Virus record (IMG/VR): IMGVR_UViG_3300032285_004054
Span: 1-64,000 of that record
Reading direction: 5' to 3' (one strand)
DNA length: 64,000 bases
Shown here: positions 1-64,000 of the stretch, piece by piece
Numbering within the stretch: the stretch's first letter is position 1
Layout of the letters: every line of letters begins with the position of its first letter
The notes under the pieces: generated by a model
Databases searched by the model: none
What the model saw: only the letters and a program-made list of their open reading frames with translations
What the model was told of the DNA's origin: nothing
Translations under genes and position numbers: made by a program

Positions 1-301
1 TCCAAAGACTAGAATTGTAATCACTTATTGCCTTATCAGCATAATGCCCAAGATTTTTTATAGAGTATGCAAAATTATCTGATATATTTCTAGCTTCATT
101 TAACTCTGCTTGTTTAAATCTTATTTGACTTTCTAGCTTTTCAATATCTTCCTTAAGCTTCTGATTGCTTTCTTCTGCATCATTTAATCTATCAATTAAA
201 CTCTGCACAACATTAATATGTGCTACAGGTTCATTAGCTTCCCAAGAACTTGCTTTCATACATTGTTCTTCAGCAATGAGTCCACTATAATTTATTTTCA
301 T
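1..301 (-). CDS. hypothetical coiled-coil protein (partial, runs off window)
   Basis: Read manually: ATG at 301, MKINYSGLIAEEQ...KLKEDIEKLESQ; own sigma70 promoter. Confidence 0.7.
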   Translation of the reverse strand, partial: MKINYSGLIAEEQCMKASSWEANEPVAHINVVQSLIDRLNDAEESNQKLKEDIEKLESQIRFKQAELNEARNISDNFAYSIKNLGHYADKAISDYNSSLW

Positions 302-307
302 AATCTT

Positions 308-336
308 ATTCTATATGCTCTAGGAGGAGGTGTCAA
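308..336 (-). promoter_or_regulatory. sigma70-type early promoter
   Basis: TTGACA-17nt-TAGAAT, 6 nt before ATG at 301. Confidence 0.85.
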
Positions 337-337
337 G

Positions 338-673
338 CTACTTCTTAATCTTCAAATTTTTTACATCAACACCAAACTTCTTAGCAATGTCCTCAAAAGT
401 GACTTCTGTTACTAGGTTCGGATTAGGAATTTTATATCCTTCTGAATCATACCAATCTTCAAATCCTTCAGAGTCCTTGCGATAAATTATATTATGATTC
501 TCATCATATTCACACCAAATTTCAAACCCATTTGAGTCCTTGCAATGAATTCTATTATTATTCTTATCATACTCTTGCCAAGTTTCATATCCATCAGATT
601 CCTTACGATAGACTACATTTCCCTTTGAATCTTCGGTGATAAGTGGGTAGTTGATTACAGCTTTAATTTTCAT
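338..673 (-). CDS. short-repeat protein (YD-like beta-hairpin repeats)
   Basis: Repeats of D(S)xG(Y/F)ExWxEYDxNxNxI. Confidence 0.75.
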   Translation of the reverse strand: MKIKAVINYPLITEDSKGNVVYRKESDGYETWQEYDKNNNRIHCKDSNGFEIWCEYDENHNIIYRKDSEGFEDWYDSEGYKIPNPNLVTEVTFEDIAKKFGVDVKNLKIKK

Positions 674-679
674 ACTATC

Positions 680-708
680 AGTATATTAGAAATTTTAGGA
701 CAATGCAA
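680..708 (-). promoter_or_regulatory. sigma70-type early promoter
   Basis: TTGCAT-17nt-TATACT, 6 nt before ATG at 673. Confidence 0.8.
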
Positions 709-713
709 GAAAA

Positions 714-848
714 TTATTTTGAATTATATGTAAAAATTAACCCAATGCCTTTAAAGACTTCAAATATTCCATTTAAAAGAAATTTCATAATTTTGAGTGG
801 TTTACTTTCAGAAAATTTAATTGTCACATAGACTGATTTTTTAGTCAT
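714..848 (-). CDS. small hypothetical protein (44 aa)
   Basis: Manual translation MTKKSVYV...FTYNSK; fills gap in minus-strand gene run. Confidence 0.5.
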   Translation of the reverse strand: MTKKSVYVTIKFSESKPLKIMKFLLNGIFEVFKGIGLIFTYNSK

Positions 849-865
849 ATTATTTTAATAGAGTT

Positions 866-1036
866 CTATTGATGTTTTTCAATCTCTTCATTCAACCATT
901 CTACTTGTAAAGTTAAAAAATCTACATATTCTTTACTTGTAATTTTTTCATTTGCAAAAAGCTCATAAACAGGAGCTATAGCATCTTCAATCTGAAACCT
1001 AACATTATCAAACACTTTTGTAAATTTTTCATTCAT
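866..1036 (-). CDS. small hypothetical protein (56 aa)
   Basis: Manual translation MNEKFTKVFD...EEIEKHQ. Confidence 0.6.
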   Translation of the reverse strand: MNEKFTKVFDNVRFQIEDAIAPVYELFANEKITSKEYVDFLTLQVEWLNEEIEKHQ

Positions 1037-1056
1037 GGTTTTTATATTCTATATGC

Positions 1057-1269
1057 CTAACTCATTTTTTTTACATATGTATGATAATACTCTAACAAAT
1101 TAAGATATTGCTCTGAGCTATAATTATATTTGTTATTGATTGGTACAATTATAAAATTGAAGTCTTTAAACTTAACAGCTTTTTTAAAGTATTCTTCAAA
1201 TTCAGTTAAAGCAATGTCAGTTAATTTTAATATTGATTGTTTTTTTATGTTTGTTAGAATTTCATTCAT
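1057..1269 (-). CDS. hypothetical protein
   Basis: ORF in gene run. Confidence 0.6.
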   Translation of the reverse strand: MNEILTNIKKQSILKLTDIALTEFEEYFKKAVKFKDFNFIIVPINNKYNYSSEQYLNLLEYYHTYVKKMS

Positions 1270-1273
1270 ACTC

Positions 1274-1546
1274 TTAATAAGTGTCGAGTGTAGTGCCCAA
1301 ATCTTGTTCTTGGTTAAGAATATTAAATTTTTCTACTGCTTCTTTACCTACACCAGCAACTTGATAAAGGTAACTTTTAGTAATAAAAGAAAGTTCATGT
1401 TTATTTTTAGCAAAAGATTCAATTTCTTTTACCATATGATTAATAGCTTTGATTAGAATTTCGTTGTTTTCATTTTTCATACCTTCAGTATATAGATCTT
1501 TGTTGGACTCTGCAAGAATATTTTCTACAAGTTTATTGAATTTCAT
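1274..1546 (-). CDS. hypothetical protein with capsid-targeting-like leader
   Basis: N-term MKFNKLVENILAES; TAAATA just upstream. Confidence 0.65.
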   Translation of the reverse strand: MKFNKLVENILAESNKDLYTEGMKNENNEILIKAINHMVKEIESFAKNKHELSFITKSYLYQVAGVGKEAVEKFNILNQEQDLGTTLDTY

Positions 1547-1565
1547 ATAGATATATTTATCTTAT

Positions 1566-1594
1566 AGTCTATATGCTTTAAGAGGACTTGTCAA
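1566..1594 (-). promoter_or_regulatory. sigma70-type early promoter
   Basis: TTGACA-17nt-TAGACT. Confidence 0.8.
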
Positions 1595-1806
1595 GAAGAT
1601 TTTGGAGGACAAGGATGATTTGTTTGTTTGTCATAAGTTGTGGTTCTCCCACAAACAGCACATTCACATTCAACTAGAGAATAAGCACTCCATTGTGGAA
1701 TGTGTTCTTCATAAGGATCCCACACAGTTGTTTTACCACAGTGTTCACAAGGAGTAGTTTTAGTGTCTTTAAAACACCAAGTACATTTTAGAAGTTTGTT
1801 TTTCAT
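1591..1806 (-). CDS. small Cys-rich zinc-ribbon protein
   Basis: CTWC, CEHC, CECAVC motifs. Confidence 0.7.
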   Translation of the reverse strand: MKNKLLKCTWCFKDTKTTPCEHCGKTTVWDPYEEHIPQWSAYSLVECECAVCGRTTTYDKQTNHPCPPKSS

Positions 1807-1815
1807 GATTCTTAC

Positions 1816-1844
1816 AGTCTATATGCTTTAGGAGGAGGTGTCAA
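1816..1844 (-). promoter_or_regulatory. sigma70-type early promoter
   Basis: TTGACA-17nt-TAGACT; spacer nearly identical to promoter at 308-336. Confidence 0.85.
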
Positions 1845-2279
1845 TTAATTTCTCAGAATTGTTGTAAAGCCTTCCTGCATTCCATATCCTCCTGTTGATG
1901 GAGCAGTTGGAGGCCACCACACCCTTACTGATGCTGCTGTAGAGGCTGTTGATGAATTGATAAGCATAATTGATACTCCAAACTTTGCATCCCTTAAAGG
2001 AACAACAACACCTAGTTCATTGACATAGATTGTTGACATAGATGGATTGGTTCCACTAGGAAAAGCAATACCATAAATTGGACTAGATGTTGCATCAGAT
2101 GCTGTACACTTTAGATCAACATTAACCTCTCCTAGAATACCTACAGCTTCAGTTCTCTTTACTGTATCCCTAACCATATTCAAGCTCACTGGTATCAATC
2201 CAATCATAGGAATGATACAAAAGCCTAGAATGCCAATAGCTATGATGACCTCAATTAAAGAGAAACCTTTCTTGTTCAT
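1845..2279 (-). CDS. prepilin-type N-methylation domain protein, resembling Verru_Chthon cassette protein B
   Basis: MNKKG|FSLIEVIIAIGIL class III signal (G-1, F+1, E+5), then GLIPVSL..R and VRVWWP. Confidence 0.8.
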   Translation of the reverse strand: MNKKGFSLIEVIIAIGILGFCIIPMIGLIPVSLNMVRDTVKRTEAVGILGEVNVDLKCTASDATSSPIYGIAFPSGTNPSMSTIYVNELGVVVPLRDAKFGVSIMLINSSTASTAASVRVWWPPTAPSTGGYGMQEGFTTILRN

Positions 2280-2283
2280 ATTC

Positions 2284-2838
2284 TTATAGTGTAGTTGTAA
2301 TAATCTTATCCATCAAGCTATTATTATCTCTTTTATAAATGATCTCCATAAGCTTTCTATAATTTGGTTCTGTCTTTACTTCATGTAACAGATTATAGAT
2401 CTCTTCTTCCTCTTCAGTCAAATTAAGAACATCATAATTGAATACATCCCTCTTATGCATCTTCTTTAAGGCTACCTTATGAATCACTCTTATAAAAGGA
2501 TTCAATGGCTTCATATCAGCATAGACTGCTACAATGTCTTCAGGTTTTACTTTCTCCTTGATTTCAAATGCACCTGGATAATTGTTACAAAACCTATCCT
2601 CATTTAGTTTCTTTTTAGATATGTCTACAACAACTATAGCTCTCTTCAAAGATGGTGCAACAACTGCTGCTGATACAGCCTGATTTGTTGCCTTCTCCAT
2701 AGCATAGTCAAACCCTGAATCAAAGACATGCATATTACCAGTTGATACAGACCAGAACATAGTTGTTCCACTCCTGTATCCTTCTTTGAGAATACCTTGA
2801 GCACCCTCTAAAGATGTTCCATGGTAACCAAGTCTCAT
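2284..2838 (-). CDS. putative ADP-ribosyltransferase-fold protein
   Basis: N-term YHGTS..A..IL..G(Y/F) typical of ART/PARP-like folds. Confidence 0.55.
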   Translation of the reverse strand: MRLGYHGTSLEGAQGILKEGYRSGTTMFWSVSTGNMHVFDSGFDYAMEKATNQAVSAAVVAPSLKRAIVVVDISKKKLNEDRFCNNYPGAFEIKEKVKPEDIVAVYADMKPLNPFIRVIHKVALKKMHKRDVFNYDVLNLTEEEEEIYNLLHEVKTEPNYRKLMEIIYKRDNNSLMDKIITTTL

Positions 2839-3227
2839 TAAAAAGGAGGCTGAATCCTTCCAATCTTATAAATCCAATATGGGAATGGTGTGCTGTACCA
2901 AATATCTCGAATCTTGTCCCAAAGCCTTCTATGCCATCGATCTCTCTTATACAGATCAACAGCTACTTCAGAATGCAATACAATTAAATCATGTACAGCC
3001 TTCTTAGGATTGTTTTCATGCTCCTTTCTATAAATGTACCAGCACATCAGTTCATCAATAACTGCATCCTTCCATTTAGTCTCTCTTTGACCTTCATTAT
3101 AAGCTCCTTCCATCTGATATCGAATAAGATGATACAGAGCCTCCTTTGGATCTTTATACTCCATAGCATCGAGACCAGTAATCTCTAACTGCTCTTCAAT
3201 AGCTTCTTTCCAAATGTTCTTAGTCAT
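2838..3227 (-). CDS. hypothetical protein with internal domain duplication
   Basis: WKEAIEEQL..DPKEALYHLI and WKDAVIDEL..NPKKAVHDLI. Confidence 0.7.
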   Translation of the reverse strand: MTKNIWKEAIEEQLEITGLDAMEYKDPKEALYHLIRYQMEGAYNEGQRETKWKDAVIDELMCWYIYRKEHENNPKKAVHDLIVLHSEVAVDLYKRDRWHRRLWDKIRDIWYSTPFPYWIYKIGRIQPPF

Positions 3228-3228
3228 A

Positions 3229-3486
3229 TTATTGGGGCATAGGTGTAGATATTACATAGATCTGATCATTGTCTGTCTCATAGGCCATTGCACTATAGGA
3301 CTCTTCTGGATCTGCTTTGAAGTCACAGAACTGATAAATGCATTGATCAATAGCTTCATTGTGCCTTACAGCATGTTTGTATGATGCATCATCCCAGTTC
3401 TTAGCATCATCCATCTTAATAGAGATCTTTCGACTCTCTAGGATGTTGATGACCTCATCGTTTGTCCAATTGTCTCTCTTGAGCAT
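3229..3486 (-). CDS. hypothetical protein
   Basis: ORF with upstream promoter-like element. Confidence 0.7.
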   Translation of the reverse strand: MLKRDNWTNDEVINILESRKISIKMDDAKNWDDASYKHAVRHNEAIDQCIYQFCDFKADPEESYSAMAYETDNDQIYVISTPMPQ

Positions 3487-3517
3487 GATTTAATATTATA
3501 GGGTTCTTTAGGACAGC

Positions 3518-3739
3518 TCAAGCATCATCTTGCCAGCTCTCTCGCTCTTCAAAGTCTTCTCGATCAGCCCAACCTTCTTCAAAGATATAATCAGTCAATG
3601 CTTGTATCTCATTTGCTTTAGGGTTCCTACCGTCTTGCCGTCGAATACCTACACCTTTCGGATCGAGTATAAAGAAGTAATCAACTCCCTTAAAGGTAAT
3701 CTCTTTGATTTCGTTATTGCTGGATGAAAATTTATGCAT
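3518..3739 (-). CDS. hypothetical protein
   Basis: Probable start MHKFSS at 3739. Confidence 0.65.
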   Translation of the reverse strand: MHKFSSSNNEIKEITFKGVDYFFILDPKGVGIRRQDGRNPKANEIQALTDYIFEEGWADREDFEERESWQDDA

Positions 3740-3740
3740 A

Positions 3741-4190
3741 TTAGCTTCCCCATACAAGCTCAAGTACACGTGTACCGTCGTCCTTAGGATCAAGCTCGTA
3801 AAATCCTTCTAGGAATAGGCACGCACAGCTTCCATCCTCTGGATCAATTAGCTGTCGACCGGCTTCGGAGATAATCTCTTCCCATCGAGGATTAGACATC
3901 GTTTCACTATATACCGGATTTTCAGCAATCCTCCAATAGTCTGAAAAGAAAATACAATTACCCTCAAAGACTGGTTCATCAGACCAAATATCAGGATGAT
4001 CAACAATCCAATCTCCGTCGATATCTCCTTTATCCTTCTTACTAGTTTCAAATATTGAGAAGGTAATACCAACATTACCCTTTGCACTCCTATGCTTACA
4101 CATTGCTTCAGTAGCCTTTTGTAGGGTAGAGTAGCTAGAGGTAGCTGTATTCTTGAGAAGAGGTTCGGTTAGATCTTTCATATTTTTCAT
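3741..4190 (-). CDS. hypothetical protein
   Basis: ORF; promoter TTGTGT-17-TATATT-6nt-ATG (4197-4225). Confidence 0.75.
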   Translation of the reverse strand: MKNMKDLTEPLLKNTATSSYSTLQKATEAMCKHRSAKGNVGITFSIFETSKKDKGDIDGDWIVDHPDIWSDEPVFEGNCIFFSDYWRIAENPVYSETMSNPRWEEIISEAGRQLIDPEDGSCACLFLEGFYELDPKDDGTRVLELVWGS

Positions 4191-4227
4191 ACAATCAATA
4201 TAGAGGTTTTAAGAAGGCAACACAAGC

Positions 4228-4413
4228 TTAATACCAGTGTCTATTCATTTGTTTTGAGATTTTATAGTTATACTCTTCATTTGTAATATCCTCCAGAATA
4301 GTAGTATAACGATAATAATCGAATGCGTTACTACCTACAAAGAGGCGACGAAGCCAAATGATAAGGTATGCTAATTTAAAACTCATTTTAAACGGTAGTA
4401 GTTTGTTCTTCAT
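4228..4413 (-). CDS. small hypothetical protein
   Basis: Probable start MKNKLLPF at 4413. Confidence 0.5.
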   Translation of the reverse strand: MKNKLLPFKMSFKLAYLIIWLRRLFVGSNAFDYYRYTTILEDITNEEYNYKISKQMNRHWY

Positions 4414-4591
4414 GTTGATTGATATATTGTTGACGTTCTCTCCAAGCTCCCTCCCAAGAGTCACAAGCTGTGGAGTATTGAGCATTAAGATCTTTAATCA
4501 TTTGCTCTAGTACTTTCTTCTTAGCATCCCAATGAAGGAGCTGATTGTTGTAACCGTTTATGATTTGATTGTAGGTGTCTTCATTTTTCAT
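4388..4591 (-). CDS. hypothetical coiled-coil protein
   Basis: Promoter TTGCCG-17-CATAAT-6nt-ATG (4598-4626). Confidence 0.7.
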   Translation of the reverse strand: MKNEDTYNQIINGYNNQLLHWDAKKKVLEQMIKDLNAQYSTACDSWEGAWRERQQYINQHEEQTTTV

Positions 4592-4633
4592 ACAAGTATT
4601 ATGAATGCTTTTGCAAGGCTCGGCAAGAAGATT

Positions 4634-5191
4634 CTAATTATGAATCTCCAAGCCGAGCTGTGCGTAGAACTTCTTTCTCAGATCATTCCACTCAATAGGT
4701 GTATAATCAATCTGCTCAGCTGAGATGCAATAATACCTTGGATCTGGTATTCTAAACTCATCTCCATCAAGCATCATAACTGTTCTCTGATGAATATGTC
4801 CGTGAATGTTACCCTTGAACCTACCCAAACAATCCGGGTGAATAGGTATATGGGTAATACAGAAGCCATCTAGTACATGAAAAGCTCTAATGTCATAGAA
4901 GTATGGAAGATAGACTTTAAGTTCTCCAATATCATGGTTACCCTTAATGAGTACTTTTCTTCCATTTAGTCTCTCCATGATATGAATCTGCTTCTTTGCC
5001 TTCATTACAAGGTCTCCACAGACATAGACTTTGTCTACTGGTCGTACGACCTTGTTCCAGTTCTCGATCATAGCCTCATCCATCTCAGCAGCATTGTCCC
5101 AGGGGCGAAGCTTGGTTCCATCATCGCGAAGGAACTTACAAACTCCCTCATGACTAAAATGAGGATCGGCAATTAGAAAGGCGTTATGCAT
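4634..5191 (-). CDS. calcineurin-like metallophosphoesterase
   Basis: ADPHFSH, GD, GNHD, THIP, HGHIH motifs. Confidence 0.9.
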   Translation of the reverse strand: MHNAFLIADPHFSHEGVCKFLRDDGTKLRPWDNAAEMDEAMIENWNKVVRPVDKVYVCGDLVMKAKKQIHIMERLNGRKVLIKGNHDIGELKVYLPYFYDIRAFHVLDGFCITHIPIHPDCLGRFKGNIHGHIHQRTVMMLDGDEFRIPDPRYYCISAEQIDYTPIEWNDLRKKFYAQLGLEIHN

Positions 5192-5236
5192 GATTTTTCT
5201 ATTCTAAAGAAGAATAGATGAATAAGCAAGCTTCAA

Positions 5237-5359
5237 TCAATGAGAAGCTTGAAAGAGTTCTTCTTCTAGCTCCATGATGCGTTGATCGCGATCTCTAAGG
5301 GAAGCTTGAAGCTCCCTAATCTTCTCTTGTGCTAGTTTCAGCTCTGTCTCAGTGTCCAT
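5237..5359 (-). CDS. small coiled-coil peptide (40 aa)
   Basis: Manual translation MDTETELKLAQEKIRELQASL. Confidence 0.5.
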   Translation of the reverse strand: MDTETELKLAQEKIRELQASLRDRDQRIMELEEELFQASH

Positions 5360-5362
5360 ATG

Positions 5363-5656
5363 TTACTGTGGTTGTTCTGTTGTTGTATTTTCTGTTTCTC
5401 CCTCTTGCAGCATTCCAAACGTTAGAGCATTATGGTGTATGATACCAGTGTCTCGTTCGTTTAGATGGAAGAACTTTACCCCATCAAGGGTTACCTCCCA
5501 GTCATTATTACTAATGAGGTGTGATACAAATTCTTGATCTTCTGTTAGAAGATAGAAGTAAAAGTCTTTTGCAAGAACAGTAGAGTCGAACTTTGAATAT
5601 GCTACAGTAGTAGGTTTAAGATCAGTCATGGGAGCAGGTACAAGGACGGTCGTCAC
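5363..5656 (-). CDS. hypothetical protein (start uncertain)
   Basis: ORF in operon. Confidence 0.6.
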   Translation of the reverse strand: MTTVLVPAPMTDLKPTTVAYSKFDSTVLAKDFYFYLLTEDQEFVSHLISNNDWEVTLDGVKFFHLNERDTGIIHHNALTFGMLQEGETENTTTEQPQ

Positions 5657-5810
5657 TACCGCATTGGTTTTGAACTGGCTTTAGTACAGCATTGTTCAAA
5701 GTAAATGTAAGAATCTCTTTGAGTGTTTCGATCTCAAGCTTAAGATCTTTAATATCTTGGCCTTGAGCTTGAAGCTCGGCAATAAGGTCATTTGTATTCA
5801 TATTATTCAT
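5622..5810 (-). CDS. small coiled-coil protein
   Basis: ORF in operon. Confidence 0.6.
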   Translation of the reverse strand: MNNMNTNDLIAELQAQGQDIKDLKLEIETLKEILTFTLNNAVLKPVQNQCGSDDRPCTCSHD

Positions 5811-6039
5811 CGATAGAGGTATAGGTTACTTGATAGTTAGGTTGAAGTTCTTCGCGGAAGTCATCAATACATCCACCAATCATTTGAACGGCTTCCTTCT
5901 CGTTCATATGCTCCCACCAGACATCATCCAGACAGATAATATCAGGTAGATCGTTTAGACCCATTCCGAACTCTTTATTGAGACGAATGTTCAGAGCTTT
6001 TCGAAACTCTGACCGGGATACGTATCGTTCATTTATCAT
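5803..6039 (-). CDS. hypothetical protein
   Basis: ORF in operon. Confidence 0.65.
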   Translation of the reverse strand: MINERYVSRSEFRKALNIRLNKEFGMGLNDLPDIICLDDVWWEHMNEKEAVQMIGGCIDDFREELQPNYQVTYTSIDE

Positions 6040-6051
6040 AATAGAATTCTA

Positions 6052-6519
6052 TTAGCTATTGGCAGGCACTTCAAGCTCTTTTACGATTTTTTTCAAACGA
6101 TTAATCCGTTCGTTGCTTTCATACAGCCAGGCTTTTGTTACTTGAGTCTTCTTACCTACATCACAAATCATATCAAGAACAACTCCATTTGAGACTGTAA
6201 AGACATGACTACGTTTACGAACGTAGAAGTGCCCTCGAGGGTAATTGTACAGAAACTTGTTCAAAGACATCCTACTCCGTCCGTTAAGATCGATCTCTTT
6301 AAACTTACCTTTATCGGAATGATTCCTATTAAAGTAGGCAATAAGTTCGTGAGAGTACATTCCCTTACCGTCCTTCCTACCAGCCTTCTTACAGATCTCG
6401 TAGGCTTCTGGATAAGGAATACCCGTTACAGCGGCTAGAGTAACAACGGTACAATTGTTCTTATCTCCTTTCGGGTTATAACCTTCAAGGGTAGGACGAA
6501 TGATGGATAGTTGTTTCAT
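6052..6519 (-). CDS. putative papain/C39-like fold phage protein
   Basis: Start MKQLSII; NNCTVVTLAAVTGIPY..., HVFTV..G.V.D give a Cys-His-Asp pattern. Confidence 0.65.
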   Translation of the reverse strand: MKQLSIIRPTLEGYNPKGDKNNCTVVTLAAVTGIPYPEAYEICKKAGRKDGKGMYSHELIAYFNRNHSDKGKFKEIDLNGRSRMSLNKFLYNYPRGHFYVRKRSHVFTVSNGVVLDMICDVGKKTQVTKAWLYESNERINRLKKIVKELEVPANS

Positions 6520-6520
6520 A

Positions 6521-6955
6521 TTATGCGACCTCCTTCTTGAGATGGCAGAGGCAGTTACTAAAGAACGAACAGCCATAGCAGTTTCGTCCGTTATCAAGAT
6601 AGAGGCTAGGAGCCGCACAGCTAAAAGCTGTAATCGACTGAATGATATCAGGAGCATCCTTAAGATAAACATCACGAGGGATGCTCATCTTCATCTTAGG
6701 AATCTCGTAGATAACCTCTTCCTTCTCTTTCTTAATGCGAGGGGTAGAAGCTTTCTTTGCTGGCTTGGAAGCTCCCTTGCAGTTTCTGCAGACAAAAGTC
6801 TCCAGAAGATTGGAAAGACCTCCGAACTTCTTAATACGATTCTCGAGGTTTGTCCCGAACATCGTGACACCCTCGTTGCATTTAGAACAAGCAACCTTCG
6901 GGGAAGGAAGTTTGCCGTTCTTGTTGAAGTACTCTAGCATTTCTTTATTCTTCAT
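6521..6955 (-). CDS. zinc-binding basic protein
   Basis: CSKC, CRNC and C-terminal Cys cluster; promoter TTGTGG-17-CATAAT-6nt-ATG. Confidence 0.75.
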   Translation of the reverse strand: MKNKEMLEYFNKNGKLPSPKVACSKCNEGVTMFGTNLENRIKKFGGLSNLLETFVCRNCKGASKPAKKASTPRIKKEKEEVIYEIPKMKMSIPRDVYLKDAPDIIQSITAFSCAAPSLYLDNGRNCYGCSFFSNCLCHLKKEVA

Positions 6956-7165
6956 ACGTCTATTATGGATTCTGGGCAAAGGAACCACAAGCAAAATTTT
7001 CTGCTTGATTCATTTTTTGATATTTCTATCATCAAGGAACAATGAAAAAGTACATATCTTTGATTTCCTACACAACTGCAATTATACTAAGTTTACTACT
7101 TTGGTACTTTGCAATTAAAGGTTTGATTTACTTGTTTGTTTACATTACAGAATAAGTAATATGTA

Positions 7166-7393
7166 ATGGCTACAATTAAGCATTTTGGCGGACAAGATTA
7201 CAAAGTCCTTCACAAAGGGAAGGAATACGGACCTATGTCTATAGAAGACGCTAGAGAGAAAGTAGCTGAAATTGAAGAAGGCGAACGTAACCTTACACCA
7301 GATGAGGTAGCAGCAGGATTTGCTGAAATGAGAAGAAAGTTAAATGGCGAAAGCTTCAGCCAATTTTTTAAATCACGTCAAGTAGACCTTTAA
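7166..7393 (+). CDS. hypothetical protein
   Basis: ORF preceded by ATAAGTA; convergent overlap with next gene. Confidence 0.7.
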   Translation: MATIKHFGGQDYKVLHKGKEYGPMSIEDAREKVAEIEEGERNLTPDEVAAGFAEMRRKLNGESFSQFFKSRQVDL

Positions 7394-7757
7394 AGCTGTC
7401 TCTTGTTTCAGGAGAAAGCATCTTCTCAAGAAAAGATTGCGCAGTTATATTCTGAACAGGTGATAGAGCTTCATTTGTAGCTTTAAATCTATTAAAGATA
7501 GCCCAGAGTATATCATCATATGAACCGTATGTACCATCTTTAAATACCATTTGTAGAACATTGTCTTCTTTCTTTAAAGAATCTTCGTAATCCGAATGTA
7601 CAGCATCTTTAAAGTTACACTTAGGTTGATTACTATAATGTAACGCTAAAACAATCTTATGATAGAATAGAGCTTTAACTTTAACATCGCCATACTTGTC
7701 TTTGTCAAGTGATACATCATCATCAAATGTAATAGTTAATAGGATAGGGTCTTTCAT
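7368..7757 (-). CDS. C-terminal-tag family protein 5
   Basis: Ends LSPETRDSFKGLLDVI. Confidence 0.8.
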   Translation of the reverse strand: MKDPILLTITFDDDVSLDKDKYGDVKVKALFYHKIVLALHYSNQPKCNFKDAVHSDYEDSLKKEDNVLQMVFKDGTYGSYDDILWAIFNRFKATNEALSPVQNITAQSFLEKMLSPETRDSFKGLLDVI

Positions 7758-8392
7758 TAGTCAAGTACGTCTAGTAAACCTCCAAATGCTTTAGCAGTAG
7801 GATCACTTAATTCATCTTTATAACTTTTATCAGTCATAGGGTAGATGTATCTAAAATTATCTGTTTTACCATTAGGGAACAATGTATGGTTCCAGCTTGT
7901 CTTCTTTTGTATGTCAACTGGGAAGCTATTTATGTTAAAATGCCTTGTATGAATAGGTTCAAAGAAGTATAGAGCATCATGATAGTTTATAAAGTTACCA
8001 CCTGTAAAGTATTCAATGTTCGTTTCAAGATCTTTTACTACAGCTAGGAAAGCTACTGTTGGTACTTTTGTTTTTTCAATACCTCTGACCTTAACAATAG
8101 GCCATAATTTTAATTGTAAGAACTTCCAATCATGTCTATAGATAGGAGTATTCTTATCGTAATCTTCGTAATCCTTATGTTTTGGATCTCTCATACGTAC
8201 CTGCTCAAATTGCAGCTGTGTAACTAATCTATAGATTAGTACTGCTTTTAATGCATCTAAAGATTTATGTTCAGTAAACGGCTTAAACGCTTGTTCGGTA
8301 TCTGATGACCAAACAGCAATACTCATAATACTATCAATTGTGCCTTGATAGTAATGACTCTTAATATCGTAATTTATATTGTTAGAGGACAT
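7757..8392 (-). CDS. C-terminal-tag family protein 4
   Basis: Ends LSDPTAKAFGGLLDVLD. Confidence 0.8.
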   Translation of the reverse strand: MSSNNINYDIKSHYYQGTIDSIMSIAVWSSDTEQAFKPFTEHKSLDALKAVLIYRLVTQLQFEQVRMRDPKHKDYEDYDKNTPIYRHDWKFLQLKLWPIVKVRGIEKTKVPTVAFLAVVKDLETNIEYFTGGNFINYHDALYFFEPIHTRHFNINSFPVDIQKKTSWNHTLFPNGKTDNFRYIYPMTDKSYKDELSDPTAKAFGGLLDVLD

Positions 8393-8780
8393 CTAATAAA
8401 CCTCCAAATGTTTCTTCAGTATCTTTTGAAAGAGACTTCTTTAGTATATAATTCTCTCTTTTTGCTAACGGCCACTCTTTATCGAGATATTCTTCAATTA
8501 TCTCTCTTTCTTCATAGTCTATAGGTTTACCTAGAACTCTATTACCGAACTCATCTTTTTCTAAATTGTAACAGCCTCCGTCATATCTGCGACCTCTGTC
8601 ATCTTCATCTTTCCATATGACTATATCTCGTTTACCGTCTAAGATTAGATACCAAGCCCAGTGCATGTTCTCAGGACCATCGCGATGCTTTTTAAGATCA
8701 ACAAATTCTATAGTAATACCAACAACATGATTGCCGCCATAACGATCTGTTGGGTATGTTGTTTTGTAAATATTACTCAT
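8382..8780 (-). CDS. C-terminal-tag family protein 3
   Basis: Ends LSKDTEETFGGLLDVL. Confidence 0.8.
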   Translation of the reverse strand: MSNIYKTTYPTDRYGGNHVVGITIEFVDLKKHRDGPENMHWAWYLILDGKRDIVIWKDEDDRGRRYDGGCYNLEKDEFGNRVLGKPIDYEEREIIEEYLDKEWPLAKRENYILKKSLSKDTEETFGGLLDVL

Positions 8781-9142
8781 ATAACGTCAAGTAGTCCTCC
8801 AAATGAATCTTTAGTTTTCTTAGACAGATGTTTCTCTATTTTATATTTTTCAATAGCTTTGTCAATTTGAGAGGATAATTCATCCAATGCACCAATATAA
8901 CCATCACCCTCATCTTTCATTCCTAAAACGTTTCTCCATTCTCCGTTTTGATATTTTGAATCAGTAGTCCAAGGCCATTCTCTAGTTTTGTTCCAAGTCA
9001 TCTTCAATCCATCAACTACAATATCGACAAGCATATCATCGGAGTAAGCCTGATTAGGTGAGTCTTCGTTGTAGTAGACATCACTCTTAATTTGTATATC
9101 GTACACTCTTTCTTTTGATTCAAAGAATTTCTTAAATGACAT
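8777..9142 (-). CDS. C-terminal-tag family protein 2 with capsid-targeting-like leader
   Basis: Starts MSFKKFFESK; ends LSKKTKDSFGGLLDVI. Confidence 0.8.
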   Translation of the reverse strand: MSFKKFFESKERVYDIQIKSDVYYNEDSPNQAYSDDMLVDIVVDGLKMTWNKTREWPWTTDSKYQNGEWRNVLGMKDEGDGYIGALDELSSQIDKAIEKYKIEKHLSKKTKDSFGGLLDVI

Positions 9143-9572
9143 CGATTAAACCTCCAAATGAATTTCTTGTATCTTTTGAGAGTGTTCTCTTTAGGTATTC
9201 ACTCTCTGGTTCTATTTTATAATCTTCATCTACTAACCCGTTCATTAAGTCTCTGTACTCTTCAGGAGCTACAAAGCGGGTAATCATATTCATAAATGTA
9301 GTGCTATCGCTTTTGCTGTCAAGCTTTATTTTTATAATCATTTTTCCATTGCCTATCTCATCCATGTCTATATTATTCACAACATCAATTCCTTTGATAT
9401 TATTACCGTAACCCTCCGGACCAGATCTAACAATATACTCAAAACGCTCAAATATATCTAGATTTGTTTTCTTTTGCCTCTCAGCTTCTTCTTCATTGAT
9501 ATACAATGTAACATAAACAACAGAGTCTAAAGACTCCGTCAGTAGAAGTTTCAATGCATGATCAAGATTCAT
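9132..9572 (-). CDS. C-terminal-tag family protein 1
   Basis: Starts MNLDHALKLLLTES; ends LSKDTRNSFGGLIDVI. Confidence 0.8.
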   Translation of the reverse strand: MNLDHALKLLLTESLDSVVYVTLYINEEEAERQKKTNLDIFERFEYIVRSGPEGYGNNIKGIDVVNNIDMDEIGNGKMIIKIKLDSKSDSTTFMNMITRFVAPEEYRDLMNGLVDEDYKIEPESEYLKRTLSKDTRNSFGGLIDVI

Positions 9573-9576
9573 ACAT

Positions 9577-9582
9577 TATTTA
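9577..9582 (-). promoter_or_regulatory. T4-type late promoter core (TAAATA) for the tag operon
   Basis: TAAATAATGTATG, identical 13-mer to the one at 39931-39943. Confidence 0.7.
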
Positions 9583-9583
9583 A

Positions 9584-9612
9584 TTGCTTTTGCAGACGTT
9601 CCAATATACTAT
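9584..9612 (+). promoter_or_regulatory. sigma70-type early promoter
   Basis: TTGCTT-17nt-TACTAT-6nt-ATG. Confidence 0.75.
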
Positions 9613-9618
9613 AGTGTC

Positions 9619-10473
9619 ATGTCAAAACTTTTAATCATAGGAGATGTCCATAATCATTGGGTACATGCTCAATCGATTATTGATAAGTACAAGGATACCC
9701 ATAAGATTATCCTGATCGGAGACTACTTCGATAACTTTGGTGATACAGCTTTAGATGCTAAGCAAACAGCTACCTGGCTTAAGGAAACTATTCATACTGA
9801 TAACGTTATTGCTCTTATGGGTAACCACGATATCCATTATTCTCCCTACAGTACAGTAAAGAGTAGAACAAATACTCATCAGCTTTATAGTTGTTCAGGA
9901 TATTCTCCTGCGAAGGATGATATCATTTCGACTGTACTTACTGATGAGGATTGGAGGAGGATTAAGATCTATCATTACGAGAATGGATGGCTTTTTAGTC
10001 ACGGGGGGTTTCATCCATTCTGGATTGAGCATCCTATACTTGGTACAAAGATTGAACATATCCAATCTCTGATGGAGAAGGCCCAGCACGAGCTTGAAGA
10101 TAAAACGTTTTCTGCTATTCTAGGTACTGCCGGACGCTGTCGTGGTGGGTCGGCTCGTGCAGGAGGTATCTTGTGGATGGATCATCAACAAGAAGCTATC
10201 CCTATGAGAGATATTAAGCAGGTATATGGACATACACCTGTACGTAAAGGTATTGATATCTACGAAGATAACGGAGGTATTAACATCGACGTTGACTGTG
10301 GCCTTGAAGAAGTGCTTGAAATCAACGAAGATGGTTCCTATAACATAATCAAAACCAGCTTTGATAATTTTTATAATGAATCAGAAAGGAAGCTTCGAGA
10401 GGAGCAACAGAAAATTTTAAAACAGAAGTATTCTTCTCTCGGAGCTTACGATGACATTTATAAGAACATATAA
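9619..10473 (+). CDS. calcineurin-like metallophosphoesterase
   Basis: GDVHN, GDYFD, GNHD, SHGG, GHTP motifs. Confidence 0.9.
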   Translation: MSKLLIIGDVHNHWVHAQSIIDKYKDTHKIILIGDYFDNFGDTALDAKQTATWLKETIHTDNVIALMGNHDIHYSPYSTVKSRTNTHQLYSCSGYSPAKDDIISTVLTDEDWRRIKIYHYENGWLFSHGGFHPFWIEHPILGTKIEHIQSLMEKAQHELEDKTFSAILGTAGRCRGGSARAGGILWMDHQQEAIPMRDIKQVYGHTPVRKGIDIYEDNGGINIDVDCGLEEVLEINEDGSYNIIKTSFDNFYNESERKLREEQQKILKQKYSSLGAYDDIYKNI

Positions 10474-10844
10474 TGACTAACCACGAAAAGATAATTGAAC
10501 TGAATAAGATCTGGTACAGGCTTATTGCAGGAGACCATCACAAAGATAGAGACTGTCATTTCAGGATTAACACTCATTACTTTTATGGTGATCATGTTGA
10601 ATATGAAGTAGAACATCATGGTTACATTCTAAGGGATATTGATGTTGTAGAGTTCGGTACCCTAGAAGACGCTCAGAACTATCTTATTGAACAAGTTCTT
10701 AAGAAGGGAATCATAGAAGAAGCAACTTGGTACATAAATCTACCTAAGCCGGAAACTATGGGATGCCATGATGAACATCCAACCTATAGTAGAGATGAAC
10801 TGGAAGAGATTGTAACAAAAGTATTATCAATAACTAATCATTAA
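10473..10844 (+). CDS. hypothetical protein
   Basis: TAATG coupling to upstream gene. Confidence 0.7.
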   Translation: MTNHEKIIELNKIWYRLIAGDHHKDRDCHFRINTHYFYGDHVEYEVEHHGYILRDIDVVEFGTLEDAQNYLIEQVLKKGIIEEATWYINLPKPETMGCHDEHPTYSRDELEEIVTKVLSITNH

Positions 10845-10946
10845 ACGATATATTAGTACTAGAAGCTTCTTAAAGGAACTGCAAGCTGGAATTTATTTTA
10901 TTTTCCAATTGCGGTTCCATGCTATTGCCTTTATTATAATAGCATA

Positions 10947-11852
10947 ATGAACGTTGTAACTACATCTCAAACAGGATTCTGCAAAGTATCCGATATCAAG
11001 ATCCCGTCGATCTACAATCGACGCTTCAAGACTGGCAAGGAAGATCTCGACGCCGTCTTCGGTGGTCAGGGATTTCTCCCTGGTATGTCTTTTACAATGG
11101 CAGCCGGTCCAGGTACCGGTAAGACAACGATGCTGATTCAGATGCTCGAGCAGCTTGAGCGTACCGGTAAAAAAACCGCGTATGTTTCCGGTGAAGAGTC
11201 TATCCATCAGCTTGCTTTTACTTGTAAGCGTCTTGGAGTGACGAATGTATCAGTTGCGAATATGTCTGTTATCGAAGATGTATTCGATGCGATTAAGGAA
11301 GCAAAATGTGATATCGTTATTCTCGATTCACTTCCTGCTTTTACTACGCGAGAAAAACTGCGTGGTCGCCTGCTTGAGGAATACCTCAGTAACTATATTG
11401 TTACTAAGGCTAAAGAACTTGAAGTGGTTGTCGGTGTTATTCTCCACTTTACAAAAACCGGTACGTATAAAGGCTCTACTCTGCTTCCGCATTCGGTTGA
11501 TTGTAATATCATTATGTCGAAGTCGGAAGAAAACCCGAGTGTTCGAGAGATCGAGGTTACAAAAAACCGGTTCGGTGTTAGCGGGTTTAGTGCCTTTATG
11601 ATGACTGAGACCGGCTTTGACTTTCAGAAAGTAGAAGTCGAAGACGATGATAATGCACCGAAGAAAAAAGGTAAGATGGATCAGGCTCGAGATCAAGTAA
11701 TGGGTGTTATCAAAGCTGATGGATCTATTAATCTTCAGAAAGCATCTAACCTACTTGGATGCTCAGTTAAAGCTCAAACCATTCTTCGAGATCTGACACT
11801 GCAAGGTATCATCAAGAAGAACGGTCGTGGAACCGACGCAACTTGGAACTAA
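10947..11852 (+). CDS. RadA/Sms-like RecA-family ATPase
   Basis: TG..DLDAVFGG.G..PG, Walker A GPGTGKTT, YVSGEES, ILDS, HFTK.G, KNRFG; lacks RadA Zn finger and Lon-like domain. Confidence 0.85.
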   Translation: MNVVTTSQTGFCKVSDIKIPSIYNRRFKTGKEDLDAVFGGQGFLPGMSFTMAAGPGTGKTTMLIQMLEQLERTGKKTAYVSGEESIHQLAFTCKRLGVTNVSVANMSVIEDVFDAIKEAKCDIVILDSLPAFTTREKLRGRLLEEYLSNYIVTKAKELEVVVGVILHFTKTGTYKGSTLLPHSVDCNIIMSKSEENPSVREIEVTKNRFGVSGFSAFMMTETGFDFQKVEVEDDDNAPKKKGKMDQARDQVMGVIKADGSINLQKASNLLGCSVKAQTILRDLTLQGIIKKNGRGTDATWN

Positions 11853-11866
11853 AACAAATAAATACT

Positions 11867-12094
11867 ATGGACACAGTCATGACAGACCCAAAGAACAAAA
11901 AGGACACAACTAAGAAGCCTATCAAGCCTTATATCATTAAAAAGATAGAGGCTGTAGAGATACTAGATGAGTCAGGTGAAGTAAACGAGAGCACTATTGT
12001 AAAGCTAAAAGCTGATGATGGTATTATCTGGAACCTTTCTATTGGAGCTTCTTATAGACTTGTAAGAGATTTAAGAGATATACTTGACCTTTAA
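11867..12094 (+). CDS. hypothetical protein
   Basis: ATAAATAC before ATG 11867. Confidence 0.6.
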   Translation: MDTVMTDPKNKKDTTKKPIKPYIIKKIEAVEILDESGEVNESTIVKLKADDGIIWNLSIGASYRLVRDLRDILDL

Positions 12095-12118
12095 AAAAAA
12101 GCATCTATATTCTGAATT

Positions 12119-12526
12119 ATGTCAACGTTCAAAACAAACATCGATAGTATCATTAACAAAGTTCGTGCATGGGTCGCAGTAAATAACTGCCCTGAGCAAT
12201 TCATCTACGCCGATTACTACAACGGTAGTACAAACGACGCTGAGAATATCTTCATTGAGCTTAAGAAGCTTATCGAAGGAGATCATTTCCATCATCATGG
12301 ATACTTCCACGGACGTTTGAACTATCTTATCAGCGAAGGTATTGATGTATCTTCTATTCAAACAAAGGCTATTGAGAAGCTTGATAAGACCGAATCCAAG
12401 AAGTCAAAGACAAAGGTAGAGGTTGTAAAGAAGGATATCAAGAAGCCTAAGAAGGTTAAGAAGAAGGCTAAGGCTTATAAGCCTAAAAGGGACAAGCTAG
12501 GACGATTTGTTAAAGCTAGTCGCTGA
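12119..12526 (+). CDS. hypothetical protein with Lys-rich tail
   Basis: C-term KKPKKVKKKAK...KRDKLGRFVK; TTGACC promoter upstream. Confidence 0.75.
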   Translation: MSTFKTNIDSIINKVRAWVAVNNCPEQFIYADYYNGSTNDAENIFIELKKLIEGDHFHHHGYFHGRLNYLISEGIDVSSIQTKAIEKLDKTESKKSKTKVEVVKKDIKKPKKVKKKAKAYKPKRDKLGRFVKASR

Positions 12527-12909
12527 TGCAGAAGCTTTCTGATAGCAGAGCGAATCTTATCTTTCGGGATATACTTCGCTTAGTTAAAAGAAAGCCTCCA
12601 TCTTTCTTCCAGATTAGGAAGATGAGAGGTTACTCTGGTTGGTGCATCTGGGATGATACCCCTGGGGAAGACTTTATTGAACTCGATTACCGTGACAAGC
12701 TTATGTCTACAGCTATTCATGAATGTGTTCATTATCTCTTCCCTGAGTGGTGCGAGACACAGGTTGAGTACGCTGAACGTAGAATAATCAATACAGTTGA
12801 TACGTTTGTATTATCTAAGTTCATGAAAGAAGTTACTCTTAAGATATATCAAAGAGAGTTCGGAATTAAAAAAGCATTTGCTGCTAAGAGGAGAAAGAGA
12901 AAACTGTGA
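12526..12909 (+). CDS. putative zincin (HExxH) protein
   Basis: TAIHECVHY..P...E..V. Confidence 0.7.
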   Translation: MQKLSDSRANLIFRDILRLVKRKPPSFFQIRKMRGYSGWCIWDDTPGEDFIELDYRDKLMSTAIHECVHYLFPEWCETQVEYAERRIINTVDTFVLSKFMKEVTLKIYQREFGIKKAFAAKRRKRKL

Positions 12910-13067
12910 ATCATTTAGATCTTTTTAAACTCATAAACGAGCTTCCAGACGATATGTGTTTAAAAGATATACAAGAAATAGTTCAACAAAATCAAAAGAA
13001 GTTTCCAGACAAATTAACTTACAAAGAAGTTAAAGAACAAATAGAAAAATTTAAACAACCCAAATAA
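12906..13067 (+). CDS. small hypothetical protein (53 aa, GTG start)
   Basis: GTGA overlap; manual translation fills gap to 13069. Confidence 0.5.
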   Translation: MNHLDLFKLINELPDDMCLKDIQEIVQQNQKKFPDKLTYKEVKEQIEKFKQPK

Positions 13068-13068
13068 T

Positions 13069-13323
13069 ATGCCATATATTCATCAAGAAGATCGACCAAA
13101 GTTCACAGATATGTTCTGCGCTATACCTGAAATTAAGACAGCAGGTGAGCTAAACTATGCTATTACAATGATTTGTAAAGATTATATTGAAGATAACGGT
13201 ACTTGTTATCAGACATATAATGATATTATCGGTGCCTTAGAGGGCTGTAAACTTGAATTCTATCGTAGATTAGTAGGTCCCTACGAAGATAAAAAGGCTC
13301 TTATTAACGGAGACGTTTATTAA
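13069..13323 (+). CDS. conserved phage protein (DUF6899-like)
   Basis: MPYI...GELNY.IT......Y..YNDIIGALE..KLEFYRR...PYED.K...NGDVY. Confidence 0.75.
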   Translation: MPYIHQEDRPKFTDMFCAIPEIKTAGELNYAITMICKDYIEDNGTCYQTYNDIIGALEGCKLEFYRRLVGPYEDKKALINGDVY

Positions 13324-13325
13324 TC

Positions 13326-13358
13326 GATTTAGGTACCATAAATAATTGGTACCTAATC
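13326..13358 (+). promoter_or_regulatory. late promoter TAAATA in the loop of a hairpin abutting the start codon
   Basis: TTAGGTACCA-TAAATAAT-TGGTACCTAA-TC-ATG. Confidence 0.7.
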
Positions 13359-14855
13359 ATGTCTACAATATACGATTTAGCTAGTGTAGGATTCGCTCTT
13401 GATACAAGCTATCAATATAGTCTTAGCGGTTTTAATGTAACTCAGAACGATTTTTTAGTTATAAAGTTACGCAATGATCTCGGAATTTATAATAATTCCG
13501 TTATTTGGCCAGTAGCATCTAATGCGTCTTTGAGTAGCGCTTTTGGAGGCATCGCTCCTTTACAATCACTACCCACTTTACCTTTTTCAAGATCAACAAG
13601 TGCAACAAGAGTAAATTCAAACGGGTTAATTGAATATGTAAACCCAAATGTACCTAGAATTGATTACGACCCTGTAACTCTTCAAAGTAGAGGTCTTTTA
13701 ATAGAGAATACACGTACAAATTTATTTACACAATCTACAAACCCTATTACAGTATATAACGCTGGTGGTAGTTTAGGATCCGGAGGTACGTTATGTAACT
13801 GGGGGTATCTATTATCTGCAACAGGTGTTGCTAATTCAGGAATTGCGCCTGATGGTACCAACACAGCGTACTATATAGTACCTCTTTACGGGTACGGTAT
13901 TAAACGTTTTACAAAATCGTTTTCTTCAGGTATTCCGCAATTTCAAAATATTACATTCTCGGTTTTTGCAAAAGCAAGTGGTTATTCTTCCTTTGGTATA
14001 GGTTTTTCAGATACTGCTAACGGTAATTTCGTAGGTAGTGCTCGATTTAATGTCAATCCTTTAGCGTTATCGTGTTACCCGCCAACAGGCAGAATAACAA
14101 ATACAACAATACAACCTTATGCAAGTGGCTGGTACCGCGCATCGATAACACTATCAGGAACTAATCTTGCATTTACTCAAGTATATGTCAGCCTTCTTTC
14201 GTCTATGGGGGCTCTTTACGGTAGTGGTGGTACAGGAGGTACCGGTACAAATGGTGTTGACGGTATGTACTTCTGGGGACCTCAATTAGAAGTAATTCCT
14301 ACATCATATAGCAGTGATAATAGTTTATACCCTACATCATATATACCCACAGGTAGTACAACAGCAACACGTACATATGATATTGTAACACTTACAACAC
14401 AAAATAGTTTATCCTCGTTTTTAAATCAAGGAGCAGGTACCTGGGTTGCTGAGTTTACTACCCCTGGTACACCGCCTAGTGCATGTACAGTTATTGATTA
14501 TAATAGCGTAAACGGCACCATGATAAACCTTACTGGAGGGTTTGTTACAACTTATAATACCGATACAAGTATTAATTCAACTTTTAAACCTCTACCAGGT
14601 ATTGATAATATCAATAGAACTGCTTTTAGTTATACAACTGGTGGAAGCCTTAGTGGGAGAGCAATAGCAATTAACGGAAATGTATTATTCGATACTGCTG
14701 CTCCGTTTAATAATGTTGCAGTTACAGCAGTTAATATAGGTGGTAATAACGACGGGACAGGTAATATAAATGGCTGGTTAGGACAACTTGAATATTATAA
14801 TGTTTCTCTTCCTAACAGTATATTACAAACATTAACTCTACCTTCGGAGCTTTAA
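13359..14855 (+). CDS. virion spike/fibre protein with lectin-like (LamG-type) C-terminus
   Basis: FSRSTSATRVNSNGLIE..PRIDYDP...GLLIE.TRTNL, WGPQLE..PTSYIPT...ATR motifs. Confidence 0.8.
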   Translation: MSTIYDLASVGFALDTSYQYSLSGFNVTQNDFLVIKLRNDLGIYNNSVIWPVASNASLSSAFGGIAPLQSLPTLPFSRSTSATRVNSNGLIEYVNPNVPRIDYDPVTLQSRGLLIENTRTNLFTQSTNPITVYNAGGSLGSGGTLCNWGYLLSATGVANSGIAPDGTNTAYYIVPLYGYGIKRFTKSFSSGIPQFQNITFSVFAKASGYSSFGIGFSDTANGNFVGSARFNVNPLALSCYPPTGRITNTTIQPYASGWYRASITLSGTNLAFTQVYVSLLSSMGALYGSGGTGGTGTNGVDGMYFWGPQLEVIPTSYSSDNSLYPTSYIPTGSTTATRTYDIVTLTTQNSLSSFLNQGAGTWVAEFTTPGTPPSACTVIDYNSVNGTMINLTGGFVTTYNTDTSINSTFKPLPGIDNINRTAFSYTTGGSLSGRAIAINGNVLFDTAAPFNNVAVTAVNIGGNNDGTGNINGWLGQLEYYNVSLPNSILQTLTLPSEL

Positions 14856-14856
14856 T

Positions 14857-16203
14857 ATGGCAACACAAGCAGATCTTAATAATATTAGTAATGCTATTGA
14901 TTCTGCTTTTTCTACTGCTCTAGCAGGAGGTATACCTTACCCTATACAGCCCGTAACAGTAACAGTTACAGTTACACCTACAATGAATATTAATAGCCTT
15001 ATTATTGCAGGTGGTGGCGGAGGAGGTAAACAAGACGGTGGCGGAGGCGGTGCAGGCGGCGTATTAACAACATCGTTCTCTATATCGGCAGGTACTGTTA
15101 TTAATGTTAATGTTGGATTGGGAGGATCAGGCGCTACACCATCAACATCTGCAGTGAACGGTGGAGATAGTTTTATATATTATACATATAATACCTCTGT
15201 TACCAGCATAGCTTATGGCGGCGGCGGAGAGGGACTTACAGGAGGTTCAGGTGGAGGTCAAGCAGCTCTCGTTATTAACCCGACTATAGGGCTAGGTACT
15301 TTAACACAGGGATTTTCTGGCGGTCATAATTCTTTTAATACCGGTGGTGGTGGAGGAGGCGCAGGAGGTCCTGGATCAAGCTATTCAGGTTTCGGTCCTG
15401 GAGGTATAGGTATAATTAACCCTGTACCAGGATCTACTATCGGGCAACTATCAGCAGGTAATTATTGGATAGCTGGTGGAGGAGCTGGAGGAAATGGGTA
15501 TGCTACCGGTCCTGGAGGACTAGGAGGCGGTGGAGGGCTAAACGGCGGAGGAGCCTCTTCAGGTTTATCGTATACAGGTGGTGGCGGTGGTGGCGCAGGT
15601 GTATCGTCTTATGGCGGCCAAGGCGGCTCAGGAGCTGTTGTTATATCATATGTTTCCCCGAAACCGTTAAGCAGAGACGGTATTATTAAAAATAGCGGTA
15701 GTACATGGTCTCATGCCTTTACTTCTACAAACACATTTACACTTACATCTGTATATACTGAGACGCCTACTGATATTTTAAACTCCCATATTCAACATTG
15801 CGGTAACAATATTACTGATAATAAGAACCTTTTTAATTTTATTAAAGGCTGTTACGATTTAGGTATATGGTATAATATAGTTTGTTGGCCAATGAAGTTT
15901 GGCCAAAATAGTATTAACAGTAATACTATTTACAGTTTAGGAGGAATAAACGCATTAAGTTCAGTAAAAACACCTAATACGTTTTCAACACTGAGTGGTT
16001 TACTCTTTAATAATAGTCGATTATTATCAGTATCTTCTACATACCTAACAAATATAGTATTTGGTACAGGTAATACAACAACTGTACCGGTTGGAAGCAC
16101 CTGGAACGGATTAGTAACAGGTATACTTCAATACAATTCAGCAGTTAGTGTAACAAATGTCAGTGCGTTAACTAGTTTGTATGTAACAACTATAGGTAGA
16201 TAA
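14857..16203 (+). CDS. glycine-rich virion protein
   Basis: IIAGGGGGG..GGGGGAGG..GGSGAVVISY Gly-rich domain. Confidence 0.8.
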   Translation: MATQADLNNISNAIDSAFSTALAGGIPYPIQPVTVTVTVTPTMNINSLIIAGGGGGGKQDGGGGGAGGVLTTSFSISAGTVINVNVGLGGSGATPSTSAVNGGDSFIYYTYNTSVTSIAYGGGGEGLTGGSGGGQAALVINPTIGLGTLTQGFSGGHNSFNTGGGGGGAGGPGSSYSGFGPGGIGIINPVPGSTIGQLSAGNYWIAGGGAGGNGYATGPGGLGGGGGLNGGGASSGLSYTGGGGGGAGVSSYGGQGGSGAVVISYVSPKPLSRDGIIKNSGSTWSHAFTSTNTFTLTSVYTETPTDILNSHIQHCGNNITDNKNLFNFIKGCYDLGIWYNIVCWPMKFGQNSINSNTIYSLGGINALSSVKTPNTFSTLSGLLFNNSRLLSVSSTYLTNIVFGTGNTTTVPVGSTWNGLVTGILQYNSAVSVTNVSALTSLYVTTIGR

Positions 16204-16205
16204 AC

Positions 16206-16460
16206 TTAGTCGCAAACATTCTTACTAAAGTTCTTCATCACCGATCTTGCTCCGTTCGGTACATAGTACTTACGAGTCTCTTCAAAGAGATCAGCATTCA
16301 TAATCTGAATCTCACCAGCTGTCTTATGACCGTAAACCATGACCCCTTTACGAGGCTTAACTACATTATGCTTATGAGCACACGATGAGCAAAAGACTGT
16401 ACTAGGAAGTACTTCAAGTCTCTCTTGTTCAATATTATTACAGCAGATTTTACAGATCAT
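16206..16460 (-). CDS. TraR/DksA C4 zinc-finger protein
   Basis: CKIC...I..ERLEVLP.T.FCSSCA. Confidence 0.85.
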   Translation of the reverse strand: MICKICCNNIEQERLEVLPSTVFCSSCAHKHNVVKPRKGVMVYGHKTAGEIQIMNADLFEETRKYYVPNGARSVMKNFSKNVCD

Positions 16461-16737
16461 GGTTTTTAAGTGATTCTTTAAGCAGGTTGTTAATAACTTC
16501 GTTGATAGTAATATCTTTTTCTAGCGACTCAAGCACAAACATCTCAAGAACTTCTCGAGGATATTCAGAAACATCACCAAGATCTACAGAGACGTAAGGT
16601 TTAATAGAAATAGAACCATCTTCAAGAAGCTGACAGGAGAGCTTTTGATTAGGTTGCCACCCACATTCTGCTACCTCTTCATCGGTGAATTGAATATAGT
16701 GTTCAATTCGTTGCTGTATTGTTTTTTGCTTTTCCAT
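16450..16737 (-). CDS. hypothetical protein (possibly AbrB-like)
   Basis: YIQF.DE.....GW.P...L...L.EDGSI.IKP; promoter TTGAAT-17-TATAAT-6nt-ATG. Confidence 0.65.
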   Translation of the reverse strand: MEKQKTIQQRIEHYIQFTDEEVAECGWQPNQKLSCQLLEDGSISIKPYVSVDLGDVSEYPREVLEMFVLESLEKDITINEVINNLLKESLKNHDL

Positions 16738-16779
16738 GCCAGTATTATAAATACATAATACTCCCTATTCAATAAAAAA

Positions 16780-16965
16780 ATGAAAACATTGCTCGCTATT
16801 ATATTTGCTCTGTTATTGACAGGGTGTGTTGTTGACGGTTGTTATACGCCAGTATATACATATCCGTATTATTCTTCTTATTATTACCCTTACTATTCTT
16901 ATCCGTCATATTACTACTACCCTTATAGTTATTATTACGGAGGGTATACTAGATACTGGTACTAA
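16780..16965 (+). CDS. Tyr-rich lipoprotein
   Basis: Signal peptide with lipobox LTGC; 22 Tyr; TATAAATA at 16746-16753. Confidence 0.75.
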   Translation: MKTLLAIIFALLLTGCVVDGCYTPVYTYPYYSSYYYPYYSYPSYYYYPYSYYYGGYTRYWY

Positions 16966-16966
16966 T

Positions 16967-17167
16967 ATGGCTATAGCGTTATCTGGTAATCGAAGCGAGT
17001 TTGATCTTTTTTGTCAATCTCTCTCTATACTTGCTGATGATTTGTTCGAAGAGTATGAAAACTCTAATACCGAACGAGAAGAGGAAATAGCTTTAGCACG
17101 TATCGATGTCTTAGAGACAATAATTGACGAGATGGAATACTATCTTCAGCCTAAGAAGAGAAAATAG
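16967..17167 (+). CDS. small acidic hypothetical protein
   Basis: Start MAIALSG immediately after the lipoprotein. Confidence 0.65.
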   Translation: MAIALSGNRSEFDLFCQSLSILADDLFEEYENSNTEREEEIALARIDVLETIIDEMEYYLQPKKRK

Positions 17168-17168
17168 T

Positions 17169-19601
17169 TTATATGTAAACTGGTGTTGCAGCTATTTGTA
17201 TAGCACTATACCATTCAGGTGTTAAGACAACCCAATTAATATTTTGTAGTGTATTACTAAATTTAATAATACCGTCTGATTCTACACCTGAAACACCATA
17301 ATAAGTAGTACCGTTATAAGTTGTTACATATGGCGATAGAGGAACTGCGGTATCTGAATTCCAGTATGCATCCTTAGTGCCGGTTATAGTACTAACAATC
17401 GTAAAAGGTTGATCAAAAAGATATTGAGTATTTACAGGTGAACCACCCATTGAAGCAATAGCTATATGTACATTTGTAACCGGTTTACTAAAAATTATTT
17501 TATTAATACTATCGTATTTAGAGTTAGGGCAAATCTGTGCTTGCTGTGTTGTCTGTATAGGGTAGATTGACGAGTTACCGTTTGTATAGGCACCGTATGG
17601 GGTTACACCATTAGTCCAATAAACACCATCGCCGGTATTTCCAGCTATAACAGTACCTGACATATTTGTAATTGAATCAAATGAATTATTTGATGAAATC
17701 TGCACATACAACGGAGTTGTATATGGTATAATACTATTTGTTTGTAATGAATAAACACCTGAAATAGATGCATATGCAGTATTGTTAACAGGGTTAGAAC
17801 TAACCCAATTAGTCCAAGTACTACCAGGTATACCGCTTGTTACAAACTGACCAGGTATTACTGAAAAAGGTTGAGTATAATAATAACCCGTACCGTCTCT
17901 ATTATTTGCTGTTATATTCGGTCCCCAAAACTGAAGATCTAAACTATATCCACCACCACCGCTACTTTGATTATCAGATATAACACAAAATGGATGACAG
18001 CCCGCTGATAATGTAACCGTAACAGGACCAGTATAAGTTATAGGGCTATATCGGTTATAAGAAAGAATTACGTTACTTAGCGTACGGTTAATAGGTAGTG
18101 TGTCTATCCAAACATATATTGAATCGTCTGCTCCGCCGTAAAAAGTGTACGTGCCTGAAACAGGAGCATAAAAATACCCCTCAAATTTAGTTGTAAAAAA
18201 GTTTTGTAGTACCGATAAAGCGGGATAATAAGTACCACCTGTATTAATTGCAGGTGTAAAGAAAGTTGAGTTATTTGCAATAGAAGCTGGTGTACCGTCA
18301 TCGGCTTGGGTATAAAGTAGACGGGTAGTTGTTATAGGAGTAAACCCAGGATATGGAATAGCTGTAAGTGTATGTGCTAGAGGATTTGTGCTACTTCGTC
18401 CACCGTTTACACCGCTAAAAGCAAGAACATTTAACCCTTGTAAGGAAGTAGCAGCGGCAGCAGGTAACGGTATATACTGGATAAGATTACCATCCATATA
18501 ATAAAAAGTATTATTCGTTACAGTGGTATTATTCATATTAAGAATACCGCTATTACTGTCTATAATAGGAGGAGTCGTATCATTATAGGTAATAAAATCG
18601 CTTGTTACAGTCATGGTTTTCTTAGCATTAAAAACACCTGTATTTGAAACAAGCAAAAATTGATTATTAACAGTAGCAAAATAACAACCGTTATATTGCG
18701 TTTTTGTAATCGGGTACCACGTTGAAAGATCCGTGCTATAATATGTAGCACCGGTACCACCGGTATGAGAACTACTTATTATGTATATTCCGTTTGCGTA
18801 GCCAAAACTAAACTTGTAAAAAGTAGGATTCGGGAAAGTAAAAGGAGCAGAGACTGTTGCCCAGGTAGTTCCGTCTTGAGAGTAAAGCATATTACTGGTA
18901 CTGTATTGCAGTAAAAAGAACCTACCGTTAACAAAACCTAAAGAATCATATTCCCCAGTACCGGTATTAACACTTAATGTTGCGACGGTTGTATAAGAAA
19001 TACCATCCATACTTCTTGAAACCTTACAGGTAGTTGCAAACGGGGATGCTGTTTGCTTGTAATTATTAATACATAGTAGTGTATCTGTACCGGTTATAAG
19101 TGTGTTGATGTGGGAATCATCTGTTGTATAACCGGTAGGTGCTGTAGCTGGTAAAGAACGTGTTGTCCATACATTACCATCGATAGATGTTAGATAGAAA
19201 TCAGGCTGATAGTAAGGTAGCGTATTACCGTAATGAGTTTTACTATTATAAAATACAAATAAACCTTTAAAAAACGTTAAGCTACAAGTATTATAACCAA
19301 ATATATAAACACCAGCCTTATTAGAAGCTGATAACCAATTTACACCATTTGTTGAATAGATAGGGTATTCGTATACTTTGTACCCGGAACCGTTTGTATC
19401 AGGTCCAGGTGCGACCGGCAGTACTTGTGCTAGTGATACAAAAGTTCCATTACCTGCTGCAAAAGGACCGGCATAGGTGCTAGCGTAATACGTATATGCA
19501 CTAGGGTTAAAAGTACTTAGTGGTATAAACAAACTTGGTAATAAAGATACTGAAGAAATCTGTATACAAGCGGTCGTACCTATATCAACAATCCAAAGCA
19601 T
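17169..19601 (-). CDS. virion adhesin with beta-propeller-like and PA14-like domains
   Basis: S.DG..W repeats; FEGYFYAPVSGTYTF...DD PA14 signature; TAAATA upstream. Confidence 0.75.
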   Translation of the reverse strand: MLWIVDIGTTACIQISSVSLLPSLFIPLSTFNPSAYTYYASTYAGPFAAGNGTFVSLAQVLPVAPGPDTNGSGYKVYEYPIYSTNGVNWLSASNKAGVYIFGYNTCSLTFFKGLFVFYNSKTHYGNTLPYYQPDFYLTSIDGNVWTTRSLPATAPTGYTTDDSHINTLITGTDTLLCINNYKQTASPFATTCKVSRSMDGISYTTVATLSVNTGTGEYDSLGFVNGRFFLLQYSTSNMLYSQDGTTWATVSAPFTFPNPTFYKFSFGYANGIYIISSSHTGGTGATYYSTDLSTWYPITKTQYNGCYFATVNNQFLLVSNTGVFNAKKTMTVTSDFITYNDTTPPIIDSNSGILNMNNTTVTNNTFYYMDGNLIQYIPLPAAAATSLQGLNVLAFSGVNGGRSSTNPLAHTLTAIPYPGFTPITTTRLLYTQADDGTPASIANNSTFFTPAINTGGTYYPALSVLQNFFTTKFEGYFYAPVSGTYTFYGGADDSIYVWIDTLPINRTLSNVILSYNRYSPITYTGPVTVTLSAGCHPFCVISDNQSSGGGGYSLDLQFWGPNITANNRDGTGYYYTQPFSVIPGQFVTSGIPGSTWTNWVSSNPVNNTAYASISGVYSLQTNSIIPYTTPLYVQISSNNSFDSITNMSGTVIAGNTGDGVYWTNGVTPYGAYTNGNSSIYPIQTTQQAQICPNSKYDSINKIIFSKPVTNVHIAIASMGGSPVNTQYLFDQPFTIVSTITGTKDAYWNSDTAVPLSPYVTTYNGTTYYGVSGVESDGIIKFSNTLQNINWVVLTPEWYSAIQIAATPVYI

Positions 19602-19680
19602 ATTTAATATTTATGTCGATTTTATATAGAAATACAACTCCTTCTAGACCTACTGTTTATGTAGACTTTTTAAATAAATA

Positions 19681-19884
19681 TTGTTAGTGGAATTTCCATT
19701 CGACATAACGTTTCAGGGGTTTACATTCAAAATACTTGAAGATAACGACGACAATACATTAGAAGTTGCTCTAATGTCAAAGCCTTATGGTTTTAAAGGA
19801 GAGGTATCTGACGGGCTAATATATAAATTATATTACTACCTAAGAGCAGAAGGCTTTATTGATTCTGATGCAGAGATAGATTAA
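19681..19884 (+). CDS. hypothetical protein
   Basis: TAAATAAATA directly upstream; weak similarity to 3518-3739. Confidence 0.6.
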   Translation: MLVEFPFDITFQGFTFKILEDNDDNTLEVALMSKPYGFKGEVSDGLIYKLYYYLRAEGFIDSDAEID

Positions 19885-19896
19885 ATTAAACAAAAT

Positions 19897-20037
19897 ATGA
19901 GTGCTGGCAAAGGCGATAAACCAAGACCTGGTGTCTATGGTAAAAAATACAACGAAAACTTCGATTTAATCAAGAAATCAAAAGAAGATATTACTTGGGA
20001 TAAAGTAAAAAAGGGTAAAAAGACCAAGATATACTAG
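19897..20037 (+). CDS. small basic phage peptide (GKGDKPRP type)
   Basis: Manual translation MSAGKGDKPRPGVYGKKYNENFDLI. Confidence 0.7.
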   Translation: MSAGKGDKPRPGVYGKKYNENFDLIKKSKEDITWDKVKKGKKTKIY

Positions 20038-20044
20038 TTATTAC

Positions 20045-20077
20045 GGAGGCTTAAATAAATAATACAGACAAGCCTCC
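20045..20077 (+). promoter_or_regulatory. late promoter inside a hairpin abutting the start codon
   Basis: GGAGGCTT-AAATAAATAATACAGAC-AAGCCTCC-T-ATG. Confidence 0.65.
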
Positions 20078-20078
20078 T

Positions 20079-23000
20079 ATGGGATTACAAACAAATACCC
20101 AACCTAGTTATTGGATAACACAAGCATGTACATGCATTATTAACCTAACAGCTGATAATTTATGCACAAGCTACGCTTATTTAAATAATAAATTATCATT
20201 ACAGCCTAATAGCTGTATTAGCGGTGATCATACTACATGTGTTATAGCAGGTAATATTGCTCATACTTTAGTAGATGCAACATCTTCAATACAACCAGTA
20301 AGAGGTGGGAGTACAGCTTCAGGCAATTATTCCTTAGTAGCAGGAGGTATAGGTAATACAGCTTCTGGTAATCGTGCTTTTGTTGGAAGCGGTTGCAGTA
20401 ATACAGCTTCAAATACCGGTGCTGCTGTTATTGCAGGTAGAACAAATACAGCATCTGGTTCTAGTGCTTTTATAGGTACTGGTACAGGTAATAATGCCCA
20501 AGCAACAGATTCAATAGTTCTTGGAGGTGTTAATAATACTGCAAGTGCAACTAGATCGGTAGTTGTTGATGGCTGTTATAATACAGCATCTGGTCTTTAT
20601 TCATTTGTTGCTAACGGTTCCGGTAATATAGTTTCCGGTAATTATGCGTTCATTGGTAACGGCTATAATAATAAAAATAGCGGTAATTGCTCAGGTATTT
20701 TAGGAGGCAGTAATAATACAATTACTGCAAACGCTAGTGGTTCCTTTATTGTCGGTAGTGGGTTAACAGCTTTAAGTGCTAATACATTATATGCTAATAA
20801 TATTTGCTTACCTGTAATAGGTAATGGTGCATTAGGTCAGAACTCACAAGGCTACATATTCGGTAATGCATATTATCTAACAAACGTAAATCCTCCTTCT
20901 TCGTGCAATCCTTATTGCTGGAGTGTAGGTACAAATTCTATTCAGCCTGTTGCAGCGTACGCTCTTAATAATACCTCACCAGGTGCTTATTCAGTTATTT
21001 TAGGCGGCTGTAACAATTATAATGCTGCTAACTACGCTATAATTGGTGGAGGATGTAATAACAACATCGCTGTCTTTAACTCCGGTAACGTAATACTTGG
21101 AGGTACAAATAATGCACTTTCCTCATATAGTGCTAATGCAACTATAGTCGGTGGTTGTAATAATGCTATTGGTACAAATAGCGCTTATGCTTCTATAGCG
21201 GGTGGCGCCTGTAATACAGCTTCTGGAACTTATACATCTATTGCAGGTGGTTCGTATAATACCGCCTCACAGTCCTGGGCTGCTGTTAATGGTGGTGCTA
21301 GTAATACAGCTTCTGGTTATTCAGCTACAGTTGCAGGTGGCGACTTCAATACAACATGCGGTGTTAACTCTACTGTTGCTGGTGGTCATAGAAATAGTGT
21401 AACAGGTGGCGTTTCATATATTGGAGGTGGTTACTGCAATAACGTATCAGGTTGGTTCTCCGGTATTAACGGCGGCGCTTGTAATATAGTAGCTAACAAC
21501 TTCGCTAATATTGTTGGTGGTAACGCTAACGTAACTAATCAACCTAACACATTTATATTAGGTTCTAATTTAAGTGCAAATGTACCGAATTACACTTACA
21601 CAAATAATTTAGCAATCGGTACAAATAATCCAAATAAAGAATTAACCGTTGTAGGAGATATTAGTGCTACAGGTTGGTATTACGGTAAAGTAGCTCAATT
21701 AACGATACCTACAGCAACTCTTTCTACATGTAACGGTACATTGAGTACGTTTGATACGGGGGCTACCTCACCTAATACTCAAGCGGCTAATTATATTGTT
21801 ACATTAAACGGCGCTTCTCAAGTACCTAATAATGACTACACTATTCTGTATACACAGAATACACCCGGTCTTAGTACAAATAAAGTAGCGTTAACGTTCG
21901 TACCTCGTAATGGTAGTGTAGTATCGATAATATCTTTAAATACGCTCGTTTATGGCAATTTAACACAAACAGTTACTAATAATGCCAGCGCTTCATATAG
22001 TAATTTAACAAATACAGGCACAATTAATAATTACGGACCGATTACAAATACAACAGCGTATAATGTTTCTGGACAGTATATAGCTCCCGTATCAAAAGTA
22101 TTTACAGGTGACGGTAGTAATAGTACATTTGATACGAGTATAACAGGTATTAGTGTAACATCAGCTGCTAACTATATCGTCACATTAAACGGTGCTTCAC
22201 AGGTACCAGGAGTTGATTATACAGCAGCTTATACTCAGGTAACGACCGGTGTTAGTTCAAATAAAATTGTTACAACATCGCCTCCACCACTTGGCAGTAC
22301 ATTATCAGTTATTGTAAACGTACCTACAACATGGGCTACCAGTAATATTAATAATACCAATGTATACAACAGCTATTCAACAGGTGTACCGCAATCATTA
22401 AGCAGTAACTGGCAGAGTGTATATTCAACAGTATGGAGCACAAGTAGTACATGGGCGCTTAATACGTATGTTCAAGGCGCTACAGCAGGCTTAGCTACAA
22501 GTACATATGTACAGAATGCTACTGCTAATTTAGCAACAACAACATATGTTCAAGGCGCTACAGCAGGCTTAGCTACAACAACATATGTCCAACAGGCTAC
22601 ATCTAACTTAGCTACTGGAGCAGGCTTAGCAACAACAACATATGTTCAAGGCGCTACAGCAGGTCTAGCAACAAGTACATATGTACAGAATGCTACTGGC
22701 AGCCTACTACCGTTAACGACATATCAATACGCTACAGGTACTGCATTAACAGTACAAGACTTAACTGTTAATGGTACTTTATATACAAATGGTGGTTCGA
22801 CGCAGTTAAGCTCAACTAACTTAACAGTATCGGATCCGTTAATATATTTCGGTACAGGTAATACAACAAACGCGTACGATTTAGGTATTGTTGCACATCT
22901 TTCAGGTAATCTTAACAACGGGGTAAAAGCTTATCAACATACCGGTTTAGTAAGACAAAACGGTCAAAGTTCACCAGCTTTTTGGACTCTCTTTAGTGGT

Positions 23001-23840
23001 CTTACAACCGAACCGACCGGTACAACAATAAGTTGGACTGATCCGTATTTTCAATACGATAATCTAAACGTCGGTTATATCAATAGTGATACATCTTCTT
23101 TTACATCTAATGGTAACATAAAAGCTGTTTCGTTTAAGAGTAAGAGTACAATGTCCGGTTACATATACGGGCAAAATACATATAGTGGTGCATCTGCTTC
23201 AACAGATCTTGCACTTTATAACGATGACGCTACTGCGTTTATTGATATAGGTGTCAATAGTAACGGTTGGGTCGGTGCTAATTACGGTCCTCCTTTCACT
23301 ATTGCTAATGCTAAAGATACATACATCTACAGTAATACAGGTGCTAATAACCTAGCTATTGGTACACAGAATTCATCTGGTGACTTATTACTATTTACAG
23401 GTGGTACAGCTTCTACTAACGAAAGATTAAGAATAAAATCAACAGGTAATGTCGGTATCGGTACTTCAAATCCCGGTAAAGCTTTAACGGTTGTAGGAGA
23501 TATATCCGCTACAGGTAGTATTTACGGTAACACATACTTTAATTTAATAACAAGTACGACTTATACTATTGCATTAAGCGATAGCGGTACAGTAATTGCT
23601 TCTAATAACAATACAACCGGTTTATCGGCAACACCCTCAAGTAGTATAACATATCCTGCAGGATTCCAGGTAGCGTTATTACAGCTAGGAAGCAGCAGAT
23701 TATCATTATCAGCTTCAGGTTCACCAACAATTAATCAGGCTAACGGTTACTATAAAACATCTAAGTTATACTCTGCTGCTACTCTCCTCTATACAGGTGC
23801 AACAACAGGCTGGGTTCTCTTCGGAGATGTTAGTGCATAA
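20079..23840 (+). CDS. long tail-fibre/adhesin-like protein
   Basis: YadA-head-like GG..NTASG repeats, IGT.NP.K.LTVVGDISATG, HTGL domain. Confidence 0.85.
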   Translation: MGLQTNTQPSYWITQACTCIINLTADNLCTSYAYLNNKLSLQPNSCISGDHTTCVIAGNIAHTLVDATSSIQPVRGGSTASGNYSLVAGGIGNTASGNRAFVGSGCSNTASNTGAAVIAGRTNTASGSSAFIGTGTGNNAQATDSIVLGGVNNTASATRSVVVDGCYNTASGLYSFVANGSGNIVSGNYAFIGNGYNNKNSGNCSGILGGSNNTITANASGSFIVGSGLTALSANTLYANNICLPVIGNGALGQNSQGYIFGNAYYLTNVNPPSSCNPYCWSVGTNSIQPVAAYALNNTSPGAYSVILGGCNNYNAANYAIIGGGCNNNIAVFNSGNVILGGTNNALSSYSANATIVGGCNNAIGTNSAYASIAGGACNTASGTYTSIAGGSYNTASQSWAAVNGGASNTASGYSATVAGGDFNTTCGVNSTVAGGHRNSVTGGVSYIGGGYCNNVSGWFSGINGGACNIVANNFANIVGGNANVTNQPNTFILGSNLSANVPNYTYTNNLAIGTNNPNKELTVVGDISATGWYYGKVAQLTIPTATLSTCNGTLSTFDTGATSPNTQAANYIVTLNGASQVPNNDYTILYTQNTPGLSTNKVALTFVPRNGSVVSIISLNTLVYGNLTQTVTNNASASYSNLTNTGTINNYGPITNTTAYNVSGQYIAPVSKVFTGDGSNSTFDTSITGISVTSAANYIVTLNGASQVPGVDYTAAYTQVTTGVSSNKIVTTSPPPLGSTLSVIVNVPTTWATSNINNTNVYNSYSTGVPQSLSSNWQSVYSTVWSTSSTWALNTYVQGATAGLATSTYVQNATANLATTTYVQGATAGLATTTYVQQATSNLATGAGLATTTYVQGATAGLATSTYVQNATGSLLPLTTYQYATGTALTVQDLTVNGTLYTNGGSTQLSSTNLTVSDPLIYFGTGNTTNAYDLGIVAHLSGNLNNGVKAYQHTGLVRQNGQSSPAFWTLFSGLTTEPTGTTISWTDPYFQYDNLNVGYINSDTSSFTSNGNIKAVSFKSKSTMSGYIYGQNTYSGASASTDLALYNDDATAFIDIGVNSNGWVGANYGPPFTIANAKDTYIYSNTGANNLAIGTQNSSGDLLLFTGGTASTNERLRIKSTGNVGIGTSNPGKALTVVGDISATGSIYGNTYFNLITSTTYTIALSDSGTVIASNNNTTGLSATPSSSITYPAGFQVALLQLGSSRLSLSASGSPTINQANGYYKTSKLYSAATLLYTGATTGWVLFGDVSA
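22466..22700 (+). repeat. coding tandem repeat, ~39 bp (13 aa TTTYVQGATAGLA)
   Basis: About six imperfect copies in protein and DNA. Confidence 0.85.
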
Positions 23841-23857
23841 ATACCTATACAAATAAT

Positions 23858-24730
23858 ATGACTACTCTCATTAATAGTTATTCAATAGCTTCTCCGATTG
23901 GTATCGGTACTTATAACCCTAATAAAGCATTAACGGTTGTAGGTGATATATCTGCTACAGGTAATATATATAGTGCTGGTGGTAATGTAGGTGGAGGAAG
24001 CTTAACAGGTGCCATCACAGCTGTTAAGAGTAACAATGATGATCGCATAACAGCTACTACAACTAATGGAGCAGTTACTATTGATTTACCTACTACTGTT
24101 AAATTACAAAATCTTAATGTTGCAGGCACTTTTAATGTACCGGGTACTGCTAATTTTTATAACACTACTAATTTAAATGTTAGCAGTAATATTATTTACT
24201 TCGGTGAAGGTAACACCGGTAATGTTTTAGATTTAGCTCTTGTTGCCCATCTTACAGGAAATCTTAATAACGGTACACCTCGCTACCAGCATACAGGTTT
24301 AGCAAGACAAGCAGGTCAAAACTCGCCTGGTATTTGGACATTATTTTCAGGTCTTACATCTGAACCCGGTTCTAATAGCTCTGGTATTACTTGGACAGAT
24401 CCTTATCTTCAAGTTGATACATTAAGTGCAAACGTACTAGGTAATCTATCAGGTAATTATGTTACAGTTGGTACAGGTAATTCCGATCAATGGAATAGCG
24501 TTTATTCATCTGTTGCTAATACTTCAGGTAATTGGAATACTGTTTATTCATCTGTTGCTAATACTTCAGGTAATTGGAATACTGTTTATTCAACTTATCA
24601 AAATGCATCTGGTGCAAACGGTTTCGTAAAAAACGGTGGAGGTATAGCAAATGTTACTTCTATTACACAAGCTAATTACAACCAACTATCTCCACCAGAC
24701 CCTAATACTCTTTACATTATTTCGTCGTAA
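23858..24730 (+). CDS. tail-fibre proximal/adapter protein
   Basis: HTGL domain, WN.VY repeats (42-bp duplication at ~24500-24590), C-term PDPNTLYII. Confidence 0.8.
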   Translation: MTTLINSYSIASPIGIGTYNPNKALTVVGDISATGNIYSAGGNVGGGSLTGAITAVKSNNDDRITATTTNGAVTIDLPTTVKLQNLNVAGTFNVPGTANFYNTTNLNVSSNIIYFGEGNTGNVLDLALVAHLTGNLNNGTPRYQHTGLARQAGQNSPGIWTLFSGLTSEPGSNSSGITWTDPYLQVDTLSANVLGNLSGNYVTVGTGNSDQWNSVYSSVANTSGNWNTVYSSVANTSGNWNTVYSTYQNASGANGFVKNGGGIANVTSITQANYNQLSPPDPNTLYIISS

Positions 24731-27700
24731 TGAAATTAGATGATGCAATTGGTTTATATGTAGGTGGTACTCCGTCTACAGCATGTTTTGAGACTGCTTC
24801 TGAGTCTCATTTTTGGACTTATAGACCGTTAACTCTTGCTCGTGCTTTAACAGGTACAGGTCGTAATGTGTATAAGTTTGGTACTGATGTATTGATTTTA
24901 ACAAGCGCCAATACATATACAGGTACAACAAATATTAGTGCTGGATCTTTACAGCTTGGTACCGGAGGTACAACAGGCTCACTTAACCCTGCAAGCGTTA
25001 TAAACAATGCTGGTACACTTATTTTTAATCGCTCGGATACAGTTATAGAAGGTGTTGATTTTTATAATACACTTTCAGGGTCTGGTAGCGTTATAAAGAC
25101 AGGAATAGGTACTTTAATTTTAAGCGGTACTAATACCCATACAGGTTCAACTACTATTAGTTCAGGTAATATTACATATCAAGGAGCTGCATCTATGAGT
25201 AATGGTTCAAAAGTTGCAATGCTACCGGCTACAACTCTTAACCTTCGAGCAGATAGCGATACAATATTTACCCCTGGTGTAGGTAGTTTTGCATTTACTG
25301 CTTCTCCTGCTGCCTATAATATAAATGTTAATAGTTTAAATTCTCCTGCAGGAGATAACCGAATACTCACTATTGGTAGACAAAACGGGACCTCATCAAC
25401 AACAGCGTTTACTACTATAAACGTAAATAGTACAACCGGGGATACCTTACAATTTCAGCAACCGTTTCAACTAGGTAGCACCGGTACCGGCGGTGTTGGT
25501 GGAGATGCTACAGGTGTTACAACTCCGTTTACTACTTTTGTTTTAACAAACGCTAACGTTATATTAAGCGGGGGTATTTCAGAAACAGATACAAATTTAG
25601 ATGCTGGTATCGCTGTTGTAAGCCCTACCAATAATACGCTCACTCTTAGCGGTAAAGTTATAACTAACACCAATAGAACGATATTTATAAGAGCAGGTCT
25701 AGGTAGTACTGTAAATCTTAATAATACACTTAGTCTTGCTGGTGGTACAAATACTGCATTCTTTGCTTACCTAAGCGGAGGTAATTTAAATATTAATAAG
25801 CCAGGAGTTATTTCAAGTAACTTTAACAATAATATATACGCATTACGTCTTATTTCAGGTACCTTAAACAATAATAGTGGAGCAGCTATTACAATGACTA
25901 CAAACCCACAGACTCGTATTGAGGGTGATTTTTCTTTTGGTGATAATACAAGTACAAGCGCAAATAGCTTAAATCTTGGTACAAGCTTTACACACTTAAG
26001 TGGCGGACCGAGTAGTTTATACCGTACAATTACTGTTAACGGTGCTGCAACTCTAACATTCGGAGGACTAGTATCAAGTGCAGGTGTTCGTGGTATAACG
26101 AAAGACGGAACCGGTACACTTACATTAAGCGGTCCGTGTTATTATACAGGTAATACAGCCATATCAAGTGGTTTATTAAGAATTGGTAAAGCTTATTCAG
26201 CTCCAGGTAATACAATAGGTTCTATCGAATTTACAAATAATAACCTCTCTGCTACGTTTATAGGTGCACCAGGTCCAGGAGATATATATCAAGTATTTGC
26301 AGGTGCAACAAGTAATACATACCCAGTTTCGAGTATAACACTCGTTAATAGTTCATTATCGGCTACATATAATTCTAGTAATTCAACAATAACAATGCAA
26401 ACCCAAGCGGGAGGAGGTGCTACTACCCCTATACAGGTTGGAGGTAATACGTATATTTCAGGTACAAATGCTGAAACTTGGACTAATTGGTATTCTGTAT
26501 CAACTGTTAACGGTAATATGACGGCGTTCGGGGCTATTTCTTCTACTCGAACCGCTCAGGGTGTTTTATCTTCTTTCCAAAATACGTTATATATCTCGTT
26601 ATCAACGAGTGCACCATTCTACTTTGTAACAAGTAATCAAGATACTACTAGTACGTTATACGGTGGTATGCCTTCCACCGGCGACCGTTTTACAAATTAC
26701 TGGGTAGATACTAATAATAAGCCTTGCAAAGCGTATACAAATCAAAACAACACTATATACCCAATCACATCAGGGCAAAGAAGTGCAGTCTCGTTAAACG
26801 TAGGTTTATCAACAGCAAACAAACTTTCATTTAGTACGCCTGTTTCTAACGTCTGTGTGGCGTTTATGTCGTTAGGTGCTACTTATAGTACAACTAACTA
26901 TTACTTTGATCAAGACTTTACTGTTGTTAGTACTGCTACAGCTGCATCTGATGCACGTTGGAATTTCGGTACGCAGTTAAACCGGGTTACAGCAACACTA
27001 AACGGTAATACCTACTATCTACTATCAGGAGCAGAATCAGACGGTATAATAAAATTTAACAGTAATTCCTTATCTGCTGTTAACTGGATTGTAACAAATC
27101 CTGAAAGCTGGTGTAGTATACAAGTAGCTGCAACACCTATTATTGTTAATACAGGTACAGCAACGATGGCAATAACCATTGCATCTCAAGCAGGTGGTGG
27201 AGGCGGGGCAGGTTACTACGGCCCATCGCAACAATATGATGGCGCAGGCGGTGGCGGAGGTGGTTTTTCTATACAAAATAGCTCTGTGCAAACAGGAGAG
27301 ATACTTACTGTTACAGTAGGTACAGGAGGGGCACCAGGAACCGGCGCCAATGGAAATATTGGTCAAACAGGTGGTTTAACATATGTAACAAGCTCACTTA
27401 CCCCGATCGTTAATATTGTAGTTGCAAATGGTGGGCAAGGAGCTTCAAACAACACACCCGGTCAAGGAGGAATAGGTACAACCCAATACGGTGGTAACGG
27501 TACAAGTTCAAATGTTACCACATATGTAACGGGTTCAGGAGGCCTCGGTGGATGTGTTTACTCAGGTATAGTTACACCGCTATCAGGATCAGGCGGCGGT
27601 GGAGGTTACTATGGTAGTGCAGGTATTGACGGGTTTGTAAATATATCATACGCTGGACCTCAGAGAGCTACAGGAGGAACTTACGTTTATGACGGAACAA

Positions 27701-27756
27701 CAAGTACGCATAAATTTGTCGCTGGTGGCGGCACAACCTTTACGTTTACAGGTTAA
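24730..27756 (+). CDS. fibre/adhesin with autotransporter-associated beta-strand repeats and Gly-rich C-terminus
   Basis: K.G.GTL.LSG.NT(Y/H)TG.T.IS.G repeats x3. Confidence 0.85.
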   Translation: MKLDDAIGLYVGGTPSTACFETASESHFWTYRPLTLARALTGTGRNVYKFGTDVLILTSANTYTGTTNISAGSLQLGTGGTTGSLNPASVINNAGTLIFNRSDTVIEGVDFYNTLSGSGSVIKTGIGTLILSGTNTHTGSTTISSGNITYQGAASMSNGSKVAMLPATTLNLRADSDTIFTPGVGSFAFTASPAAYNINVNSLNSPAGDNRILTIGRQNGTSSTTAFTTINVNSTTGDTLQFQQPFQLGSTGTGGVGGDATGVTTPFTTFVLTNANVILSGGISETDTNLDAGIAVVSPTNNTLTLSGKVITNTNRTIFIRAGLGSTVNLNNTLSLAGGTNTAFFAYLSGGNLNINKPGVISSNFNNNIYALRLISGTLNNNSGAAITMTTNPQTRIEGDFSFGDNTSTSANSLNLGTSFTHLSGGPSSLYRTITVNGAATLTFGGLVSSAGVRGITKDGTGTLTLSGPCYYTGNTAISSGLLRIGKAYSAPGNTIGSIEFTNNNLSATFIGAPGPGDIYQVFAGATSNTYPVSSITLVNSSLSATYNSSNSTITMQTQAGGGATTPIQVGGNTYISGTNAETWTNWYSVSTVNGNMTAFGAISSTRTAQGVLSSFQNTLYISLSTSAPFYFVTSNQDTTSTLYGGMPSTGDRFTNYWVDTNNKPCKAYTNQNNTIYPITSGQRSAVSLNVGLSTANKLSFSTPVSNVCVAFMSLGATYSTTNYYFDQDFTVVSTATAASDARWNFGTQLNRVTATLNGNTYYLLSGAESDGIIKFNSNSLSAVNWIVTNPESWCSIQVAATPIIVNTGTATMAITIASQAGGGGGAGYYGPSQQYDGAGGGGGGFSIQNSSVQTGEILTVTVGTGGAPGTGANGNIGQTGGLTYVTSSLTPIVNIVVANGGQGASNNTPGQGGIGTTQYGGNGTSSNVTTYVTGSGGLGGCVYSGIVTPLSGSGGGGGYYGSAGIDGFVNISYAGPQRATGGTYVYDGTTSTHKFVAGGGTTFTFTG

Positions 27757-27774
27757 AAAGAATAAATACAATAT

Positions 27775-29838
27775 ATGCCTACTTACATTAACAGTTTCTC
27801 TTTAGCATCAGCAATCGGTATTAATACCGATAACTTGCTAGTTGATCCAGGTTTAACAGTTGTAGGTGGTATTTCTGCTTCCGGTAAAATTACAACTCAA
27901 GGTGACTTAGCTGTTTACGGTAACTTATATACATACGGTGGTTCAACACAAATAAGTTCTACTAATTTAACTGTTGGTGATCCTATTATATATTTTGCTA
28001 ACAATAATACAGATCCAAATGATCCTTGGGATATCGGTATTGTGGGTCATTTTTATGATTCTAGTAATACTCCTCGATACCAACACACTGGTTTAATAAG
28101 AAACCATTCTGATAATACTTGGTCCCTATTTAGCGGGCTTACAACTGAACCAGGTATTACAGTTAATTTTAACGATCCTTATTTTAAATTAGACGATTTA
28201 AACGTACATAGTATTAAAGCAGGTACTGGCGGAAATAGTATACCTGCGAATATACAGATTAATGGTAATTTTCCTAATACCTCTATACTTAAAAGTGCTA
28301 GTTTTTCGTTGTTTGCAGTTGCATCGTCAGGTAAATCTCCTATAGCTGTTTGGGCATCGAATGAAACCGGTGGAGATCCTACGTTTAGATCATACTCCTC
28401 AAGAGGTACATACGACACACCTCTAGCTCTATCTGCAAACGATACAATAGCAGCTTTTAGAGGTTTTGGTTATAATGGTAGTGACTTCAACCACTACGGA
28501 AACGGAGGAGGAGCCTCCATGAATTATATAGCTACTACCGATCAAACACCTACCGCAGGAGGTACACGTATAGATTTCTTGACATGCCCGGCGAGTTCTG
28601 CACGGTCAGATAGCCCGATAACAAGAATGACCATTAATGACGATGGTAATGTAGGCATTAATACAATTACTCCAAAAGCACAACTTGATGTTAACGGTTC
28701 CATAATTACCAGGGCCGATAACTACAATGGTACAGGTTTATTTGGTATACCTACAGCTAATCTTTCAGCAATAGCTTCTGTTTCAGCAATTTTATTATCC
28801 GGTGTATATATAGAATTTCCAGCAGAGGGAATTTCAGGTCAAACAGATACATGTCTATTACGTCAAATAGGAGGTAGTGATTCATATATCCTATCGTTTG
28901 ATATGTACGATAATATGAATAGTAGTGCAGGTCAAGGTTTTGCTATTCGTACTATACCAACTGCAAACTATACAACAAATTTTGCACTCTCAAATATACA
29001 AACTAATTTTTGGGTTGATCCGACAGGGGCAGTTGGTATTGGTACTAAAGATATCAACCCGTCTAGTGCCTTAACTGTAAACGGAGATGTATCTTTTATA
29101 GACGGTTTAATATTCAATAACGGTATAATAAATGATGCAGGACACGTTATAGGTGTTAATATTACATATAGTTCTTATGACAGATACATTACATCAGCTA
29201 GTGTACAGTTTGTCGGTGGTGGAGGAACAGGGGCTACCGGTACAGTACAATTTACTCAAAACTACGTAACAGGGGTTACAATAACCAATCCTGGTACAGG
29301 ATACATAACACCACCTGCTGCTGTATTTAATGTTGTGTATACTGGCACAGTTATGCCTCAAGGGCCTTATGTTAACAATACAGTCTCCACGGTTATAATT
29401 TCACCCAAAACAGCAACATTATGTTTAAGCGGGCAAAGAGTAGGTATAGGTACTACTACACCTAATAATGCTTTAACAGTTGTTGGTAATATTAGCGCCT
29501 CAGGTAGTGTTTATGGAGATCTAGGCTTTACAAATTCATTTAGCACAAACGGGTATCAAAAATTACCTAGCGGTTTAATCCTACAATGGGGGTATGTCGG
29601 AGGAGGAGCCGTAAAACAAAATCAGACAAATTTCCCTATAGCTTTCCCGACTGCTTGTGTCGGTGTTCACTTCTCACCGATTCAGGTAGGTGCAACTAAC
29701 GTACAACTATATAACGCTGCTTTAACAGCACCGAACGATACAACTACAAACTGTTTAACTAATAGCTGGTTTAAATGGCAAATAACAGGAACAGGTGCTG
29801 CTGCGATGTACTGGTATTGGTACGCTATCGGTTATTAA
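27775..29838 (+). CDS. tail fibre protein
   Basis: HTGL domain; C-term NGYQKLPSGLILQWG..FPIAFP..W.AIGY fibre-tip domain. Confidence 0.85.
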   Translation: MPTYINSFSLASAIGINTDNLLVDPGLTVVGGISASGKITTQGDLAVYGNLYTYGGSTQISSTNLTVGDPIIYFANNNTDPNDPWDIGIVGHFYDSSNTPRYQHTGLIRNHSDNTWSLFSGLTTEPGITVNFNDPYFKLDDLNVHSIKAGTGGNSIPANIQINGNFPNTSILKSASFSLFAVASSGKSPIAVWASNETGGDPTFRSYSSRGTYDTPLALSANDTIAAFRGFGYNGSDFNHYGNGGGASMNYIATTDQTPTAGGTRIDFLTCPASSARSDSPITRMTINDDGNVGINTITPKAQLDVNGSIITRADNYNGTGLFGIPTANLSAIASVSAILLSGVYIEFPAEGISGQTDTCLLRQIGGSDSYILSFDMYDNMNSSAGQGFAIRTIPTANYTTNFALSNIQTNFWVDPTGAVGIGTKDINPSSALTVNGDVSFIDGLIFNNGIINDAGHVIGVNITYSSYDRYITSASVQFVGGGGTGATGTVQFTQNYVTGVTITNPGTGYITPPAAVFNVVYTGTVMPQGPYVNNTVSTVIISPKTATLCLSGQRVGIGTTTPNNALTVVGNISASGSVYGDLGFTNSFSTNGYQKLPSGLILQWGYVGGGAVKQNQTNFPIAFPTACVGVHFSPIQVGATNVQLYNAALTAPNDTTTNCLTNSWFKWQITGTGAAAMYWYWYAIGY

Positions 29839-29849
29839 TTATATATTAT

Positions 29850-30215
29850 ATGAGTATAAAATATTCACCTTCTGCTAATGCGTTTTACGATACAGATATC
29901 AATACAGTAATACCTGTAGATGCTATTGATATTAGTAAAGAACAACATAGTGCGCTACTTAGTGCACAAAGTGCAGGTCAGCAAATATACCCTCAACAAG
30001 ACGGTACACCAAGCACAAGAGATGTTATTAACGATGTTACTTGGGATATAGTTAGAGGGGAAAGAGATGCTCTACTTGCTGCTAGTGACTGGACAGATCT
30101 TCCTAATACACCTCTTACAAATAAACAAGCTTGGTTAGATTACAGACAAGCATTGAGAAATATACCTCAGCATTATCTAGAACCTTCGTTAGTTGTTTGG
30201 CCGGTAAAACCGTAA
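29850..30215 (+). CDS. tail fibre assembly chaperone
   Basis: YSPS.NAFY..IP.DAI.IS; R.ERD.LL..SDW..W..YRQALR.IP..WP.KP. Confidence 0.9.
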   Translation: MSIKYSPSANAFYDTDINTVIPVDAIDISKEQHSALLSAQSAGQQIYPQQDGTPSTRDVINDVTWDIVRGERDALLAASDWTDLPNTPLTNKQAWLDYRQALRNIPQHYLEPSLVVWPVKP

Positions 30216-30258
30216 TTTAAGAGTAGAATAAAAAGAAGTAGAGTATATACTTCTGTAT

Positions 30259-30954
30259 ATGTCTAAAGCTGTAGTTGTTTATTCCGGTGGGATGGATAGT
30301 ACTGTTCTACTTGAACATTGTATTAAGAACCATGATGAAGTTTATGTATTAACGTTTGATTATAATCAGCGTCATAAGAAAGAAGTTCATGTAGCTGAAG
30401 GTTATATGTATCAGCACCACAGCTATCAGGGATCTAAAGTTAAAGAGCATAAGATTGTCGATTTGTCTTTCTTTGCTGCAATTGCTAAGTCTGCTATTAC
30501 CGATCAAACTATTGAAGTACCGAAGATGAAAGACATCATCGGTGAAGCTCAAAGTGTTACATATGTACCGAATAGGAATATGATGATGCTTTCTATTGCT
30601 TGTTCATATGCTGAAACAGTAGGTGCATCTGATGTTTATTACGGAGCTGTAGCTGTAGATAATCTAAGCGGGTACTGGGACTGCACTAGCGAGTTCGTAG
30701 ATAGTATTAATAATCTATTAGCTCTTAATCGAATGAATCGTATCACAGTTCAGGCTCCTCTTCTGTTTAAGTCTAAGAAAGAGATTATTGAGATGGGAGC
30801 CGAACTCGGTGTTGACTTCACTAGAACCTGGACTTGCTATAAAGGCGAAGAAGTAAGCTGTGGTACGTGTCCGTCGTGTGCTGCGAGAGTAGCAGGATTT
30901 AAAAAGGCAGGAATAGTTGATCCTTTAGAATACGCTATTAATATTAATTGGTAA
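30259..30954 (+). CDS. queC: 7-cyano-7-deazaguanine synthase
   Basis: SGGMDST, DYNQRH, YVPNRN, Y.DC, TWTCY..CGTCPSC..R. Confidence 0.95.
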   Translation: MSKAVVVYSGGMDSTVLLEHCIKNHDEVYVLTFDYNQRHKKEVHVAEGYMYQHHSYQGSKVKEHKIVDLSFFAAIAKSAITDQTIEVPKMKDIIGEAQSVTYVPNRNMMMLSIACSYAETVGASDVYYGAVAVDNLSGYWDCTSEFVDSINNLLALNRMNRITVQAPLLFKSKKEIIEMGAELGVDFTRTWTCYKGEEVSCGTCPSCAARVAGFKKAGIVDPLEYAININW

Positions 30955-31589
30955 TGTGTGGCATTTCAGGATCTGTCAATCTATCTAAGGCTTATTATCT
31001 CTATAAGGAGAATCTTAAGCGAGGTTATTTCTCATCAGGCTTTTTAGCCTTTGCTAAAGGTAATTACCTTTCTGTTAAACAGAAGGACGTCTTTAGTGAA
31101 GATACGTTAAAGTATCTCGTTGATAAGCTTTACGGGGAACCTCTTTATTGTTTATTTCATTCTAGAGCTCCTACTAATAGTAAAGCTCCTTACTCCGAGG
31201 AAACAACACATCCGTTTTACTTTGGTAAGTATTATGTAGCGCATAACGGCATTATAACTAACTTTAAATCGTTTCCAGAGTCAGCTGAGTTTGATGTTGA
31301 TAGCTCTATTATACCTTTTCATCTAACAAAGAACAATGATAGTATACCCAAGACATACGAGCAATATGAAGGGTTACTTACTAGTTGGATATACAATTTA
31401 GTAGATGACAGTCTACATGTCGTAAAGGCTGGCTCATCACTTCATGTGGATGAAGATAGTTTCTCATCAGTTGAATTTGAGGGTAGTAAACCTGTAGATG
31501 AAGATGGTGTTGTCTTTACTCTCTATAAAGATAAACTAGTTGAATTGAAAGGTCAGAGATTTAAATATGACAATCCTTACGAATTATGA
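30954..31589 (+). CDS. class II (Ntn) glutamine amidotransferase
   Basis: MCGI start, HSRAPT, HPF, AHNGII.N, VDS; TAATG-coupled to queC. Confidence 0.9.
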   Translation: MCGISGSVNLSKAYYLYKENLKRGYFSSGFLAFAKGNYLSVKQKDVFSEDTLKYLVDKLYGEPLYCLFHSRAPTNSKAPYSEETTHPFYFGKYYVAHNGIITNFKSFPESAEFDVDSSIIPFHLTKNNDSIPKTYEQYEGLLTSWIYNLVDDSLHVVKAGSSLHVDEDSFSSVEFEGSKPVDEDGVVFTLYKDKLVELKGQRFKYDNPYEL

Positions 31590-32284
31590 AACCGAAGAGA
31601 GTATACCTTGTAACAGCTTCAAAAGCTAAAACAGAAGAAGAGTTTCAAAAGAGACCAATATATAAGTCTCTTAAGAAGCTATACAATATGTATGATCGCT
31701 GGGAGTTTGAATTTGAGGTAGTAAAAGACAACAAGGAAGGACTCTCAACTGTATATAATCGTTATCTAACTGAAGAGCATAAAAACGATATTGTACTCTT
31801 TGTACATGATGACGTAATTATTAATGATTTGTTTCTAGTAGAACATCTTCGTAAGTCACCGTACGTTGTTACAGGTCTGGCAGGTACAAAAAAATATAAC
31901 AAGAGTGTTGAAAAGACAGCTTGGCACTTAATGTCAACAAGCAGAGAGGATTTTCTCGGTGAAGTAGCACATACTAAAGAAGGTGCGATTTGGACTACAG
32001 TGTTTGGTCCTACTCAAGGACGCTGTAAGCTTATTGATGGAGTCTTTATTGCAGTTAATGTTGAAGAGGTACTAAAGACAAATGCACGGTTTAACGAAGC
32101 GTTTAATTGGCATCATTATGATATCGCTTTCTGCCTGGAATGCGAAACACATAATGTAAGTGTTGGTGTACTACCTATTAGTATCATTCACTACGGACTA
32201 GGTGATTCAATGCTTACACAAGATTGGGAAGAATCTAATAAAAGATTCAAAGGCTACTATTGCAAACAAATAGAAACAATTTAA
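31586..32284 (+). CDS. GT-A fold glycosyltransferase-like protein
   Basis: GLS.VYN, FVHDD, G.AG, IDG.F.AV, F.E.F.WHHYD. Confidence 0.85.
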   Translation: MKPKRVYLVTASKAKTEEEFQKRPIYKSLKKLYNMYDRWEFEFEVVKDNKEGLSTVYNRYLTEEHKNDIVLFVHDDVIINDLFLVEHLRKSPYVVTGLAGTKKYNKSVEKTAWHLMSTSREDFLGEVAHTKEGAIWTTVFGPTQGRCKLIDGVFIAVNVEEVLKTNARFNEAFNWHHYDIAFCLECETHNVSVGVLPISIIHYGLGDSMLTQDWEESNKRFKGYYCKQIETI

Positions 32285-32295
32285 TATATAAACAT

Positions 32296-32886
32296 ATGCT
32301 CATTACACGCGAACAACTAAACGAAGTAACTGGATGTGACTACTACGATGGTGCCGTCCTTAAATCAAGATTTGCTTATAAGTTTCTTAGAAAGGAAGTT
32401 AGTAAGCTCGGTAACATTATTGCTTTTGTAGCTCCTATGGTAGTTACAGACAATCTTGTAGATCTTGAAGATGCTTTAGCAAAGGACTTTATCTATTCAG
32501 ATAATGCTATTAGCTTTATTATGGAACTACCCGGCTATTCGATTGAAGCAGGTATTTGTTTCCAGCGTTTGTATAATACAGCTCTTGGCTCTCTACTTAC
32601 AGACAAGTATATCCATAACCCTATTCACGTAGACGGTGATGATATTATGGTACTGGTTGAGGATGGTTCTGAAAAGAAAGCTTCAGTTAGTATCGCTAAG
32701 GCTGATAACGGTGCTGTTCTTATTCATACCGGTATTAATATTGAAGCCGGTGATCGAGCTCCTTCTTTCGCATTCTCTACTAAGCTCGGCCTTGAGGAGA
32801 CGAATTCATTTATTGAAGAAGCTATTGGTATCTTCAATCATATGACAAAGGATATCTTTATCGCTTCTACTAAGCTCATTAGCTAA
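32296..32886 (+). CDS. DUF366 family protein
   Basis: YDG..L...FAY, VDLED, I.SD.A..FI.E, FQRL, GDDI, K.SVSIA, HTGINI. Confidence 0.8.
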   Translation: MLITREQLNEVTGCDYYDGAVLKSRFAYKFLRKEVSKLGNIIAFVAPMVVTDNLVDLEDALAKDFIYSDNAISFIMELPGYSIEAGICFQRLYNTALGSLLTDKYIHNPIHVDGDDIMVLVEDGSEKKASVSIAKADNGAVLIHTGINIEAGDRAPSFAFSTKLGLEETNSFIEEAIGIFNHMTKDIFIASTKLIS

Positions 32887-33236
32887 TGCTATTTGATTAC
32901 CTAAAGGATATCTTCGTTAGTAAGAAAGGTAATTTACCTTTACAGGATTATATACCCTTTCTTATAACACGGTGGATATCCTTTGGGGTCCCTAAGGCTA
33001 CCATAGCTTTAAACGAGACTATTAATAGTATAGGTAATATAGAGAAAGAACAACACTATAAGCTTCTTTTAACCTGCTTACCTAAGTTCGATTACCAACC
33101 ACGCATTAACTATATTAAAAAAGTTAAGCAAGAAAAGACAGAAGAAGATAATAAGATTAATCTTCTATGTAAAGGTTTAGAACTATCTAAAAGAGAGATA
33201 AATCAATTACTTGAATTAAAAGAACAATTAACATAA
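32886..33236 (+). CDS. clamp loader small subunit (T4 gp62-like)
   Basis: LFDYL..I...K, Y.PF.I.RW.S, N...N, Y..L, S.RE pattern. Confidence 0.6.
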   Translation: MLFDYLKDIFVSKKGNLPLQDYIPFLITRWISFGVPKATIALNETINSIGNIEKEQHYKLLLTCLPKFDYQPRINYIKKVKQEKTEEDNKINLLCKGLELSKREINQLLELKEQLT

Positions 33237-33248
33237 ATTAAACAACAC

Positions 33249-33647
33249 ATGCAACATCCACCTCCACTACCAGCTGAAAACCAAGGCATCTCACCAGAAG
33301 ATTATAAAGATCTTCCACTACCAGAGGACTACGAGATCGTAGAACTCTTATCAAACGTCATTATGTGTCGATACCTTGATGTCGCTGAAGATGGTAAGTC
33401 ATTAGTACGTAACGGTATTATTCTACCTAATCAGGTTGTTGATCAACGAGCATGGCGTGTAGGTGAAGTTGTCTTAGCTGGTCCTGATTGTCGACAAGTT
33501 AAGAAAGGATCAAAGGTTATCTTCCCTGGAGATAAAGGGCTTCAAGGTCTCCGTCAAGGTAATGAAATAGTTATCTTCCTATCCGAAGATCGTATCTTTG
33601 GTATCTGTGAACCTCAAGGTAAGTTAACACGTAAGGCTAAGAAATGA
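33249..33647 (+). CDS. GroES-like co-chaperonin
   Basis: GIILP..., GEVVLAGP.C..VK.G..VIF, L.E.RIFG. Confidence 0.85.
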   Translation: MQHPPPLPAENQGISPEDYKDLPLPEDYEIVELLSNVIMCRYLDVAEDGKSLVRNGIILPNQVVDQRAWRVGEVVLAGPDCRQVKKGSKVIFPGDKGLQGLRQGNEIVIFLSEDRIFGICEPQGKLTRKAKK

Positions 33648-34033
33648 GATTAGGTCGGTCAGCTTTAATGATGCTTCTTGCTAGAAGTGTTGTTGAATTA
33701 AAGTTCAGAAGACGTATTGAAAAGCCAGGCTTTAGCGGCTATCGACGAATGCTCTGTACTAACGACCGGATACTTCTCTCATCACCAGGAGGCAGGAACA
33801 TTTTAAATTACGATCCGCCAAAAGGAGGTCATATGCCTTATGATCCTGCTTCTAAGAATTTAGTTCCTGCTTGGGATATTTTTATGCAAGCTTATAGAAT
33901 GGTTAACTGTAATGATGTGGATGTTATTGCAGTTATAGAAACATCTCCAAACGCTGATAAGTGGTGGGATTACTTTAATCAAAGCATAGCGCCTATGGCA
34001 GCAGGTGATAAGGCAGCATTCATGGACAAATAA
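33644..34033 (+). CDS. WYL_2/SH3-like phage protein
   Basis: V.LKF.R.....R.MLCT..., V.AWD.....YR. Confidence 0.65.
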   Translation: MRLGRSALMMLLARSVVELKFRRRIEKPGFSGYRRMLCTNDRILLSSPGGRNILNYDPPKGGHMPYDPASKNLVPAWDIFMQAYRMVNCNDVDVIAVIETSPNADKWWDYFNQSIAPMAAGDKAAFMDK

Positions 34034-34034
34034 A

Positions 34035-34403
34035 ATGAAAGAAAAATATACTATAGATTATATACCAAGTGAGAAATTTTTTGTACAATCGTTACAATCA
34101 CATTTAACTTTTCAATTAGGTAAAAAGATAGTCAAGCAGGGAAGACTTTTACTATTTAAACGAGCACATTTCCATCTCGTATTAACAATGCTTAATAGTA
34201 GAAACAATAAAGAGAGTTTTGAGATTCCTTTACCTTTTAAAATAGAATATTATCCAGAAGATAAAACTGTTTACTTTGATTATAGAGTTACCTCGCTTGC
34301 AGGTAACAATAAAGAGTTTGAAGATAGATTCAATAACGTTAAAGTAAAAGATGCATCACCGAGTCAATATCTCAATAAAATTTTAGAAATAGTAGTAAAA
34401 TGA
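34035..34403 (+). CDS. hypothetical protein
   Basis: Start MKEKYT at 34035. Confidence 0.7.
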   Translation: MKEKYTIDYIPSEKFFVQSLQSHLTFQLGKKIVKQGRLLLFKRAHFHLVLTMLNSRNNKESFEIPLPFKIEYYPEDKTVYFDYRVTSLAGNNKEFEDRFNNVKVKDASPSQYLNKILEIVVK

Positions 34404-34672
34404 AAACATTAATATACAACGCATATACTGGTGAGGTTTATTACCTACCTAACTACCAGCTCAAGAATATACTTGAAGGTGAGATTCCTTTACAGAGAAA
34501 GCCAAATACAAGCTGTAAGGCATGCTTTGGTAGAGGGTACGTAGGTTACGATAGTTCTAAAAAAATCTATGAACTTTGCCCGAAATGTGTTGTAAAAAAT
34601 GTACATCCAGATTATACTAGATCTATAGTTTTCAACTACATTAATTTAACAAACAACGGCATTAAACAATAA
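34400..34672 (+). CDS. zinc-finger protein
   Basis: CKACFGRGYVG...CPKC. Confidence 0.7.
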   Translation: MKTLIYNAYTGEVYYLPNYQLKNILEGEIPLQRKPNTSCKACFGRGYVGYDSSKKIYELCPKCVVKNVHPDYTRSIVFNYINLTNNGIKQ

Positions 34673-34683
34673 ATATAATACAT

Positions 34684-35643
34684 ATGGCAACACAACGTTT
34701 TGACGATCTTTATAAGAAGCTTCTTCAAGAAGCAACACCTGTAGTAGGAGACCTAGAAGGTTTTTCTGGCGGTCTTAAGTCCGGTATTGAAAGCTCACCA
34801 GGTAATGCATATCTAATCGGTGACCTAGCAAACGCTCTCGGTAAGTCTAAGGTCGAAATTATTGATCTAATCGCAGATGATCTCTATAAGAAAGTATTCG
34901 GTGACGAAGGTGTTAACCCTGCTAATTCTGAAGAAGAGTATAGAGACGCTATTGCCAATGCTATTTCTGATATCGTAAAAGAGCTTAAGTCAAAGAACCC
35001 TGATCTCAAGGTACCTGGTGCTAAGGCTATTGCAGGCTATACAGCACGTATTGTTGCTAAGCTCGGTCAGGTAACTCGTGACTTCTCCGGTCAAGCATCT
35101 GAAGATGACATACATCAAGCCGTTACAGACGCTTCTGGTGAAGAAGATGAAGAGCGCGGTGAACAAGGTGATGATGCTGATGGTACTGAAAACGAAGAGC
35201 TTCCCATCACATCTGATGATGAAGAGATTGTAGCAGGGCAAGCACCTGATGTTGCTGAAGAACCTACACGTCCTTTTAGTTCAGAGGGAACATATGAGCT
35301 TCAAGATGTTAAAGCTGGTCTTCTAAAGGGAGAAGCTAATGACGCATATCAAGCCCTTTCACGTGCTGGTGCCTCTGATGGCGCTGAAGGATCTGAAATC
35401 TCTGACGTTCTTAAGAGAGCAGGTATTACAGTAAGCAAGATTGGTAGTGTTATTAACACACTTATTCGCAACCGTGCACTAGTACGTACAGATAGTCCAG
35501 CTGGTGGAGGTGCTGAAGCTCCTGAAGGACCAGTTAAGAGTGACGATAAGGAATGGATTAAGAACTACCTCAAAGGTACCGGTGCTCTAGATGATTATCA
35601 AAAGTCCGGTGGTGGTTATGACCACGGAGTAGACTTCGGTTAA
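34684..35643 (+). CDS. acidic late protein, probable internal head protein
   Basis: TAAATA upstream; leader RFDDLYKKLLQEA; D/E-rich linker. Confidence 0.7.
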   Translation: MATQRFDDLYKKLLQEATPVVGDLEGFSGGLKSGIESSPGNAYLIGDLANALGKSKVEIIDLIADDLYKKVFGDEGVNPANSEEEYRDAIANAISDIVKELKSKNPDLKVPGAKAIAGYTARIVAKLGQVTRDFSGQASEDDIHQAVTDASGEEDEERGEQGDDADGTENEELPITSDDEEIVAGQAPDVAEEPTRPFSSEGTYELQDVKAGLLKGEANDAYQALSRAGASDGAEGSEISDVLKRAGITVSKIGSVINTLIRNRALVRTDSPAGGGAEAPEGPVKSDDKEWIKNYLKGTGALDDYQKSGGGYDHGVDFG

Positions 35644-35645
35644 GA

Positions 35646-36080
35646 TTACCAAGTCAGGGTATCAGGATCTAATACCTGTACCAATTCAATACCGAAGTCT
35701 TTAGCTATAGCATAAGGATCATAGTCCTCAGTAGCTTTGTATAGTTTTCTATAAACTATCTTCTTAACTCCGTAACTTGCTATTGTCTTTAGACAATCAT
35801 TACAAGGGGTATGAGTAACAGCAGCTAGGTAACATTCACCAGGCTTAACCATTCGGAAGCAATTAATTTCAGCATGAATAACTCTTTTATGCTTCTCTTC
35901 TCTATTGCTCCATTCAATCTCAACGCCCGGAGGAGCTCCGTTATAACCTAGGCTTGCTACGGTATGATCATGACGAAGAAGACAACAACCTACTTTAGTT
36001 CGAGGATCTTCTGAACGTAGAGCAGCAACTTCAGCTAAACGAAGAGCATACTCTTCCCAGCTAAGTCTTTCAGTTCTCAT
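35646..36080 (-). CDS. dCMP deaminase
   Basis: W.EY....A...A.RS.DP..KVG, GYNG.P.G, HAE.N, PCNDC. Confidence 0.9.
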   Translation of the reverse strand: MRTERLSWEEYALRLAEVAALRSEDPRTKVGCCLLRHDHTVASLGYNGAPPGVEIEWSNREEKHKRVIHAEINCFRMVKPGECYLAAVTHTPCNDCLKTIASYGVKKIVYRKLYKATEDYDPYAIAKDFGIELVQVLDPDTLTW

Positions 36081-36084
36081 ACGT

Positions 36085-36492
36085 TTATTTATCATAATAC
36101 GTGCCGTCACCTCCAGACCAAATAACCTTCTTAAACTCAAAATATCGAAGAAGATTCTCGCAAGACATACAAGGTTTAGCCATCGCTATGTTACCATTAC
36201 GATCATAACGAATATTAACTAAAGTACATTTCTTTGTATCTATATTTGTCTTACGTTTAAGCTTTAAGATAGCATTAAACTCTGAACATCTAAACTTCTG
36301 ATCTGAATAATCCTCACCTGTAATCTTAGATATCTTTCTGTTAACTAGATTAACAGGGTGGGTCTTTCTAGAGTTCGTACCAATAGAAATTAAACGATTC
36401 TTATTAAGAATAAAAGAGATATGCTGACAACGATTACCGTTATCTTCAACAAGAGACAAAGCAATTTCTTCTAATCGTTTATAATCAAGCAT
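36085..36492 (-). CDS. divergent deaminase-fold protein
   Basis: H...I....IS.G.N, CSE (in place of HAE), AKPCMSC. Confidence 0.75.
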   Translation of the reverse strand: MLDYKRLEEIALSLVEDNGNRCQHISFILNKNRLISIGTNSRKTHPVNLVNRKISKITGEDYSDQKFRCSEFNAILKLKRKTNIDTKKCTLVNIRYDRNGNIAMAKPCMSCENLLRYFEFKKVIWSGGDGTYYDK

Positions 36493-37099
36493 TACCGGTA
36501 AGTGTAACTGCTTCAGTATTATGTTGCAAGAAAATATTCCACTCCTCTATTTTATATCTGTTCTTAATATAGCTTGTCAGCGGTAAGTACTTTGGCTCGG
36601 TAGGTTCCTTTAGGAGTTTAAGATTAGCTTCCTCCGGTGTTCTATTAGCTTTCATAGCATTAATGTCTCTATGAGTTAGTACACAATTCTTCCAATCAGT
36701 CTTACCACCTCTTGAACGAGGTATAATATGATCAACGTTACCTGTTTTTGAATTAACCTTAACACCCGTATAAGCACATTTACCACCATCTCTGGCCCAA
36801 ATACCTTTCATAGAGAACTTCGGTCTCTTCTTCGGTACTTGATTATATTTACAGAGTACAATTATTTTAGGTACTTTAATATTACCTCGAACAGTCTTTA
36901 TGCATTCTTCGTCTTCATTTATATCGAGGTTAATCCATTCATTCCATTTACAAGGATACATATCGTCCTTGCCAAGAATATGCAGCCCTGTTGCAGAGCC
37001 AGAGTACATCATAGATAAAGCATCTGCTACTGACTTGACATGAATAGCCTGCCAATTACGGTTTAGTACTAAAACCGTTTCCCTGTCCAGTAAACTCAT
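36485..37099 (-). CDS. HNH endonuclease (McrA-like)
   Basis: VLVLN..W, RD...CAYTG, VDHIIPRSRGG...W.N.V, N..KANRTPEEA. Confidence 0.9.
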   Translation of the reverse strand: MSLLDRETVLVLNRNWQAIHVKSVADALSMMYSGSATGLHILGKDDMYPCKWNEWINLDINEDEECIKTVRGNIKVPKIIVLCKYNQVPKKRPKFSMKGIWARDGGKCAYTGVKVNSKTGNVDHIIPRSRGGKTDWKNCVLTHRDINAMKANRTPEEANLKLLKEPTEPKYLPLTSYIKNRYKIEEWNIFLQHNTEAVTLTGNA

Positions 37100-37602
37100 T
37101 TTAGTATCCCAATATATGGTAGATTGCGATAGTAGCCCTGGTAATCAAGTCCATAACCAATGACAAATTGATCTTGGATTTTAAAACAGTAATAGTCTGG
37201 TTCAATAGAGCTTTCACGTGGTACTTCTTTATTTAGTAGCACGCACGTTTTTATTTCGTTTGCTCCTAAATCTTTTAGCTTTTTTATTATAGTTTGAAAT
37301 GTTAACCCGGTGTCGTATATATCATCAACGAGTAATACGTTCTTATCCTTTACATTCAATGTACCTTCTACATCTACTTTACCTGTTGAAGTTGTTCCGC
37401 CTTTATAGCTCGACGCTCTAGTAGATTGTACAGTAATAGGTATTGTTAGCTCTCTAATAAGATCCATGGCGAACATTGCGCCGCCCTCTAATACAGGTAC
37501 AACAATAACTCCCTTTTCGTCGTAATCTTTACTAATTTGCTTTCCTAGCTTCTTAACCCTTGAACGAATACTCCATGCACTGAATAATTTCTTACATTTC
37601 AT
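37096..37602 (-). CDS. hpt: hypoxanthine phosphoribosyltransferase
   Basis: VL.GG.MF..DL.R, SSY, VLLVDDIYDTGLT, F.IGYGLDY...YRNLPYI. Confidence 0.92.
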   Translation of the reverse strand: MKCKKLFSAWSIRSRVKKLGKQISKDYDEKGVIVVPVLEGGAMFAMDLIRELTIPITVQSTRASSYKGGTTSTGKVDVEGTLNVKDKNVLLVDDIYDTGLTFQTIIKKLKDLGANEIKTCVLLNKEVPRESSIEPDYYCFKIQDQFVIGYGLDYQGYYRNLPYIGILK

Positions 37603-37610
37603 CTAAACTA

Positions 37611-37919
37611 TTATAGTGTCGTCTTATAGTAATCAATTGGTAAATTCTCTACTTGTTGTATTATTTTTTGATGTTCTAGCTTCTTAATAAGAAGAGAAAC
37701 AATACGTTTTGAGTTTCTTTTATTAACACCTCTTACATACCATCGTAATCTCTTTTCGTAACTCTTAGGCATAAACTCCATCTTGCCTGGTTTATACATT
37801 TTCTTTTCTTCCATAAAGTACTGATAACTGTTTTCGACAAGCTCATCAGTAGTAGGACAGTAATAACGAAACGCACCGTATGCAACAATTAATAATATTA
37901 TTGCTAATACATACAGCAT
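37611..37919 (-). CDS. membrane-anchored hypothetical protein
   Basis: N-terminal hydrophobic helix. Confidence 0.65.
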   Translation of the reverse strand: MLYVLAIILLIVAYGAFRYYCPTTDELVENSYQYFMEEKKMYKPGKMEFMPKSYEKRLRWYVRGVNKRNSKRIVSLLIKKLEHQKIIQQVENLPIDYYKTTL

Positions 37920-37944
37920 ATAAATGTAATTATGCTATATTGTT

Positions 37945-39933
37945 TTATAAAATACCTAAAAGGTCTTCAAAAGATCCTTTTGTTTCGTCAGACATATTAT
38001 CTAGTATGTCTAAGTCTTCTAACTCTTTCTTTATCTTTTCGTCTGAATCAAACTTAGTACTATCCCCGTCATATTTTAATCCTTCTTGACGTGCAATGCC
38101 TCTCAGTGTTGTAAGAGGGTTATTACTAAAATCATAATAAACACGATATGATTTATCATTATTGAGAAGTTTTTTAGGAGAACCTACAAGACTGGAGAGT
38201 TGATTGTTAGCTATATCTATCATCGAACCGCCTATCTCTTCTGGTAACCCTTCTAAAGATCTTAAATGGTTATTTGTTAAAGCTATATTACCGCCAATTG
38301 TACTTGGTGCACCTTTTACGCTTGTTAATGATTTACACTTTCTTACTACTAGATCACCTGTAATTGTTGATGGACAACCTTCTAGGCTTTGTAAACTAAT
38401 ACAATCATCAATATATATACCAGGTATAGTAGCAGGTAGACCTTTTAAACTTGCAAGGTTTTTACAGTTACCAATAATATATTTTGTATCATTCCTGCCA
38501 CGTACTCTAATTTCTTGAGTTATACCTGTTAAGTCAAATATACCTAAATTGTCTAGTCGTACGCTACCTAAACAAGACTGAGGTAAACCTTCTAAACTTT
38601 TTAATCTCATGCAATCAGCTATAAAAATACTACCTTTAACAGGAACAGAAGCTCCTTTTAAATCTGTTATCTTTAAATTTCTTAATTCAAGTCTATGAGT
38701 ACTATAAGCACTATCAGGTTCTGCTTCAGCACAAGTTGCAGGCATTCCTTTTAAGCTAGTTATATTTGTTTCTTTACCGTCTATATCTATAGTACCGGTA
38801 ACAGCCATAGGTAAGAACGATAAATCATTTAATTGTTGAAAAGGTGTTTGTGTAACAATTTTAGAATTTTCTCTATAGCCATCTTTAGCATCATTAACAT
38901 CAAAAATAAAACTACCATCAACAATATAATTTTTAAACGAATACGGATTACTAAGTCCTACTTCAAAGTATCTTACATCACCTTTAATAACTTTATTACC
39001 TCTTTCTTCAACTACACGGAAGACATTTTCAATTAGATACTCATCTGTAACTTTTGTTCTATTTATTTTTGTATGTTGATTATACGAAGCGTATACTTTT
39101 AACATCGTATCTTTTACTTTAGCGATACTTTGTTTTGTTACACCTAAATCTTCTGGAGCAAATAGTTCATCAGTTCTATTAACAACCGGAAAACGTATTA
39201 CATATTTTATAGGTACTAAAGATTCTAAAAGATAAGGTGTATTTGTATCTCCGTAATCTCCAATATATCTAGTAATTTTTAAAGTACCTTTTGGTTTAAG
39301 AGTCTTTTCAGGTAACCTATTTCTTCTCATGAAGACTAGCTTACCTGGCAGTATAGGTTCAAACCCAGTTTTATTCTTAATGCTATCGTCTATTGTGTAA
39401 TCTTTTGTAGCTAGAATTATATTAACCCATTGACCGTTTTTAGCTTTTACTTCTAAAGGTTGATCAAGCCATTTAAAACCTATAATAGGGTTTGTTATAA
39501 CCTGTTTAACAGCTTCTTCTATATCAGGTTTAGATTCATAGTCAGTAGGTACGTTAGCATTATTAGCTGCTTGTTTGAATCCATAATCATGTGGATCAAT
39601 ATCTACTGTAGGATCGGTATACTTCTTAGCTACTTGTAAGTCTTTAAAAGGACCGAAGATGAATTGACTATGAATAGGTACAACAGCTCCATCTCCGAAC
39701 TTAATTGCAAACTTGGAATAAGCTCCTGGTACATTTTTATAACCTACAACTTCACCTACTTGGTTAAGATAGGGAAGAGCTTTCTTAGAGTGATAAGATA
39801 GATACCCCATTCCAGGAGCATCTCTAACGACAACTATATTACCGTTATTAAACTTAGCACGAGGAGGAGGCGCGATGTAATCATCGACCTTAAAAACCGG
39901 TACTGCTTCTTCGATGTACTCCTTAAAGGACAT
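37945..39933 (-). CDS. LRR-like repeat protein with capsid-targeting-like leader and C-terminal tag
   Basis: MSFKEYIEEA; L.SL.G.P..I.G repeats; ends MSDETKGSFEDLLGIL. Confidence 0.85.
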   Translation of the reverse strand: MSFKEYIEEAVPVFKVDDYIAPPPRAKFNNGNIVVVRDAPGMGYLSYHSKKALPYLNQVGEVVGYKNVPGAYSKFAIKFGDGAVVPIHSQFIFGPFKDLQVAKKYTDPTVDIDPHDYGFKQAANNANVPTDYESKPDIEEAVKQVITNPIIGFKWLDQPLEVKAKNGQWVNIILATKDYTIDDSIKNKTGFEPILPGKLVFMRRNRLPEKTLKPKGTLKITRYIGDYGDTNTPYLLESLVPIKYVIRFPVVNRTDELFAPEDLGVTKQSIAKVKDTMLKVYASYNQHTKINRTKVTDEYLIENVFRVVEERGNKVIKGDVRYFEVGLSNPYSFKNYIVDGSFIFDVNDAKDGYRENSKIVTQTPFQQLNDLSFLPMAVTGTIDIDGKETNITSLKGMPATCAEAEPDSAYSTHRLELRNLKITDLKGASVPVKGSIFIADCMRLKSLEGLPQSCLGSVRLDNLGIFDLTGITQEIRVRGRNDTKYIIGNCKNLASLKGLPATIPGIYIDDCISLQSLEGCPSTITGDLVVRKCKSLTSVKGAPSTIGGNIALTNNHLRSLEGLPEEIGGSMIDIANNQLSSLVGSPKKLLNNDKSYRVYYDFSNNPLTTLRGIARQEGLKYDGDSTKFDSDEKIKKELEDLDILDNMSDETKGSFEDLLGIL

Positions 39934-39945
39934 ACATTATTTAGC

Positions 39946-40434
39946 TTACTTTACAGAATAAATCCGATAAAGAATTCTAACAGGATCCTCTGACTTATCT
40001 TCAGCAATTTCGTGTAGATGTTGCTTTGTAAACTTGTCAAAGGCATGCTTGTCGGCGTAGTCCTTAATAAATTGCTTTAAAGAGTTGACATCTATTTCAC
40101 GGAACTTAGAAGGTGAGAAGTTTGTGATATCAAGATTGAATGCATCATCAATCTCGTCTCCTAAATCACGAATAATGTTACGTTGAAGACCTGTATTAAA
40201 ATGAGAATATAACTTCTTTTCAGACTTAAAAGGTCTGTAAGGAGCTTCATCTTCGTAGTCTTCAACTGTAGCTGTAGGAAGTGCTGTTTCAAGTACAGCG
40301 TTAAAGCTAGGTGTATTTTCCTTTAGGATCTTGGCGTACTTAGATTCCTTAAGAATATTACGCTCTTCATCAGTAAGCTTCTTTCCTTTTAGGAAATAGT
40401 CTTCAGCAAGTCTTTTGAGTTCTTTTTTATTCAT
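39946..40434 (-). CDS. hypothetical protein (probable internal head protein)
   Basis: Repeated ILKE/VLE motifs; in late block. Confidence 0.65.
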   Translation of the reverse strand: MNKKELKRLAEDYFLKGKKLTDEERNILKESKYAKILKENTPSFNAVLETALPTATVEDYEDEAPYRPFKSEKKLYSHFNTGLQRNIIRDLGDEIDDAFNLDITNFSPSKFREIDVNSLKQFIKDYADKHAFDKFTKQHLHEIAEDKSEDPVRILYRIYSVK

Positions 40435-40438
40435 ATGA

Positions 40439-41929
40439 TTATTCTCCTCCCTTCATGATCTTAACGACCTTAGGTAGTGTAGTCTTTAAGAACTTCTCCT
40501 TAATAGCAGGATCGTAATTCCAGTGTTGGAGGAATTCCATAGTACCTGCAAATTGCTTTGTAGGTAGATCTGTTCTAAGGTTAGTCCAAAGAATGGTTAC
40601 CCATTCAGGGTGTAGATGATTACTAAGTGTAGCTAATCCTGCGAGTATATCCAGGTCATCCTGTGTAGGTTCTTTACCTCCTGCTACATCATTTGTAACA
40701 ACTCTAACCTTATTAATGAAGAAAGATACGAGAGCATTAAGCTTGTTAATGTTAGACTTATCAACATATGAATCAGGATTAGCTAACATATGCTTAATAT
40801 CAAATGAACGAAGATGCTGAATGAATTCAACGAACTTAGCACCCCACTTCCAACCACACTTAGCAGAAGCATATGTATTGATAAGCTTGTAGAGACCTAC
40901 TTCATTAGCTCTACCGTTTTGCTCATCTTCGTAATACTTCTCGTAAATCTTCTTTAAGATCTTTGTTAAAGCTTTAAAGCTACGAGGTGAAGGAGCGCCA
41001 CTATTAGCTTTTGGCTTATAGATGAAATTCTCTTCAGGAGCTGATTTAACGAAAGCAACAATACGAGGATCAATCTTAGCGTGTTCGGCCCACTTAAGCC
41101 ATTCATGTGGATCAGCTACTAGTACACCGGCTGTAAAACGAGATGTTAAAGCTTCTTCAAGTTCATCATCTCTATCTGTTAGGTTACCAGCACCCATTAC
41201 AGCGATTTCACTACCTAATTGTTCGTCACCGATTTGACGTTCTTCAGAGTTAACAACGGAATAAAGAGACTGACGTACGTCTTGACGACCTTGATTAATT
41301 TCGTCAAAGAAAAGAATACCATCAGCTTCAGGACGAGTTACAAAAGCAATCCAGTCCATCTTTTTATACTGTAAGAAGTCTTCAGGTGATGTTAGATTAG
41401 GAATACCTGAGAAGTCAGAAGGTTCCAGACGCTTTGTTCTTACGTCAACAAGTACGAAATATTGTGTAGGGTTCTTGATATACTCAGCCTTTTGAGCTGC
41501 ACTTGATCTATTCCATTCAGCGAACTTTTTACCTTTTTGCTTAGATATAGCATCACCGATATTCTTAATAATAGCACTCTTACCGATACCAGGTTCACCG
41601 TATATAAGTAATGGTTCTTTTGTATCGTAGGATAAATTGACCATCATGTAGAAGGTCTTATAATCCATCTCAGGGAGATCTGTCTCCATATAAGGACGGA
41701 TAGCAGGGTCATCCATCGCACGAATATTGTCGAGATCAGGATTATCAACAGGTAGCTTAGGAGGATTTTGATTTAAGCTCTGTACTAAACCGGCTCCTTG
41801 TTGAGCAGTTTGTGCTGCTTGTGGATTTGAAGGAGCAGGAGCTGCAGCAGCTGCTTTTGGTTTAGGAGCTTCATTTAGTATGTTACTATAAGCTTCCTGT
41901 AAAGACATAATATCCTTAAAAAGTTTCAT
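40439..41929 (-). CDS. MoxR-type AAA+ ATPase
   Basis: GEPGIGKS, EP.DF.G.P, ILFFDEIN, AGN, AL.SRF, SPRS; TATAAATA upstream. Confidence 0.9.
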   Translation of the reverse strand: MKLFKDIMSLQEAYSNILNEAPKPKAAAAAPAPSNPQAAQTAQQGAGLVQSLNQNPPKLPVDNPDLDNIRAMDDPAIRPYMETDLPEMDYKTFYMMVNLSYDTKEPLLIYGEPGIGKSAIIKNIGDAISKQKGKKFAEWNRSSAAQKAEYIKNPTQYFVLVDVRTKRLEPSDFSGIPNLTSPEDFLQYKKMDWIAFVTRPEADGILFFDEINQGRQDVRQSLYSVVNSEERQIGDEQLGSEIAVMGAGNLTDRDDELEEALTSRFTAGVLVADPHEWLKWAEHAKIDPRIVAFVKSAPEENFIYKPKANSGAPSPRSFKALTKILKKIYEKYYEDEQNGRANEVGLYKLINTYASAKCGWKWGAKFVEFIQHLRSFDIKHMLANPDSYVDKSNINKLNALVSFFINKVRVVTNDVAGGKEPTQDDLDILAGLATLSNHLHPEWVTILWTNLRTDLPTKQFAGTMEFLQHWNYDPAIKEKFLKTTLPKVVKIMKGGE

Positions 41930-41945
41930 ATTAATCGTATATTAT

Positions 41946-43796
41946 TTATACGTCGACAGGGAATACTTTGCCCTTTTTCTCTAAAATGTCGTATCTACCA
42001 TCACCATTAACCATGAAAATTAGATTCTTTTGAGGGTTCTTAACTTCAGGTAATTGAGGATTATCTTCAACGTAACCGTCAGTGAAGTAAATGATATTAT
42101 CGACCTTTGTTATTTTTAAATGATCTAGTAATTTCTTAACACTTGACATTAAAGTGCCGCCTTCCTTAACAGGGAGCTGTTTAACCTTGGCCATAATAGC
42201 AGGTACAGATGATTTTTTACTATTTACAATCTCGTGATAATAAGCATTAACATTCCAAAGAATGAGCATTAATTCTACTTCCTTAAACTGTTTTAATAAC
42301 TGGAAAATATAACCAATATAGATGCTAAGCACTTCATCGTTAATAGAACCACTTGTATCGATAGCAATAATGGTTTTAACCTTCTCTTGCTCTTTTATAG
42401 TGCGTCCTTGATAAACAAGATTAGATGCTCCTCTACTACCTGTAGCAGCAGCCATTCTAATATTAGGCTTGGACATATCAGATCTTAGCTGATTAGAAGG
42501 TTTAATAACATCCTTTAAGATTTGTCTCCAATCTACTTTAACCTTTTCTTCACCGAACTTATTACGAAAACCGCCTTCAGCATTACCTCTGTTAGAGGCC
42601 TGTTGCTTAGCTCGATCAACCTTATTCCTCATATCGGCTTTCTTTTGAGCTTCAGTTGTCCCTGGTGCAGGCTGGTTCTTATTGTAGATAGGGTTATCTG
42701 AAGGCATATTAACTTGTCCCGGAGATCCCTTACCTGCTGTAATATGCTTATCGAGTTGTTCTTGTTTACCTGCTAGTGATTCTTTGAATGTAGTATCGTC
42801 TTTTAAGCCTTGGTCTTCTTTTTGTTGACCGCCTTGTCCCTGACCTTTACCTTGTTGTTGCTGTTGATCGTCTTGTCCTTGGCCCTGACCTTCTTGTTCG
42901 TTGCCTTGTTGACCTTGAGCTTGTTGATCACCTTGCCCAGGCTGTGGTTGCCCGCTTTGACCTTGACCAGGCTGTGGTTGCCCGCTTTGACCTTGACCTT
43001 GTTGAGAGTTGCCTTGTTGATTCTGATTCTGGTTACCTTTCTTCTTCTCTTGTTCGTTGTCGAGCTTCTCAAATACCTTGTAAAGCTCTTCAGCTGTCAT
43101 GTCGGTAATGTCTGTACCTGCTACCTCCATAGCATGTTCCATAGGAGGTAGTACCCAACGACCACCTTCCTGTAGCGGTAGACAGCCAATAGAAGGAAGT
43201 TTATAACCAGACTCAAGAATATCTCTATTCATGACGAAGTCAGTAGCAACGTTCCAGAGTGTATGATCTTTGCGACCTTTTCTAAAGAATGTATTATTAG
43301 CAATGTGAAGAGTCTCGTGTAATAGAACACCAATAACTTCTTCGTAAGAAAGCTGCTTTAAAGCAAAATTGGGATTAATATAGATATTCCCGTAATCATC
43401 TACACCCATTGTAGGTACATCGTATGTAACTACTGTTTTAAGATTCTGTAATAGAATACCATAGTAAGGAGCGCGCTTATAAAGTTCGTAACGTGCTCTT
43501 GTTAGAAGGTTATCGAGTCTTGTAAGCTCATCTGTAGAAAGTTCTTGATACTGATTCTCTTGAGAGTTAAGCGCGACATCGAGCTGTCTTTCAATTTCAT
43601 CAATCTGCTCATCAGACATCCCTTGTTTCTTTAATTCCTTTCTCTGCTTATCAGACATCTTATAAGGCTCACCAGGCTTTCTAGGGTTAGGATTTTCGTT
43701 AACCTCGGTTAATAGCCTACTTTGAGGTAATCTAGCTTCAAAAATCAATCTAGAATAGACACTCGAAAGCTGTTTGTCTTCTTTTCTATAGTACAT
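41946..43796 (-). CDS. metallopeptidase + VWA domain protein (DUF2201-type)
   Basis: T.GVD..G.IY.NP.F, HETLH, WN.A.D; Q/G linker; IDTSGSI, GGT, FTDG MIDAS. Confidence 0.9.
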   Translation of the reverse strand: MYYRKEDKQLSSVYSRLIFEARLPQSRLLTEVNENPNPRKPGEPYKMSDKQRKELKKQGMSDEQIDEIERQLDVALNSQENQYQELSTDELTRLDNLLTRARYELYKRAPYYGILLQNLKTVVTYDVPTMGVDDYGNIYINPNFALKQLSYEEVIGVLLHETLHIANNTFFRKGRKDHTLWNVATDFVMNRDILESGYKLPSIGCLPLQEGGRWVLPPMEHAMEVAGTDITDMTAEELYKVFEKLDNEQEKKKGNQNQNQQGNSQQGQGQSGQPQPGQGQSGQPQPGQGDQQAQGQQGNEQEGQGQGQDDQQQQQGKGQGQGGQQKEDQGLKDDTTFKESLAGKQEQLDKHITAGKGSPGQVNMPSDNPIYNKNQPAPGTTEAQKKADMRNKVDRAKQQASNRGNAEGGFRNKFGEEKVKVDWRQILKDVIKPSNQLRSDMSKPNIRMAAATGSRGASNLVYQGRTIKEQEKVKTIIAIDTSGSINDEVLSIYIGYIFQLLKQFKEVELMLILWNVNAYYHEIVNSKKSSVPAIMAKVKQLPVKEGGTLMSSVKKLLDHLKITKVDNIIYFTDGYVEDNPQLPEVKNPQKNLIFMVNGDGRYDILEKKGKVFPVDV

Positions 43797-43820
43797 GAAT
43801 ATATTATTTATTAAAAAAGC

Positions 43821-43895
43821 TGGAGCATCGGGTGAGAATCGAACTCACTATAAAGGGTTTTGCAGACCCTTGCCTGGCCAGTTAGCTTCCGATGC
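43821..43895 (-). tRNA. tRNA-Cys(GCA)
   Basis: Cloverleaf: GCATCGG/CCGATGC-U-CCA, anticodon arm AGGGT-CTGCAAA-ACCCT, TTCGA loop. Confidence 0.92.
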
Positions 43896-43896
43896 A

Positions 43897-44028
43897 TTAT
43901 TTTATAATTTTATGAAGAATTTTAGAAATAATCAATGCTAAAATTTTAACAGTATATACAAATAGCCCTAATGCAAGAAAAGGTAAGATCATTAGGCCGA
44001 AACCTACACCCTCATCAGCGGTGAGCAT
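43897..44028 (-). CDS. small membrane peptide (43 aa) between tRNAs
   Basis: ATAAATACTTAC-ATG; hydrophobic core. Confidence 0.55.
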   Translation of the reverse strand: MLTADEGVGFGLMILPFLALGLFVYTVKILALIISKILHKIIK

Positions 44029-44039
44029 GTAAGTATTTA

Positions 44040-44130
44040 TGGAGGAAGCGGAGGGATTCGAACCCTCGGAGGCGATAAAACCTCTGCAGTTTAGTAAACT
44101 GCTGCAATAGGCCAGCTCTGCCACACTTCC
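44040..44130 (-). tRNA. tRNA-Ser(ACT), long variable arm
   Basis: GGAAGTG/CGCTTCC-U-CCA; anticodon arm GCAGT-TTACTAA-ACTGC; variable stem GAGG/CCTC. Confidence 0.85.
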
Positions 44131-44137
44131 AAATACT

Positions 44138-44665
44138 TTATACTAAATCTTTAAAATAATGTCCTTGCTTATCCTTTTCAGATAATACAGGATATGGTAC
44201 ATCCCAGCTTATATTCAAATCCGGATCATTCCACATTAAAGTTTTTTCATATTCAGGATATCTAAAATCAGATACAAGATACTGAAACACTGCTTTTTCA
44301 GATTTTACATGAAAGCCATGAGCACAACCTTCAGGGACATAAATCAAAGTATCTCCTCTGAGTAACTGCGAGTCCCATTGACCAAATGTTGGAGAGTCTT
44401 TTCTTAGATCAACAAAAACATCTAATACAGTACCAGAACTAACCCAAACTAATTTTGCTTGAGGATGTTCAGATTGGTAATGTAGACCTCTTAAAACATT
44501 TTGTTTTGAAACACTACGATTCATCTGAACAAACTTTGTATCAATACCTAATACTGTACTAAAGTCTTGCAAATTCCAAGTTTCAGAAAATGAACCTCTA
44601 TCATCTTCATACACTTTTGGCTCAATAACCCAAGCCCCTTTTACTTTTGTTTCTTTGACTATCAT
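44138..44665 (-). CDS. rmlC: dTDP-4-dehydrorhamnose 3,5-epimerase
   Basis: DDRG.F.E, Q.N.S.S...VLRGLHYQ, QAKLV, DV.VDLR..SPTFGQW, G.AHGF. Confidence 0.95.
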   Translation of the reverse strand: MIVKETKVKGAWVIEPKVYEDDRGSFSETWNLQDFSTVLGIDTKFVQMNRSVSKQNVLRGLHYQSEHPQAKLVWVSSGTVLDVFVDLRKDSPTFGQWDSQLLRGDTLIYVPEGCAHGFHVKSEKAVFQYLVSDFRYPEYEKTLMWNDPDLNISWDVPYPVLSEKDKQGHYFKDLV

Positions 44666-45648
44666 TGCATCCAGGCCCTGTTTTTGAGTGTCCAGGCAAT
44701 TACATCTCTTAAAGAATCTTCAAAGTCTAATTCAGGTTTCCAACCAAGAGATTTTAGCTTTGAATCATCCAGAGCGTATTTCTTATCATAACCTGGTCGA
44801 ATTGCTGTCTCTTCTACGAGTTCAATCTTAGCAGGTATGTTCATAATGTGAGAGATCTTATCTACTAGATCAACGTTACTAATTTCATCATGACCTCCAA
44901 CATGATAACGATCAGGGAGCTCTTCAAAGTCTGCACTTGTATAAGGAGCTACCCATCTCTGCATTACAAAATTAATTGCCGAGCAAAGATTACGAACGTG
45001 AATATATTTTCTCGCACCAGACTTACCATTACTAGAATAGATAGGAATCGTCTTACCTTCGTAGATGTATTTGATTGTCTTCGGAATCATCTTCTCTACA
45101 TTTTGCATCTTACCAAACATATTTTGACAATTAATAATCGCTAAAGGTGTTCCATAGGTTCTCCAATAAGAGATAGCAATAGCTTCCTGACATGCCTTGG
45201 AAGCTGAATAAGGATTAGATGGGACAATCTTAGCCCATTCCTTATGAGGTACATCATAGTACTGACCATAGACTTCATCCGTAGAAAGATGAATAAACTT
45301 CTCTACATTCTTTCTCTTTGCGAAGTCTAATATATTAAGAATAAGATTTACATTGTTAAGAACAACTGAATCAGGATTTGAAATTGAACGATCAATAGCT
45401 GACTCACTTGCTATATTAACGATAATATCAACATCACCTATCTTAGTAGAAAGAACCGGTGAAATAGGTGTATTGAGATCGTGAGTGAAATGACTGAATC
45501 TTTCGTTCTTTGTAATTCTCTGAGAGTCGCCCATATGTCTGAGTGAGTCTAAACCAATTACTTCTACTGTCGGATCTTTTTCTAAAAGGTATTCTACAAA
45601 GTTTGCTCCAACAAAACCTGCACTACCTGTTACTAGTATTCGTTTCAT
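44662..45648 (-). CDS. rmlB: dTDP-glucose 4,6-dehydratase
   Basis: VTGSAGFVG, ASES.IDRSI, STDEVYG, P.NPYSASKA, RPG.D..YA.D. Confidence 0.9.
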   Translation of the reverse strand: MKRILVTGSAGFVGANFVEYLLEKDPTVEVIGLDSLRHMGDSQRITKNERFSHFTHDLNTPISPVLSTKIGDVDIIVNIASESAIDRSISNPDSVVLNNVNLILNILDFAKRKNVEKFIHLSTDEVYGQYYDVPHKEWAKIVPSNPYSASKACQEAIAISYWRTYGTPLAIINCQNMFGKMQNVEKMIPKTIKYIYEGKTIPIYSSNGKSGARKYIHVRNLCSAINFVMQRWVAPYTSADFEELPDRYHVGGHDEISNVDLVDKISHIMNIPAKIELVEETAIRPGYDKKYALDDSKLKSLGWKPELDFEDSLRDVIAWTLKNRAWMQ

Positions 45649-45651
45649 AAA

Positions 45652-46258
45652 ATCTAATTATATTGCACCAGGTGCTCAATCTAGGCGCTAAATTAAACTT
45701 TATTTAACCTCAATACTAATATTGTGTACCTCCGGTTTCACAACAGGTACCTTAACTCGTAGTAACCCGTCTGTGTATGTTGATGAGATGTTCTTAACGT
45801 CCGTATTGTCATTAAGCGTGAAGGACAATTGTCCCTTCCTACGGCTAATGCCTTTACGATGGAAGTGTATAGTCTCATCATGTTCGACCTCTTCCTTATT
45901 AACTGCAATCAAGAGTTTACCTTCCTTGACTGTTACGTTAATATTTTCCTTTCCTACGCCAGCCAATGCTACTTCGATGTAGTAGGTGACCGGATTACCG
46001 TCTGGATCGGTTTCTGATACGATGTTATAAGGATAGACTGCATTTGGAATATCAAATGCTTTATCGAAGTCCTTAAAGACATCACTTAGCCAGCTTTCAT
46101 TAAACAGAGCTGGGAGGTGGCTGTACCCCGCGCCCTGGGCAGGAACGAGCCTGCCGACTGTGTATGGTGTTATTGTTGTTGTCATATTTTTTCTCCTTTA
46201 TTAAGCGAGTTAATATGTTTGCTTTAGGTCTGATTGAGCACCTGAGCAAATATAATTA
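45652..46258. repeat. imperfect inverted repeat pair flanking hsp20
   Basis: Perfect core CAGGTGCTCAATC (45669-45681) / GATTGAGCACCTG (46232-46244), extending imperfectly to ~30 bp. Confidence 0.8.
45700..46185 (-). CDS. small heat shock protein Hsp20
   Basis: YPYNI, Y.IE.ALAG..K..I.V....L.I, GIS.R....F.L, DGLL.V.VP; AAGGAG SD. Confidence 0.93.
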   Translation of the reverse strand: MTTTITPYTVGRLVPAQGAGYSHLPALFNESWLSDVFKDFDKAFDIPNAVYPYNIVSETDPDGNPVTYYIEVALAGVGKENINVTVKEGKLLIAVNKEEVEHDETIHFHRKGISRRKGQLSFTLNDNTDVKNISSTYTDGLLRVKVPVVKPEVHNISIEVK

Positions 46259-46289
46259 TTCTATCTTTATAGAATAAATCAACAAAAAA

Positions 46290-46373
46290 TGGAGCCTGAG
46301 GTGAGATTCGAACTCACGGAGCTTGCGCGTCGGTTTACAAAACCGATCCTATTGGCCACTAAGGGACTCAGGC
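46290..46373 (-). tRNA. tRNA-Thr(TGT) with extended variable arm
   Basis: GCCTGAG/CTCAGGC-U-CCA; TCGGT-TTTGTAA-ACCGA; 12-nt variable region; TTGACT-17-TAATAT promoter upstream. Confidence 0.88.
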
Positions 46374-46417
46374 GTTATTGGTCTAATATATTATCTAATT
46401 AATAACCTTAAGTCAAG

Positions 46418-46780
46418 TTATTTTTCAAAATGTTCTTCTTTTAATTTAGCATTCCAAATCTTAGCATCCTCTACAGAGTTTGGATTTATATTTTTATAAT
46501 CACCTAAATGCCCTACAAGTAAATGGCAGATAATTCCGTAACTAGCACATTCACATAATGTAATAAGATTATCAGGGTCTAATTCTAAATCAGGATGTAA
46601 GTGAAATGGTTTGATATGATGTACGTTTAATTGTTTTGTACCTTCACATATAGCACATTTTGGGTTATTCTTAAGATGTTCTTTACGTGTAGCGGTCCAT
46701 TTAGGAGAACGCTTAGGTCCTCCTGCAGGTATTTTTCCTTTAGCTACATCTAGTGTATGATTTAAACGTGTCGAAGCCAT
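46418..46780 (-). CDS. HNH endonuclease
   Basis: RS.KW...R..HL..NP.CAIC, VHHI.P, NLITLC, CH. Confidence 0.9.
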   Translation of the reverse strand: MASTRLNHTLDVAKGKIPAGGPKRSPKWTATRKEHLKNNPKCAICEGTKQLNVHHIKPFHLHPDLELDPDNLITLCECASYGIICHLLVGHLGDYKNINPNSVEDAKIWNAKLKEEHFEK

Positions 46781-46810
46781 GTAAGTACTTATGTTCAAAG
46801 TACTTTAAAT

Positions 46811-47255
46811 TGGTGGAGGCGAGGGGAGTCGAACCCCTGTGTTTATAATGTTAAGTCTGTACTTCTACACGCTTAGGTAATTTTGACATTTGGTTGAAAT
46901 AGGTTGTCGTGGCTTACCGGCCTTATGTTTGTTTCCTTACCTACTGAGTTGTACTTAGGACTCAGTTCCAGACACCGTTTATTTTATTGGCTCAGATGAC
47001 CCACCAAACCTATTGTTTAAGCTCCTAAGATTTTTAATAGGATCCAATCTTAGTTTTTAGGCTGCGAGGAGGTATTCGTCCTCAACACCGGCGAGGATCT
47101 CGTCGGCGTGATTAATACAATACTCAGCTTCAGCTAAGAGCGCATCAGTGTTGTCTTCTGCGTTTAGTTTTTTTAATCTGATTTTATAGTGGCCATCAGA
47201 TCAACCACTGCGTGCAATACAAAGTTCGATTATAAGTCGAATCCAGTACGCCCCC
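46811..47255 (-). ncRNA. ssrA: tmRNA (445 nt)
   Basis: 5' GGGGGCGTACTGGATTCGAC; 3' GGGGTTCGACTCCCCTCGCCTCCACCA with G3-U70; internal tag ORF 47161-47057 ending YLLAA*. Confidence 0.93.
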
Positions 47256-47297
47256 ATAATTTCAAAGAACTATGTATAGTTTATATTCTAACTATAT

Positions 47298-47840
47298 TTA
47301 TTCAACTGAATAGTTAATGTTCATTATAACTCTTCTAGGCACTGTTGTAGGTGTAGTACCTGCATGATACTGTTGACCGTCAAAGCATAACAGTCTATTC
47401 CTTTTAGGTAGTACTTCTGCCTGTACAGTGAAATCTGTAGGCGTTATAGCACTTTCTCTTTCATTGTAGATTATAGTTGGACCGTCAGAATCATTTATGT
47501 ATAAAAGAGCAGTACGATGGTTACCGTCCCTATCAACATGAGCTCCTGCATTGTATGGTTTATCTGTTGCAGTGTTTAAAATCATACGCACCCTAAAAAC
47601 ATCTTTAACGTTTTCTCCAGCAAGCTGTAAAATCCTATAAACTGTTCTAGCAAATATACCTTGTTCACCTTCTACCCAGGTAAGACCTCCGGTTATAATA
47701 TGAAACCAGCTATACAGAAACAAATTGTCTTCTTCTGAGCCGTTACCCTTTCTTCCGAAGTACCAAGGAAACTTACCCATTACTTTGTGTTCAAGTATTG
47801 CGAATTCCTCTTCGGGTAAAATATTATCAATTATTTTCAT
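47298..47840 (-). CDS. 2OG-Fe(II) oxygenase
   Basis: IIDN.L, H.D, LLYIN.SDG.T, PK.NR...FDG..YH, R...N.N. Confidence 0.88.
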   Translation of the reverse strand: MKIIDNILPEEEFAILEHKVMGKFPWYFGRKGNGSEEDNLFLYSWFHIITGGLTWVEGEQGIFARTVYRILQLAGENVKDVFRVRMILNTATDKPYNAGAHVDRDGNHRTALLYINDSDGPTIIYNERESAITPTDFTVQAEVLPKRNRLLCFDGQQYHAGTTPTTVPRRVIMNINYSVE

Positions 47841-48510
47841 TAAAATACGATAGAAAAATCTCTTTAAGAGCTTTCGAAGTTTGTTTTATAGATTTTACTT
47901 CAGATTTATTAAATTTTAAGTTCAAAATATCTTTTGAATCAATTGTCATATAAGCATTGAGTTCATCTAAAAGAACTTTTTTACAATACCCCATTTCAAT
48001 AAGATGTTTATAAATTGTATCTTTAACATTCTTATCTAGCTTTTTGAGTATATTATTAACTTTCTTCTTATAATTTTTATCTAGATAATAAAAAGCGTGA
48101 CATAACTCATGATCTAGAGTGCTTTCGCTTAATCCATTTGAACCAATAAAATAGAAGTTATCACTACCTACTTTTTCTTTTGCACGGAAGTATATATCGT
48201 TCAATACCTTATCGTAAGTATTCGGATCATCAATACCTAAACGAAAGTGTTCGGTAAGTACTTTACCCGGAATATTAAACCCTGCCCAGTCATCTGGATA
48301 CGTAAACGTTGTATAACCATTATGTCTGGCGTACATACGCATGAACTCAATCATGGTGAATTTCTTACCACGAATTGCTTTTAAAGGTGATTCGTAAAAC
48401 TCCTGCGCTCTACAAAACGTCATTGTAAGATCATATTGATCTTTAATAATAATATGAAAAATATTATCAGTTATCTCCTGAACAATTATATCAATAGGTG
48501 GCTGCTTCAT
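47827..48510 (-). CDS. putative HExxH metalloprotein
   Basis: F.R.QEFYESP, W.GFN.P, DHELCHA, DE..AY. Confidence 0.7.
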   Translation of the reverse strand: MKQPPIDIIVQEITDNIFHIIIKDQYDLTMTFCRAQEFYESPLKAIRGKKFTMIEFMRMYARHNGYTTFTYPDDWAGFNIPGKVLTEHFRLGIDDPNTYDKVLNDIYFRAKEKVGSDNFYFIGSNGLSESTLDHELCHAFYYLDKNYKKKVNNILKKLDKNVKDTIYKHLIEMGYCKKVLLDELNAYMTIDSKDILNLKFNKSEVKSIKQTSKALKEIFLSYFNENN

Positions 48511-49142
48511 TAAGCAACGTTACGGTTAACCCAAATTTGAAGCTTAGAGAGCTTTTGCTGAGCCCAATAAATTCCTCTAGAAACCTTGAACCAAAACTTA
48601 GACCAACGATTAAAAGTAATCTTATTCAGAAACTTCTTAGTTTTAGTCCAGGGATGATTTTCATAAGCAAGCCATTCATTCTGCCATTTTACCTCTCGAG
48701 CTTGGTTTTCTTCTGCTGTAATAGAAATCTCTCCTTTTACGAGTTCAAGAGAAACAAGCTTACCTTTAATAAACTCAGCATCAAACTCGATATCCCAGGT
48801 ATTACCTTCTTCATCTTCTCTATAATCATAGAAGTTGATTGTGTCGGTGATTAGTTTCTTTACTGAGGTTCTGCTAGTTTCTACAAACTTATAAGGCCAG
48901 CACCACTTACCTTGCTTTTTAAGTTTTGCTTCTTCCTCTTCTGTTACTGTACGGATATGCTCTCCTTCTACCTTTTCAGTGTAGAGGTAACCATTCTTCT
49001 TAATATGGTAAGCAGTCATTGTATTATCCAAATCTTTAGTTTGGAAGTCTACTTTAGTCCAATCCTTATTAGGAAAGGCTTTTTTAATTTCTTTAGTTAA
49101 AGGGAGCTTGCGCTCCACATAGACTGTATCGAACATACCCAT
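48510..49142 (-). CDS. conserved phage protein (MGMFD family)
   Basis: MGMFD.V, FQTKDL.N, I.FY, W.IEF.A.F..G; own sigma70 promoter. Confidence 0.75.
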   Translation of the reverse strand: MGMFDTVYVERKLPLTKEIKKAFPNKDWTKVDFQTKDLDNTMTAYHIKKNGYLYTEKVEGEHIRTVTEEEEAKLKKQGKWCWPYKFVETSRTSVKKLITDTINFYDYREDEEGNTWDIEFDAEFIKGKLVSLELVKGEISITAEENQAREVKWQNEWLAYENHPWTKTKKFLNKITFNRWSKFWFKVSRGIYWAQQKLSKLQIWVNRNVA

Positions 49143-49177
49143 AATTTTTATATTAGAGGCTTTTAAATGAACGGCAA

Positions 49178-50137
49178 CTAGATTATATCTATTAACCCCT
49201 TAAAAGTATTTTTTGTCTTCGGTGTTAATTTGTTAATAATGGACTTCTTTAGAACATATCTCTTCATAGGTTCTTTATAAGTGTAATGTTTAGCAAAGTA
49301 TTTACAGAAGTCATCCTCTGAATAATCTCTTATTTGTCCTTTTTCTTTTTCTATTTTTAAAACGTTTAACGAGTTATTATATACATCATCTAAAAGCTTC
49401 TTATCTGTCTGCATATTATCTAGTATTCGATCCCAGACATCAAAATTGTCTTCGTCATCGTCTTCTTTGTAATCGTCAATCATACATACTATAGCATCTT
49501 CTATAGCTAGCTTAAACACTGCATCGCTTACAGAATTTTCTACAAGAATTGAACCGACTATACTGTTAAAGCTTTCTTTCATAGGTATCTTGCTAAACTC
49601 TTGATCTAGATAATTACTTATTTCTTCATCTGATTTAAAAAGACTAGATTGTAATCTAATAGCTATACCACCTTTATTGTTCCAAGCATCTACATAAGGA
49701 GGGAAATCATCGATAAGAACATTCGGTGTACCATCTTCGTTTATAGCGTAAATTGATTTGTTTTGAGGATACTCAACACCTTTAAAATACTTTCCGTACT
49801 TCGGTATAATATGCTTCTTAATCCATTCACTTTTTCCCTTCTTGCATTCTTCTATATCAATACTCGCAGGATGAGAACAAATCTTAAAAGAACCAAACTT
49901 CTCTATAACTTTTCTTATTAAAGCGTCATTAGTAGGGTATGGTTCAAGGTTTGCAAATACCTCGTAAACATCACCTAGATGATTGTGAAACTCTTGTTTA
50001 TCTTTCCAGATCTTTCTAGCTTCTTGCTTCTCTTCTGGTGTAATATCTTTATAATCTTTATGATATAACTTATGCGCTATTGTATCGAACAAGTTTGCAA
50101 GCAAACCGTCCATATCAAGATAGCAAATAGGGTTCAT
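49178..50137 (-). CDS. HAD 5'(3')-nucleotidase-like domain fused to tagged C-terminal domain
   Basis: YLDMDGLLA, K..W, K..YA, LIDD, W...GG; ends LTPKTKNTFKGLIDII. Confidence 0.85.
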   Translation of the reverse strand: MNPICYLDMDGLLANLFDTIAHKLYHKDYKDITPEEKQEARKIWKDKQEFHNHLGDVYEVFANLEPYPTNDALIRKVIEKFGSFKICSHPASIDIEECKKGKSEWIKKHIIPKYGKYFKGVEYPQNKSIYAINEDGTPNVLIDDFPPYVDAWNNKGGIAIRLQSSLFKSDEEISNYLDQEFSKIPMKESFNSIVGSILVENSVSDAVFKLAIEDAIVCMIDDYKEDDDEDNFDVWDRILDNMQTDKKLLDDVYNNSLNVLKIEKEKGQIRDYSEDDFCKYFAKHYTYKEPMKRYVLKKSIINKLTPKTKNTFKGLIDII

Positions 50138-50138
50138 A

Positions 50139-50378
50139 TTAAGCACTAAGAGGTGCTACTATAACATGATAACGATAAAGGAAATAACCTTTAAAGTGTC
50201 TGTTAACGAACTGGCTCTTAGCACTTATTATTATGTGTTCGTTTGAGAGTTTATCAAGCTGATGTTGTAGATGCTTTTCTGCTTCCTCAGACGTACTATG
50301 AAAACCTGACCAGGTAATTTTGTTTAAATCGTATGTCGGGGCAACGTTAGTACCTGTGCAGGGAACAATGAGTGTCAT
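50139..50378 (-). CDS. hypothetical protein
   Basis: TAAATA upstream. Confidence 0.6.
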   Translation of the reverse strand: MTLIVPCTGTNVAPTYDLNKITWSGFHSTSEEAEKHLQHQLDKLSNEHIIISAKSQFVNRHFKGYFLYRYHVIVAPLSA

Positions 50379-50416
50379 AGTTTAATATTTATTCTTTTAC
50401 TCATAAATATAAGTAG

Positions 50417-52795
50417 ATGGCGATATTAACCCCGATATTAACTGGTGGCAACGGTACACCTACTTATAACCCAGGTTTAGCAGAGACTTATTCATGGGTA
50501 CCGATTGATAATAATCAGGGTAGACCGATGTTTGCAAAGCTAGGCTATATTACTAACTTAGGTGATATTGCTGTTAGTCTTACTGCTAACAATCTTAATA
50601 TCGGTAATATACATATTAGTGATCCTCTAGATACAGGTTTAAGTGTCGGGGTTATACCTATTACAACAGTTGGTAATACAACAGTCGGCGCAATGTATGT
50701 GCACACACAAGATTTTGAATCAACTATTGATAATATTACAATAGGAGATTCAAGAGGTAATTTAACTTCAGTAACAAATAGCGCGTTAAATGTTTTTAAT
50801 ACAAACCCGGTTAGTGCTATATCTGTTACGAATTCTGTAACAGCCGTAACTGTTTTAAACCCTGTAAGTTCATTTAGCTTAACAAATCCAATTACAGCTG
50901 TTTCTGTAACAAACTTTCCAACTCAGTTAACAGCCGTTAGTGTTACTAATCAATTGACCGGTATTACTATTCTCAATACAGTATCTTCTGTTAGTGTAGT
51001 TAATCAACTTTCTTCTTTTACAGTTAATAATCCTATTACTGCTGTACAGGTTCTAAACCCAGTAAGTGCTGTGTCGATTGTTAATCAGTTAACAAGTACG
51101 AGTGTAACAGTTTTAAACCCTGTAAGTTCGTTTAGTTTAACAAATCAAATTACAGCAGTCTCTGTTACAAATCCAGTAAGTGCTTTTGATATAGTTGCTT
51201 GTAATGTAACTCTTCCTGTTTCCGGAACAGTTACTATTACTAATTCAATTTCTACAACACCAGTTGGTACACAGCTGGTAACATTTGATCGTGGCCCTCA
51301 GCTTGATACAAATAACAGACTTAAAGTTGCAACACCTTCTCAATCTTGGTGGTATATATCATCTGTCGATAAGGATGGTGATTTAAGAATAATTGAATCA
51401 TTTACAACTGGTGCATCGAGCATCTTTGTTCAGAATATAGCTTCTGTTACTATGACATCTGGACCAAGTTTAACAGGTTCAGCAATAAGGGCATCAAGAA
51501 GAAGATTTAAGGTAAGACCTGGTGTTTCTCACGAATGGCTTGGTACAGTTAATTTTGATGGACAGGATGCCGGGGCAATAAAGAGAGTTGGTACATTTAC
51601 AAATTACAATGGTATGTTCTTTGAGTTATCTGGAACAGACTTCAATGTTGTTGTTCGCAGAAGATTAGCTGATGGAACATTAGTTGAAGAAAGAGTCAAT
51701 CAAACTAATTTCAATGTTGATAAGTTAGATGGAAATGGTCCATCTAAACAAAATTGGTATACATCCCTCTCTGGTTCTATAACTGGTGGAACAAATAGAT
51801 GGCCTGTTGCAATTACTGGTGATGGAAATGTCTACAATGCTTCATTTACCTATTCAAATGGTTCGCTCTCTGCATTAAAGCCTGGAACAAGAGGAACAAT
51901 ATCGGGTGTATCTCCTTCTGGTTATAATGGTGCTGTCTTTATCGCAGCTAATAATACAGCAACTAGTACATTAACTGCTACATATGTTATCGACCCAGGT
52001 GTTTATAGTAGTGTTAGCAATGCTAGATTTATTACAACTCCTTACCACAATGCTCATACCCTTTGGTTTGAGTTTAATGGTGGTAGAACAGCTAAAGTTA
52101 ATTTCGGCATCAATGGATCAAATGGTCCAGCCTATCTACATCAATTTGATTTCTCCAATCAAATAGGATTACAATATGAAAGTGCACCAGCGTTGATGGA
52201 TAGAAAAGAAATCCTCAATTATAGTGCAATGTCATATAACCCAACAATGACATTGGATGGTACATCAATTAACATTGAAGCAGAATCATCATTAAACCCT
52301 GCGTTTGTTGCTGCTTATAATACTACACCAATTACTCTAACAGCTGGAAAAGAACAACCCATTCTTGGTGTTGGTTTAAGAGTAGGTGAACCTTATCAAA
52401 GATCTGATTTACAAGTTCAGCAGATGAATATTATTGATACTGCTAACCTCAATACCGGAGGTAATGCTAAGATTACTTCATCTCTTGTTCAATGGAAGTT
52501 ATTATTAAATCCAGGTCTCTCTGGTGTACCAGCTTCAACTGACATAGGTAAGTCCTCGAGACAATGGGCTTATACAGCTACAACATCTATTACATCACAG
52601 GGTATTGAACTTATGTCTGGATTTGCCACATCTAATTCCCCAATTGATGTTAAGACATCTTTGAACTTCTTAAACATGGGTTCAAATATCAATTATACAG
52701 ATGCCGATAAAGTTGTTCTTACAGCCAAACTCGTAGCTGCTGGAACAGATCCTTCAACAATCGTTGGATCGATAAACGCTATCGAAGCGCTGTAA
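50417..52795 (+). CDS. virion structural protein with V/T/S-rich repeats
   Basis: TAVSVTN/LNPVS repeats; N-term shared with 56176-56604 and 60165-60518; TAAATA upstream. Confidence 0.8.
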   Translation: MAILTPILTGGNGTPTYNPGLAETYSWVPIDNNQGRPMFAKLGYITNLGDIAVSLTANNLNIGNIHISDPLDTGLSVGVIPITTVGNTTVGAMYVHTQDFESTIDNITIGDSRGNLTSVTNSALNVFNTNPVSAISVTNSVTAVTVLNPVSSFSLTNPITAVSVTNFPTQLTAVSVTNQLTGITILNTVSSVSVVNQLSSFTVNNPITAVQVLNPVSAVSIVNQLTSTSVTVLNPVSSFSLTNQITAVSVTNPVSAFDIVACNVTLPVSGTVTITNSISTTPVGTQLVTFDRGPQLDTNNRLKVATPSQSWWYISSVDKDGDLRIIESFTTGASSIFVQNIASVTMTSGPSLTGSAIRASRRRFKVRPGVSHEWLGTVNFDGQDAGAIKRVGTFTNYNGMFFELSGTDFNVVVRRRLADGTLVEERVNQTNFNVDKLDGNGPSKQNWYTSLSGSITGGTNRWPVAITGDGNVYNASFTYSNGSLSALKPGTRGTISGVSPSGYNGAVFIAANNTATSTLTATYVIDPGVYSSVSNARFITTPYHNAHTLWFEFNGGRTAKVNFGINGSNGPAYLHQFDFSNQIGLQYESAPALMDRKEILNYSAMSYNPTMTLDGTSINIEAESSLNPAFVAAYNTTPITLTAGKEQPILGVGLRVGEPYQRSDLQVQQMNIIDTANLNTGGNAKITSSLVQWKLLLNPGLSGVPASTDIGKSSRQWAYTATTSITSQGIELMSGFATSNSPIDVKTSLNFLNMGSNINYTDADKVVLTAKLVAAGTDPSTIVGSINAIEAL

Positions 52796-52797
52796 TA

Positions 52798-53403
52798 TCA
52801 AGTCCAAAAGAACTGTCTGTATTGAATAAACTCAGTAAGTAGCTTCGTATCAGTATCTTCGATAAGCTTCTCAAGTCGATTTACCTCAGAGTAATCTGCA
52901 TTTGAAGGAATCCACTCGTAATACTTACGTCCGTAGTTATCTTCTTTAAGATCTGAAAAACAGTCACTAATAGAGCGAGTTGGTGGATAAGAATCCCACA
53001 TCTGCTTTTCAAGCGTTGGACGTATATCAGTAATATATTTGTACGATGCTTCAAGCCAGCGAGCAAACTCGGCATGCTTTTCACTAGAAGCTTCCCAGTC
53101 TACTGTATCTGCTTTATATTCTTCTTCGTAGAACGACTTAATAAACTCAAAATTAACATTTTCAATAAGTGTTGAAACATCCATCCATGAACGAGGAATT
53201 GCTTTACGGATACGTGAATGAGATGGTGACCAAATAGGACGGATCTTTTCAGTATAGAGCATCCAGTAACGAAAAGGTATAAGATCCTTATAGTGATAGA
53301 TATCGAATTTATCTCTAAGAAACTTATTAATAGCTCTCTTAAGAGAATACTTGTCATTTTCTTCTGCTAGCTTAAGGGCGTGATCTCTAGGATTAAATGT
53401 CAT
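52798..53403 (-). CDS. hypothetical phage protein
   Basis: Promoter TTGCAT-17-TAATAT-6nt-ATG. Confidence 0.75.
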   Translation of the reverse strand: MTFNPRDHALKLAEENDKYSLKRAINKFLRDKFDIYHYKDLIPFRYWMLYTEKIRPIWSPSHSRIRKAIPRSWMDVSTLIENVNFEFIKSFYEEEYKADTVDWEASSEKHAEFARWLEASYKYITDIRPTLEKQMWDSYPPTRSISDCFSDLKEDNYGRKYYEWIPSNADYSEVNRLEKLIEDTDTKLLTEFIQYRQFFWT

Positions 53404-53462
53404 GCCACGATATTACAGTCTTGAATGAATAAATGCAATGGAATTCTTCTTAAATAATATAA

Positions 53463-54467
53463 ATGGAAAATTATACCTTTGATTTTGAACTTGAAACAAT
53501 GTTTACCATGTTCATGTCTGCCATGGATAATATTATTGTTAAGAGGTTTAACAATCAAAAAGATGTACAAGATCAAATTAAGGTACGTTTTCTATATGCA
53601 CCTAAACAGCGTGTATTACTAGATCTTCTCGATAAAGCACAAAACATTCAGCTACCTGTTGTATCTGTTTCTAACGGAGGTATAACAAGAGATCAGAGCA
53701 GAGTCTTTAATAAGATTAAAGGTTCCTATATTGCAGGACAAGATCGTAGATTCTCCAATCGTTTATTACAGCCTGTACCTATTGATTTGACTATTAATAT
53801 GTCAATTCTTACTCGCTATCAAAAAGATTTCGATCAAATTATTACAAACTTTGCTCCTTATTTTGATCCTTATATCGAGATATCTTGGCGTGTACCGAAT
53901 GTACCTGATTATGAAATTAGAAGTTCTGTCTATTGGTCTGGTACAATTAATTCCCAATACCCTACCGATGGTCCTTCTAGTCAAATAGCTCGTGTTCAGG
54001 GAGATACTTCTTTTACATTTAAAGGATGGCTATTTAAGGCAATGCCTGAATCTGACGGTAACATCTTTAAGATACATACAGACTACAATCTCACTAAGAA
54101 GCTTGCTACTCTATATACAGCTGATCCAAATATAACTGATGAGTTTATGATATCGGCTATACCTCAGCCTAAGAGAGTTATATACAATTACTTCAATAAC
54201 TCATTTGATGTTTTAGGTAAATCATTCTTTAATGTCGACGCTGTATATCTATCAGGTGATAGTGTTGCAGATATATCAACTCTTTATAATCCCTTCTCAG
54301 CGTCTCATTCACTATCTGCAGGTAACCCTGCTTTTAATGCTACTTTGTTACCGACTTCAGCTTATAACGTAACAAGTGAAACTAACATCTTAATAGATTT
54401 ACCGTATAATGTTTCATCAGATACAAAGGTTATTGTATCAAACCCTGCTGGGTACGGTTTTATATAA
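53463..54467 (+). CDS. tail sheath stabiliser/terminator (T4 gp15-like)
   Basis: F......I.V.R, IKV...YAPKQR, LP..S, D..R, PVP.D....MSI..RYQ.D.DQI..NF.PYF.P, FT.KGWLF. Confidence 0.85.
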   Translation: MENYTFDFELETMFTMFMSAMDNIIVKRFNNQKDVQDQIKVRFLYAPKQRVLLDLLDKAQNIQLPVVSVSNGGITRDQSRVFNKIKGSYIAGQDRRFSNRLLQPVPIDLTINMSILTRYQKDFDQIITNFAPYFDPYIEISWRVPNVPDYEIRSSVYWSGTINSQYPTDGPSSQIARVQGDTSFTFKGWLFKAMPESDGNIFKIHTDYNLTKKLATLYTADPNITDEFMISAIPQPKRVIYNYFNNSFDVLGKSFFNVDAVYLSGDSVADISTLYNPFSASHSLSAGNPAFNATLLPTSAYNVTSETNILIDLPYNVSSDTKVIVSNPAGYGFI

Positions 54468-55536
54468 TTAAAGCTCCGTTTACTATAGCTCCGGGTGCTG
54501 CACTTACTGTGTTTGTAGTGCTTCCCTGGAAAAGATAAGCACCAGCACTTACAAATATCGTACCTGTACCGAAAGCGGTTGAATATCCTGAAGCAGCTGA
54601 TAAAGTACCTGAAGCAACCGTTGTGCCACCGATGTAGTTATTATTACTAGATATTGTCATAGTACTAGTTCCTACTTTTAGTAGGCTTAATCTAGCACCT
54701 TTATTGGATAAAAGACCTTTAAAAATAAAGTTAGTATTGTACTCACCAACAGCAAGCGTAATATTACCGTTAGTTGTATCACCTCTTAAACTACCTGTTC
54801 CTTCTAAAGTTCCTAACCGTATAGTACCAGTAGTACCTGTATTAAAGGCAAACCCGACTGAATCTTCATTGGTATTATTAGTACGGTCAGAGTTATTAAA
54901 AACCCAACGTGCGGCTGAACTACCTGCATTCAAACTAGTAAATTTTAATCTTGAGTAAGATATATTTGAGCTACTAAATACTCCAGTAAAAGAAGAATTA
55001 TTACCTGAAAGATATAGATTAGGGTAACTACTAGCGGGTAAACCGTTCGGTACTATATGGTTTATAGTTCCTCCGCCATATAGATTACCTGCTACAATAA
55101 ATACTGAGTTAGTATTTCCACCGGTGTAAAAATTAACCGTATTACCAGTAGGTATGTTTATTTTATTATAGAGAGTAGTAGTTATACCATGAGTACCTGA
55201 TAACCCGCTACTATTACTCATTGTTAATGTACCGATACCTAAAGGACCAGCTGTTAATGTCCCAGTAGATGTAAATGACGTACTACTTCCTGATACTGTT
55301 AGTGTAACACCACTGAGTATATTAGTACCACATCTATATGTATTAGAGGTATTAGTTACTACGTAACTACCTGTACCTCCTATATTCAACCCATACTTAC
55401 CAGTGTATAGAGTAGAAACAGTAGCAGGAGCTGTAACATTAATAAAATTACAAGGCCATACAAGTGTATTACCTGCGTATATTGCAGATATAGGAGACGT
55501 ACCAACAAAAGCGTTAACAATATTATCGGTAATCAT
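54460..55536 (-). CDS. fibre-distal protein with autotransporter-associated beta-strand repeat
   Basis: N-term FVG...I..IYAG.TLVWP; LLKVGTSTMTIS..NNYIGGTTVASGTL. Confidence 0.8.
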   Translation of the reverse strand: MITDNIVNAFVGTSPISAIYAGNTLVWPCNFINVTAPATVSTLYTGKYGLNIGGTGSYVVTNTSNTYRCGTNILSGVTLTVSGSSTSFTSTGTLTAGPLGIGTLTMSNSSGLSGTHGITTTLYNKINIPTGNTVNFYTGGNTNSVFIVAGNLYGGGTINHIVPNGLPASSYPNLYLSGNNSSFTGVFSSSNISYSRLKFTSLNAGSSAARWVFNNSDRTNNTNEDSVGFAFNTGTTGTIRLGTLEGTGSLRGDTTNGNITLAVGEYNTNFIFKGLLSNKGARLSLLKVGTSTMTISSNNNYIGGTTVASGTLSAASGYSTAFGTGTIFVSAGAYLFQGSTTNTVSAAPGAIVNGALII

Positions 55537-55537
55537 A

Positions 55538-56173
55538 TTATATTAATATATAAACCGTATTAGGGTCAATTGCAAAACCTCCTGCATTATAAGTTACATA
55601 CGGTATTGTTACTATGTTTTTAACAGTACCGACACCGGTAGTATTAACAAGTTCAGGTTTACTAACTACTGTATTATTATATGTACTATTCCAGTAATTA
55701 GCTGATAGACCTGTTAGCTTTGTTGAGTCTAAATTAAAGAGTTTTGACCCATCACCGGAAACATTAGCAACAAGTGTATCAATAACCTTATTATTAGAAG
55801 CTACTGAATTAGCGCTCGGTTCAGTAGCCATACTACTAAACAGATACCATACCCCTGGGTTACCAATGTTATGAGTTCTCAGGAGACCTGTATGACCGTA
55901 GACGCTGTTAACTACATTGTGACCGACAAAGCCTATATCAAAGTTGTCTCCGGGATTACTCTGTGAAAGATATATAACAGGATTGGCAACACTCAAATAG
56001 CTTGTTGTAACAGTATATGATGATCCTTGCAAATAAAGAGAACCACCTACTGTTAAGTCACTGCTAACTGATAAACTACCAGTTAATATACCCCCTGTTA
56101 AAGGCAATGACAGTGTACCGCTACCAGTAGTATAATCAAAGTTACCTGTAAATGGATTGAACTTATACGGCAT
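55538..56173 (-). CDS. short tail-fibre adapter protein
   Basis: MPYKFNPFTGNFD; HTGL domain; DPNTVYILI. Confidence 0.8.
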   Translation of the reverse strand: MPYKFNPFTGNFDYTTGSGTLSLPLTGGILTGSLSVSSDLTVGGSLYLQGSSYTVTTSYLSVANPVIYLSQSNPGDNFDIGFVGHNVVNSVYGHTGLLRTHNIGNPGVWYLFSSMATEPSANSVASNNKVIDTLVANVSGDGSKLFNLDSTKLTGLSANYWNSTYNNTVVSKPELVNTTGVGTVKNIVTIPYVTYNAGGFAIDPNTVYILI

Positions 56174-56175
56174 AA

Positions 56176-56604
56176 TTAAACTATTCTTGTAGCGCTTTCA
56201 ATAAGAGCGTCGTTTGTATTAGGCACACCCCCGACATATGTAAAACTCAGAGTAGCTACTAATGTACCGTTATTAAAATACTGAACAGTTTGAAAATTGT
56301 TCGTAGAACCGTAATATGTAGGTGTAAATTTTGTAAATGTAGGTAACGCAAACCCTGGTATTTGAGTTGATATACCGTTGAGTGTATTAATTTCAGATAC
56401 CACACTGTTTAAATCAACATTAATATTATCAGCAGAAAGGGATACTTTAATATCTTGAGGATTTACTAGATAAGTTGCTCGCGCAAAAATAGCTCTATTA
56501 GCATCCGGGCTACTCTGTGGTATCCAAGAATTTGTTTCTGCTTGTCCTACATTATAAGAAGGATAATTAGGATTACACGTTAAAGTAGGAGTAAATGTAG
56601 GCAT
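56176..56604 (-). CDS. small virion/assembly protein (paralogue of 60165-60518)
   Basis: YN.G.AET.S..P...R..FARA.YLVNP.DI..IPGFA.PT..Y..T.N...GTLVA.LSF.Y. Confidence 0.75.
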   Translation of the reverse strand: MPTFTPTLTCNPNYPSYNVGQAETNSWIPQSSPDANRAIFARATYLVNPQDIKVSLSADNINVDLNSVVSEINTLNGISTQIPGFALPTFTKFTPTYYGSTNNFQTVQYFNNGTLVATLSFTYVGGVPNTNDALIESATRIV

Positions 56605-56617
56605 ATTTTTATCTTAT

Positions 56618-59600
56618 TTATACTAATATATAAACCGTATTAGGGTCTGCAGTAAAGCCTGGAGCTGTATAAACAGTATAAGGTAATATAACCATATTTT
56701 TAACAGCGCTTGACGATGTTGTGGTTGTTGTATCACTCTTTACAAACACACCTGAAGTATTTTGATATGTACTAGTTGGCAATAAACTACCTGTTAAAGT
56801 GTTAAGTGTTGTATTGTTTGTGTAAGCGGTTAAGAAGTTAGTATTAGTTAAGAAATTACCAGAAGTATTCTGGTAAGCGGTAGTAATACTATTCCAATTA
56901 TTAGCTGATAGACCTGTTAGCTTTGTTGAGTCTAAATTAAAGAGTTTCGAGCCATCACCTGAAACATTAGCAACGAGCGTATCGATAACTTTATTATTAC
57001 CTGCTACGTTGTTACTGCTTGGTTCAGTAACCATACTACTAAACAGATACCACGTACCTGGGTTACCTGCTCCGTGAGTTCTTAACAGACCTGTATGACT
57101 GTAGGTGTTATTAACAACGTTATGCCCTACAAAACCAATATCGTAACTGTCTCCTGGGTTATCTTGTGATAGATATATGATAGGGTTACCTACAACTAAC
57201 TGACTTGTTGATACAGCATACGCTGACCCTTGCAGATATATTGAACCACCGATAGATAAATTATTAAGTGTTAGTGTATTTGCTGTAGCACTGTTCAAGT
57301 ACGTGTAAGCGCTGTTCCAGTTACCACTGCTTTCTCTAACAACAGTATTAACAGCTGATTGACCCGGTAATGATGCACCGATAAGGTTGCTTCCGTCACC
57401 GTAGAAATACGCTGCAGATACAACACCTTGACTCGATAAGTTATTTACATACGTATAATCATTTGCAGTAGCGGTAATATTTGAACCAACAATAAAGGTA
57501 TTTGCTTGACCGTTAGTGCAGTTATTACTACCACCTATAATTGAAGAGTAGTCACCTGAAGCTGTATTGTTGAAACCGCCTCCGACAAAAGCATGGTTAC
57601 ATGCTGTATTTTGAATACCACCAACAATAATACCACCGTCACCGAGAACAGAATTACCTACACCACCGACAATTACCGAATATGTACCACCGGCATAGTT
57701 ACCATCCCCTCGAGGGTTGTTATTAGCAGGATTAACACCACCACCACCGACGATAACAGAACGAGCACCGTCAATGCAGTTGTTTTGACCGCCGCCGATA
57801 AATGCGCAATCTGCTTCAATGTAGTTACCTACACCTCCAAGTATGTTACTATAACCACCAGAAGCAGTATTGCTACCGCTAACAGGTAATATCGAAGTTG
57901 TAGAAGTTGTATACGGAATAGTTGATAATCTATTATAAGCAGCATCCCAATTACCTGAAACACTATTAATGTCTGTATACTGTACGTAATTGCTAGATGC
58001 ACTTTGATAGTCTGTAGCTACGCTATAAGCGGCATCCCAATTACCTGAAACACTATTAATGTCTGTGTATTGAACGTAATTACTAGATGTGTTTTGATAT
58101 GTTGTTATAGGTAATAGTAGCGACGAGGCACTATTGATAATAGATGTGAGATTACCTGAAACACTATTAACTGTTGAAAGTATAGAGCTTGAAATAGATC
58201 TTACATTACTATTTGTTGCAAACGAACCGGAAGCGTTTTGATATATTGTTGTTAATAGTAATTGCGAGGACGCACTATTAATAGCTGTATTAAGGCTACC
58301 TGAAACACTATTAATAGTTGAGATAAGCGACCCTGTAGTATTTACGAATGTGGTAGTTAATACAAGCTGAGAAGATGTATTACTAATTGTTGTATTAAGA
58401 TTACTTGAAACATTATTAATTGCTGTAACAAGAGAGCTTGATACGTTACGAAGAGTTGTTGTTAATACAAGCTGAGAAGATGTATTACTAATTGTTGTAT
58501 TAAGGTTACCTGAAACATTATTAACTATTGTAAACAGTGAACCAGAAACACTGTTTATTGTTGTTGTTAAATTACTAGAAGCAGAATTTACTAAACTATT
58601 TGTAGCAAAAGAACCAGATGTATTTTGATAGCTTGTTGCAAGAACGTAAGCATTATTCCAGTTTGAAGCACTTGTATTGACTTGATTAGTTGTATTGTTC
58701 CAAGTACCTGAACTTAAGGTAGCTGAATAAGCGCTATTCCAATTGTTACTATTACCGCCATTTGCAGCTACTATCCCCTGAGAGGATATGTTATTAACAT
58801 ATGTGTAATTTGCAGCTGGTGTAGCTATGTTCGAACCTATAATAAATGTGTTATTATAACTTGTAATGTTATTTTGCCCGCCTACAATATAAGAATTATC
58901 AGCTCCTGCTACGTTACTACATCCACCACCAATTGAAGTATAACGACCAGATGCTGTATTGCTTTGACCACCAAGAACAGATGAAGAAGGCCCTGTAGCA
59001 CAATTACTACCACCACCTGCTACTACAGCATAATCATTTAAGGCTTTATTAGTGGTACCACCACCAACTACTGAAAAGTTATTTGATGCAGCGTTTTGTA
59101 TACCACCATTAATAGTTGTAAAATAACCTGAAGAATTATTTGTACCGTTAGTAGGTTGTATTGAACTTGTACCAGAACCGTACACTATAGGTGAATTGAT
59201 AATTTTTGTATATGTATTATCAAGATTAGATACAGCATTATTCCAAAGACCTGTACTAAGGTTAATAGCTACTGTTGAATTGTAAGCAGCGTTCCATTTT
59301 GAGGAACTTGCATTAACTTGATTAGTTGTATTATTCCAGTTGCCTGTACTGAGATTAATAGCAGTTGTAGAAGTATAAGCACTATTCCAGCTACCACTTG
59401 TATTAGTAACGAGTGAGTTTACGCTTAACTGATTAGCAGGATATGTTCCTGTTAAATTAGAACCATCACCGTAGTGTGTACCTGTAACTGTATTAAACAG
59501 AGCGTTAGTACCTGATATCTTTCTAAAGATAGTAACTAAAGCGTTTGGAGCGTCAGCGCGTAATAATTCCTGCTCATTACCAAATATAGAAACAACACCG

Positions 59601-60160
59601 TTACCACTATTGTTATTAATAGTTGGGTTAATAATAGGACTAAAGATACCTGTATCTCCATCTGTACCGAAAGAATAACCGTTGGTTGAACTATCGTAGT
59701 TATTTGGAGCACCTTGTGCTGCTCTACTACCACTAACACTTATCGTGCTAGCATTGATACTACCTGTAGCACTAATATCACCAACAACTGTTAAAGCTTT
59801 ATTCGGTATATTTGTGTTAATACCAACAATACCAGTATTAGACGAAGTAGCGTTATTATCGATATAAAGTAAATTACTACCTGTAGAAGAATTAAAAACT
59901 GCTACAGGTCCTCCTATAGGACCTTTATATACATAAACAGCAGTACCGGGACCTGTTGAGTTAACAGATAGAGATGTTGTTGTTGTATAGGTTGTAGAAA
60001 AGAATGTTGTTACACCTGAAGCAGATAGATTGCCTGCAATTGATAAGTTACCTCTTACAATACCACCGCTGAGAGGTAAATAACTGCTTAACGGTACAGA
60101 AGGTGTATCAGATGTTGTTACATCAAAATTACCTGTAAATGGATTAAAGGTATAAGGCAT
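56618..60160 (-). CDS. long tail-fibre protein
   Basis: MPYTFNPFTGNFD; YadA-like GG..N repeats; WN.AY and NSVSGNL repeats; HTGL domain; DPNTVYILV. Confidence 0.85.
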   Translation of the reverse strand: MPYTFNPFTGNFDVTTSDTPSVPLSSYLPLSGGIVRGNLSIAGNLSASGVTTFFSTTYTTTTSLSVNSTGPGTAVYVYKGPIGGPVAVFNSSTGSNLLYIDNNATSSNTGIVGINTNIPNKALTVVGDISATGSINASTISVSGSRAAQGAPNNYDSSTNGYSFGTDGDTGIFSPIINPTINNNSGNGVVSIFGNEQELLRADAPNALVTIFRKISGTNALFNTVTGTHYGDGSNLTGTYPANQLSVNSLVTNTSGSWNSAYTSTTAINLSTGNWNNTTNQVNASSSKWNAAYNSTVAINLSTGLWNNAVSNLDNTYTKIINSPIVYGSGTSSIQPTNGTNNSSGYFTTINGGIQNAASNNFSVVGGGTTNKALNDYAVVAGGGSNCATGPSSSVLGGQSNTASGRYTSIGGGCSNVAGADNSYIVGGQNNITSYNNTFIIGSNIATPAANYTYVNNISSQGIVAANGGNSNNWNSAYSATLSSGTWNNTTNQVNTSASNWNNAYVLATSYQNTSGSFATNSLVNSASSNLTTTINSVSGSLFTIVNNVSGNLNTTISNTSSQLVLTTTLRNVSSSLVTAINNVSSNLNTTISNTSSQLVLTTTFVNTTGSLISTINSVSGSLNTAINSASSQLLLTTIYQNASGSFATNSNVRSISSSILSTVNSVSGNLTSIINSASSLLLPITTYQNTSSNYVQYTDINSVSGNWDAAYSVATDYQSASSNYVQYTDINSVSGNWDAAYNRLSTIPYTTSTTSILPVSGSNTASGGYSNILGGVGNYIEADCAFIGGGQNNCIDGARSVIVGGGGVNPANNNPRGDGNYAGGTYSVIVGGVGNSVLGDGGIIVGGIQNTACNHAFVGGGFNNTASGDYSSIIGGSNNCTNGQANTFIVGSNITATANDYTYVNNLSSQGVVSAAYFYGDGSNLIGASLPGQSAVNTVVRESSGNWNSAYTYLNSATANTLTLNNLSIGGSIYLQGSAYAVSTSQLVVGNPIIYLSQDNPGDSYDIGFVGHNVVNNTYSHTGLLRTHGAGNPGTWYLFSSMVTEPSSNNVAGNNKVIDTLVANVSGDGSKLFNLDSTKLTGLSANNWNSITTAYQNTSGNFLTNTNFLTAYTNNTTLNTLTGSLLPTSTYQNTSGVFVKSDTTTTTSSSAVKNMVILPYTVYTAPGFTADPNTVYILV

Positions 60161-60164
60161 GATA

Positions 60165-60518
60165 TTAAACGAGTCTTACAGCTCCAGAGAAAGGTGAACC
60201 ATTAGTGGAAGCATCCAAATAACTAAAACTTAAAGACGCTACAAGAGTTCCATGATATGAATAATTTATTTGACGGTAGTTAGTAGTACCAGGGTAATAT
60301 GTAGGTACTATAGTATCGTATGTAGGAATAGCAAAACCCGGGATAGGAGGGTTAGAATTTATATCTCCTGGGTTAACTAAATAAGAGGCCCGAGCGTAAA
60401 GTGGTCTGTTTAAGCTTTCACCATGTACAGGTACATATGAATACGTCTCAGCTATACCGAAATTATATGTAGGGTTATTCGGATCGCTAGTTAATAATGT
60501 ATTAAAAGAGGCAGACAT
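60165..60518 (-). CDS. small virion/assembly protein (paralogue of 56176-56604)
   Basis: Shared motifs as above; TAAATA upstream. Confidence 0.75.
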   Translation of the reverse strand: MSASFNTLLTSDPNNPTYNFGIAETYSYVPVHGESLNRPLYARASYLVNPGDINSNPPIPGFAIPTYDTIVPTYYPGTTNYRQINYSYHGTLVASLSFSYLDASTNGSPFSGAVRLV

Positions 60519-60596
60519 TCTAAATATATTTAAGATATTTTTATAACTAATTAAAGAGAACCTAATATATTTAGGCCTTAAGTAAATATAGCACTA

Positions 60597-62120
60597 ATGA
60601 ATACAGCTTTTTCAGTGGTTTCGGGTCAAACTGTACCTTTAAATTATTCCTGGGATAAGGGAGTACCTTTTGGAGGTAAAGCAGGAACATCTACCTATGT
60701 AACAAGCTTCACAAATGTTATAACAGGTTACGCACCAGGGTTAAAAGTTATATTTAGTAACAATTCAAGTTATGATGCAGGATCCGATACAACTTATCAG
60801 GATAGTTATTCGTGGAATTTTGGAGATTATTATAATATACGGTCTAACTCTCTCACTATAAACTGCCCTATGAATGTAGAGCATACATATATTATGCCTG
60901 GTATATATGTTGTTAATTTAAACCATACCCGAACACAAACTTTACAGGTTATCGATCCTACTCTAACATACTGTCAAGGTATCTACGGTTTTCAATGGTA
61001 TTGGGATAATCTTAAAAAGGGATTTGCAACTGCTCTAACGTGGGATCAACTTGGTTGTAATACGACTCTACCTGCTGGTCAACAACGCTACATTAAACAC
61101 TGGGCAAGTGAAACAGGATGCTTTGATCGTTATTGTAGTCTTTGGGATTGGTATGATCTACAATCAGTATCAAACGGTGGTGGCAATCCTTATACATGGG
61201 AAGATACGAGCGGTACCGGTAAATATCCTAAAAAATGGTACGGTCAGGAAGGACAAGTTAAAGCAGCTACATGTACAACAGATACAGATGCAAAAGTTAA
61301 TACAGTTATAAACACCGATCACGGTACAGCAGTAAGTAATGTTATAATACAAGTATTTGAATTACCTCCTAAAGCAGGCCTCGTCTGTATAAACAATAAT
61401 AACATTTATAATACTGTTTCAGGTACATCACCGTTTAACGTGCATTTATCGCCACGGTCGTGTATACCTGGTAGTTTTCCAATAGATAGAATTGATTGGG
61501 ATTTCGGAGACGGTACAGGCGTTGTTACTGTTGAACGGTACACACCTCCTAATTCAACTATATTTACAAATAATAACATTTTTAGTGACGATCCTTTAGA
61601 CCCTCGTAATTTTGATGCGTTACACGCATATGTTCATAATATTAATAATGCTAATGTGTTTTACCCGTCTATAACAGCGTATGCAAGTTCTACAGGTACA
61701 ACTGATTCTGTCTCTGTTAAAATAGGCCCGGTGCTGTTTAGATCTACAGGTTCGGCAGATATTAAATTATTAAAAGCTAGAAACACACCTAACGGTGTAT
61801 TATATGCTTTTGAAGTAGATGGTGGTATTGCATTTAACAGATTTAAGTCTGATGCAACTACTAATGCTACACATACAAATACACCTAGTAATCCTTTAAA
61901 AGATACGACAGCATTAGCGATGCCTATCTATCGGGGTAATAACGGGGTAGGGTATCCGCCTGCTTACAGTCCTAATTGTGTTTATATACCTCCAGCACCA
62001 CCGCCGGATATTGCTGAAAGATATCTTGTAGAAGAGTATACAGGTGTTCAGCCTTTAACAGCTGTTCTCGCAGAAGACTTTGGTGGTCAATACGAAGGTG
62101 ATCTAATTTTTGTACCTTAG
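60597..62120 (+). CDS. PKD-domain virion protein
   Basis: WNFGD and WDFGDGT motifs, H.Y..PG.Y.V.L. Confidence 0.8.
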   Translation: MNTAFSVVSGQTVPLNYSWDKGVPFGGKAGTSTYVTSFTNVITGYAPGLKVIFSNNSSYDAGSDTTYQDSYSWNFGDYYNIRSNSLTINCPMNVEHTYIMPGIYVVNLNHTRTQTLQVIDPTLTYCQGIYGFQWYWDNLKKGFATALTWDQLGCNTTLPAGQQRYIKHWASETGCFDRYCSLWDWYDLQSVSNGGGNPYTWEDTSGTGKYPKKWYGQEGQVKAATCTTDTDAKVNTVINTDHGTAVSNVIIQVFELPPKAGLVCINNNNIYNTVSGTSPFNVHLSPRSCIPGSFPIDRIDWDFGDGTGVVTVERYTPPNSTIFTNNNIFSDDPLDPRNFDALHAYVHNINNANVFYPSITAYASSTGTTDSVSVKIGPVLFRSTGSADIKLLKARNTPNGVLYAFEVDGGIAFNRFKSDATTNATHTNTPSNPLKDTTALAMPIYRGNNGVGYPPAYSPNCVYIPPAPPPDIAERYLVEEYTGVQPLTAVLAEDFGGQYEGDLIFVP

Positions 62121-62137
62121 TATAAATAATATATAAT

Positions 62138-64000
62138 ATGCCTGGCGTAAAAATTTCTGATCTTACACCTTCTCCTGATAATAAAATAGACATAGGTGAT
62201 GCTATCCCTATGGCAAGATCAGGTACGACATATCAAGTACCTGGTGGTGCGTTTATAAATACTGTAACAAACGCTACTTCACAAGGAACCTCTCTTGTTA
62301 AATCTCAAACATACGCTTCAAATACAGGGTATAATACACAAGTTAAAACCTTATCTGCTAACTCACCTATCGTATTAACGGATTCAGGTAATACAATTTC
62401 ATATGACTTACCTTACGATAGTTCGTTAACTGTAACAAACGGACAATTAGGTATAAATTTTTCTACAGGTGGTGGTCTAGAGCTAGGAGCAGGAGGTGTT
62501 AAGCTTGCAACTCAATCAGCTCCAGCGGCTGTTATAGCTGTCCGTCCTAGTGATACTAGCTCCCCTGCAGGCGCTGCAACAGATGATCAATGGGTAACAA
62601 GAGTTAAGGTAACAACCGGTAATGATCAAGACACATTACAGCCGTATTTTAAAACATTTACAGGAGCTGCTAATTACGCGAATAATAATTTTTCAAGTAA
62701 TTGTACAATTTATATTGACGAAAATACTATAGAAGGTACCCCGTCTCCTAACGGGCAGTCTCAGCTTGCAGGTAATTTTGGTAATCAATTAACAGGTCAG
62801 TTTTTTACCCAAGCCCAAGTTGATGCAGCCTTTGGTGCCGGTAGCGGTCTTTTAGCGGGTATTTACTGTTTTAATAATCAATACAATGTTGCTAATTCAC
62901 CTTATAGTGGGTTTCCTTGGGGAACATCTCTCTATACGCAAGGTGCAACAAACGTTTTTGCACGATATTATAGGTCTAGTATTAATCAGTGGAAAACAGA
63001 ACGCTATTATAACGAAGCTCCAAGAAGGATTTCAAGAAGACATTACCATGATACATCTGCTGTATTAACACCTCCAACATATAACGGTACTACCGGGGTT
63101 TGGTCAGGTGGAAATTTAGGTACAAACGCAAATAACTGGTTAAAATTTTTACCTGATAATTATCCTACAGGTAGAGGTGCCTATCAAGGTGTAAGAAGTT
63201 TTAACTTTAACACACCTAACGCTAGTGTATACAATATATGTTTTGAGGTAATAACAAATGGCGCTGATTGTACAGCTATAGAGTTTAACTCACAGGCTGG
63301 TATATCATTCCGTAACTGTACAGTTGCAGTAGGTGGAAGCGGATGCTTTAATTGGGGATTTTTAAATATTGATCAAAAAGCTAGAGTTTACGCGAGTGGT
63401 TCACCTTTAAGAGATCCAGGAAGTACTAACGATAGTTCTCCTGTTATGTCATTTCCTGGATACGGCTTTGTGTTATATGGTATTAATACAGTAACACCTT
63501 CTAATGTTGGTCACGGTGTAAAGCTTGACAACGACGGAGGTAGTGCTTTTTTCTCTAACTGGTCATATGACGCTTTCGTCTACACAACGGGTGGAGGTTC
63601 CGGTCTTCAAGGTAATCTTATATTAGCTGGTAAAATTAACTTACCGTATGGTGTGTTTTCTGTTAGTCGTAGTAACCAATTAACAACCGGCGGTATCGTA
63701 TTACAAGATAACTTAACAATTTCAACAAGCGCACTTGATCAAAGCTCTGCGCTTGGTTACAGTAATAATAAACAAAACATACCTGCTATTATTCTTGATC
63801 AAACTGCCCAGGTTGCGCAAATAAGTGATTACATTTCTAACTGGACATACCACATTAATAAAGGACCGAGTGTTACAAGTTATACCCAGCCTTCGATATT
63901 TTATCCGTGTACACTCTGGTGTTCAACAACTGCTAATAATACTGCACTAAATTCTGCTGTTGTAAATGGAGGAATAGTAACATATAATTCAAACGTAGTA
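62138..64000 (+). CDS. virion structural/fibre protein (partial, runs off window)
   Basis: TATAAATA at 62121; ATG 62138, MPGVKISDLT..D.IP..RSG.T; absent from ORF track, presumably because no stop falls inside the window. Confidence 0.75.
   Translation, partial: MPGVKISDLTPSPDNKIDIGDAIPMARSGTTYQVPGGAFINTVTNATSQGTSLVKSQTYASNTGYNTQVKTLSANSPIVLTDSGNTISYDLPYDSSLTVTNGQLGINFSTGGGLELGAGGVKLATQSAPAAVIAVRPSDTSSPAGAATDDQWVTRVKVTTGNDQDTLQPYFKTFTGAANYANNNFSSNCTIYIDENTIEGTPSPNGQSQLAGNFGNQLTGQFFTQAQVDAAFGAGSGLLAGIYCFNNQYNVANSPYSGFPWGTSLYTQGATNVFARYYRSSINQWKTERYYNEAPRRISRRHYHDTSAVLTPPTYNGTTGVWSGGNLGTNANNWLKFLPDNYPTGRGAYQGVRSFNFNTPNASVYNICFEVITNGADCTAIEFNSQAGISFRNCTVAVGGSGCFNWGFLNIDQKARVYASGSPLRDPGSTNDSSPVMSFPGYGFVLYGINTVTPSNVGHGVKLDNDGGSAFFSNWSYDAFVYTTGGGSGLQGNLILAGKINLPYGVFSVSRSNQLTTGGIVLQDNLTISTSALDQSSALGYSNNKQNIPAIILDQTAQVAQISDYISNWTYHINKGPSVTSYTQPSIFYPCTLWCSTTANNTALNSAVVNGGIVTYNSNVV

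What the first reader, a model, noticed from the sequence alone, without database searches (positions are those of the whole stretch)
1274..49582. Dispersed family of T4-like capsid-targeting/protease leaders on late genes
The leaders are MSFKEYIEEA (39933), MSFKKFFESK (9142), MKFNKLVENILAES (1546), MNLDHALKLLLTES (9572), RFDDLYKKLLQEA (34684), LQEAYSNILNEA (41929), YSRLIFEA..LLTEV (43796) and internal MKESFNSIVGSILVENS (49582). They resemble the T4 internal-protein targeting sequence and gp21 (I/L)xE cleavage sites. Most follow a TAAATA box. They define a predicted set of head-packaged proteins that partly overlaps the C-tag set, so there may be two signals.
Basis: partly seen in the sequence, partly recalled or inferred. 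Interest (0 to 1): 0.62.

Follow-up and report, generated by a model that had tools for sequence, protein, structure and literature searches.

The report
Predicted capsid-targeting leaders, T4-like phage
A giant, uncultured relative of phage T4 puts the same short N-terminal peptide on some thirty otherwise unrelated proteins, and this peptide most likely sends them into the assembling virus head and is then cut off by the head protease, as T4's internal proteins are; no virion data exist to confirm it.

Summary
All eight peptides are at the stated coordinates: seven at ORF N-termini, one internal. They belong to a real N-terminal motif. It has an aromatic residue or Leu, two hydrophobic residues three and four positions later, then Glu followed mostly by Ala or Ser. 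A short form has Glu at residue 8-9 and a long form at 13-16.

The window is the first 64 kb of a 218.4-kb uncultured, distant T4-like myovirus. Outside the window the genome encodes:
- a gp21-type prohead protease with an intact His/Ser/Asp triad
- a gp22-like scaffold
- a gp23 capsid protein
- a gp55 late sigma factor

The motif's conserved positions have the spacing of the T4 IPIII capsid-targeting residues mapped for targeting (4, 7) and processing (8, 10). The leaders lie outside the predicted fold. Orthologues at 35-81% identity keep them. They occur on unrelated proteins: an LRR protein, a MoxR ATPase, a VWA protein, a 319-aa protein and the scaffold.

Best reading: cleavable prohead-targeting propeptides, confidence about 0.55.

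Caveats:
- No virion data exist.
- Outside the paralog family the statistics are modest.
- One of the two VWA sites is not conserved.
- Gene 1274-1546 looks early.
- The C-terminal tag is a separate, unexplained signal.

The parts
37945..39933 (-). 662-aa protein with an LRR-like C-terminal half. It has a short leader (residues 1-10, nt 39904-39933) and a C-terminal tag, with a TAAATA box 4 nt before the ATG. This is the closest match to the T4 targeting sequence.
   Evidence: Orthologues in L123, L124 and L125 keep the leader. Against L123 there are six synonymous changes in the first 12 codons. No homology to T4 Alt.
40439..41929 (-). MoxR-type AAA ATPase. It has an N-terminal extension: a leader with two L-x-E-A sites (residues 1-21, nt 41867-41929), then a Pro/Ala-rich linker. 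The ATPase domain starts near residue 85.
   Evidence: AAA_5, bpMoxR. Of the 17 homologues aligned (29-81% identity), most keep a hydrophobic-x-E-A-(A)-P leader followed by a linker. Homologues of 370-388 aa and the N4 gp24-like ATPases lack the extension.
41946..43796 (-). DUF2201 metallopeptidase-like plus VWA protein. Its N-terminal 32 residues (nt 43701-43796) hold two candidate sites.
   Evidence: The first site (I-F-E-A) is lost in L123. The second (L-T-E-V) is kept there as L-V-E-A, and comparable sites exist in L124 and L125.
34684..35643 (+). 319-aa protein of unknown family with a long leader (residues 1-17, nt 34684-34734), behind a TAAATA box.
   Evidence: Three orthologues at 38-39% identity keep F6, L9, L13, E16, P19 and V20.
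9132..9572 (-). First gene of a five-gene array of tag-bearing paralogs. It has a long-form leader with Leu in place of Phe (residues 1-14, nt 9531-9572), a TAAATA box and a C-terminal tag.
8777..9142 (-). Array paralog with a short leader (residues 1-9, nt 9116-9142) and a C-terminal tag. Its ATG lies inside the last codons of the upstream tag (11-nt overlap), and the GGAGG of the tag serves as its ribosome-binding site.
7368..8780 (-). Three further array paralogs (7368-7757, 7757-8392, 8382-8780). They carry the C-terminal tag but no leader.
   Evidence: An orthologue of 8382-8780 is present in L124.
1274..1546 (-). 90-aa protein with a long leader (residues 1-14, nt 1505-1546) and no tag. 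It lies behind both a sigma-70-like promoter and a TAAATA box.
49178..50146 (-). Fusion of an NT5C 5'-nucleotidase domain (residues 1 to about 185) with a tag-bearing unit. The long motif is internal (residues 189-205, nt 49532-49582), in the linker. There is no TAAATA box and no ribosome-binding site before the internal ATG.
39946..40434 (-). 162-aa protein kept between the ATPase and the LRR protein in all four lineages. Its N-terminus carries a conserved hydrophobic-A-E site.

Best explanation
**What it is.** The peptides are N-terminal propeptides of the kind T4 uses on its internal proteins, Alt, scaffold and protease.

**How it works (inferred).**
- A two- to three-turn amphipathic helix presents an aromatic residue at i and hydrophobic residues at i+3 and i+4. 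This tethers the precursor to the scaffolding core while the prohead assembles.
- The helix ends in a hydrophobic-x-Glu site, mostly followed by Ala or Ser and often by Pro two residues later.
- The phage's gp21-type serine protease cuts this site once the shell is closed.
- The mature protein is left free inside the head, to be ejected with the DNA.

**Cargo.**
- Arrays of small, fast-diverging paralogs, comparable to the variable internal-protein loci of T-even phages.
- A large LRR protein.
- Probably a MoxR ATPase with its VWA partner.

**Shown here.** The motif and its N-terminal bias. Its conservation in orthologues. Its position outside the predicted fold. The presence of an apparently active gp21-type protease, and comparable sites on scaffold, protease and capsid protein.

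**Inferred only.** Binding to the core, cleavage, packaging and ejection.
For: **T4-type head machinery is present.**
- gp23 capsid protein, E = 7e-90. gp21 protease, E = 7e-29, with the His/Ser/Asp triad kept. gp22-like scaffold and portal.
- Homologues of gp55, gp43, gp44, gp46 and gp47.

**The phage's own prohead proteins carry the same kind of site, conserved across 60-80 relatives.**
- The scaffold starts M-[N/D]-F-K-x-I-L-K-E and continues to L-I-T-E.
- The protease starts with two F-L-V-E sites.
- The capsid propeptide ends in a conserved x-F-E followed by [A/S] just after the ENQEK block it shares with T4 gp23.

**Match to the T4 signal.**
- In IPIII, residues 4 and 7 serve targeting and residues 8 and 10 serve processing (PMC9026906).
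- The short leader here conserves F3, hydrophobic 6, hydrophobic 7 and E9.
- The T4 core peptide finds the N-terminus at 39933 as its best hit among 67,243 positions.

**Modular use on unrelated proteins**.
- On enzymes it is followed by a flexible Pro/Ala linker.
- The extension is absent from homologues in other phage types.

**Selection on the peptide.**
- It is kept in orthologues of the LRR protein, the ATPase and the 319-aa protein, in the arrays of three further lineages, and in the 100-aa family near the capsid gene.
- Synonymous changes occur inside the leader, and divergence is faster behind it.

**Position in the fold.** In the AlphaFold2 model of an array member, the core has pLDDT about 90. 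Residues 1-9 are below 50 and detached.

**N-terminal enrichment**.
Against: - There are no virion, proteomic or expression data. The phage is known only from metagenomes.
- Amphipathic N-terminal helices are common. Outside the paralog family, the loose motif is only about 1.7 times enriched over internal windows.
- Within the arrays, residues 1-4 are fixed by the 11-nt overlap with the preceding tag. They covary with it: D-V-I-stop with M-S-F, D-V-L-stop with M-Y-F, D-E-L-stop with M-N-F.
- The motif is not always N-terminal. It is internal in the nucleotidase fusion. It forms the very C-terminus of a 61-aa Lys-rich protein at genome 184652-184837.
- An AAA ATPase, a VWA protein and a nucleotidase are unusual head cargo.
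- One of the two VWA sites is not conserved.
- Gene 1274-1546 looks early.
- The capsid protein's own predicted site has Cys at P3 in most relatives. The specificity assumed here is therefore looser than T4's.
Confidence: 0.55

Rival explanations
1. The N-terminal helix is a docking peptide for some other common partner, not the prohead. Candidates are the conserved neighbouring MoxR ATPase/VWA module, a replication or transcription hub, or the membrane. On this reading it is not cleaved.
For: - The module VWA, MoxR ATPase, 160-aa protein and LRR protein, with tag arrays beside it, is syntenic in four lineages, and its members all carry the motif.
- The motif also works in principle at an internal position and at a C-terminus, where cleavage would remove nothing.
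- The leader is predicted helical, which is not the extended shape a protease substrate takes.
Against: - The motif always ends in Glu followed by a small residue, which a pure docking helix would not need.
- The same pattern heads the scaffold and the protease, which are prohead proteins by homology.
- The spacing equals that of the mapped T4 signal (PMC9026906).
- In T4 the same ten residues both dock and are cut.
Confidence: 0.22
2. The similarity is only inheritance and gene-overlap constraint. The small proteins are tandem paralogs. Their first codons are dictated by the overlapping tag, ribosome-binding site and stop of the upstream copy, and the peptide has no function of its own.
For: - BLASTP links 16 members of the family, which shares a core fold.
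- 11-nt overlaps carry GGAGG inside the tag codons. The last tag residues covary with residues 2-3 of the next gene, in two lineages.
Against: - Residues 5-10 lie outside the overlap and are the conserved ones.
- First genes of arrays and solitary genes, which overlap nothing, keep the motif.
- Unrelated proteins carry it and keep it at 35% identity.
- In L125 the tag is a different sequence, but the leader is the same.
Confidence: 0.13
3. The pattern is chance plus compositional bias. AT-rich codons for Phe, Lys, Asn, Ile and Glu are favoured at the start of genes in an AT-rich genome with near-leaderless mRNAs.
For: - GC content is 34-39%.
- Most genes have no ribosome-binding site, and a TAAATA box lies about 6 nt before the ATG.
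- The loose motif is only modestly enriched outside the family.
Against: - Shuffling each N-terminal window, which keeps its composition, gives 6.9 where 27 are seen.
- The held-out profile test is positive.
- Synonymous changes occur with conserved residues.
- Only a minority of TAAATA genes have the motif.
Confidence: 0.05

Closest known systems
Capsid-targeting sequence (CTS) of T4 internal proteins IPI, IPII and IPIII (Mullaney and Black 1996, as reviewed in PMC9026906 and PMC3012670)
   Same: - About 10 N-terminal residues.
- Aromatic residues at i and i+3 (targeting), then a hydrophobic residue at i+4 and Glu at i+6 (processing), followed by Ala.
- Carried by otherwise unrelated, fast-evolving small proteins in variable loci.
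- The genome encodes a gp21-family protease and a gp22-like scaffold.
   Different: - The cargo proteins have no sequence homology to the T4 IPs.
- The signal sits one residue closer to the Met.
- A second, longer form (Glu at 13-16) exists.
- About 30 carriers against a handful in T4, including enzymes.
- Many carriers also have a conserved C-terminal tag.
- Function is untested here.
N- and C-terminal propeptides of T4 Alt, gp21, gp22, gp67, gp68, gp23 and gp24, cut at (L/I)-x-E (PMC5694885, PMC9026906)
   Same: Scaffold, protease and capsid protein of this phage have hydrophobic-x-E sites at the equivalent places. A large (662-aa) late protein carries a short N-terminal leader, as Alt does.
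   Different: The 662-aa protein is not an Alt homologue. Its C-terminal half is LRR-like. P3 is often Phe or Val, and in the capsid protein Cys, rather than Leu or Ile.
Propeptides of phiKZ, 201phi2-1 and SPN3US head and ejection proteins (PMC5694885)
   Same: Many head proteins are processed after Glu by a distant gp21 homologue. Paralogs keep identical N-termini while the rest diverges.
   Different: Those propeptides are mostly longer than 100 residues. They have small residues (S/A/G) at P3. The phages are not T4-like in capsid protein or scaffold.
Encapsulin cargo-loading peptides (comparison from general knowledge, not tested)
   Same: A short terminal peptide on a flexible linker loads unrelated enzymes into an HK97-fold shell. 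This is a useful analogy for the leader-plus-linker architecture and for the C-terminal tag.
   Different: Encapsulin peptides are usually C-terminal, bind the shell protein itself and are not cleaved. No homology is claimed.

Membership tests
T4-type capsid-targeting / gp21-cleaved propeptide | The genome encodes a gp21-family (Peptidase S77) prohead protease with its catalytic triad. | tested here: met
   Genome 109623-110297(-). Pfam PF03420, E = 7e-29. 34% identity to T4 gp21 with His, Ser and Asp aligned. Matches PDB 5jbl.
T4-type capsid-targeting / gp21-cleaved propeptide | The signal lies in the first 10-20 residues of the precursor. | tested here: met
   Seven of the eight claimed leaders. 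The exception is the internal copy at 49582. Genome-wide N-terminal bias is shown.
T4-type capsid-targeting / gp21-cleaved propeptide | The signal ends in the gp21 consensus (L/I)-x-E. | tested here: met
   Strict consensus in seven of eight. The leader at 9142 has Phe at P3. Across the family P3 is F, V, I or L, so the consensus is broader than in T4.
T4-type capsid-targeting / gp21-cleaved propeptide | Spacing of the mapped targeting residues (IPIII 4 and 7) and processing residues (8 and 10). | tested here: met
   Short form: F3, hydrophobic 6, hydrophobic 7, E9. T4 sequence read from the record. Best proteome-wide match is at 39933. Mapping is from PMC9026906.
T4-type capsid-targeting / gp21-cleaved propeptide | The signal is shared by proteins whose mature parts are unrelated. 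| tested here: met
   LRR protein, MoxR ATPase, VWA protein, 319-aa protein, scaffold and several small ORFans.
T4-type capsid-targeting / gp21-cleaved propeptide | The precursor is incorporated into the prohead through the signal. | not testable with these tools
   Uncultured phage. The one complex prediction allowed gave no verdict.
T4-type capsid-targeting / gp21-cleaved propeptide | The propeptide is removed after the Glu in mature virions. | not testable with these tools
   No virion proteome exists for this clade.
T4 internal proteins / Alt (as protein families) | Sequence homology of the mature protein to IPI-III or Alt. | tested here: not met
   No PHROG or Pfam hit for the small proteins. 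No similarity of the 662-aa protein to Alt.
phiKZ-type head propeptides | Long propeptide (over 100 residues) with S/A/G at P3 before Glu. | tested here: not met
   Leaders are 9-32 residues long with a hydrophobic P3.

The most novel reading that the evidence does not exclude
This clade loads its head with a large and rapidly diversifying cargo: more than 25 small proteins, an LRR protein, and a complete MoxR ATPase/VWA machine. It does so with a two-part address. The first part is a cleavable N-terminal T4-like targeting helix that is ancient and shared across lineages. The second is a lineage-specific C-terminal tag. The tag's codons also carry the ribosome-binding site and start codon of the next paralog, so each tandem duplication automatically makes a new, correctly addressed and translationally coupled cargo gene.
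Probability: 0.25. Interest if true: 0.75.

Novelty: new member of a known kind. Interest (0 to 1): 0.5.

Why it matters
- **Reach of the T4 system.** If right, the T4 capsid-targeting and processing system is far older and more widely used than the T-even phages in which it was defined. A simple sequence rule would then predict the injected protein arsenal of a large uncultured clade of giant freshwater-type T4 relatives.
- **Likely cargo.** The predicted cargo includes hypervariable small proteins, which are likely counter-defence factors by analogy with T4 IPI. Unexpectedly, it also includes an AAA ATPase with its VWA partner.
- **Practical use.** It would provide new, short packaging tags for loading foreign proteins into phage heads.

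Tried and rejected
**Searches and predictions that gave nothing.**
- **Complex prediction.** Protease against residues 1-35 of the ATPase, with my own alignments. Score 0.01, 'no answer'. This is neither for nor against binding.
- **Fold search.** The array-member model against the PDB gave no match at E <= 0.001.
- **Pfam and PHROGs.** No families for the small leader-bearing proteins, apart from unnamed ones.
- **Megablast of the region against phage records.** No match.
- **Degenerate DNA pattern for the tag in IMG/VR.** Only the same phage (L094) had real tags. The other 29 loci were chance hits.
- **Family profile and ATPase in five partial relatives (51-66% complete).** Nothing found, which proves nothing.
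- **ATPase as a single query in IMG/VR.** Nothing.
- **The 213.8-kb relative behind L123.** It could not be searched whole because the record is not held.

**Ideas tested and dropped.**
- **The 662-aa protein as a T4 Alt homologue.** Rejected.
- **The short leader alone as a search profile.** Two examples of 8 residues are too unspecific in relatives' six-frame ORFs.

**Procedural points.**
It was redone by reading the peptides from coordinates.
- Code 11 was used throughout.
- My ORF set is a crude longest-ORF call. For example, it dropped 1274-1546 in favour of an overlapping ORF, so genome-wide counts are approximate.

Full report
**What the window is.**

The window is the first 64 kb of a single 218,400-bp contig. 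GC content is 34-39%.
- No phage record matches it at the DNA level.
- The genome carries the T4 head module outside the window:
  - gp23-type capsid protein, genome 106935-108404, PF07068, E = 7e-90, at most 35% identical to any cultured phage
  - portal
  - gp22-like scaffold, 108462-109436
  - gp21-type prohead protease, 109623-110297, PF03420, E = 7e-29
- The protease is 34% identical to T4 gp21, with the catalytic His, Ser and Asp aligned.
- Homologues of gp43, gp44, gp46, gp47 and the late sigma factor gp55 are present.
- IMG/VR holds about 600 contigs of a related uncultured clade, of which the 80 best were kept, with capsid protein 65-82% identical.

**The observation.**

Seven are ORF N-termini. 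The eighth is internal, in a fusion of an NT5C nucleotidase domain with a C-terminal unit.

Six of the eight follow a TAAATA box. That box precedes 82 of 317 ORFs, typically 6 nt before the ATG. Among them are the protease, scaffold and portal genes. Only 24 ORFs have a Shine-Dalgarno-like sequence.

**The motif.**

- It has an aromatic residue or Leu at i, hydrophobic residues at i+3 and i+4, then Glu, mostly followed by Ala or Ser.
- The short form has Glu at residue 8-9.
- The long form adds one helical turn and places Glu at 13-16.

**Is it more than chance?**

- Hydrophobic-x-E-[A/S] occurs in residues 5-20 of 29 of 317 ORFs, against 3.3% of internal windows (p = 1e-6).
- When each N-terminal window is shuffled, which keeps its composition, the fuller motif is seen 27 times against 6.9 expected.
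- A profile built only from the four long leaders in the window was run on the 46,530 positions of proteins encoded outside the window. Its top three hits, and five of its top eight, are N-terminal, against 4.5% expected.
- In the relatives' capsid neighbourhoods, the same profile picks out the N-terminus of a conserved protein of about 100 aa.
- The limit: with the paralog family removed, the loosest motif is only about 1.7 times commoner at N-termini than inside proteins. For non-family proteins the case therefore rests on orthologue conservation.

**The carriers.**

*Paralog family.*
- BLASTP links 16 small paralogs. 22 genes genome-wide end in a conserved C-terminal tag, seven of them in the window, and 14 of the 22 also have the leader.
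- In the arrays, each ATG lies 11 nt inside the preceding gene. The GGAGG inside the tag's Phe-Gly-Gly codons is the next gene's ribosome-binding site.
- A related contig, L122, has the same arrangement with a different tag ending. The second residue of the next gene is correspondingly different. Residues 1-4 of array members are therefore constrained by the overlap.
- Residues 5-10 are not so constrained. First-in-array and solitary genes keep the whole motif.
- In L125 the tag is a different sequence altogether, while the leader and the 11-nt overlaps persist.
- The AlphaFold2 model of one member has a confident core (pLDDT about 90). The leader (residues 1-9, below 50) and the tag (52-61) lie outside it.

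*Unrelated carriers.*
- **MoxR ATPase.** It has a leader with two L-x-E-A sites, followed by a Pro/Ala linker ahead of the domain. Most of the 17 aligned homologues (29-81% identical) keep a hydrophobic-x-E-A-(A)-P leader and a linker. Shorter homologues and the N4 gp24-like ATPases lack the extension.
- **LRR-like 662-aa protein.** It keeps its leader in three other lineages. Against L123 there are six synonymous changes in the first 12 codons, and divergence is faster behind the leader.
- **319-aa protein.** Its orthologues keep F6, L9, L13, E16, P19 and V20.
- **VWA protein.** The first claimed site is lost in the nearest relative and the second is kept.

**Why a T4-type targeting and cleavage signal is the best reading.**

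- *T4 sequences.* Read from the T4 record, IPII and IPIII begin with the known ten-residue targeting sequence. gp22, gp21, gp67, gp68, Alt and Inh all have hydrophobic-x-E near their N-termini.
- *T4 genetics.* Genetic mapping assigned IPIII residues 4 and 7 to targeting and residues 8 and 10 to processing (PMC9026906).
- *Spacing.* The conserved leader positions here (3, 6, 7, 9) have exactly that spacing.
- *Best match.* The T4 core peptide scores best, among 67,243 positions, at the N-terminus at 39933.
- *This phage's own prohead proteins.* The scaffold and protease begin with the same kind of sites, conserved across the clade. The capsid propeptide ends in a conserved site just after the ENQEK block shared with gp23.
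- *Precedent.* Variable arrays of small proteins that share only a targeting peptide are what T-even internal-protein loci look like (PMC3012670, PMC9026906).

**What argues against, and rivals.**

- There are no virion data. The complex prediction gave no verdict.
- The motif also occurs internally. It also forms the exact C-terminus of a 61-aa Lys-rich protein. This suggests it is first a docking helix and only secondarily a cleavage site.
- Rival readings:
  - a docking peptide for another partner, for example the syntenic MoxR/VWA module (0.22)
  - pure paralogy plus overlap constraint (0.13)
  - compositional chance (0.05)
- Gene 1274-1546 lies behind a sigma-70-like promoter in an early-looking cluster, so 'late genes' is not uniformly true.

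**Comparison and novelty.**

The system works like the T4 capsid-targeting sequence and meets every membership feature that can be tested in silico. Packaging and cleavage cannot be tested here. The carriers are not homologues of the T4 IPs or Alt.

I file it as a new member of a known kind. Three features are unusual:
- the number of carriers
- enzymes among the carriers
- the coupling to a second, C-terminal tag

The tag's function is open. A clamp-binding reading is not excluded, because the DNA polymerase tail looks similar.

Noticed in passing
window 7368-9572, 37945-39933, 49178-50146; genome 194210-199008, 208212-210714: 22 genes end in a conserved tag of about 16 residues (L-S-K-D-T-x-x-S-F-G-G-L-L-D-V-[I/L]-stop). 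The tag's codons contain GGAGG and the ATG of the next paralog (11-nt overlap). Relatives carry lineage-specific versions: ending I-D-E-L in L122 and L124, and W-x-R-A-L-x-V-L in L125. Function is unknown.
   Followed up: partly
genome 159642-162185 and 79339-80238 (outside the window): The gp43 DNA polymerase homologue and an RNase H-like protein end in hydrophobic, Asp-containing tails that resemble the C-terminal tag. T4 gp43 ends in its clamp-binding S-L-D-F-L-F-G. The tag could therefore be a sliding-clamp-binding tail rather than a packaging signal.
   Followed up: no
whole genome; e.g. window 39934-39945, 41930-41951, 43797-43812: A TAAATA box precedes 82 of 317 ORFs, with a modal gap of 6 nt to the ATG. 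Only 24 ORFs have a Shine-Dalgarno-like sequence. With a T4-type late promoter and gp55 present, this implies leaderless or nearly leaderless late mRNAs.
   Followed up: partly
window 37945-43796; L123 8169-13775; L124 8184-13948; L125 4089-8621: Conserved synteny in four lineages: DUF2201/VWA protein, MoxR ATPase, a 150-160-aa protein, then the large leader-and-tag LRR protein. In L124 and L125 the tag arrays lie directly beside this module.
   Followed up: partly
genome 184652-184837 (+), outside the window: A 61-aa Lys-rich protein ends exactly with the long leader motif, with Glu as its last residue. A hairpin terminator follows. It is nearly identical to the internal motif of the nucleotidase fusion at window 49532-49582.
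   Followed up: partly
genome 194210-195175 (-), outside the window: A 321-aa protein made of three tag-bearing units in tandem, each ending in a tag-like sequence. It is a fused array.
   Followed up: no
window 1566-1594 and 1816-1844 (-): Two identical sigma-70-like promoters (TTGACA, 17 nt, TAGACT) lie in front of consecutive small minus-strand genes. The block 300-6700 looks like an early-gene cluster with a repeated upstream sequence.
   Followed up: no
window 43821-43895, 44040-44130, 46290-46373 (-): Three tRNA genes (Cys-GCA, Thr-TGT and a 91-nt Ser-type with anticodon ACT as called by ARAGORN). The last call is unusual and was not checked.
   Followed up: no
window 20079-29838, 55538-60160; genome 81989-84046: A six-member paralog family of large tail-fibre-like proteins. 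A second pair (17169-19601 and 24730-27756) has no PHROG match.
   Followed up: no
genome 111171-111629 (-), outside the window: A TnsA-like endonuclease N-terminal domain protein (PF08722, E = 2e-17) sits between the head protease and the neck genes.
   Followed up: no
genome 192179-193859 (-), outside the window; L124 6008-6358: Five tandem small genes whose N-termini share a hydrophobic-x-E-A-Y variant of the motif. The same variant forms the first site of the ATPase leader at window 41929.
   Followed up: partly

What the first reader, a model, noticed from the sequence alone, without database searches (positions are those of the whole stretch)
1845..2279. Phage-encoded host-type minor pilin
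The protein has an intact class III signal (KG|FSLIEVIIAIGIL) and overall resembles Verru_Chthon cassette protein B of Verrucomicrobia. It sits among early genes with no other pilus genes in the window. Inference: it is processed by host prepilin peptidase and could jam or remodel the pilus/T2SS-like receptor (superinfection exclusion by pilin mimicry). It also points to the host phylum.
Basis: partly seen in the sequence, partly recalled or inferred. Interest (0 to 1): 0.62.

Follow-up and report, generated by a model that had tools for sequence, protein, structure and literature searches.

The report
Jumbo phage carries host-type minor pilin
An uncultured 218-kb phage carries one complete, well-conserved copy of a small pilus-tip subunit otherwise found almost only in Verrucomicrobiota bacteria, which suggests its host group and that it tampers with the host's pilus, as one recently described group of Pseudomonas phages does.

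Summary
Window 1845-2279 (-) encodes a 144-aa protein with an intact prepilin signal (MNKKG|FSLIEV). It passes the PF07963 and TIGR02532 cut-offs.

It is homologous over its whole length (30-45% identity) to the Verru_Chthon cassette protein B family. It scores below that model's curated cut-off (35.1 against 51.4 bits).

Its predicted fold matches the type II secretion minor pseudopilins GspI, XcpV and EpsI (Z 8.0-9.6).

The record is a 218.4-kb virus genome with no other pilin, prepilin peptidase or cassette partner.

Five related phage contigs carry the gene, and the copies form one clade. dN/dS is 0.09-0.16, and GC matches the phage (39%) rather than cellular homologues (median 56%). This is an old, selected acquisition.

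Of the 80 best genome loci, 78 are Verrucomicrobiota.

In two relatives the gene has its own copy of a conserved early-type promoter-like element.

The function is inferred, not shown. The host peptidase would process the protein, which would then enter the host minor-pilin priming complex and alter or block the filament, giving receptor-level exclusion. Prophage P-FimU in Pseudomonas (Cell Rep 2026) is a published precedent for the principle. A complex prediction with a host GspJ-like partner gave only weak support.

The parts
1845..2279 (-). Complete coding sequence of the phage pilin-like protein (144 aa; stop codon 1845-1847)
   Evidence: ORF list and translation. PF07963 and TIGR02532 are over their cut-offs and TIGR02598 is the best family hit. 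There are 1168 homologues.
2265..2279 (-). Leader peptide MNKKG. The predicted prepilin-peptidase cut lies after G5 (between nt 2265 and 2264)
   Evidence: Read directly from the sequence. The N_methyl motif matches residues 2-23. Cleavage itself is inferred.
2193..2264 (-). Hydrophobic N-terminal part of helix alpha-1 (mature residues F1 to about 24, including E5). This is the membrane anchor and filament-core segment
   Evidence: The AF2 model has a helix at 8-57 with pLDDT >90. F6, L8 and E10 are invariant in 50 family members.
1848..2108 (-). Globular C-terminal domain (residues 58-144) with a four-stranded sheet. It holds the family-invariant W122-P123 and G133
   Evidence: AF2 model. VIA-align gives XcpV Z 9.6, GspI Z 8.9 and EpsI Z 8.0 over model residues 35-144. 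Alignment A1.
2284..2838 (-). Upstream 184-aa ORF whose stop lies 4 nt before the pilin ATG. It is probably co-transcribed and is a possible ADP-ribosyltransferase-like protein
   Evidence: ORF list. Weak DUF6912 and phrog_3303 hits. The atlas feature search gives a lead only. The ORF is absent at this place in related contig L002.
2392..2421 (-). Candidate internal sigma-70-like promoter (TTGACT-N18-TATAAT, 11 of 12) about 110 nt upstream of the pilin ATG
   Evidence: Consensus scan only. The total number of such sites in the region is not above the shuffles.
1816..1844 (-). Conserved promoter-like element TTGACACCTCCTCCTAAAGCATATAGACT. It starts right after the pilin stop and drives the next gene (ATG at 1806), so it marks the end of the pilin transcription unit
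   Evidence: Three copies in the window against 0 expected. Six copies in the genome, all on the - strand. The same element sits directly upstream of the pilin gene in L002 and L003.

Best explanation
What it is: a functional, phage-borne copy of the GspI/PilV-class minor pilin (protein B) of the Verrucomicrobial 'Verru_Chthon' minor-pilin cassettes. An ancestor of this jumbo-phage lineage captured it long ago.

Proposed mechanism (inferred):
- The gene is expressed with the early small-gene block.
- The protein inserts into the host inner membrane.
- The host prepilin peptidase cuts it after G5, since the phage has no such peptidase.
- It competes with host B subunits for the GspJ-like C partner and for the shared assembly platform.
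- It thereby replaces the tip or priming complex of the host's type IV filament (pilus or pseudopilus), or blocks its formation when overproduced.
- The likely pay-off is receptor-level exclusion of other phages, or of its own progeny adsorbing to cells already infected.

Shown: the sequence features, homology, fold, conservation and phage residence.

Inferred: processing, incorporation and the exclusion phenotype.
For: - Intact class III signal, with all invariant and near-invariant family residues retained: F6, L8, E10, D55, W122, P123, G133.
- Full-length homology to 1168 proteins. All 50 aligned members hit TIGR02598.
- A cellular sister-clade member, P0155, lies in a GspH-like / B / GspJ-like / 1425-aa / 280-aa cassette.
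- The AF2 model has pLDDT 89.6. Its three best structural matches are all GspI-family proteins, each aligned nearly end to end (Z 9.6, 8.9, 8.0).
- The phage copies form a starred clade nested inside a starred cellular clade.
- dN/dS among close phage copies is 0.09-0.16.
- Gene GC is 38.6% and GC3 25.5%, against cellular loci with a median of 56.5%.
- The gene is kept in five related phage contigs while its neighbours are reshuffled.
- It has its own early-type promoter element in L002, L003 and L007.
- The phage genome has no peptidase and no cassette partner.
- Predicted complex with the host GspJ-like protein C: ipSAE 0.40 (runs 0.50, 0.40, 0.32) against a best control of 0.00. Partner pLDDT was at least 52 and the runs agreed in at least 52% of contacts. 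The tool rates this as weak support. In its calibration 51 of 78 solved complexes and 2 of 108 mismatches reached the mark. Only 5 of those 78 solved complexes scored 0.60 or under, while all 4 mismatches that passed did.
- Precedent: prophage P-FimU proteins replace FimU at the T4P tip and block tip-binding phages. Overexpressed FimU disrupts assembly. PilA-like genes also occur in virulent phages (PMC12952977).
Against: - No experiment or expression data exist.
- Nothing shows that the host filament is a receptor for this or any other phage.
- The function of the Verru_Chthon cassettes is itself undescribed in the searched literature.
- The complex score is only weak, and it was obtained with a partner from a bacterium that need not be the host.
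- The protein has no extra loops that could mask a binding surface, unlike P-FimU. Its mature length is 139 aa against a family median of 144.
- In this genome the gene has lost its own promoter element.
- Phage GC (36%) is 7-29 points below every candidate host locus.
Confidence: 0.5

Rival explanations
1. Host-function booster (auxiliary gene). The phage supplies the nucleating B subunit to keep the host filament working, or to stimulate it, during infection. The filament's role might be adhesion, secretion of polymer-degrading enzymes or DNA uptake. Host gene expression is shut down at that stage, so the supply would benefit phage yield rather than exclude competitors.
For: The protein looks fully assembly-competent. 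All conserved residues are present, its size is normal for the family and it has no masking loops. GspI-type subunits nucleate the tip complex (structures 3ci0 and 5bw0 matched; their role is from established knowledge). Cassettes sit next to glycoside hydrolase, transporter and PATR adhesin genes in L103.
Against: Only one of four or five cassette proteins is supplied. Hosts can hold dozens of B paralogues, 61 matches in one genome, so one more copy is unlikely to be limiting. No precedent was found in the searched literature.
Confidence: 0.17
2. Membrane protein re-used for something unrelated to pili. It might control lysis timing or take part in another membrane process. In this reading the pilin signature is only an inherited membrane-targeting device.
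For: The gene sits alone, without partners, among unknown small genes. Its function is untested.
Against: Purifying selection acts on the whole protein, and the family-specific residues of the globular domain (D55, W122-P123, G133) are retained. That would not be expected if only the N-terminal helix mattered. The GspI-like fold is predicted with high confidence.
Confidence: 0.1
3. Not a phage gene. It would be a bacterial fragment mis-assembled or mis-binned into a viral contig, or a very recent passenger with no function.
For: The record is metagenomic and is classed as linear, with no end repeats.
Against: The gene's GC and GC3 match the phage, not the bacteria. Copies at 94%, 94%, 80% and 53-55% identity lie in five other phage-like contigs from other samples, embedded in homologous phage genes. 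dN/dS is well below 1. Phage-type promoter elements flank it.
Confidence: 0.02

Closest known systems
Verru_Chthon cassette protein B (NCBIfam TIGR02598), cellular
   Same: It is the best family hit. Homology runs the full length at 30-45% identity to proteins that pass the model's cut-off (for example P0007 at 59.8 bits). The invariant residues are shared. The phage clade nests inside a cellular clade of this family.
   Different: The protein scores 35.1 bits, under the 51.4 cut-off. It is encoded by a virus. It is an orphan without the neighbouring D (GspH-like), C (GspJ-like) and A (about 1400 aa) genes. Its composition is AT-rich.
GspI / XcpV / EpsI minor pseudopilins of type II secretion (PDB 3ci0_I, 5bw0_B, 2ret_A) and the equivalent T4P PilV
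   Same: The fold matches: a long N-terminal helix plus a small sheet, with Z 8.0-9.6 covering 82-86 of the 83-89 target residues. The size class is the same. It has a class III signal with E5. Weak N-terminal matches to the PilV, XpsI and GspI models occur in the protein or its relatives. In cellular cassettes the gene follows a GspH-like gene and precedes a GspJ-like gene, as in gspHIJK.
   Different: Sequence identity to the solved chains is only 8-10%. No GspI or PilV model reaches its cut-off. Foldseek alone did not rank them significantly: XcpV came at rank 24 with E about 1.
P-FimU, prophage-encoded FimU-like minor pilins of F10-like Pseudomonas aeruginosa phages (Sztanko et al., Cell Rep 2026, PMC12952977)
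   Same: Both are phage-encoded copies of a host minor pilin that lack the rest of the pilus genes. P-FimU is incorporated at the pilus tip and blocks adsorption of tip-binding phages. That is the mechanism proposed here by analogy.
   Different: The subunit class differs (FimU/GspH-like there, GspI/PilV-like here). The host phylum differs. The phage type differs: temperate siphophages expressing the gene from the prophage there, against a 218-kb phage with no integrase found and the gene in an early-type block here. P-FimU carries extra loops, and this protein does not. The function here is untested.
Non-pilin phage inhibitors of type IV pili: D3112 Gp05 (known to me as Tip), DMS3 Aqs1, vB_Pae_QDWS Gp21
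   Same: They are listed as receptor-inactivation superinfection-exclusion proteins of Pseudomonas phages (review PMC11436027). The proposed biological pay-off is the same.
   Different: By my own knowledge they are small proteins that act on the assembly ATPase PilB or its partners, and are not pilin homologues. The route proposed here is substitution or titration at the level of the filament subunits.

Membership tests
Prepilin-type N-terminal cleavage/methylation domain (PF07963 / TIGR02532) | Score over the curated cut-offs | tested here: met
   PF07963 scores 27.5 bits against 21.2, and TIGR02532 scores 21.9 bits against 16.3. The six-frame genome search gives 31.3 bits.
Prepilin-type N-terminal cleavage/methylation domain (PF07963 / TIGR02532) | Short basic leader ending in G, then F+1, E+5 and about 20 hydrophobic residues forming the start of a long helix | tested here: met
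   The sequence reads MNKKG|FSLIEVIIAIGILGFCIIPMIGLIPV. The model has a helix at 8-57.
Prepilin-type N-terminal cleavage/methylation domain (PF07963 / TIGR02532) | Actual cleavage and N-methylation by a prepilin peptidase | not testable with these tools
   The phage genome has no Peptidase_A24 match, so the host enzyme would be required. This is inference.
Verru_Chthon cassette protein B (TIGR02598) | Score at or above the curated cut-off of 51.4 bits | tested here: not met
   P0001 scores 35.1 bits, and phage relatives score 38.7 and 44.5. Of eight close cellular relatives, four pass (52.7-59.8) and four do not (36.5-43.9).
Verru_Chthon cassette protein B (TIGR02598) | Full-length homology to, and phylogenetic nesting within, proteins of the family | tested here: met
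   Alignments span residues 4-144. All 50 members of A1 hit TIGR02598. The phage clade (95-97*) lies inside a starred clade (97-98*) that includes cut-off-passing members P0006, P0007, P0010 and P0013.
Verru_Chthon cassette protein B (TIGR02598) | Location in a multi-gene cassette with proteins D, C and A | tested here: not met
   Cellular copies sit in such cassettes. The phage genome has no TIGR02599 or TIGR02600 match and no second N_methyl gene.
GspI / PilV class of minor (pseudo)pilins | GspI-type fold of the soluble domain | tested here: met
   The top three of 48,161 chains are XcpV (Z 9.6, rmsd 2.4, 86 aligned), GspI (Z 8.9) and EpsI (Z 8.0). The next rows score 6.6 or less. Caveat: Foldseek found nothing at E<=1e-3.
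GspI / PilV class of minor (pseudo)pilins | Sequence-model membership (TIGR01707 gspI, TIGR02523 PilV, NF047828 XpsI) | tested here: not met
   PilV scores 20.4 bits against 52.2 and XpsI 15.9 against 150. Only the N-terminus matches.
GspI / PilV class of minor (pseudo)pilins | Forms a complex with a GspJ/PilW-like partner | tested here: inconclusive
   Complex prediction with the cassette C protein of L009 gave ipSAE 0.40 against a best control of 0.00, rated 'weak support'.
Phage pilin mimics of the P-FimU type | Phage-encoded homologue of a host minor pilin, present without other pilus genes | tested here: met
Phage pilin mimics of the P-FimU type | Homology to FimU/GspH, and extra surface loops relative to the host protein | tested here: not met
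   The fold and family hits are I/V-class, not H/FimU-class. The mature length of 139 aa sits at the family's lower quartile, against a median of 144.
Phage pilin mimics of the P-FimU type | Incorporation into the pilus and a block of phage adsorption | not testable with these tools
   This needs a cultured host and phage.

The most novel reading that the evidence does not exclude
A virulent jumbo phage of Verrucomicrobiota expresses a GspI/PilV-class nucleator minor pilin from (near-)leaderless early transcripts. The subunit plugs into a host machinery served by many alternative minor-pilin cassettes, up to dozens per genome. It re-programmes or shuts down the filament tip and so excludes rival phages. 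This would extend the receptor-subunit replacement principle of P-FimU to lytic phages, to another subunit class and to another phylum. It would also give the first functional handle on the uncharacterised and hugely expanded Verru_Chthon cassettes.
Probability: 0.3. Interest if true: 0.65.

Novelty: new variant of a known kind. Interest (0 to 1): 0.5.

Why it matters
The gene gives a sequence-based host assignment for an uncultured lineage of roughly 220-kb phages. The assignment is to Verrucomicrobiota that carry Verru_Chthon cassettes, a phylum with very few known phages.

If the mimicry reading is right, replacement or titration of a receptor subunit by a phage-made pilin would not be peculiar to temperate Pseudomonas phages. 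It would be a wider strategy that lytic phages also use, and it would involve the nucleating I/V-class subunit.

It would also point to a role for the Verru_Chthon cassettes in phage-host conflict. I found no literature on these cassettes, and they reach 61 B-type matches in one Chthoniobacteraceae genome.

The limits are real. The host is uncultured and unidentified, and every functional step is inferred.

Tried and rejected
- Megablast of window 1-12000 and tblastn of the protein against 50,697 GenBank phage records gave no match.
- The word-indexed protein search found only two close relatives. The exhaustive search was therefore justified, and it opened up the family.
- phmmer against PDB sequences gave only marginal N-terminal hits.
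- Foldseek against PDB and BFVD gave nothing at E<=1e-3. The exhaustive VIA-align search did find the GspI family.
- PHROGs has no family for this protein.
- IMG/VR scans with the protein and with the family alignment found only one further viral contig, a close relative of the same lineage.
- Finer host assignment failed. The sister cellular clade consists of metagenome proteins only. A member's contig (L009) carries a SecY that is 57-70% identical to five named Verrucomicrobiota genomes, so the order is unresolved. Handles carry no taxonomy.
- A bacterial contig with a sister-clade cassette comes from the same two samples as phage contigs L002 and L003. Its GC is 60%, so co-occurrence is only a hint.
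- One genome search failed on a wrong 'of' argument and was corrected.
- Complex prediction gave 'weak support' only. I do not count it as evidence of binding.
- Literature searches for the Verru_Chthon cassette, the TIGR accessions and a Verrucomicrobia phage pilin found nothing relevant.
- The contamination or chimera reading was rejected (see rivals).

Full report
**1. Observation**

The - strand of window 1845-2279 holds an ATG-initiated ORF of 144 codons. Its product begins MNKKG|FSLIEVIIAIGILGF. This is a short basic leader ending in glycine, followed by Phe+1, Glu+5 and a hydrophobic stretch.

It passes the curated cut-offs of PF07963 (27.5 against 21.2 bits) and TIGR02532 (21.9 against 16.3).

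The best NCBIfam hit is TIGR02598, 'Verru_Chthon cassette protein B', at E 1.4e-8. It scores only 35.1 bits against a cut-off of 51.4, and the match covers only residues 5-60.

The family resemblance needed a better test than the HMM alone.

**2. The genome**

The window is bases 1-64000 of a 218,400-bp IMG/VR virus record. CheckV rates it 100% complete, it has no end repeats, and its GC is 36%.

The window carries phage-type genes:
- tail and tail-fibre proteins, an ATPase and an HNH endonuclease;
- PA14/GLEYA, PATR, PKD and 'Phage tail tip' domains;
- three tRNAs.

Related contigs carry a T4-type baseplate gene. No integrase was found.

In the whole genome there is exactly one GFxxxE motif and one N_methyl match. 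There is no prepilin peptidase, no T2SSE ATPase over the cut-off, and no match to cassette proteins C or A.

**3. The family**

The word-indexed search found only two close relatives. The exhaustive HMMER search found 1168 proteins at E<=1e-3 and 100 at E<=1e-10. Most aligned over residues 4-144 at 30-45% identity.

In an alignment of 50 members, F6, L8, E10, D55, W122 and P123 are invariant. M1, S7, A14, G16, L28, P30, T43, G90 and G133 are nearly invariant. The phage protein has all of them.

All 50 hit TIGR02598, and 24 also hit PilV weakly. JGI names several 'TIGR02598 family'.

Of eight close cellular relatives, four pass the 51.4-bit cut-off and four do not. The three phage proteins score 35-45 bits. 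The model is narrow. The phage protein fails its letter but belongs to the wider family.

Cellular members sit in cassettes. In L009 and L010 the order is:
- a 258-aa GspH-like pilin (TIGR02596);
- B;
- a 308-aa GspJ-like pilin (TIGR02599);
- a 1425-aa protein;
- a 280-aa protein.

The same layout occurs in L103 and L105.

**4. Fold**

With the family alignment, AlphaFold2 gives pLDDT 89.6 and pTM 0.74. The model has a helix at 8-57 followed by a four-stranded sheet.

Foldseek found nothing significant in the PDB. The exhaustive VIA-align search ranks three GspI-family chains first:
- XcpV, Z 9.6, 86 of 89 residues aligned;
- GspI, Z 8.9, 83 of 83;
- EpsI, Z 8.0, 82 of 84.

The next rows score Z 6.6 or less.

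Taken with the H-I-J-like gene order of the cassettes, protein B is the GspI/PilV-equivalent subunit. In T2SS and T4P this is the subunit that pairs with GspJ/PilW to nucleate the tip complex. That role comes from established knowledge of those systems.

**5. It is a real, old, selected phage gene**

Copies lie on other phage-like contigs:
- L002 and L003, 94% identity;
- L006 (IMG/VR UViG, 81.7 kb), 94%;
- P0003, 80%;
- L007 (a 225-kb contig) and L008, 53-55%.

Their neighbours are homologous to G000 genes at 2-11 kb and at 202-217.6 kb. The two ends of the record therefore adjoin in relatives. The gene lies in a reshuffled block of small same-strand ORFs.

The phage proteins form one starred clade (95-97*). 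It sits inside a starred clade (97-98*) of cellular metagenome proteins.

dN/dS is 0.16, 0.09 and 0.13 among the close copies.

Gene GC is 38.6% and GC3 25.5%, like the phage. Cellular loci range from 43 to 65% with a median of 56.5%.

**6. Host pointer**

Of the 80 best loci in species-representative genomes, 78 are titled Verrucomicrobiota. They are mostly Chthoniobacterales (Chthoniobacteraceae, Terrimicrobiaceae, Udaeobacter) and Methylacidiphilales. The two exceptions are MAG contigs, one Alphaproteobacteria contig of 1.8 kb and one Bryobacteraceae contig.

That scan used one N-terminal peptide pattern, so it is somewhat biased. TIGR02598 rings in 0 of 14 control genomes, however.

One complete Chthoniobacteraceae genome has 61 matches, 27 of them over the cut-off. 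In 201 sampled genomes of the phylum only 4 are over the cut-off. Only 6 of 401 match the phage protein at E<=1e-8. The family marks a subset of the phylum.

The sister clade could not be named. A member's contig carries a SecY that is 57-70% identical to named Verrucomicrobiota.

The large GC gap between the phage and all candidate hosts is a caution.

**7. Expression context**

A 29-nt element, TTGACACCTCCTCCTAAAGCATATAGA[AC]T, occurs six times in the genome. All copies are on the - strand and all lie in the terminal small-ORF block. Each has its -10 hexamer 6-10 nt before an ATG. The window holds 3 copies against 0 expected.

In the window, one copy starts directly after the pilin stop and serves the next gene. 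The pilin ATG itself lies 4 nt after the stop of a 184-aa ORF.

In L002 and L003 the pilin gene has its own copy of the element, 6 nt before the ATG. L007 has a TTGACA-N17-TAGAAT variant.

This supports host-RNA-polymerase (early-type) expression, but it is inference.

**8. Mechanism**

The protein looks assembly-competent, is under selection and lacks partners. The best-supported reading has three steps. The host peptidase processes it. It then competes with host B subunits for the GspJ-like partner and the assembly platform. That gives a changed or blocked filament and receptor-level exclusion.

The direct precedent is P-FimU (PMC12952977). These prophage FimU-like pilins are built into the T4P tip and block tip-binding phages. 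The same paper notes that overexpressed FimU disrupts assembly. It also reports that virulent phages carry PilA-like genes.

A predicted complex of the phage domain with the L009 C protein scored ipSAE 0.40 against controls of 0.00. The tool rates this 'weak support'.

Replacement and jamming cannot be told apart here. The normal size and the lack of extra loops differ from P-FimU.

Three rivals are laid out with their evidence: a function-sustaining auxiliary gene, an unrelated membrane role, and an assembly artefact. The artefact reading is rejected.

**9. Novelty**

The principle is published, but for a different subunit class, phylum and phage lifestyle. No paper in the library mentions the cassette or a Verrucomicrobial phage pilin.

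I rate it a new variant of a known kind, of moderate interest. The main limit is that neither host nor phage is in culture.

Noticed in passing
window 308-336, 1566-1594, 1816-1844 (- strand); G000 213116-213144, 217783-217811, 218349-218377: A conserved 29-nt sigma-70-like promoter element, TTGACACCTCCTCCTAAAGCATATAGA[AC]T. Its -10 hexamer lies only 6-10 nt before the ATG of small ORFs, which implies nearly leaderless early transcripts. The same element is abundant in related contigs L002, L003, L006 and L007.
   Followed up: partly
window 2284-2838 (-): A 184-aa ORF ends 4 nt before the pilin start and carries a GYHGTS motif. An atlas feature search points to H-Y-E-type ADP-ribosyltransferases (DarT/PARP, Arr, Tox-ART-HYD1) at scores of 0.92-0.93 with few shared features, so this is a lead only. 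It is absent at this position in L002, where a promoter element sits instead.
   Followed up: partly
window 1-9000 together with G000 202000-218400: Genes at the two ends of the linear record are neighbours in related contigs (L002, L006, L007). The record is therefore probably a circularly permuted or arbitrarily opened complete genome. The small-ORF block runs across its ends.
   Followed up: partly
window 13359-29838, 17169-19601 (-), 60597-62120: A tail and tail-fibre block with lectin-like and adhesin-like domains: PA14/GLEYA, PATR repeats plus a glycine-rich domain, a phage tail tip domain and PKD. A giant PATR-repeat protein also flanks a bacterial cassette (L103).
   Followed up: no
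G001 (CP170506.1, Chthoniobacteraceae SH-KS-3), whole genome: There are 61 TIGR02598 matches (27 over the cut-off) in one 5.6-Mb genome, against 4 of 201 sampled genomes of the phylum over the cut-off. This is an extreme, lineage-restricted expansion of minor-pilin cassettes of unknown function.
   Followed up: partly
L103 / L104 (gene at 10001-10495) and L002 / L003: A 60%-GC bacterial contig carries a sister-clade cassette (P0010, 38% identical to the phage protein). It comes from the same two samples (JGI 3300045480; ENA ERZ28594453) as phage contigs that carry the 94%-identical pilin. This is a weak co-occurrence hint to the host.
   Followed up: partly
window 43821-43895, 44040-44130, 46290-46373 (-): Three phage tRNA genes: Cys-GCA, a long 91-nt Ser with anticodon ACT, and Thr-TGT. 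They lie next to a 616-aa HNH-endonuclease-like ORF (41946-43796).
   Followed up: no
L105 1058-1972 (P0009, 304 aa): In one cellular lineage the B-type domain is called as the C-terminal half (residues 154-303) of a 304-aa product that overlaps the upstream gene's end. This is either a fused B protein or a start codon called too early.
   Followed up: no

What the first reader, a model, noticed from the sequence alone, without database searches (positions are those of the whole stretch)
7368..9572. Unrelated late proteins share a conserved C-terminal tag: candidate cargo-sorting system
Five tandem, overlapping genes with no visible similarity in their bodies end in LSPETRDSFKGLLDVI, LSDPTAKAFGGLLDVLD, LSKDTEETFGGLLDVL, LSKKTKDSFGGLLDVI and LSKDTRNSFGGLIDVI. 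The same tag ends two distant proteins: the LRR-like protein 37945-39933 (MSDETKGSFEDLLGIL) and the HAD fusion 49178-50137 (LTPKTKNTFKGLIDII). Consensus is [LM][ST]xxTxx[STA]F[GKE][GD]L[LI][DG][VI][IL] at or within one residue of the C-terminus. Codons vary, so selection is at protein level. The operon and the LRR gene start with an identical late-promoter/start 13-mer (TAAATAATGTATG), and several members carry capsid-targeting-like leaders. Inference: a portable amphipathic address label that docks diverse effectors onto one receptor (prohead core, portal/ejection machinery or AAA+ chaperone) for packaging and injection. I know of no described phage C-terminal sorting tag of this form.
Basis: partly seen in the sequence, partly recalled or inferred. 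Interest (0 to 1): 0.92.

Follow-up and report, generated by a model that had tools for sequence, protein, structure and literature searches.

The report
Shared C-terminal tag on phage proteins
An uncultured, distantly T4-like giant phage puts the same short C-terminal peptide, and often the same N-terminal leader, on at least 24 otherwise unrelated proteins; this looks like a new protein address label whose destination is still unknown.

Summary
All seven window proteins end in [LM][ST]xxTxx[ST]F..L[LI][DG].[IL]. The window holds 7 regex matches, all terminal, against 0.035 expected by chance. The window is bases 1-64,000 of a 218.4-kb contig from an uncultured, very distant T4-like myovirus. 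About 95 kb of that genome carries 24 tagged genes. A profile search of 1.84 billion proteins found 31 hits, all C-terminal, from a few related uncultured jumbo phages.

Bodies are unrelated at sequence and profile level. One is a nucleotidase whose many homologues lack the tail, and one is an LRR protein. Synonymous sites in the tail are saturated, so selection acts on the protein.

- The Gly-Gly pair is largely a Shine-Dalgarno sequence, and Asp-Val holds the next gene's start codon.
- An N-terminal, T4-CTS-like leader is almost exclusive to tagged proteins.
- The tag also works internally in two fused multi-module proteins.
- AlphaFold leaves both leader and tag unpacked.

A TAAATA late-promoter-like motif links the arrays to the structural genes. 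A portable docking tag is well supported. Virion or prohead cargo loading is the best guess, but it is unproven.

The parts
9132..9572 (-). g5, 146 aa, first gene of the five-gene array; tagged
   Evidence: tail HMM 51.8 bits, 0 aa from the stop
8777..9142 (-). g4, 121 aa, tagged; N-terminal leader MSFKKFFES
8382..8780 (-). g3, 132 aa, tagged
7757..8392 (-). g2, 211 aa, tagged, with one extra Asp after the core
7368..7757 (-). g1, 129 aa, last gene of the array; tail reads FKG (no Shine-Dalgarno) because no coupled gene follows
37945..39933 (-). g6, 662 aa: leader MSFKEYIEE, an N-terminal region of unknown fold, leucine-rich repeats at about aa 350-640, then the tag; last gene after the VWA and MoxR genes
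49178..50137 (-). g7, 319 aa: NT5C 5'(3')-deoxyribonucleotidase (aa 1 to about 205), a unique acidic extension of about 110 aa, then the tag
7371..7418 (-). 16-aa core tag of g1. The equivalent cores are g2 7763-7810, g3 8385-8432, g4 8780-8827, g5 9135-9182, g6 37948-37995 and g7 49181-49228
9132..9158 (-). Dual-coded junction g5/g4. TTT GGA GGT (F-G-G) contains GGAGG at 9151-9155, and GAT GTC holds the ATG of g4 at 9140-9142. The same design recurs at g4/g3 (8777-8803), g3/g2 (8382-8408) and g2/g1 (7757-7786)
9570..9582 (-). TAAATAATGTATG: late-promoter-like TAAATA 4 nt before the g5 start codon
39931..39943 (-). An identical 13-mer at the g6 start codon

Best explanation
The tail is a portable linear docking peptide of about 16 aa. 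Its consensus is L-[ST]-[PK]-x-T-x-x-[ST]-F-x-[DG]-L-[IL]-D-x-[IL]. In most small members an amphipathic helix that belongs to the folded body precedes it. In about half the members it is paired with an N-terminal leader of about 10 aa, M-x-F-x-x-h-h-x-E. A small clade of uncultured, distantly T4-like jumbo myoviruses attaches it to a large and diverse set of accessory proteins, at least 24 in this genome. Most are small acidic single-domain proteins of many unrelated sequence types. The set also includes an LRR protein and a nucleotidase. The tail stays flexible in the free protein and most likely folds onto a groove of one common partner, so that all these proteins reach the same place.

The most likely destination is a virion assembly intermediate, either the prohead core or the capsid. 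In that case the family would be a C-terminal, or two-signal, counterpart of the T4 capsid-targeting sequence on the hypervariable internal proteins.

In the tandem arrays the same codons also drive translational coupling. F-G-G spells GGAGG, and D-V-[IL]-stop overlaps M-[SY]-F-[KN] of the next gene. The short exact DNA runs that result can seed unequal crossing-over, which would expand the arrays.

What is shown: the anatomy, portability, protein-level selection, C-terminal bias, dual coding, leader-tail linkage and the shared upstream motif. What is inferred: that the tail binds a partner. What is guessed: which partner. I put about 0.75 on a shared protein-level docking tag and about 0.35 on a virion or prohead destination.
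For: - Chance is excluded: 7 terminal matches against 0.035 expected.
- Of 1.84 billion representative proteins, 31 hit the 34-column profile at E <= 1e-3. Every hit has the module within 0-3 aa of its end.
- About 95 kb of this genome holds 24 tagged genes carrying 26 modules.
- 58 tagged proteins fall into 31 body clusters after iterative profile searches, and all 7 window proteins stay singletons. Profile-profile probabilities between clusters are <= 12 %, apart from one pair at 50 %.
- Body links are orthologue pairs between phages, so bodies are individually conserved.
- g7's enzyme domain is 55-64 % identical to more than 100 homologues of 184-248 aa, none with the tail.
- Synonymous sites are saturated: 0.457 observed against 0.432 expected.
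- In the AF2 model of h11 (pLDDT 78), the body at aa 11-100 is confident, the leader has pLDDT 41 and the tag 61 falling to 48. Both ends are unpacked.
- The leader occurs on 22 of 47 tagged and 3 of 219 untagged ORFs, p = 3e-16.
- Leaderless and tail-less orthologues exist: P0022, P0029 and k4.
- TAAATA lies 8-27 nt upstream of 20 of 80 genes, against about 2 expected. These include most fibre and virion genes, the g5 array, g6, h11, m3, m5 and k1.
- The phage is T4-like by its gp15-type tail gene and its fibres.
- Precedent: T-even internal proteins are highly diverse and share only a conserved CTS (PMC3012670; sequence MKTYQEFIAE).
Against: - No receptor, localisation, proteomic or expression data exist. 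No RNA run was listed and there is no cultured relative.
- Members are mostly acidic, with pI 4.5-5.7, whereas T4 internal proteins are described as highly basic.
- g7 lacks the TAAATA motif and has an early-like -10 element.
- The MoxR and VWA genes also carry TAAATA, so the regulon is not purely structural.
- The arrays sit in a run of tiny same-strand genes that looks like an early or host-takeover region.
- The head genes, prohead protease and scaffold lie in the roughly 120 kb I could not read. So I do not know whether a T4-type core and protease exist here.
- The helix before the tag is part of the body fold, and the two best-sampled body clusters have a similar order of secondary structure. 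Many small members could therefore be very old paralogues.
Confidence: 0.45

Rival explanations
1. This is an old, fast-diverging paralogue family. One small alpha/beta domain was amplified by tandem duplication and its middle has diverged beyond recognition. The conserved leader and tail are simply the structurally constrained ends of that fold. g6, g7 and h1 arose by fusion of such a unit to other domains. No sorting function is implied.
For: - Genes are tandem and overlapping, with exact junction runs of 20-31 nt able to drive unequal crossing-over.
- Leader and tail co-occur almost exclusively.
- The KAIxxWEhK helix belongs to the folded body.
- h11 and h5 show a similar order of strands and helices.
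- The largest cluster grows to 10 members with profiles.
- There is a weak g1~g2 similarity.
Against: - 31 body clusters remain after iteration, and hhalign gives <= 12 % for nearly all cluster pairs.
- In g7 the tail follows an NT5C enzyme and an acidic linker. In g6 it follows LRRs.
- The 16-aa core is unpacked in the model.
- The core is far better conserved than any body position. That fits a binding motif more than a fold edge.
- Orthologous bodies exist with and without the leader.
Confidence: 0.2
2. The tail is a docking peptide for a hub that is not part of the virion. Three candidates stand out. (a) The phage Hsp20 small heat-shock protein at 45700-46185, whose beta4-beta8 groove binds C-terminal I/L-x-I/V peptides. 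(b) The MoxR AAA+ / VWA pair at 40439-43796, whose VWA metal site could bind the conserved Asp; g6 lies in the same gene string. (c) A replication hub, as with the clamp-binding tails of T4 gp33, gp43 and gp55 or the partners of the gp32 tip.
For: - An Hsp20 gene with its own C-terminal I-S-I motif is present, and 32 of 62 tails have [IL]-x-[VI] at +4 to +6.
- Asp at +5 occurs in 50 of 62 tails, flanked by hydrophobic residues.
- g6 lies directly downstream of the VWA and MoxR genes, and all three carry TAAATA.
- T4 really does use C-terminal acidic-hydrophobic tails as docking peptides: gp33 ends ...TLDFLL and gp32 ends ...DLDDLLNDL.
Against: - The L128 lineage ends in IDEL and part of the L134 lineage in INTIL, so neither fits I-x-I/V.
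- The T4 tails do not score against the tail HMM, and clamp, SSB and encapsulin regexes hit 0 of 62 tails.
- Nothing suggests why more than 24 small late proteins should load onto a clamp.
- Only g6 is linked to the MoxR-VWA genes.
Confidence: 0.2
3. The conservation is imposed at the nucleic-acid level. The tail is conserved because it carries the ribosome-binding site, the start codon and the first codons of the next gene, and because it acts as a recombination junction. It has no function of its own as a peptide.
For: - An SD-like core lies inside 22 of 31 tails followed by a coupled gene, against 2 of 18 isolated tails, p = 7e-5.
- The GGA codon and the preceding Ser codon show excess codon identity.
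- Tail end and next head co-vary between lineages: DVI*/MSFK, DVL*/MYFN, DEL*/MNFK.
- Exact runs of 20-31 nt occur at the junction.
Against: - 18 isolated tails, including g1, g6, g7 and m1-m6, keep the motif with no gene overlapping them.
- The invariant T and F and the L-S-P block lie upstream of the SD and start.
- Overall synonymous identity equals the codon-usage expectation, and Ser is encoded by both AGT and TCN.
- The internal copies in h1 have neither a stop nor a start.
Confidence: 0.05
4. Leader and tail are complementary docking elements, as in PKS/NRPS docking domains. The C-tail of one module binds the N-leader of another and strings the diversified modules into hetero-oligomers or a fibre-like assembly. 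The covalent three-module protein h1 would be the fused version.
For: - Leader and tail co-occur with near exclusivity.
- Both are unpacked in the monomer model.
- Multi-module fusions h1 and P0016 have the tail as an inter-module linker.
Against: - About half the tagged proteins have no leader.
- The internal junctions of h1 lack a leader.
- The two peptides show no charge complementarity.
- No multimer prediction was possible.
Confidence: 0.08

Closest known systems
T4 capsid targeting sequence (CTS) of the internal proteins IPI-III and Alt
   Same: A peptide of about 10 aa is the only thing shared by a highly diverse, fast-evolving set of accessory proteins of a T4-type phage, and it addresses them to the prohead core (PMC3012670). 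The leader here, M-x-F-x-x-h-h-x-E, resembles MKTYQEFIAE in position, length and amphipathic pattern, and has a hydrophobic-x-Glu at residues 7-10.
   Different: The CTS is N-terminal and is cleaved off. The element reported here is C-terminal, longer and has no sequence similarity to the CTS. T4 internal proteins are basic, whereas these proteins are acidic. Cleavage and packaging are untested, and no prohead protease gene lay in the DNA I could read.
Encapsulin cargo-loading peptides (own knowledge)
   Same: A short C-terminal peptide appended to unrelated cargo enzymes docks them on the inner face of an HK97-fold shell.
   Different: The Gly-Ser-Leu type consensus is absent from all 62 tails. 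No encapsulin-like shell gene is adjacent, and the host is a tailed phage.
C-terminal docking tails of T4 replication and late-transcription proteins (gp33, gp43 and gp55 on the gp45 clamp; the gp32 acidic tip)
   Same: Unrelated proteins of a T4-type phage share a short acidic-hydrophobic C-terminal peptide that plugs into one hub. gp33 ends ...TLDFLL and gp32 ends ...DLDDLLNDL.
   Different: There is no HMM score against these tails, and the clamp motif regex hits 0 of 62. The bearers here are small late proteins of unknown function, not DNA enzymes.
Small heat-shock protein I-x-I/V anchoring motif (own knowledge)
   Same: A C-terminal [IL]-x-[IV] peptide docks into the beta4-beta8 groove of an alpha-crystallin domain. 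The phage encodes an Hsp20 with its own I-S-I tail.
   Different: Only about half of the tails fit the motif, and the conserved part extends 12 residues further upstream.
Capsid-binding C-terminal modules of decoration and scaffolding proteins (T4 Hoc; the P22 scaffolding helix-turn-helix, own knowledge)
   Same: A conserved C-terminal element anchors a variable, exposed or transient protein to the capsid. A C-terminal fusion to Hoc weakens binding 500-fold (PMC3012670).
   Different: Those are single proteins and not a 24-member repertoire. There is no sequence similarity.
Mobile junction cassettes (PeSL) of T4-type hyperplastic regions (own knowledge)
   Same: Short conserved junctions between unrelated small ORFs allow modular shuffling. 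Here exact runs of 20-31 nt occur at the junctions.
   Different: PeSLs are non-coding promoter and stem-loop cassettes. Here the junction is coding on both sides and is selected mainly as protein.

Membership tests
T4-type capsid targeting sequence | Located at the extreme N-terminus, about 10 residues long | tested here: not met
   The reported tag is C-terminal. The separate leader does meet this feature on 22 of 47 tagged proteins.
T4-type capsid targeting sequence | Ends in a prohead-protease site, hydrophobic-x-Glu | tested here: inconclusive
   Leaders have [FLIVY]-x-E at residues 7-10. P3 is often F or V rather than L or I. Cleavage cannot be tested. The tail has no such site, except IDE-L in one lineage.
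T4-type capsid targeting sequence | The genome encodes a gp21-type prohead protease and a scaffolding core | not tested
T4-type capsid targeting sequence | Bearers are found in the virion | not testable with these tools
   There is no cultured relative and no proteome.
Encapsulin cargo-loading peptide | C-terminal Gly-Ser-Leu type consensus | tested here: not met
   0 of 62 tails match.
Encapsulin cargo-loading peptide | Adjacent encapsulin shell gene | tested here: not met
   No such gene lies next to any array.
Sliding-clamp-binding C-terminal tail (T4 gp33/gp43/gp55 type; bacterial QL[SD]LF) | Motif [ST]LDFL[FL] or QL[SD]LF at the C-terminus | tested here: not met
   0 of 62 tails match, and the T4 gp33 tail does not score against the tail HMM.
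SSB / gp32 acidic tip | A long disordered acidic or Ser-rich linker ending in an acidic-hydrophobic tip | tested here: not met
   The tail follows a folded helix directly. An acidic run of 3 or more occurs in 0 of 62 tails.
PDZ ligand or C-terminal degron | Fixed register relative to a free carboxylate | tested here: not met
   17 of 62 tails have 1-2 extra residues. Three internal copies exist. [DE]-x-hydrophobic-COOH occurs in only 37 of 62.
sHSP I-x-I/V client or anchoring motif | [IVL]-x-[IVL] near the C-terminus and an alpha-crystallin protein in the system | tested here: inconclusive
   An Hsp20 gene is present, but the motif fits only 32 of 62 tails.
Simple paralogue family | Bodies homologous along their length | tested here: not met
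   31 clusters remain after profile iteration, hhalign gives <= 12 % for nearly all pairs, and g7 and g6 have other known domains. At the level of fold the result is inconclusive.
Any curated protein family (Pfam, PHROGs, PADLOC, PDB) | A significant profile match | tested here: not met
   all gave no significant match.

The most novel reading that the evidence does not exclude
This is a two-signal cargo-loading system. An N-terminal CTS-like leader plus a C-terminal docking tail pack a rapidly diversifying arsenal of more than 24 effector or accessory proteins into, or onto, the head of a T4-like jumbo phage for delivery with the DNA. The arsenal includes an LRR protein and a nucleotidase. 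It would be the first C-terminal capsid-targeting peptide described in a tailed phage, convergent with encapsulin cargo peptides. The tag is also written so that each tail carries the ribosome-binding site and start codon of the next cargo gene, which makes the array self-extending.
Probability: 0.28. Interest if true: 0.85.

Novelty: new variant of a known kind. Interest (0 to 1): 0.62.

Why it matters
If the tail is an address label, it gives a ready-made list of more than 50 candidate virion-delivered or hub-bound effectors in a clade with no cultured member. It also gives a 16-30 aa handle that could be used to load foreign proteins, as the T4 CTS is used. It would show that the idea of diverse cargo sharing only a targeting peptide arose more than once and at the opposite end of the protein.

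Whatever the function, the junction is a clean natural example of triple coding: the tail of gene n, the Shine-Dalgarno and start of gene n+1, and the head of gene n+1. It is also a caution for motif hunters, because part of a protein consensus can really be an RNA signal.

Tried and rejected
- Megablast and tblastn against 50,697 deposited phages found no relative of the operon or of a family member. Best E-values were 1-10.
- The back-translated tag pattern was scanned in JGI metagenomes.
- The word-indexed protein search with g5 found only g5 itself. With the family alignment it found six proteins.
- Pfam, PHROGs, PADLOC and PDB sequence searches of family members gave nothing. A weak NKG2-D C-type-lectin hit (E = 0.0012) was not supported by Foldseek.
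- ESM Atlas searches of h11 and g2 gave scores below 0.8, which are uninformative. The g6 search only confirmed LRRs.
- I tested the idea that the tail mimics the gp32 tip or the gp33 clamp tail, using the real T4 sequences. There was no HMM score. No gp32 homologue lies in the DNA I hold.
- RNA evidence: no RNA run was listed. The DNA run only confirms the assembly.
- The second AF2 model (h5, 6-sequence alignment) reached only pLDDT 57. I used it only for its order of secondary structure and did not run a fold search on it.
- The sigma-70 promoter scan of the operon was no better than shuffles: 15 sites against 12.
Full report
**1. Observation**

A strict regular expression run over all six frames of the 64-kb window matches only these seven places, each 1-2 residues before a stop. 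In 200 first-order Markov simulations of the window the mean was 0.035 matches, and 0.005 terminal ones. An independent assembly of a public run reproduces 7000-10000 without a single difference, so the array is not an assembly artefact.

**2. What the genome is**

The window equals positions 1-64,000 of a 218,400-bp metagenomic contig. It encodes tail fibres, a T4 gp15-type tail sheath stabiliser (25-29 % identical to those of cyanophage and Aeromonas T4-likes), a GP38-like adhesin, queuosine-pathway enzymes, nucleotide enzymes, a MoxR-VWA pair and an Hsp20. No deposited phage is close to it. It is an uncultured, very distant T4-like jumbo myovirus.

**3. The family is much larger than seven**

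- A back-translated pattern found a second tandem array of eleven tagged genes on the same contig (L004 7233-12031).
- Six more tagged genes lie at contig positions of about 207-211 kb (L129).
- The roughly 95 kb I could read therefore holds 24 tagged genes carrying 26 modules.
- Apart from g6 and g7, they all lie in one small-gene region of about 35 kb that spans the contig ends.
- A 34-column profile of the module was searched without a word index against 1.84 billion representative proteins. It found 31 proteins at E <= 1e-3, each with the module 0-3 residues from its end.
- The hits come from a handful of related uncultured contigs of 211-218 kb and their fragments.
- 120 metagenome hits to the degenerate DNA pattern lacked the extended motif and are chance matches.
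- Pooled over three lineages there are 62 distinct tails. Phe is invariant. Thr at -4 occurs in 60 of 62, and Ser/Thr at -7 and -1 in 56 and 57. Leu at -8 occurs in 48, Leu at +3 in 52, Ile/Leu at +4 in 60, Asp at +5 in 50 and Leu/Ile at +7 in 60.

**4. Are the bodies unrelated?**

- With leader and tail removed, blastp, phmmer and three rounds of profile clustering leave 31 body clusters among 58 tagged proteins. Untagged ORFs from the same genomes served as decoys. All seven window proteins remain singletons.
- Profile-profile comparison between clusters gives at most 12 % probability, apart from one pair at 50 %.
- The links that do exist are orthologue pairs between phages, so each body is conserved in its own right.
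- g7 is decisive for portability. Its first 205 or so residues are an NT5C 5'(3')-deoxyribonucleotidase, 55-64 % identical to more than a hundred homologues of 184-248 aa. None of these has the tail. g7 alone has an extra acidic extension of about 110 aa that ends in the tag.
- g6 has leucine-rich repeats.
- The leader and the tail can each be absent from an otherwise orthologous body. P0022 and P0029 are leaderless. In k4 a frame break has separated the tail, which is still readable in the next 56 nt.

**5. Protein-level or DNA-level selection**

Where two tails share an amino acid they share the codon 45.7 % of the time, against 43.2 % expected from codon usage. Ser is encoded by both AGT and TCN.

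In tails followed by an overlapping gene, F-G-G is TTT GGA GGx, a GGAGG Shine-Dalgarno 8-11 nt before the next ATG. In addition, GAT GTC (D-V) contains that ATG. An SD-like core lies inside 22 of 31 such tails but only 2 of 18 isolated tails (p = 7e-5). Isolated tails read FKG, FED, FEG, FQD and the like. The tail end and the next protein's first four residues co-vary between lineages: DVI*/MSFK, DVL*/MYFN and DEL*/MNFK.

The Gly-Gly of the reported consensus is therefore mostly an RNA signal. This triple coding produces exact in-register runs of 20-31 nt between non-adjacent genes and between the two arrays. That is enough to seed unequal crossing-over, although the junctions are only 51 % identical overall.

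**6. A second conserved end**

An N-terminal leader, M-x-F-x-x-h-h-x-E, is present on 22 of 47 tagged ORFs and on 3 of 219 untagged ORFs (p = 3e-16). One of those three is k4. In position, length and pattern the leader resembles the T4 capsid targeting sequence MKTYQEFIAE, which is cleaved after Glu.

**7. Structure**

An AlphaFold2 model of h11, built with a 14-sequence alignment, reached pLDDT 78 and pTM 0.68.
- Residues 11-100 form a confident alpha/beta domain. Its last helix is the conserved KAIxxWEhK.
- The leader (residues 1-10, pLDDT 41) and the 16-aa core tag (pLDDT 61 falling to 48) are unpacked. That is how linear motifs that fold on binding usually appear.
- Foldseek finds no significant neighbour in the PDB or in BFVD.
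- A model of the second-largest cluster (h5) is poor, at pLDDT 57, but shows a similar order of strands and helices. A shared ancient fold for many small members cannot be excluded.

**8. A free C-terminus is not required**

A 321-aa protein (h1) is three modules in a row, with the tag twice internal and once terminal. P0016 has one internal and one terminal copy. 17 of 62 tails carry one or two extra residues. This argues against PDZ-type or degron readings, which need a fixed free carboxylate.

**9. Expression class**

TAAATA lies 8-27 nt upstream of 20 of 80 predicted gene starts, against about 2 expected. The 20 include most fibre and virion genes, the gp15-like gene and the MoxR and VWA genes, and also the g5 array and g6. 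The same motif precedes h11, h1, m3, m5 and k1. It resembles the T4 late promoter TATAAATA (established knowledge). g7 lacks it. No RNA run was listed, so timing remains an inference.

**10. Explanation**

The evidence supports a portable, protein-level, flexible C-terminal docking peptide, usually paired with an N-terminal leader. It sits on a large repertoire of otherwise unrelated proteins that share an upstream motif with the structural genes. The simplest function is to bring all of them to one partner.

In a T4-type phage the obvious precedent is the prohead core, which takes up a highly diverse set of internal proteins that share only the CTS (PMC3012670). That is my best guess, at about 0.35 for this destination and about 0.75 for a docking tag in general. 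Three facts count against it: members are acidic whereas T4 internal proteins are basic; g7 has a different upstream motif; and no head genes were available to inspect.

Other candidate hubs encoded nearby:
- The Hsp20, whose groove binds I-x-I/V tails. Only about half the tails fit.
- The MoxR-VWA pair next to g6.

T4's own C-terminal docking tails, gp33 ...TLDFLL and gp32 ...DLDDLLNDL, are the same kind of device but show no similarity by HMM or regex.

**11. Novelty**

No curated family, solved structure or deposited phage contains the module. Two literature searches on capsid-targeting sequences and on conserved C-terminal features of jumbo-phage paralogues listed no paper that, by title or abstract, describes a C-terminal tag of this kind. 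The principle of a short address peptide on diverse phage accessory proteins is known. This realisation of it is new: a C-terminal tag, paired with a leader, dual-coded with the translational coupling signals, and present on at least 24 genes in one genome.

Noticed in passing
L004:5202-6882 (same contig, next to the second array): Five tandem small minus-strand genes share a different N-terminal motif, ...[IL]-x-E-A-Y..., at residues 8-13. They may form a second family defined only by a leader.
   Followed up: no
P0036, P0037, P0040, P0048, P0049 (homologues of g7): In other phages the NT5C enzyme carries a different conserved C-terminal extension of about 50 aa. It is basic and Cys-containing (PGILKRQ.KGK.TCSKAR...AAQR..NY.HC). 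The same enzyme therefore bears different tails in different lineages.
   Followed up: partly
window, e.g. 13339, 20052, 23838, 27763, 34670, 50404, 53451, 60583 (+); 19601, 41943, 43805, 56615, 60527 (-): TAAATA lies 8-27 nt upstream of 20 of 80 genes, usually with no Shine-Dalgarno and only 2-14 nt from the ATG. It looks like a late-promoter motif that would give leaderless or very short-leader mRNAs.
   Followed up: partly
window 1547-1590, 1807-1850, 3487-3530 (upstream of small minus-strand genes): A recurrent motif, CCTAAAG.ATATAGACT.TAAGA or TATA(A/C)T-like, lies immediately before start codons of small genes. It may be a second (early?) promoter class. g7 and 9619-10473 have similar TATAGT elements.
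   Followed up: no
L128:2140-2444: Family member k4 has a leader and body but stops early. Its tail (...LSPNTLNTFGDLIDEL*) is still readable in another frame in the 56-nt gap before the next gene. This could be a fresh frameshift or a sequencing error.
   Followed up: partly
window 45700-46185 (-): An Hsp20/alpha-crystallin small heat-shock protein with its own C-terminal I-S-I-E-V-K tail. It is a candidate receptor for the tails.
   Followed up: partly
window 40439-43796 (-): A MoxR-type AAA+ ATPase (N4 gp24-like) and a DUF2201/VWA protein, both preceded by TAAATA. A 162-aa ORF and the tagged LRR protein g6 follow them.
   Followed up: partly
window 30259-30954 (+); L129:10752-11318: QueC and a PTPS/QueD-like gene are present. 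The phage probably makes a 7-deazaguanine DNA or tRNA modification.
   Followed up: no
window 35646-37602 (-): Two adjacent cytidine/dCMP-deaminase-like genes, an HNH endonuclease and a phosphoribosyltransferase lie just downstream of g6.
   Followed up: no
L134:3864-5090: An IS605 OrfB/TnpB (Cas12f-like) gene sits inside the small-gene region of a related phage.
   Followed up: no
L135:5811-9170: A related 213.8-kb phage encodes ribosomal protein S21, an RMF-like ribosome modulation factor and an Hc1-like protein near its tagged genes.
   Followed up: no
window 7166-7393 (+) versus 7368-7757 (-): A convergent 75-aa ORF overlaps the last 26 nt of g1, which is its tail, on the opposite strand.
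   Followed up: no
window 20040-20078 (+): The TAAATA motif upstream of the 1253-aa fibre gene lies in the loop of a perfect 8-bp stem (GGAGGCTT...AAGCCTCC).
   Followed up: no
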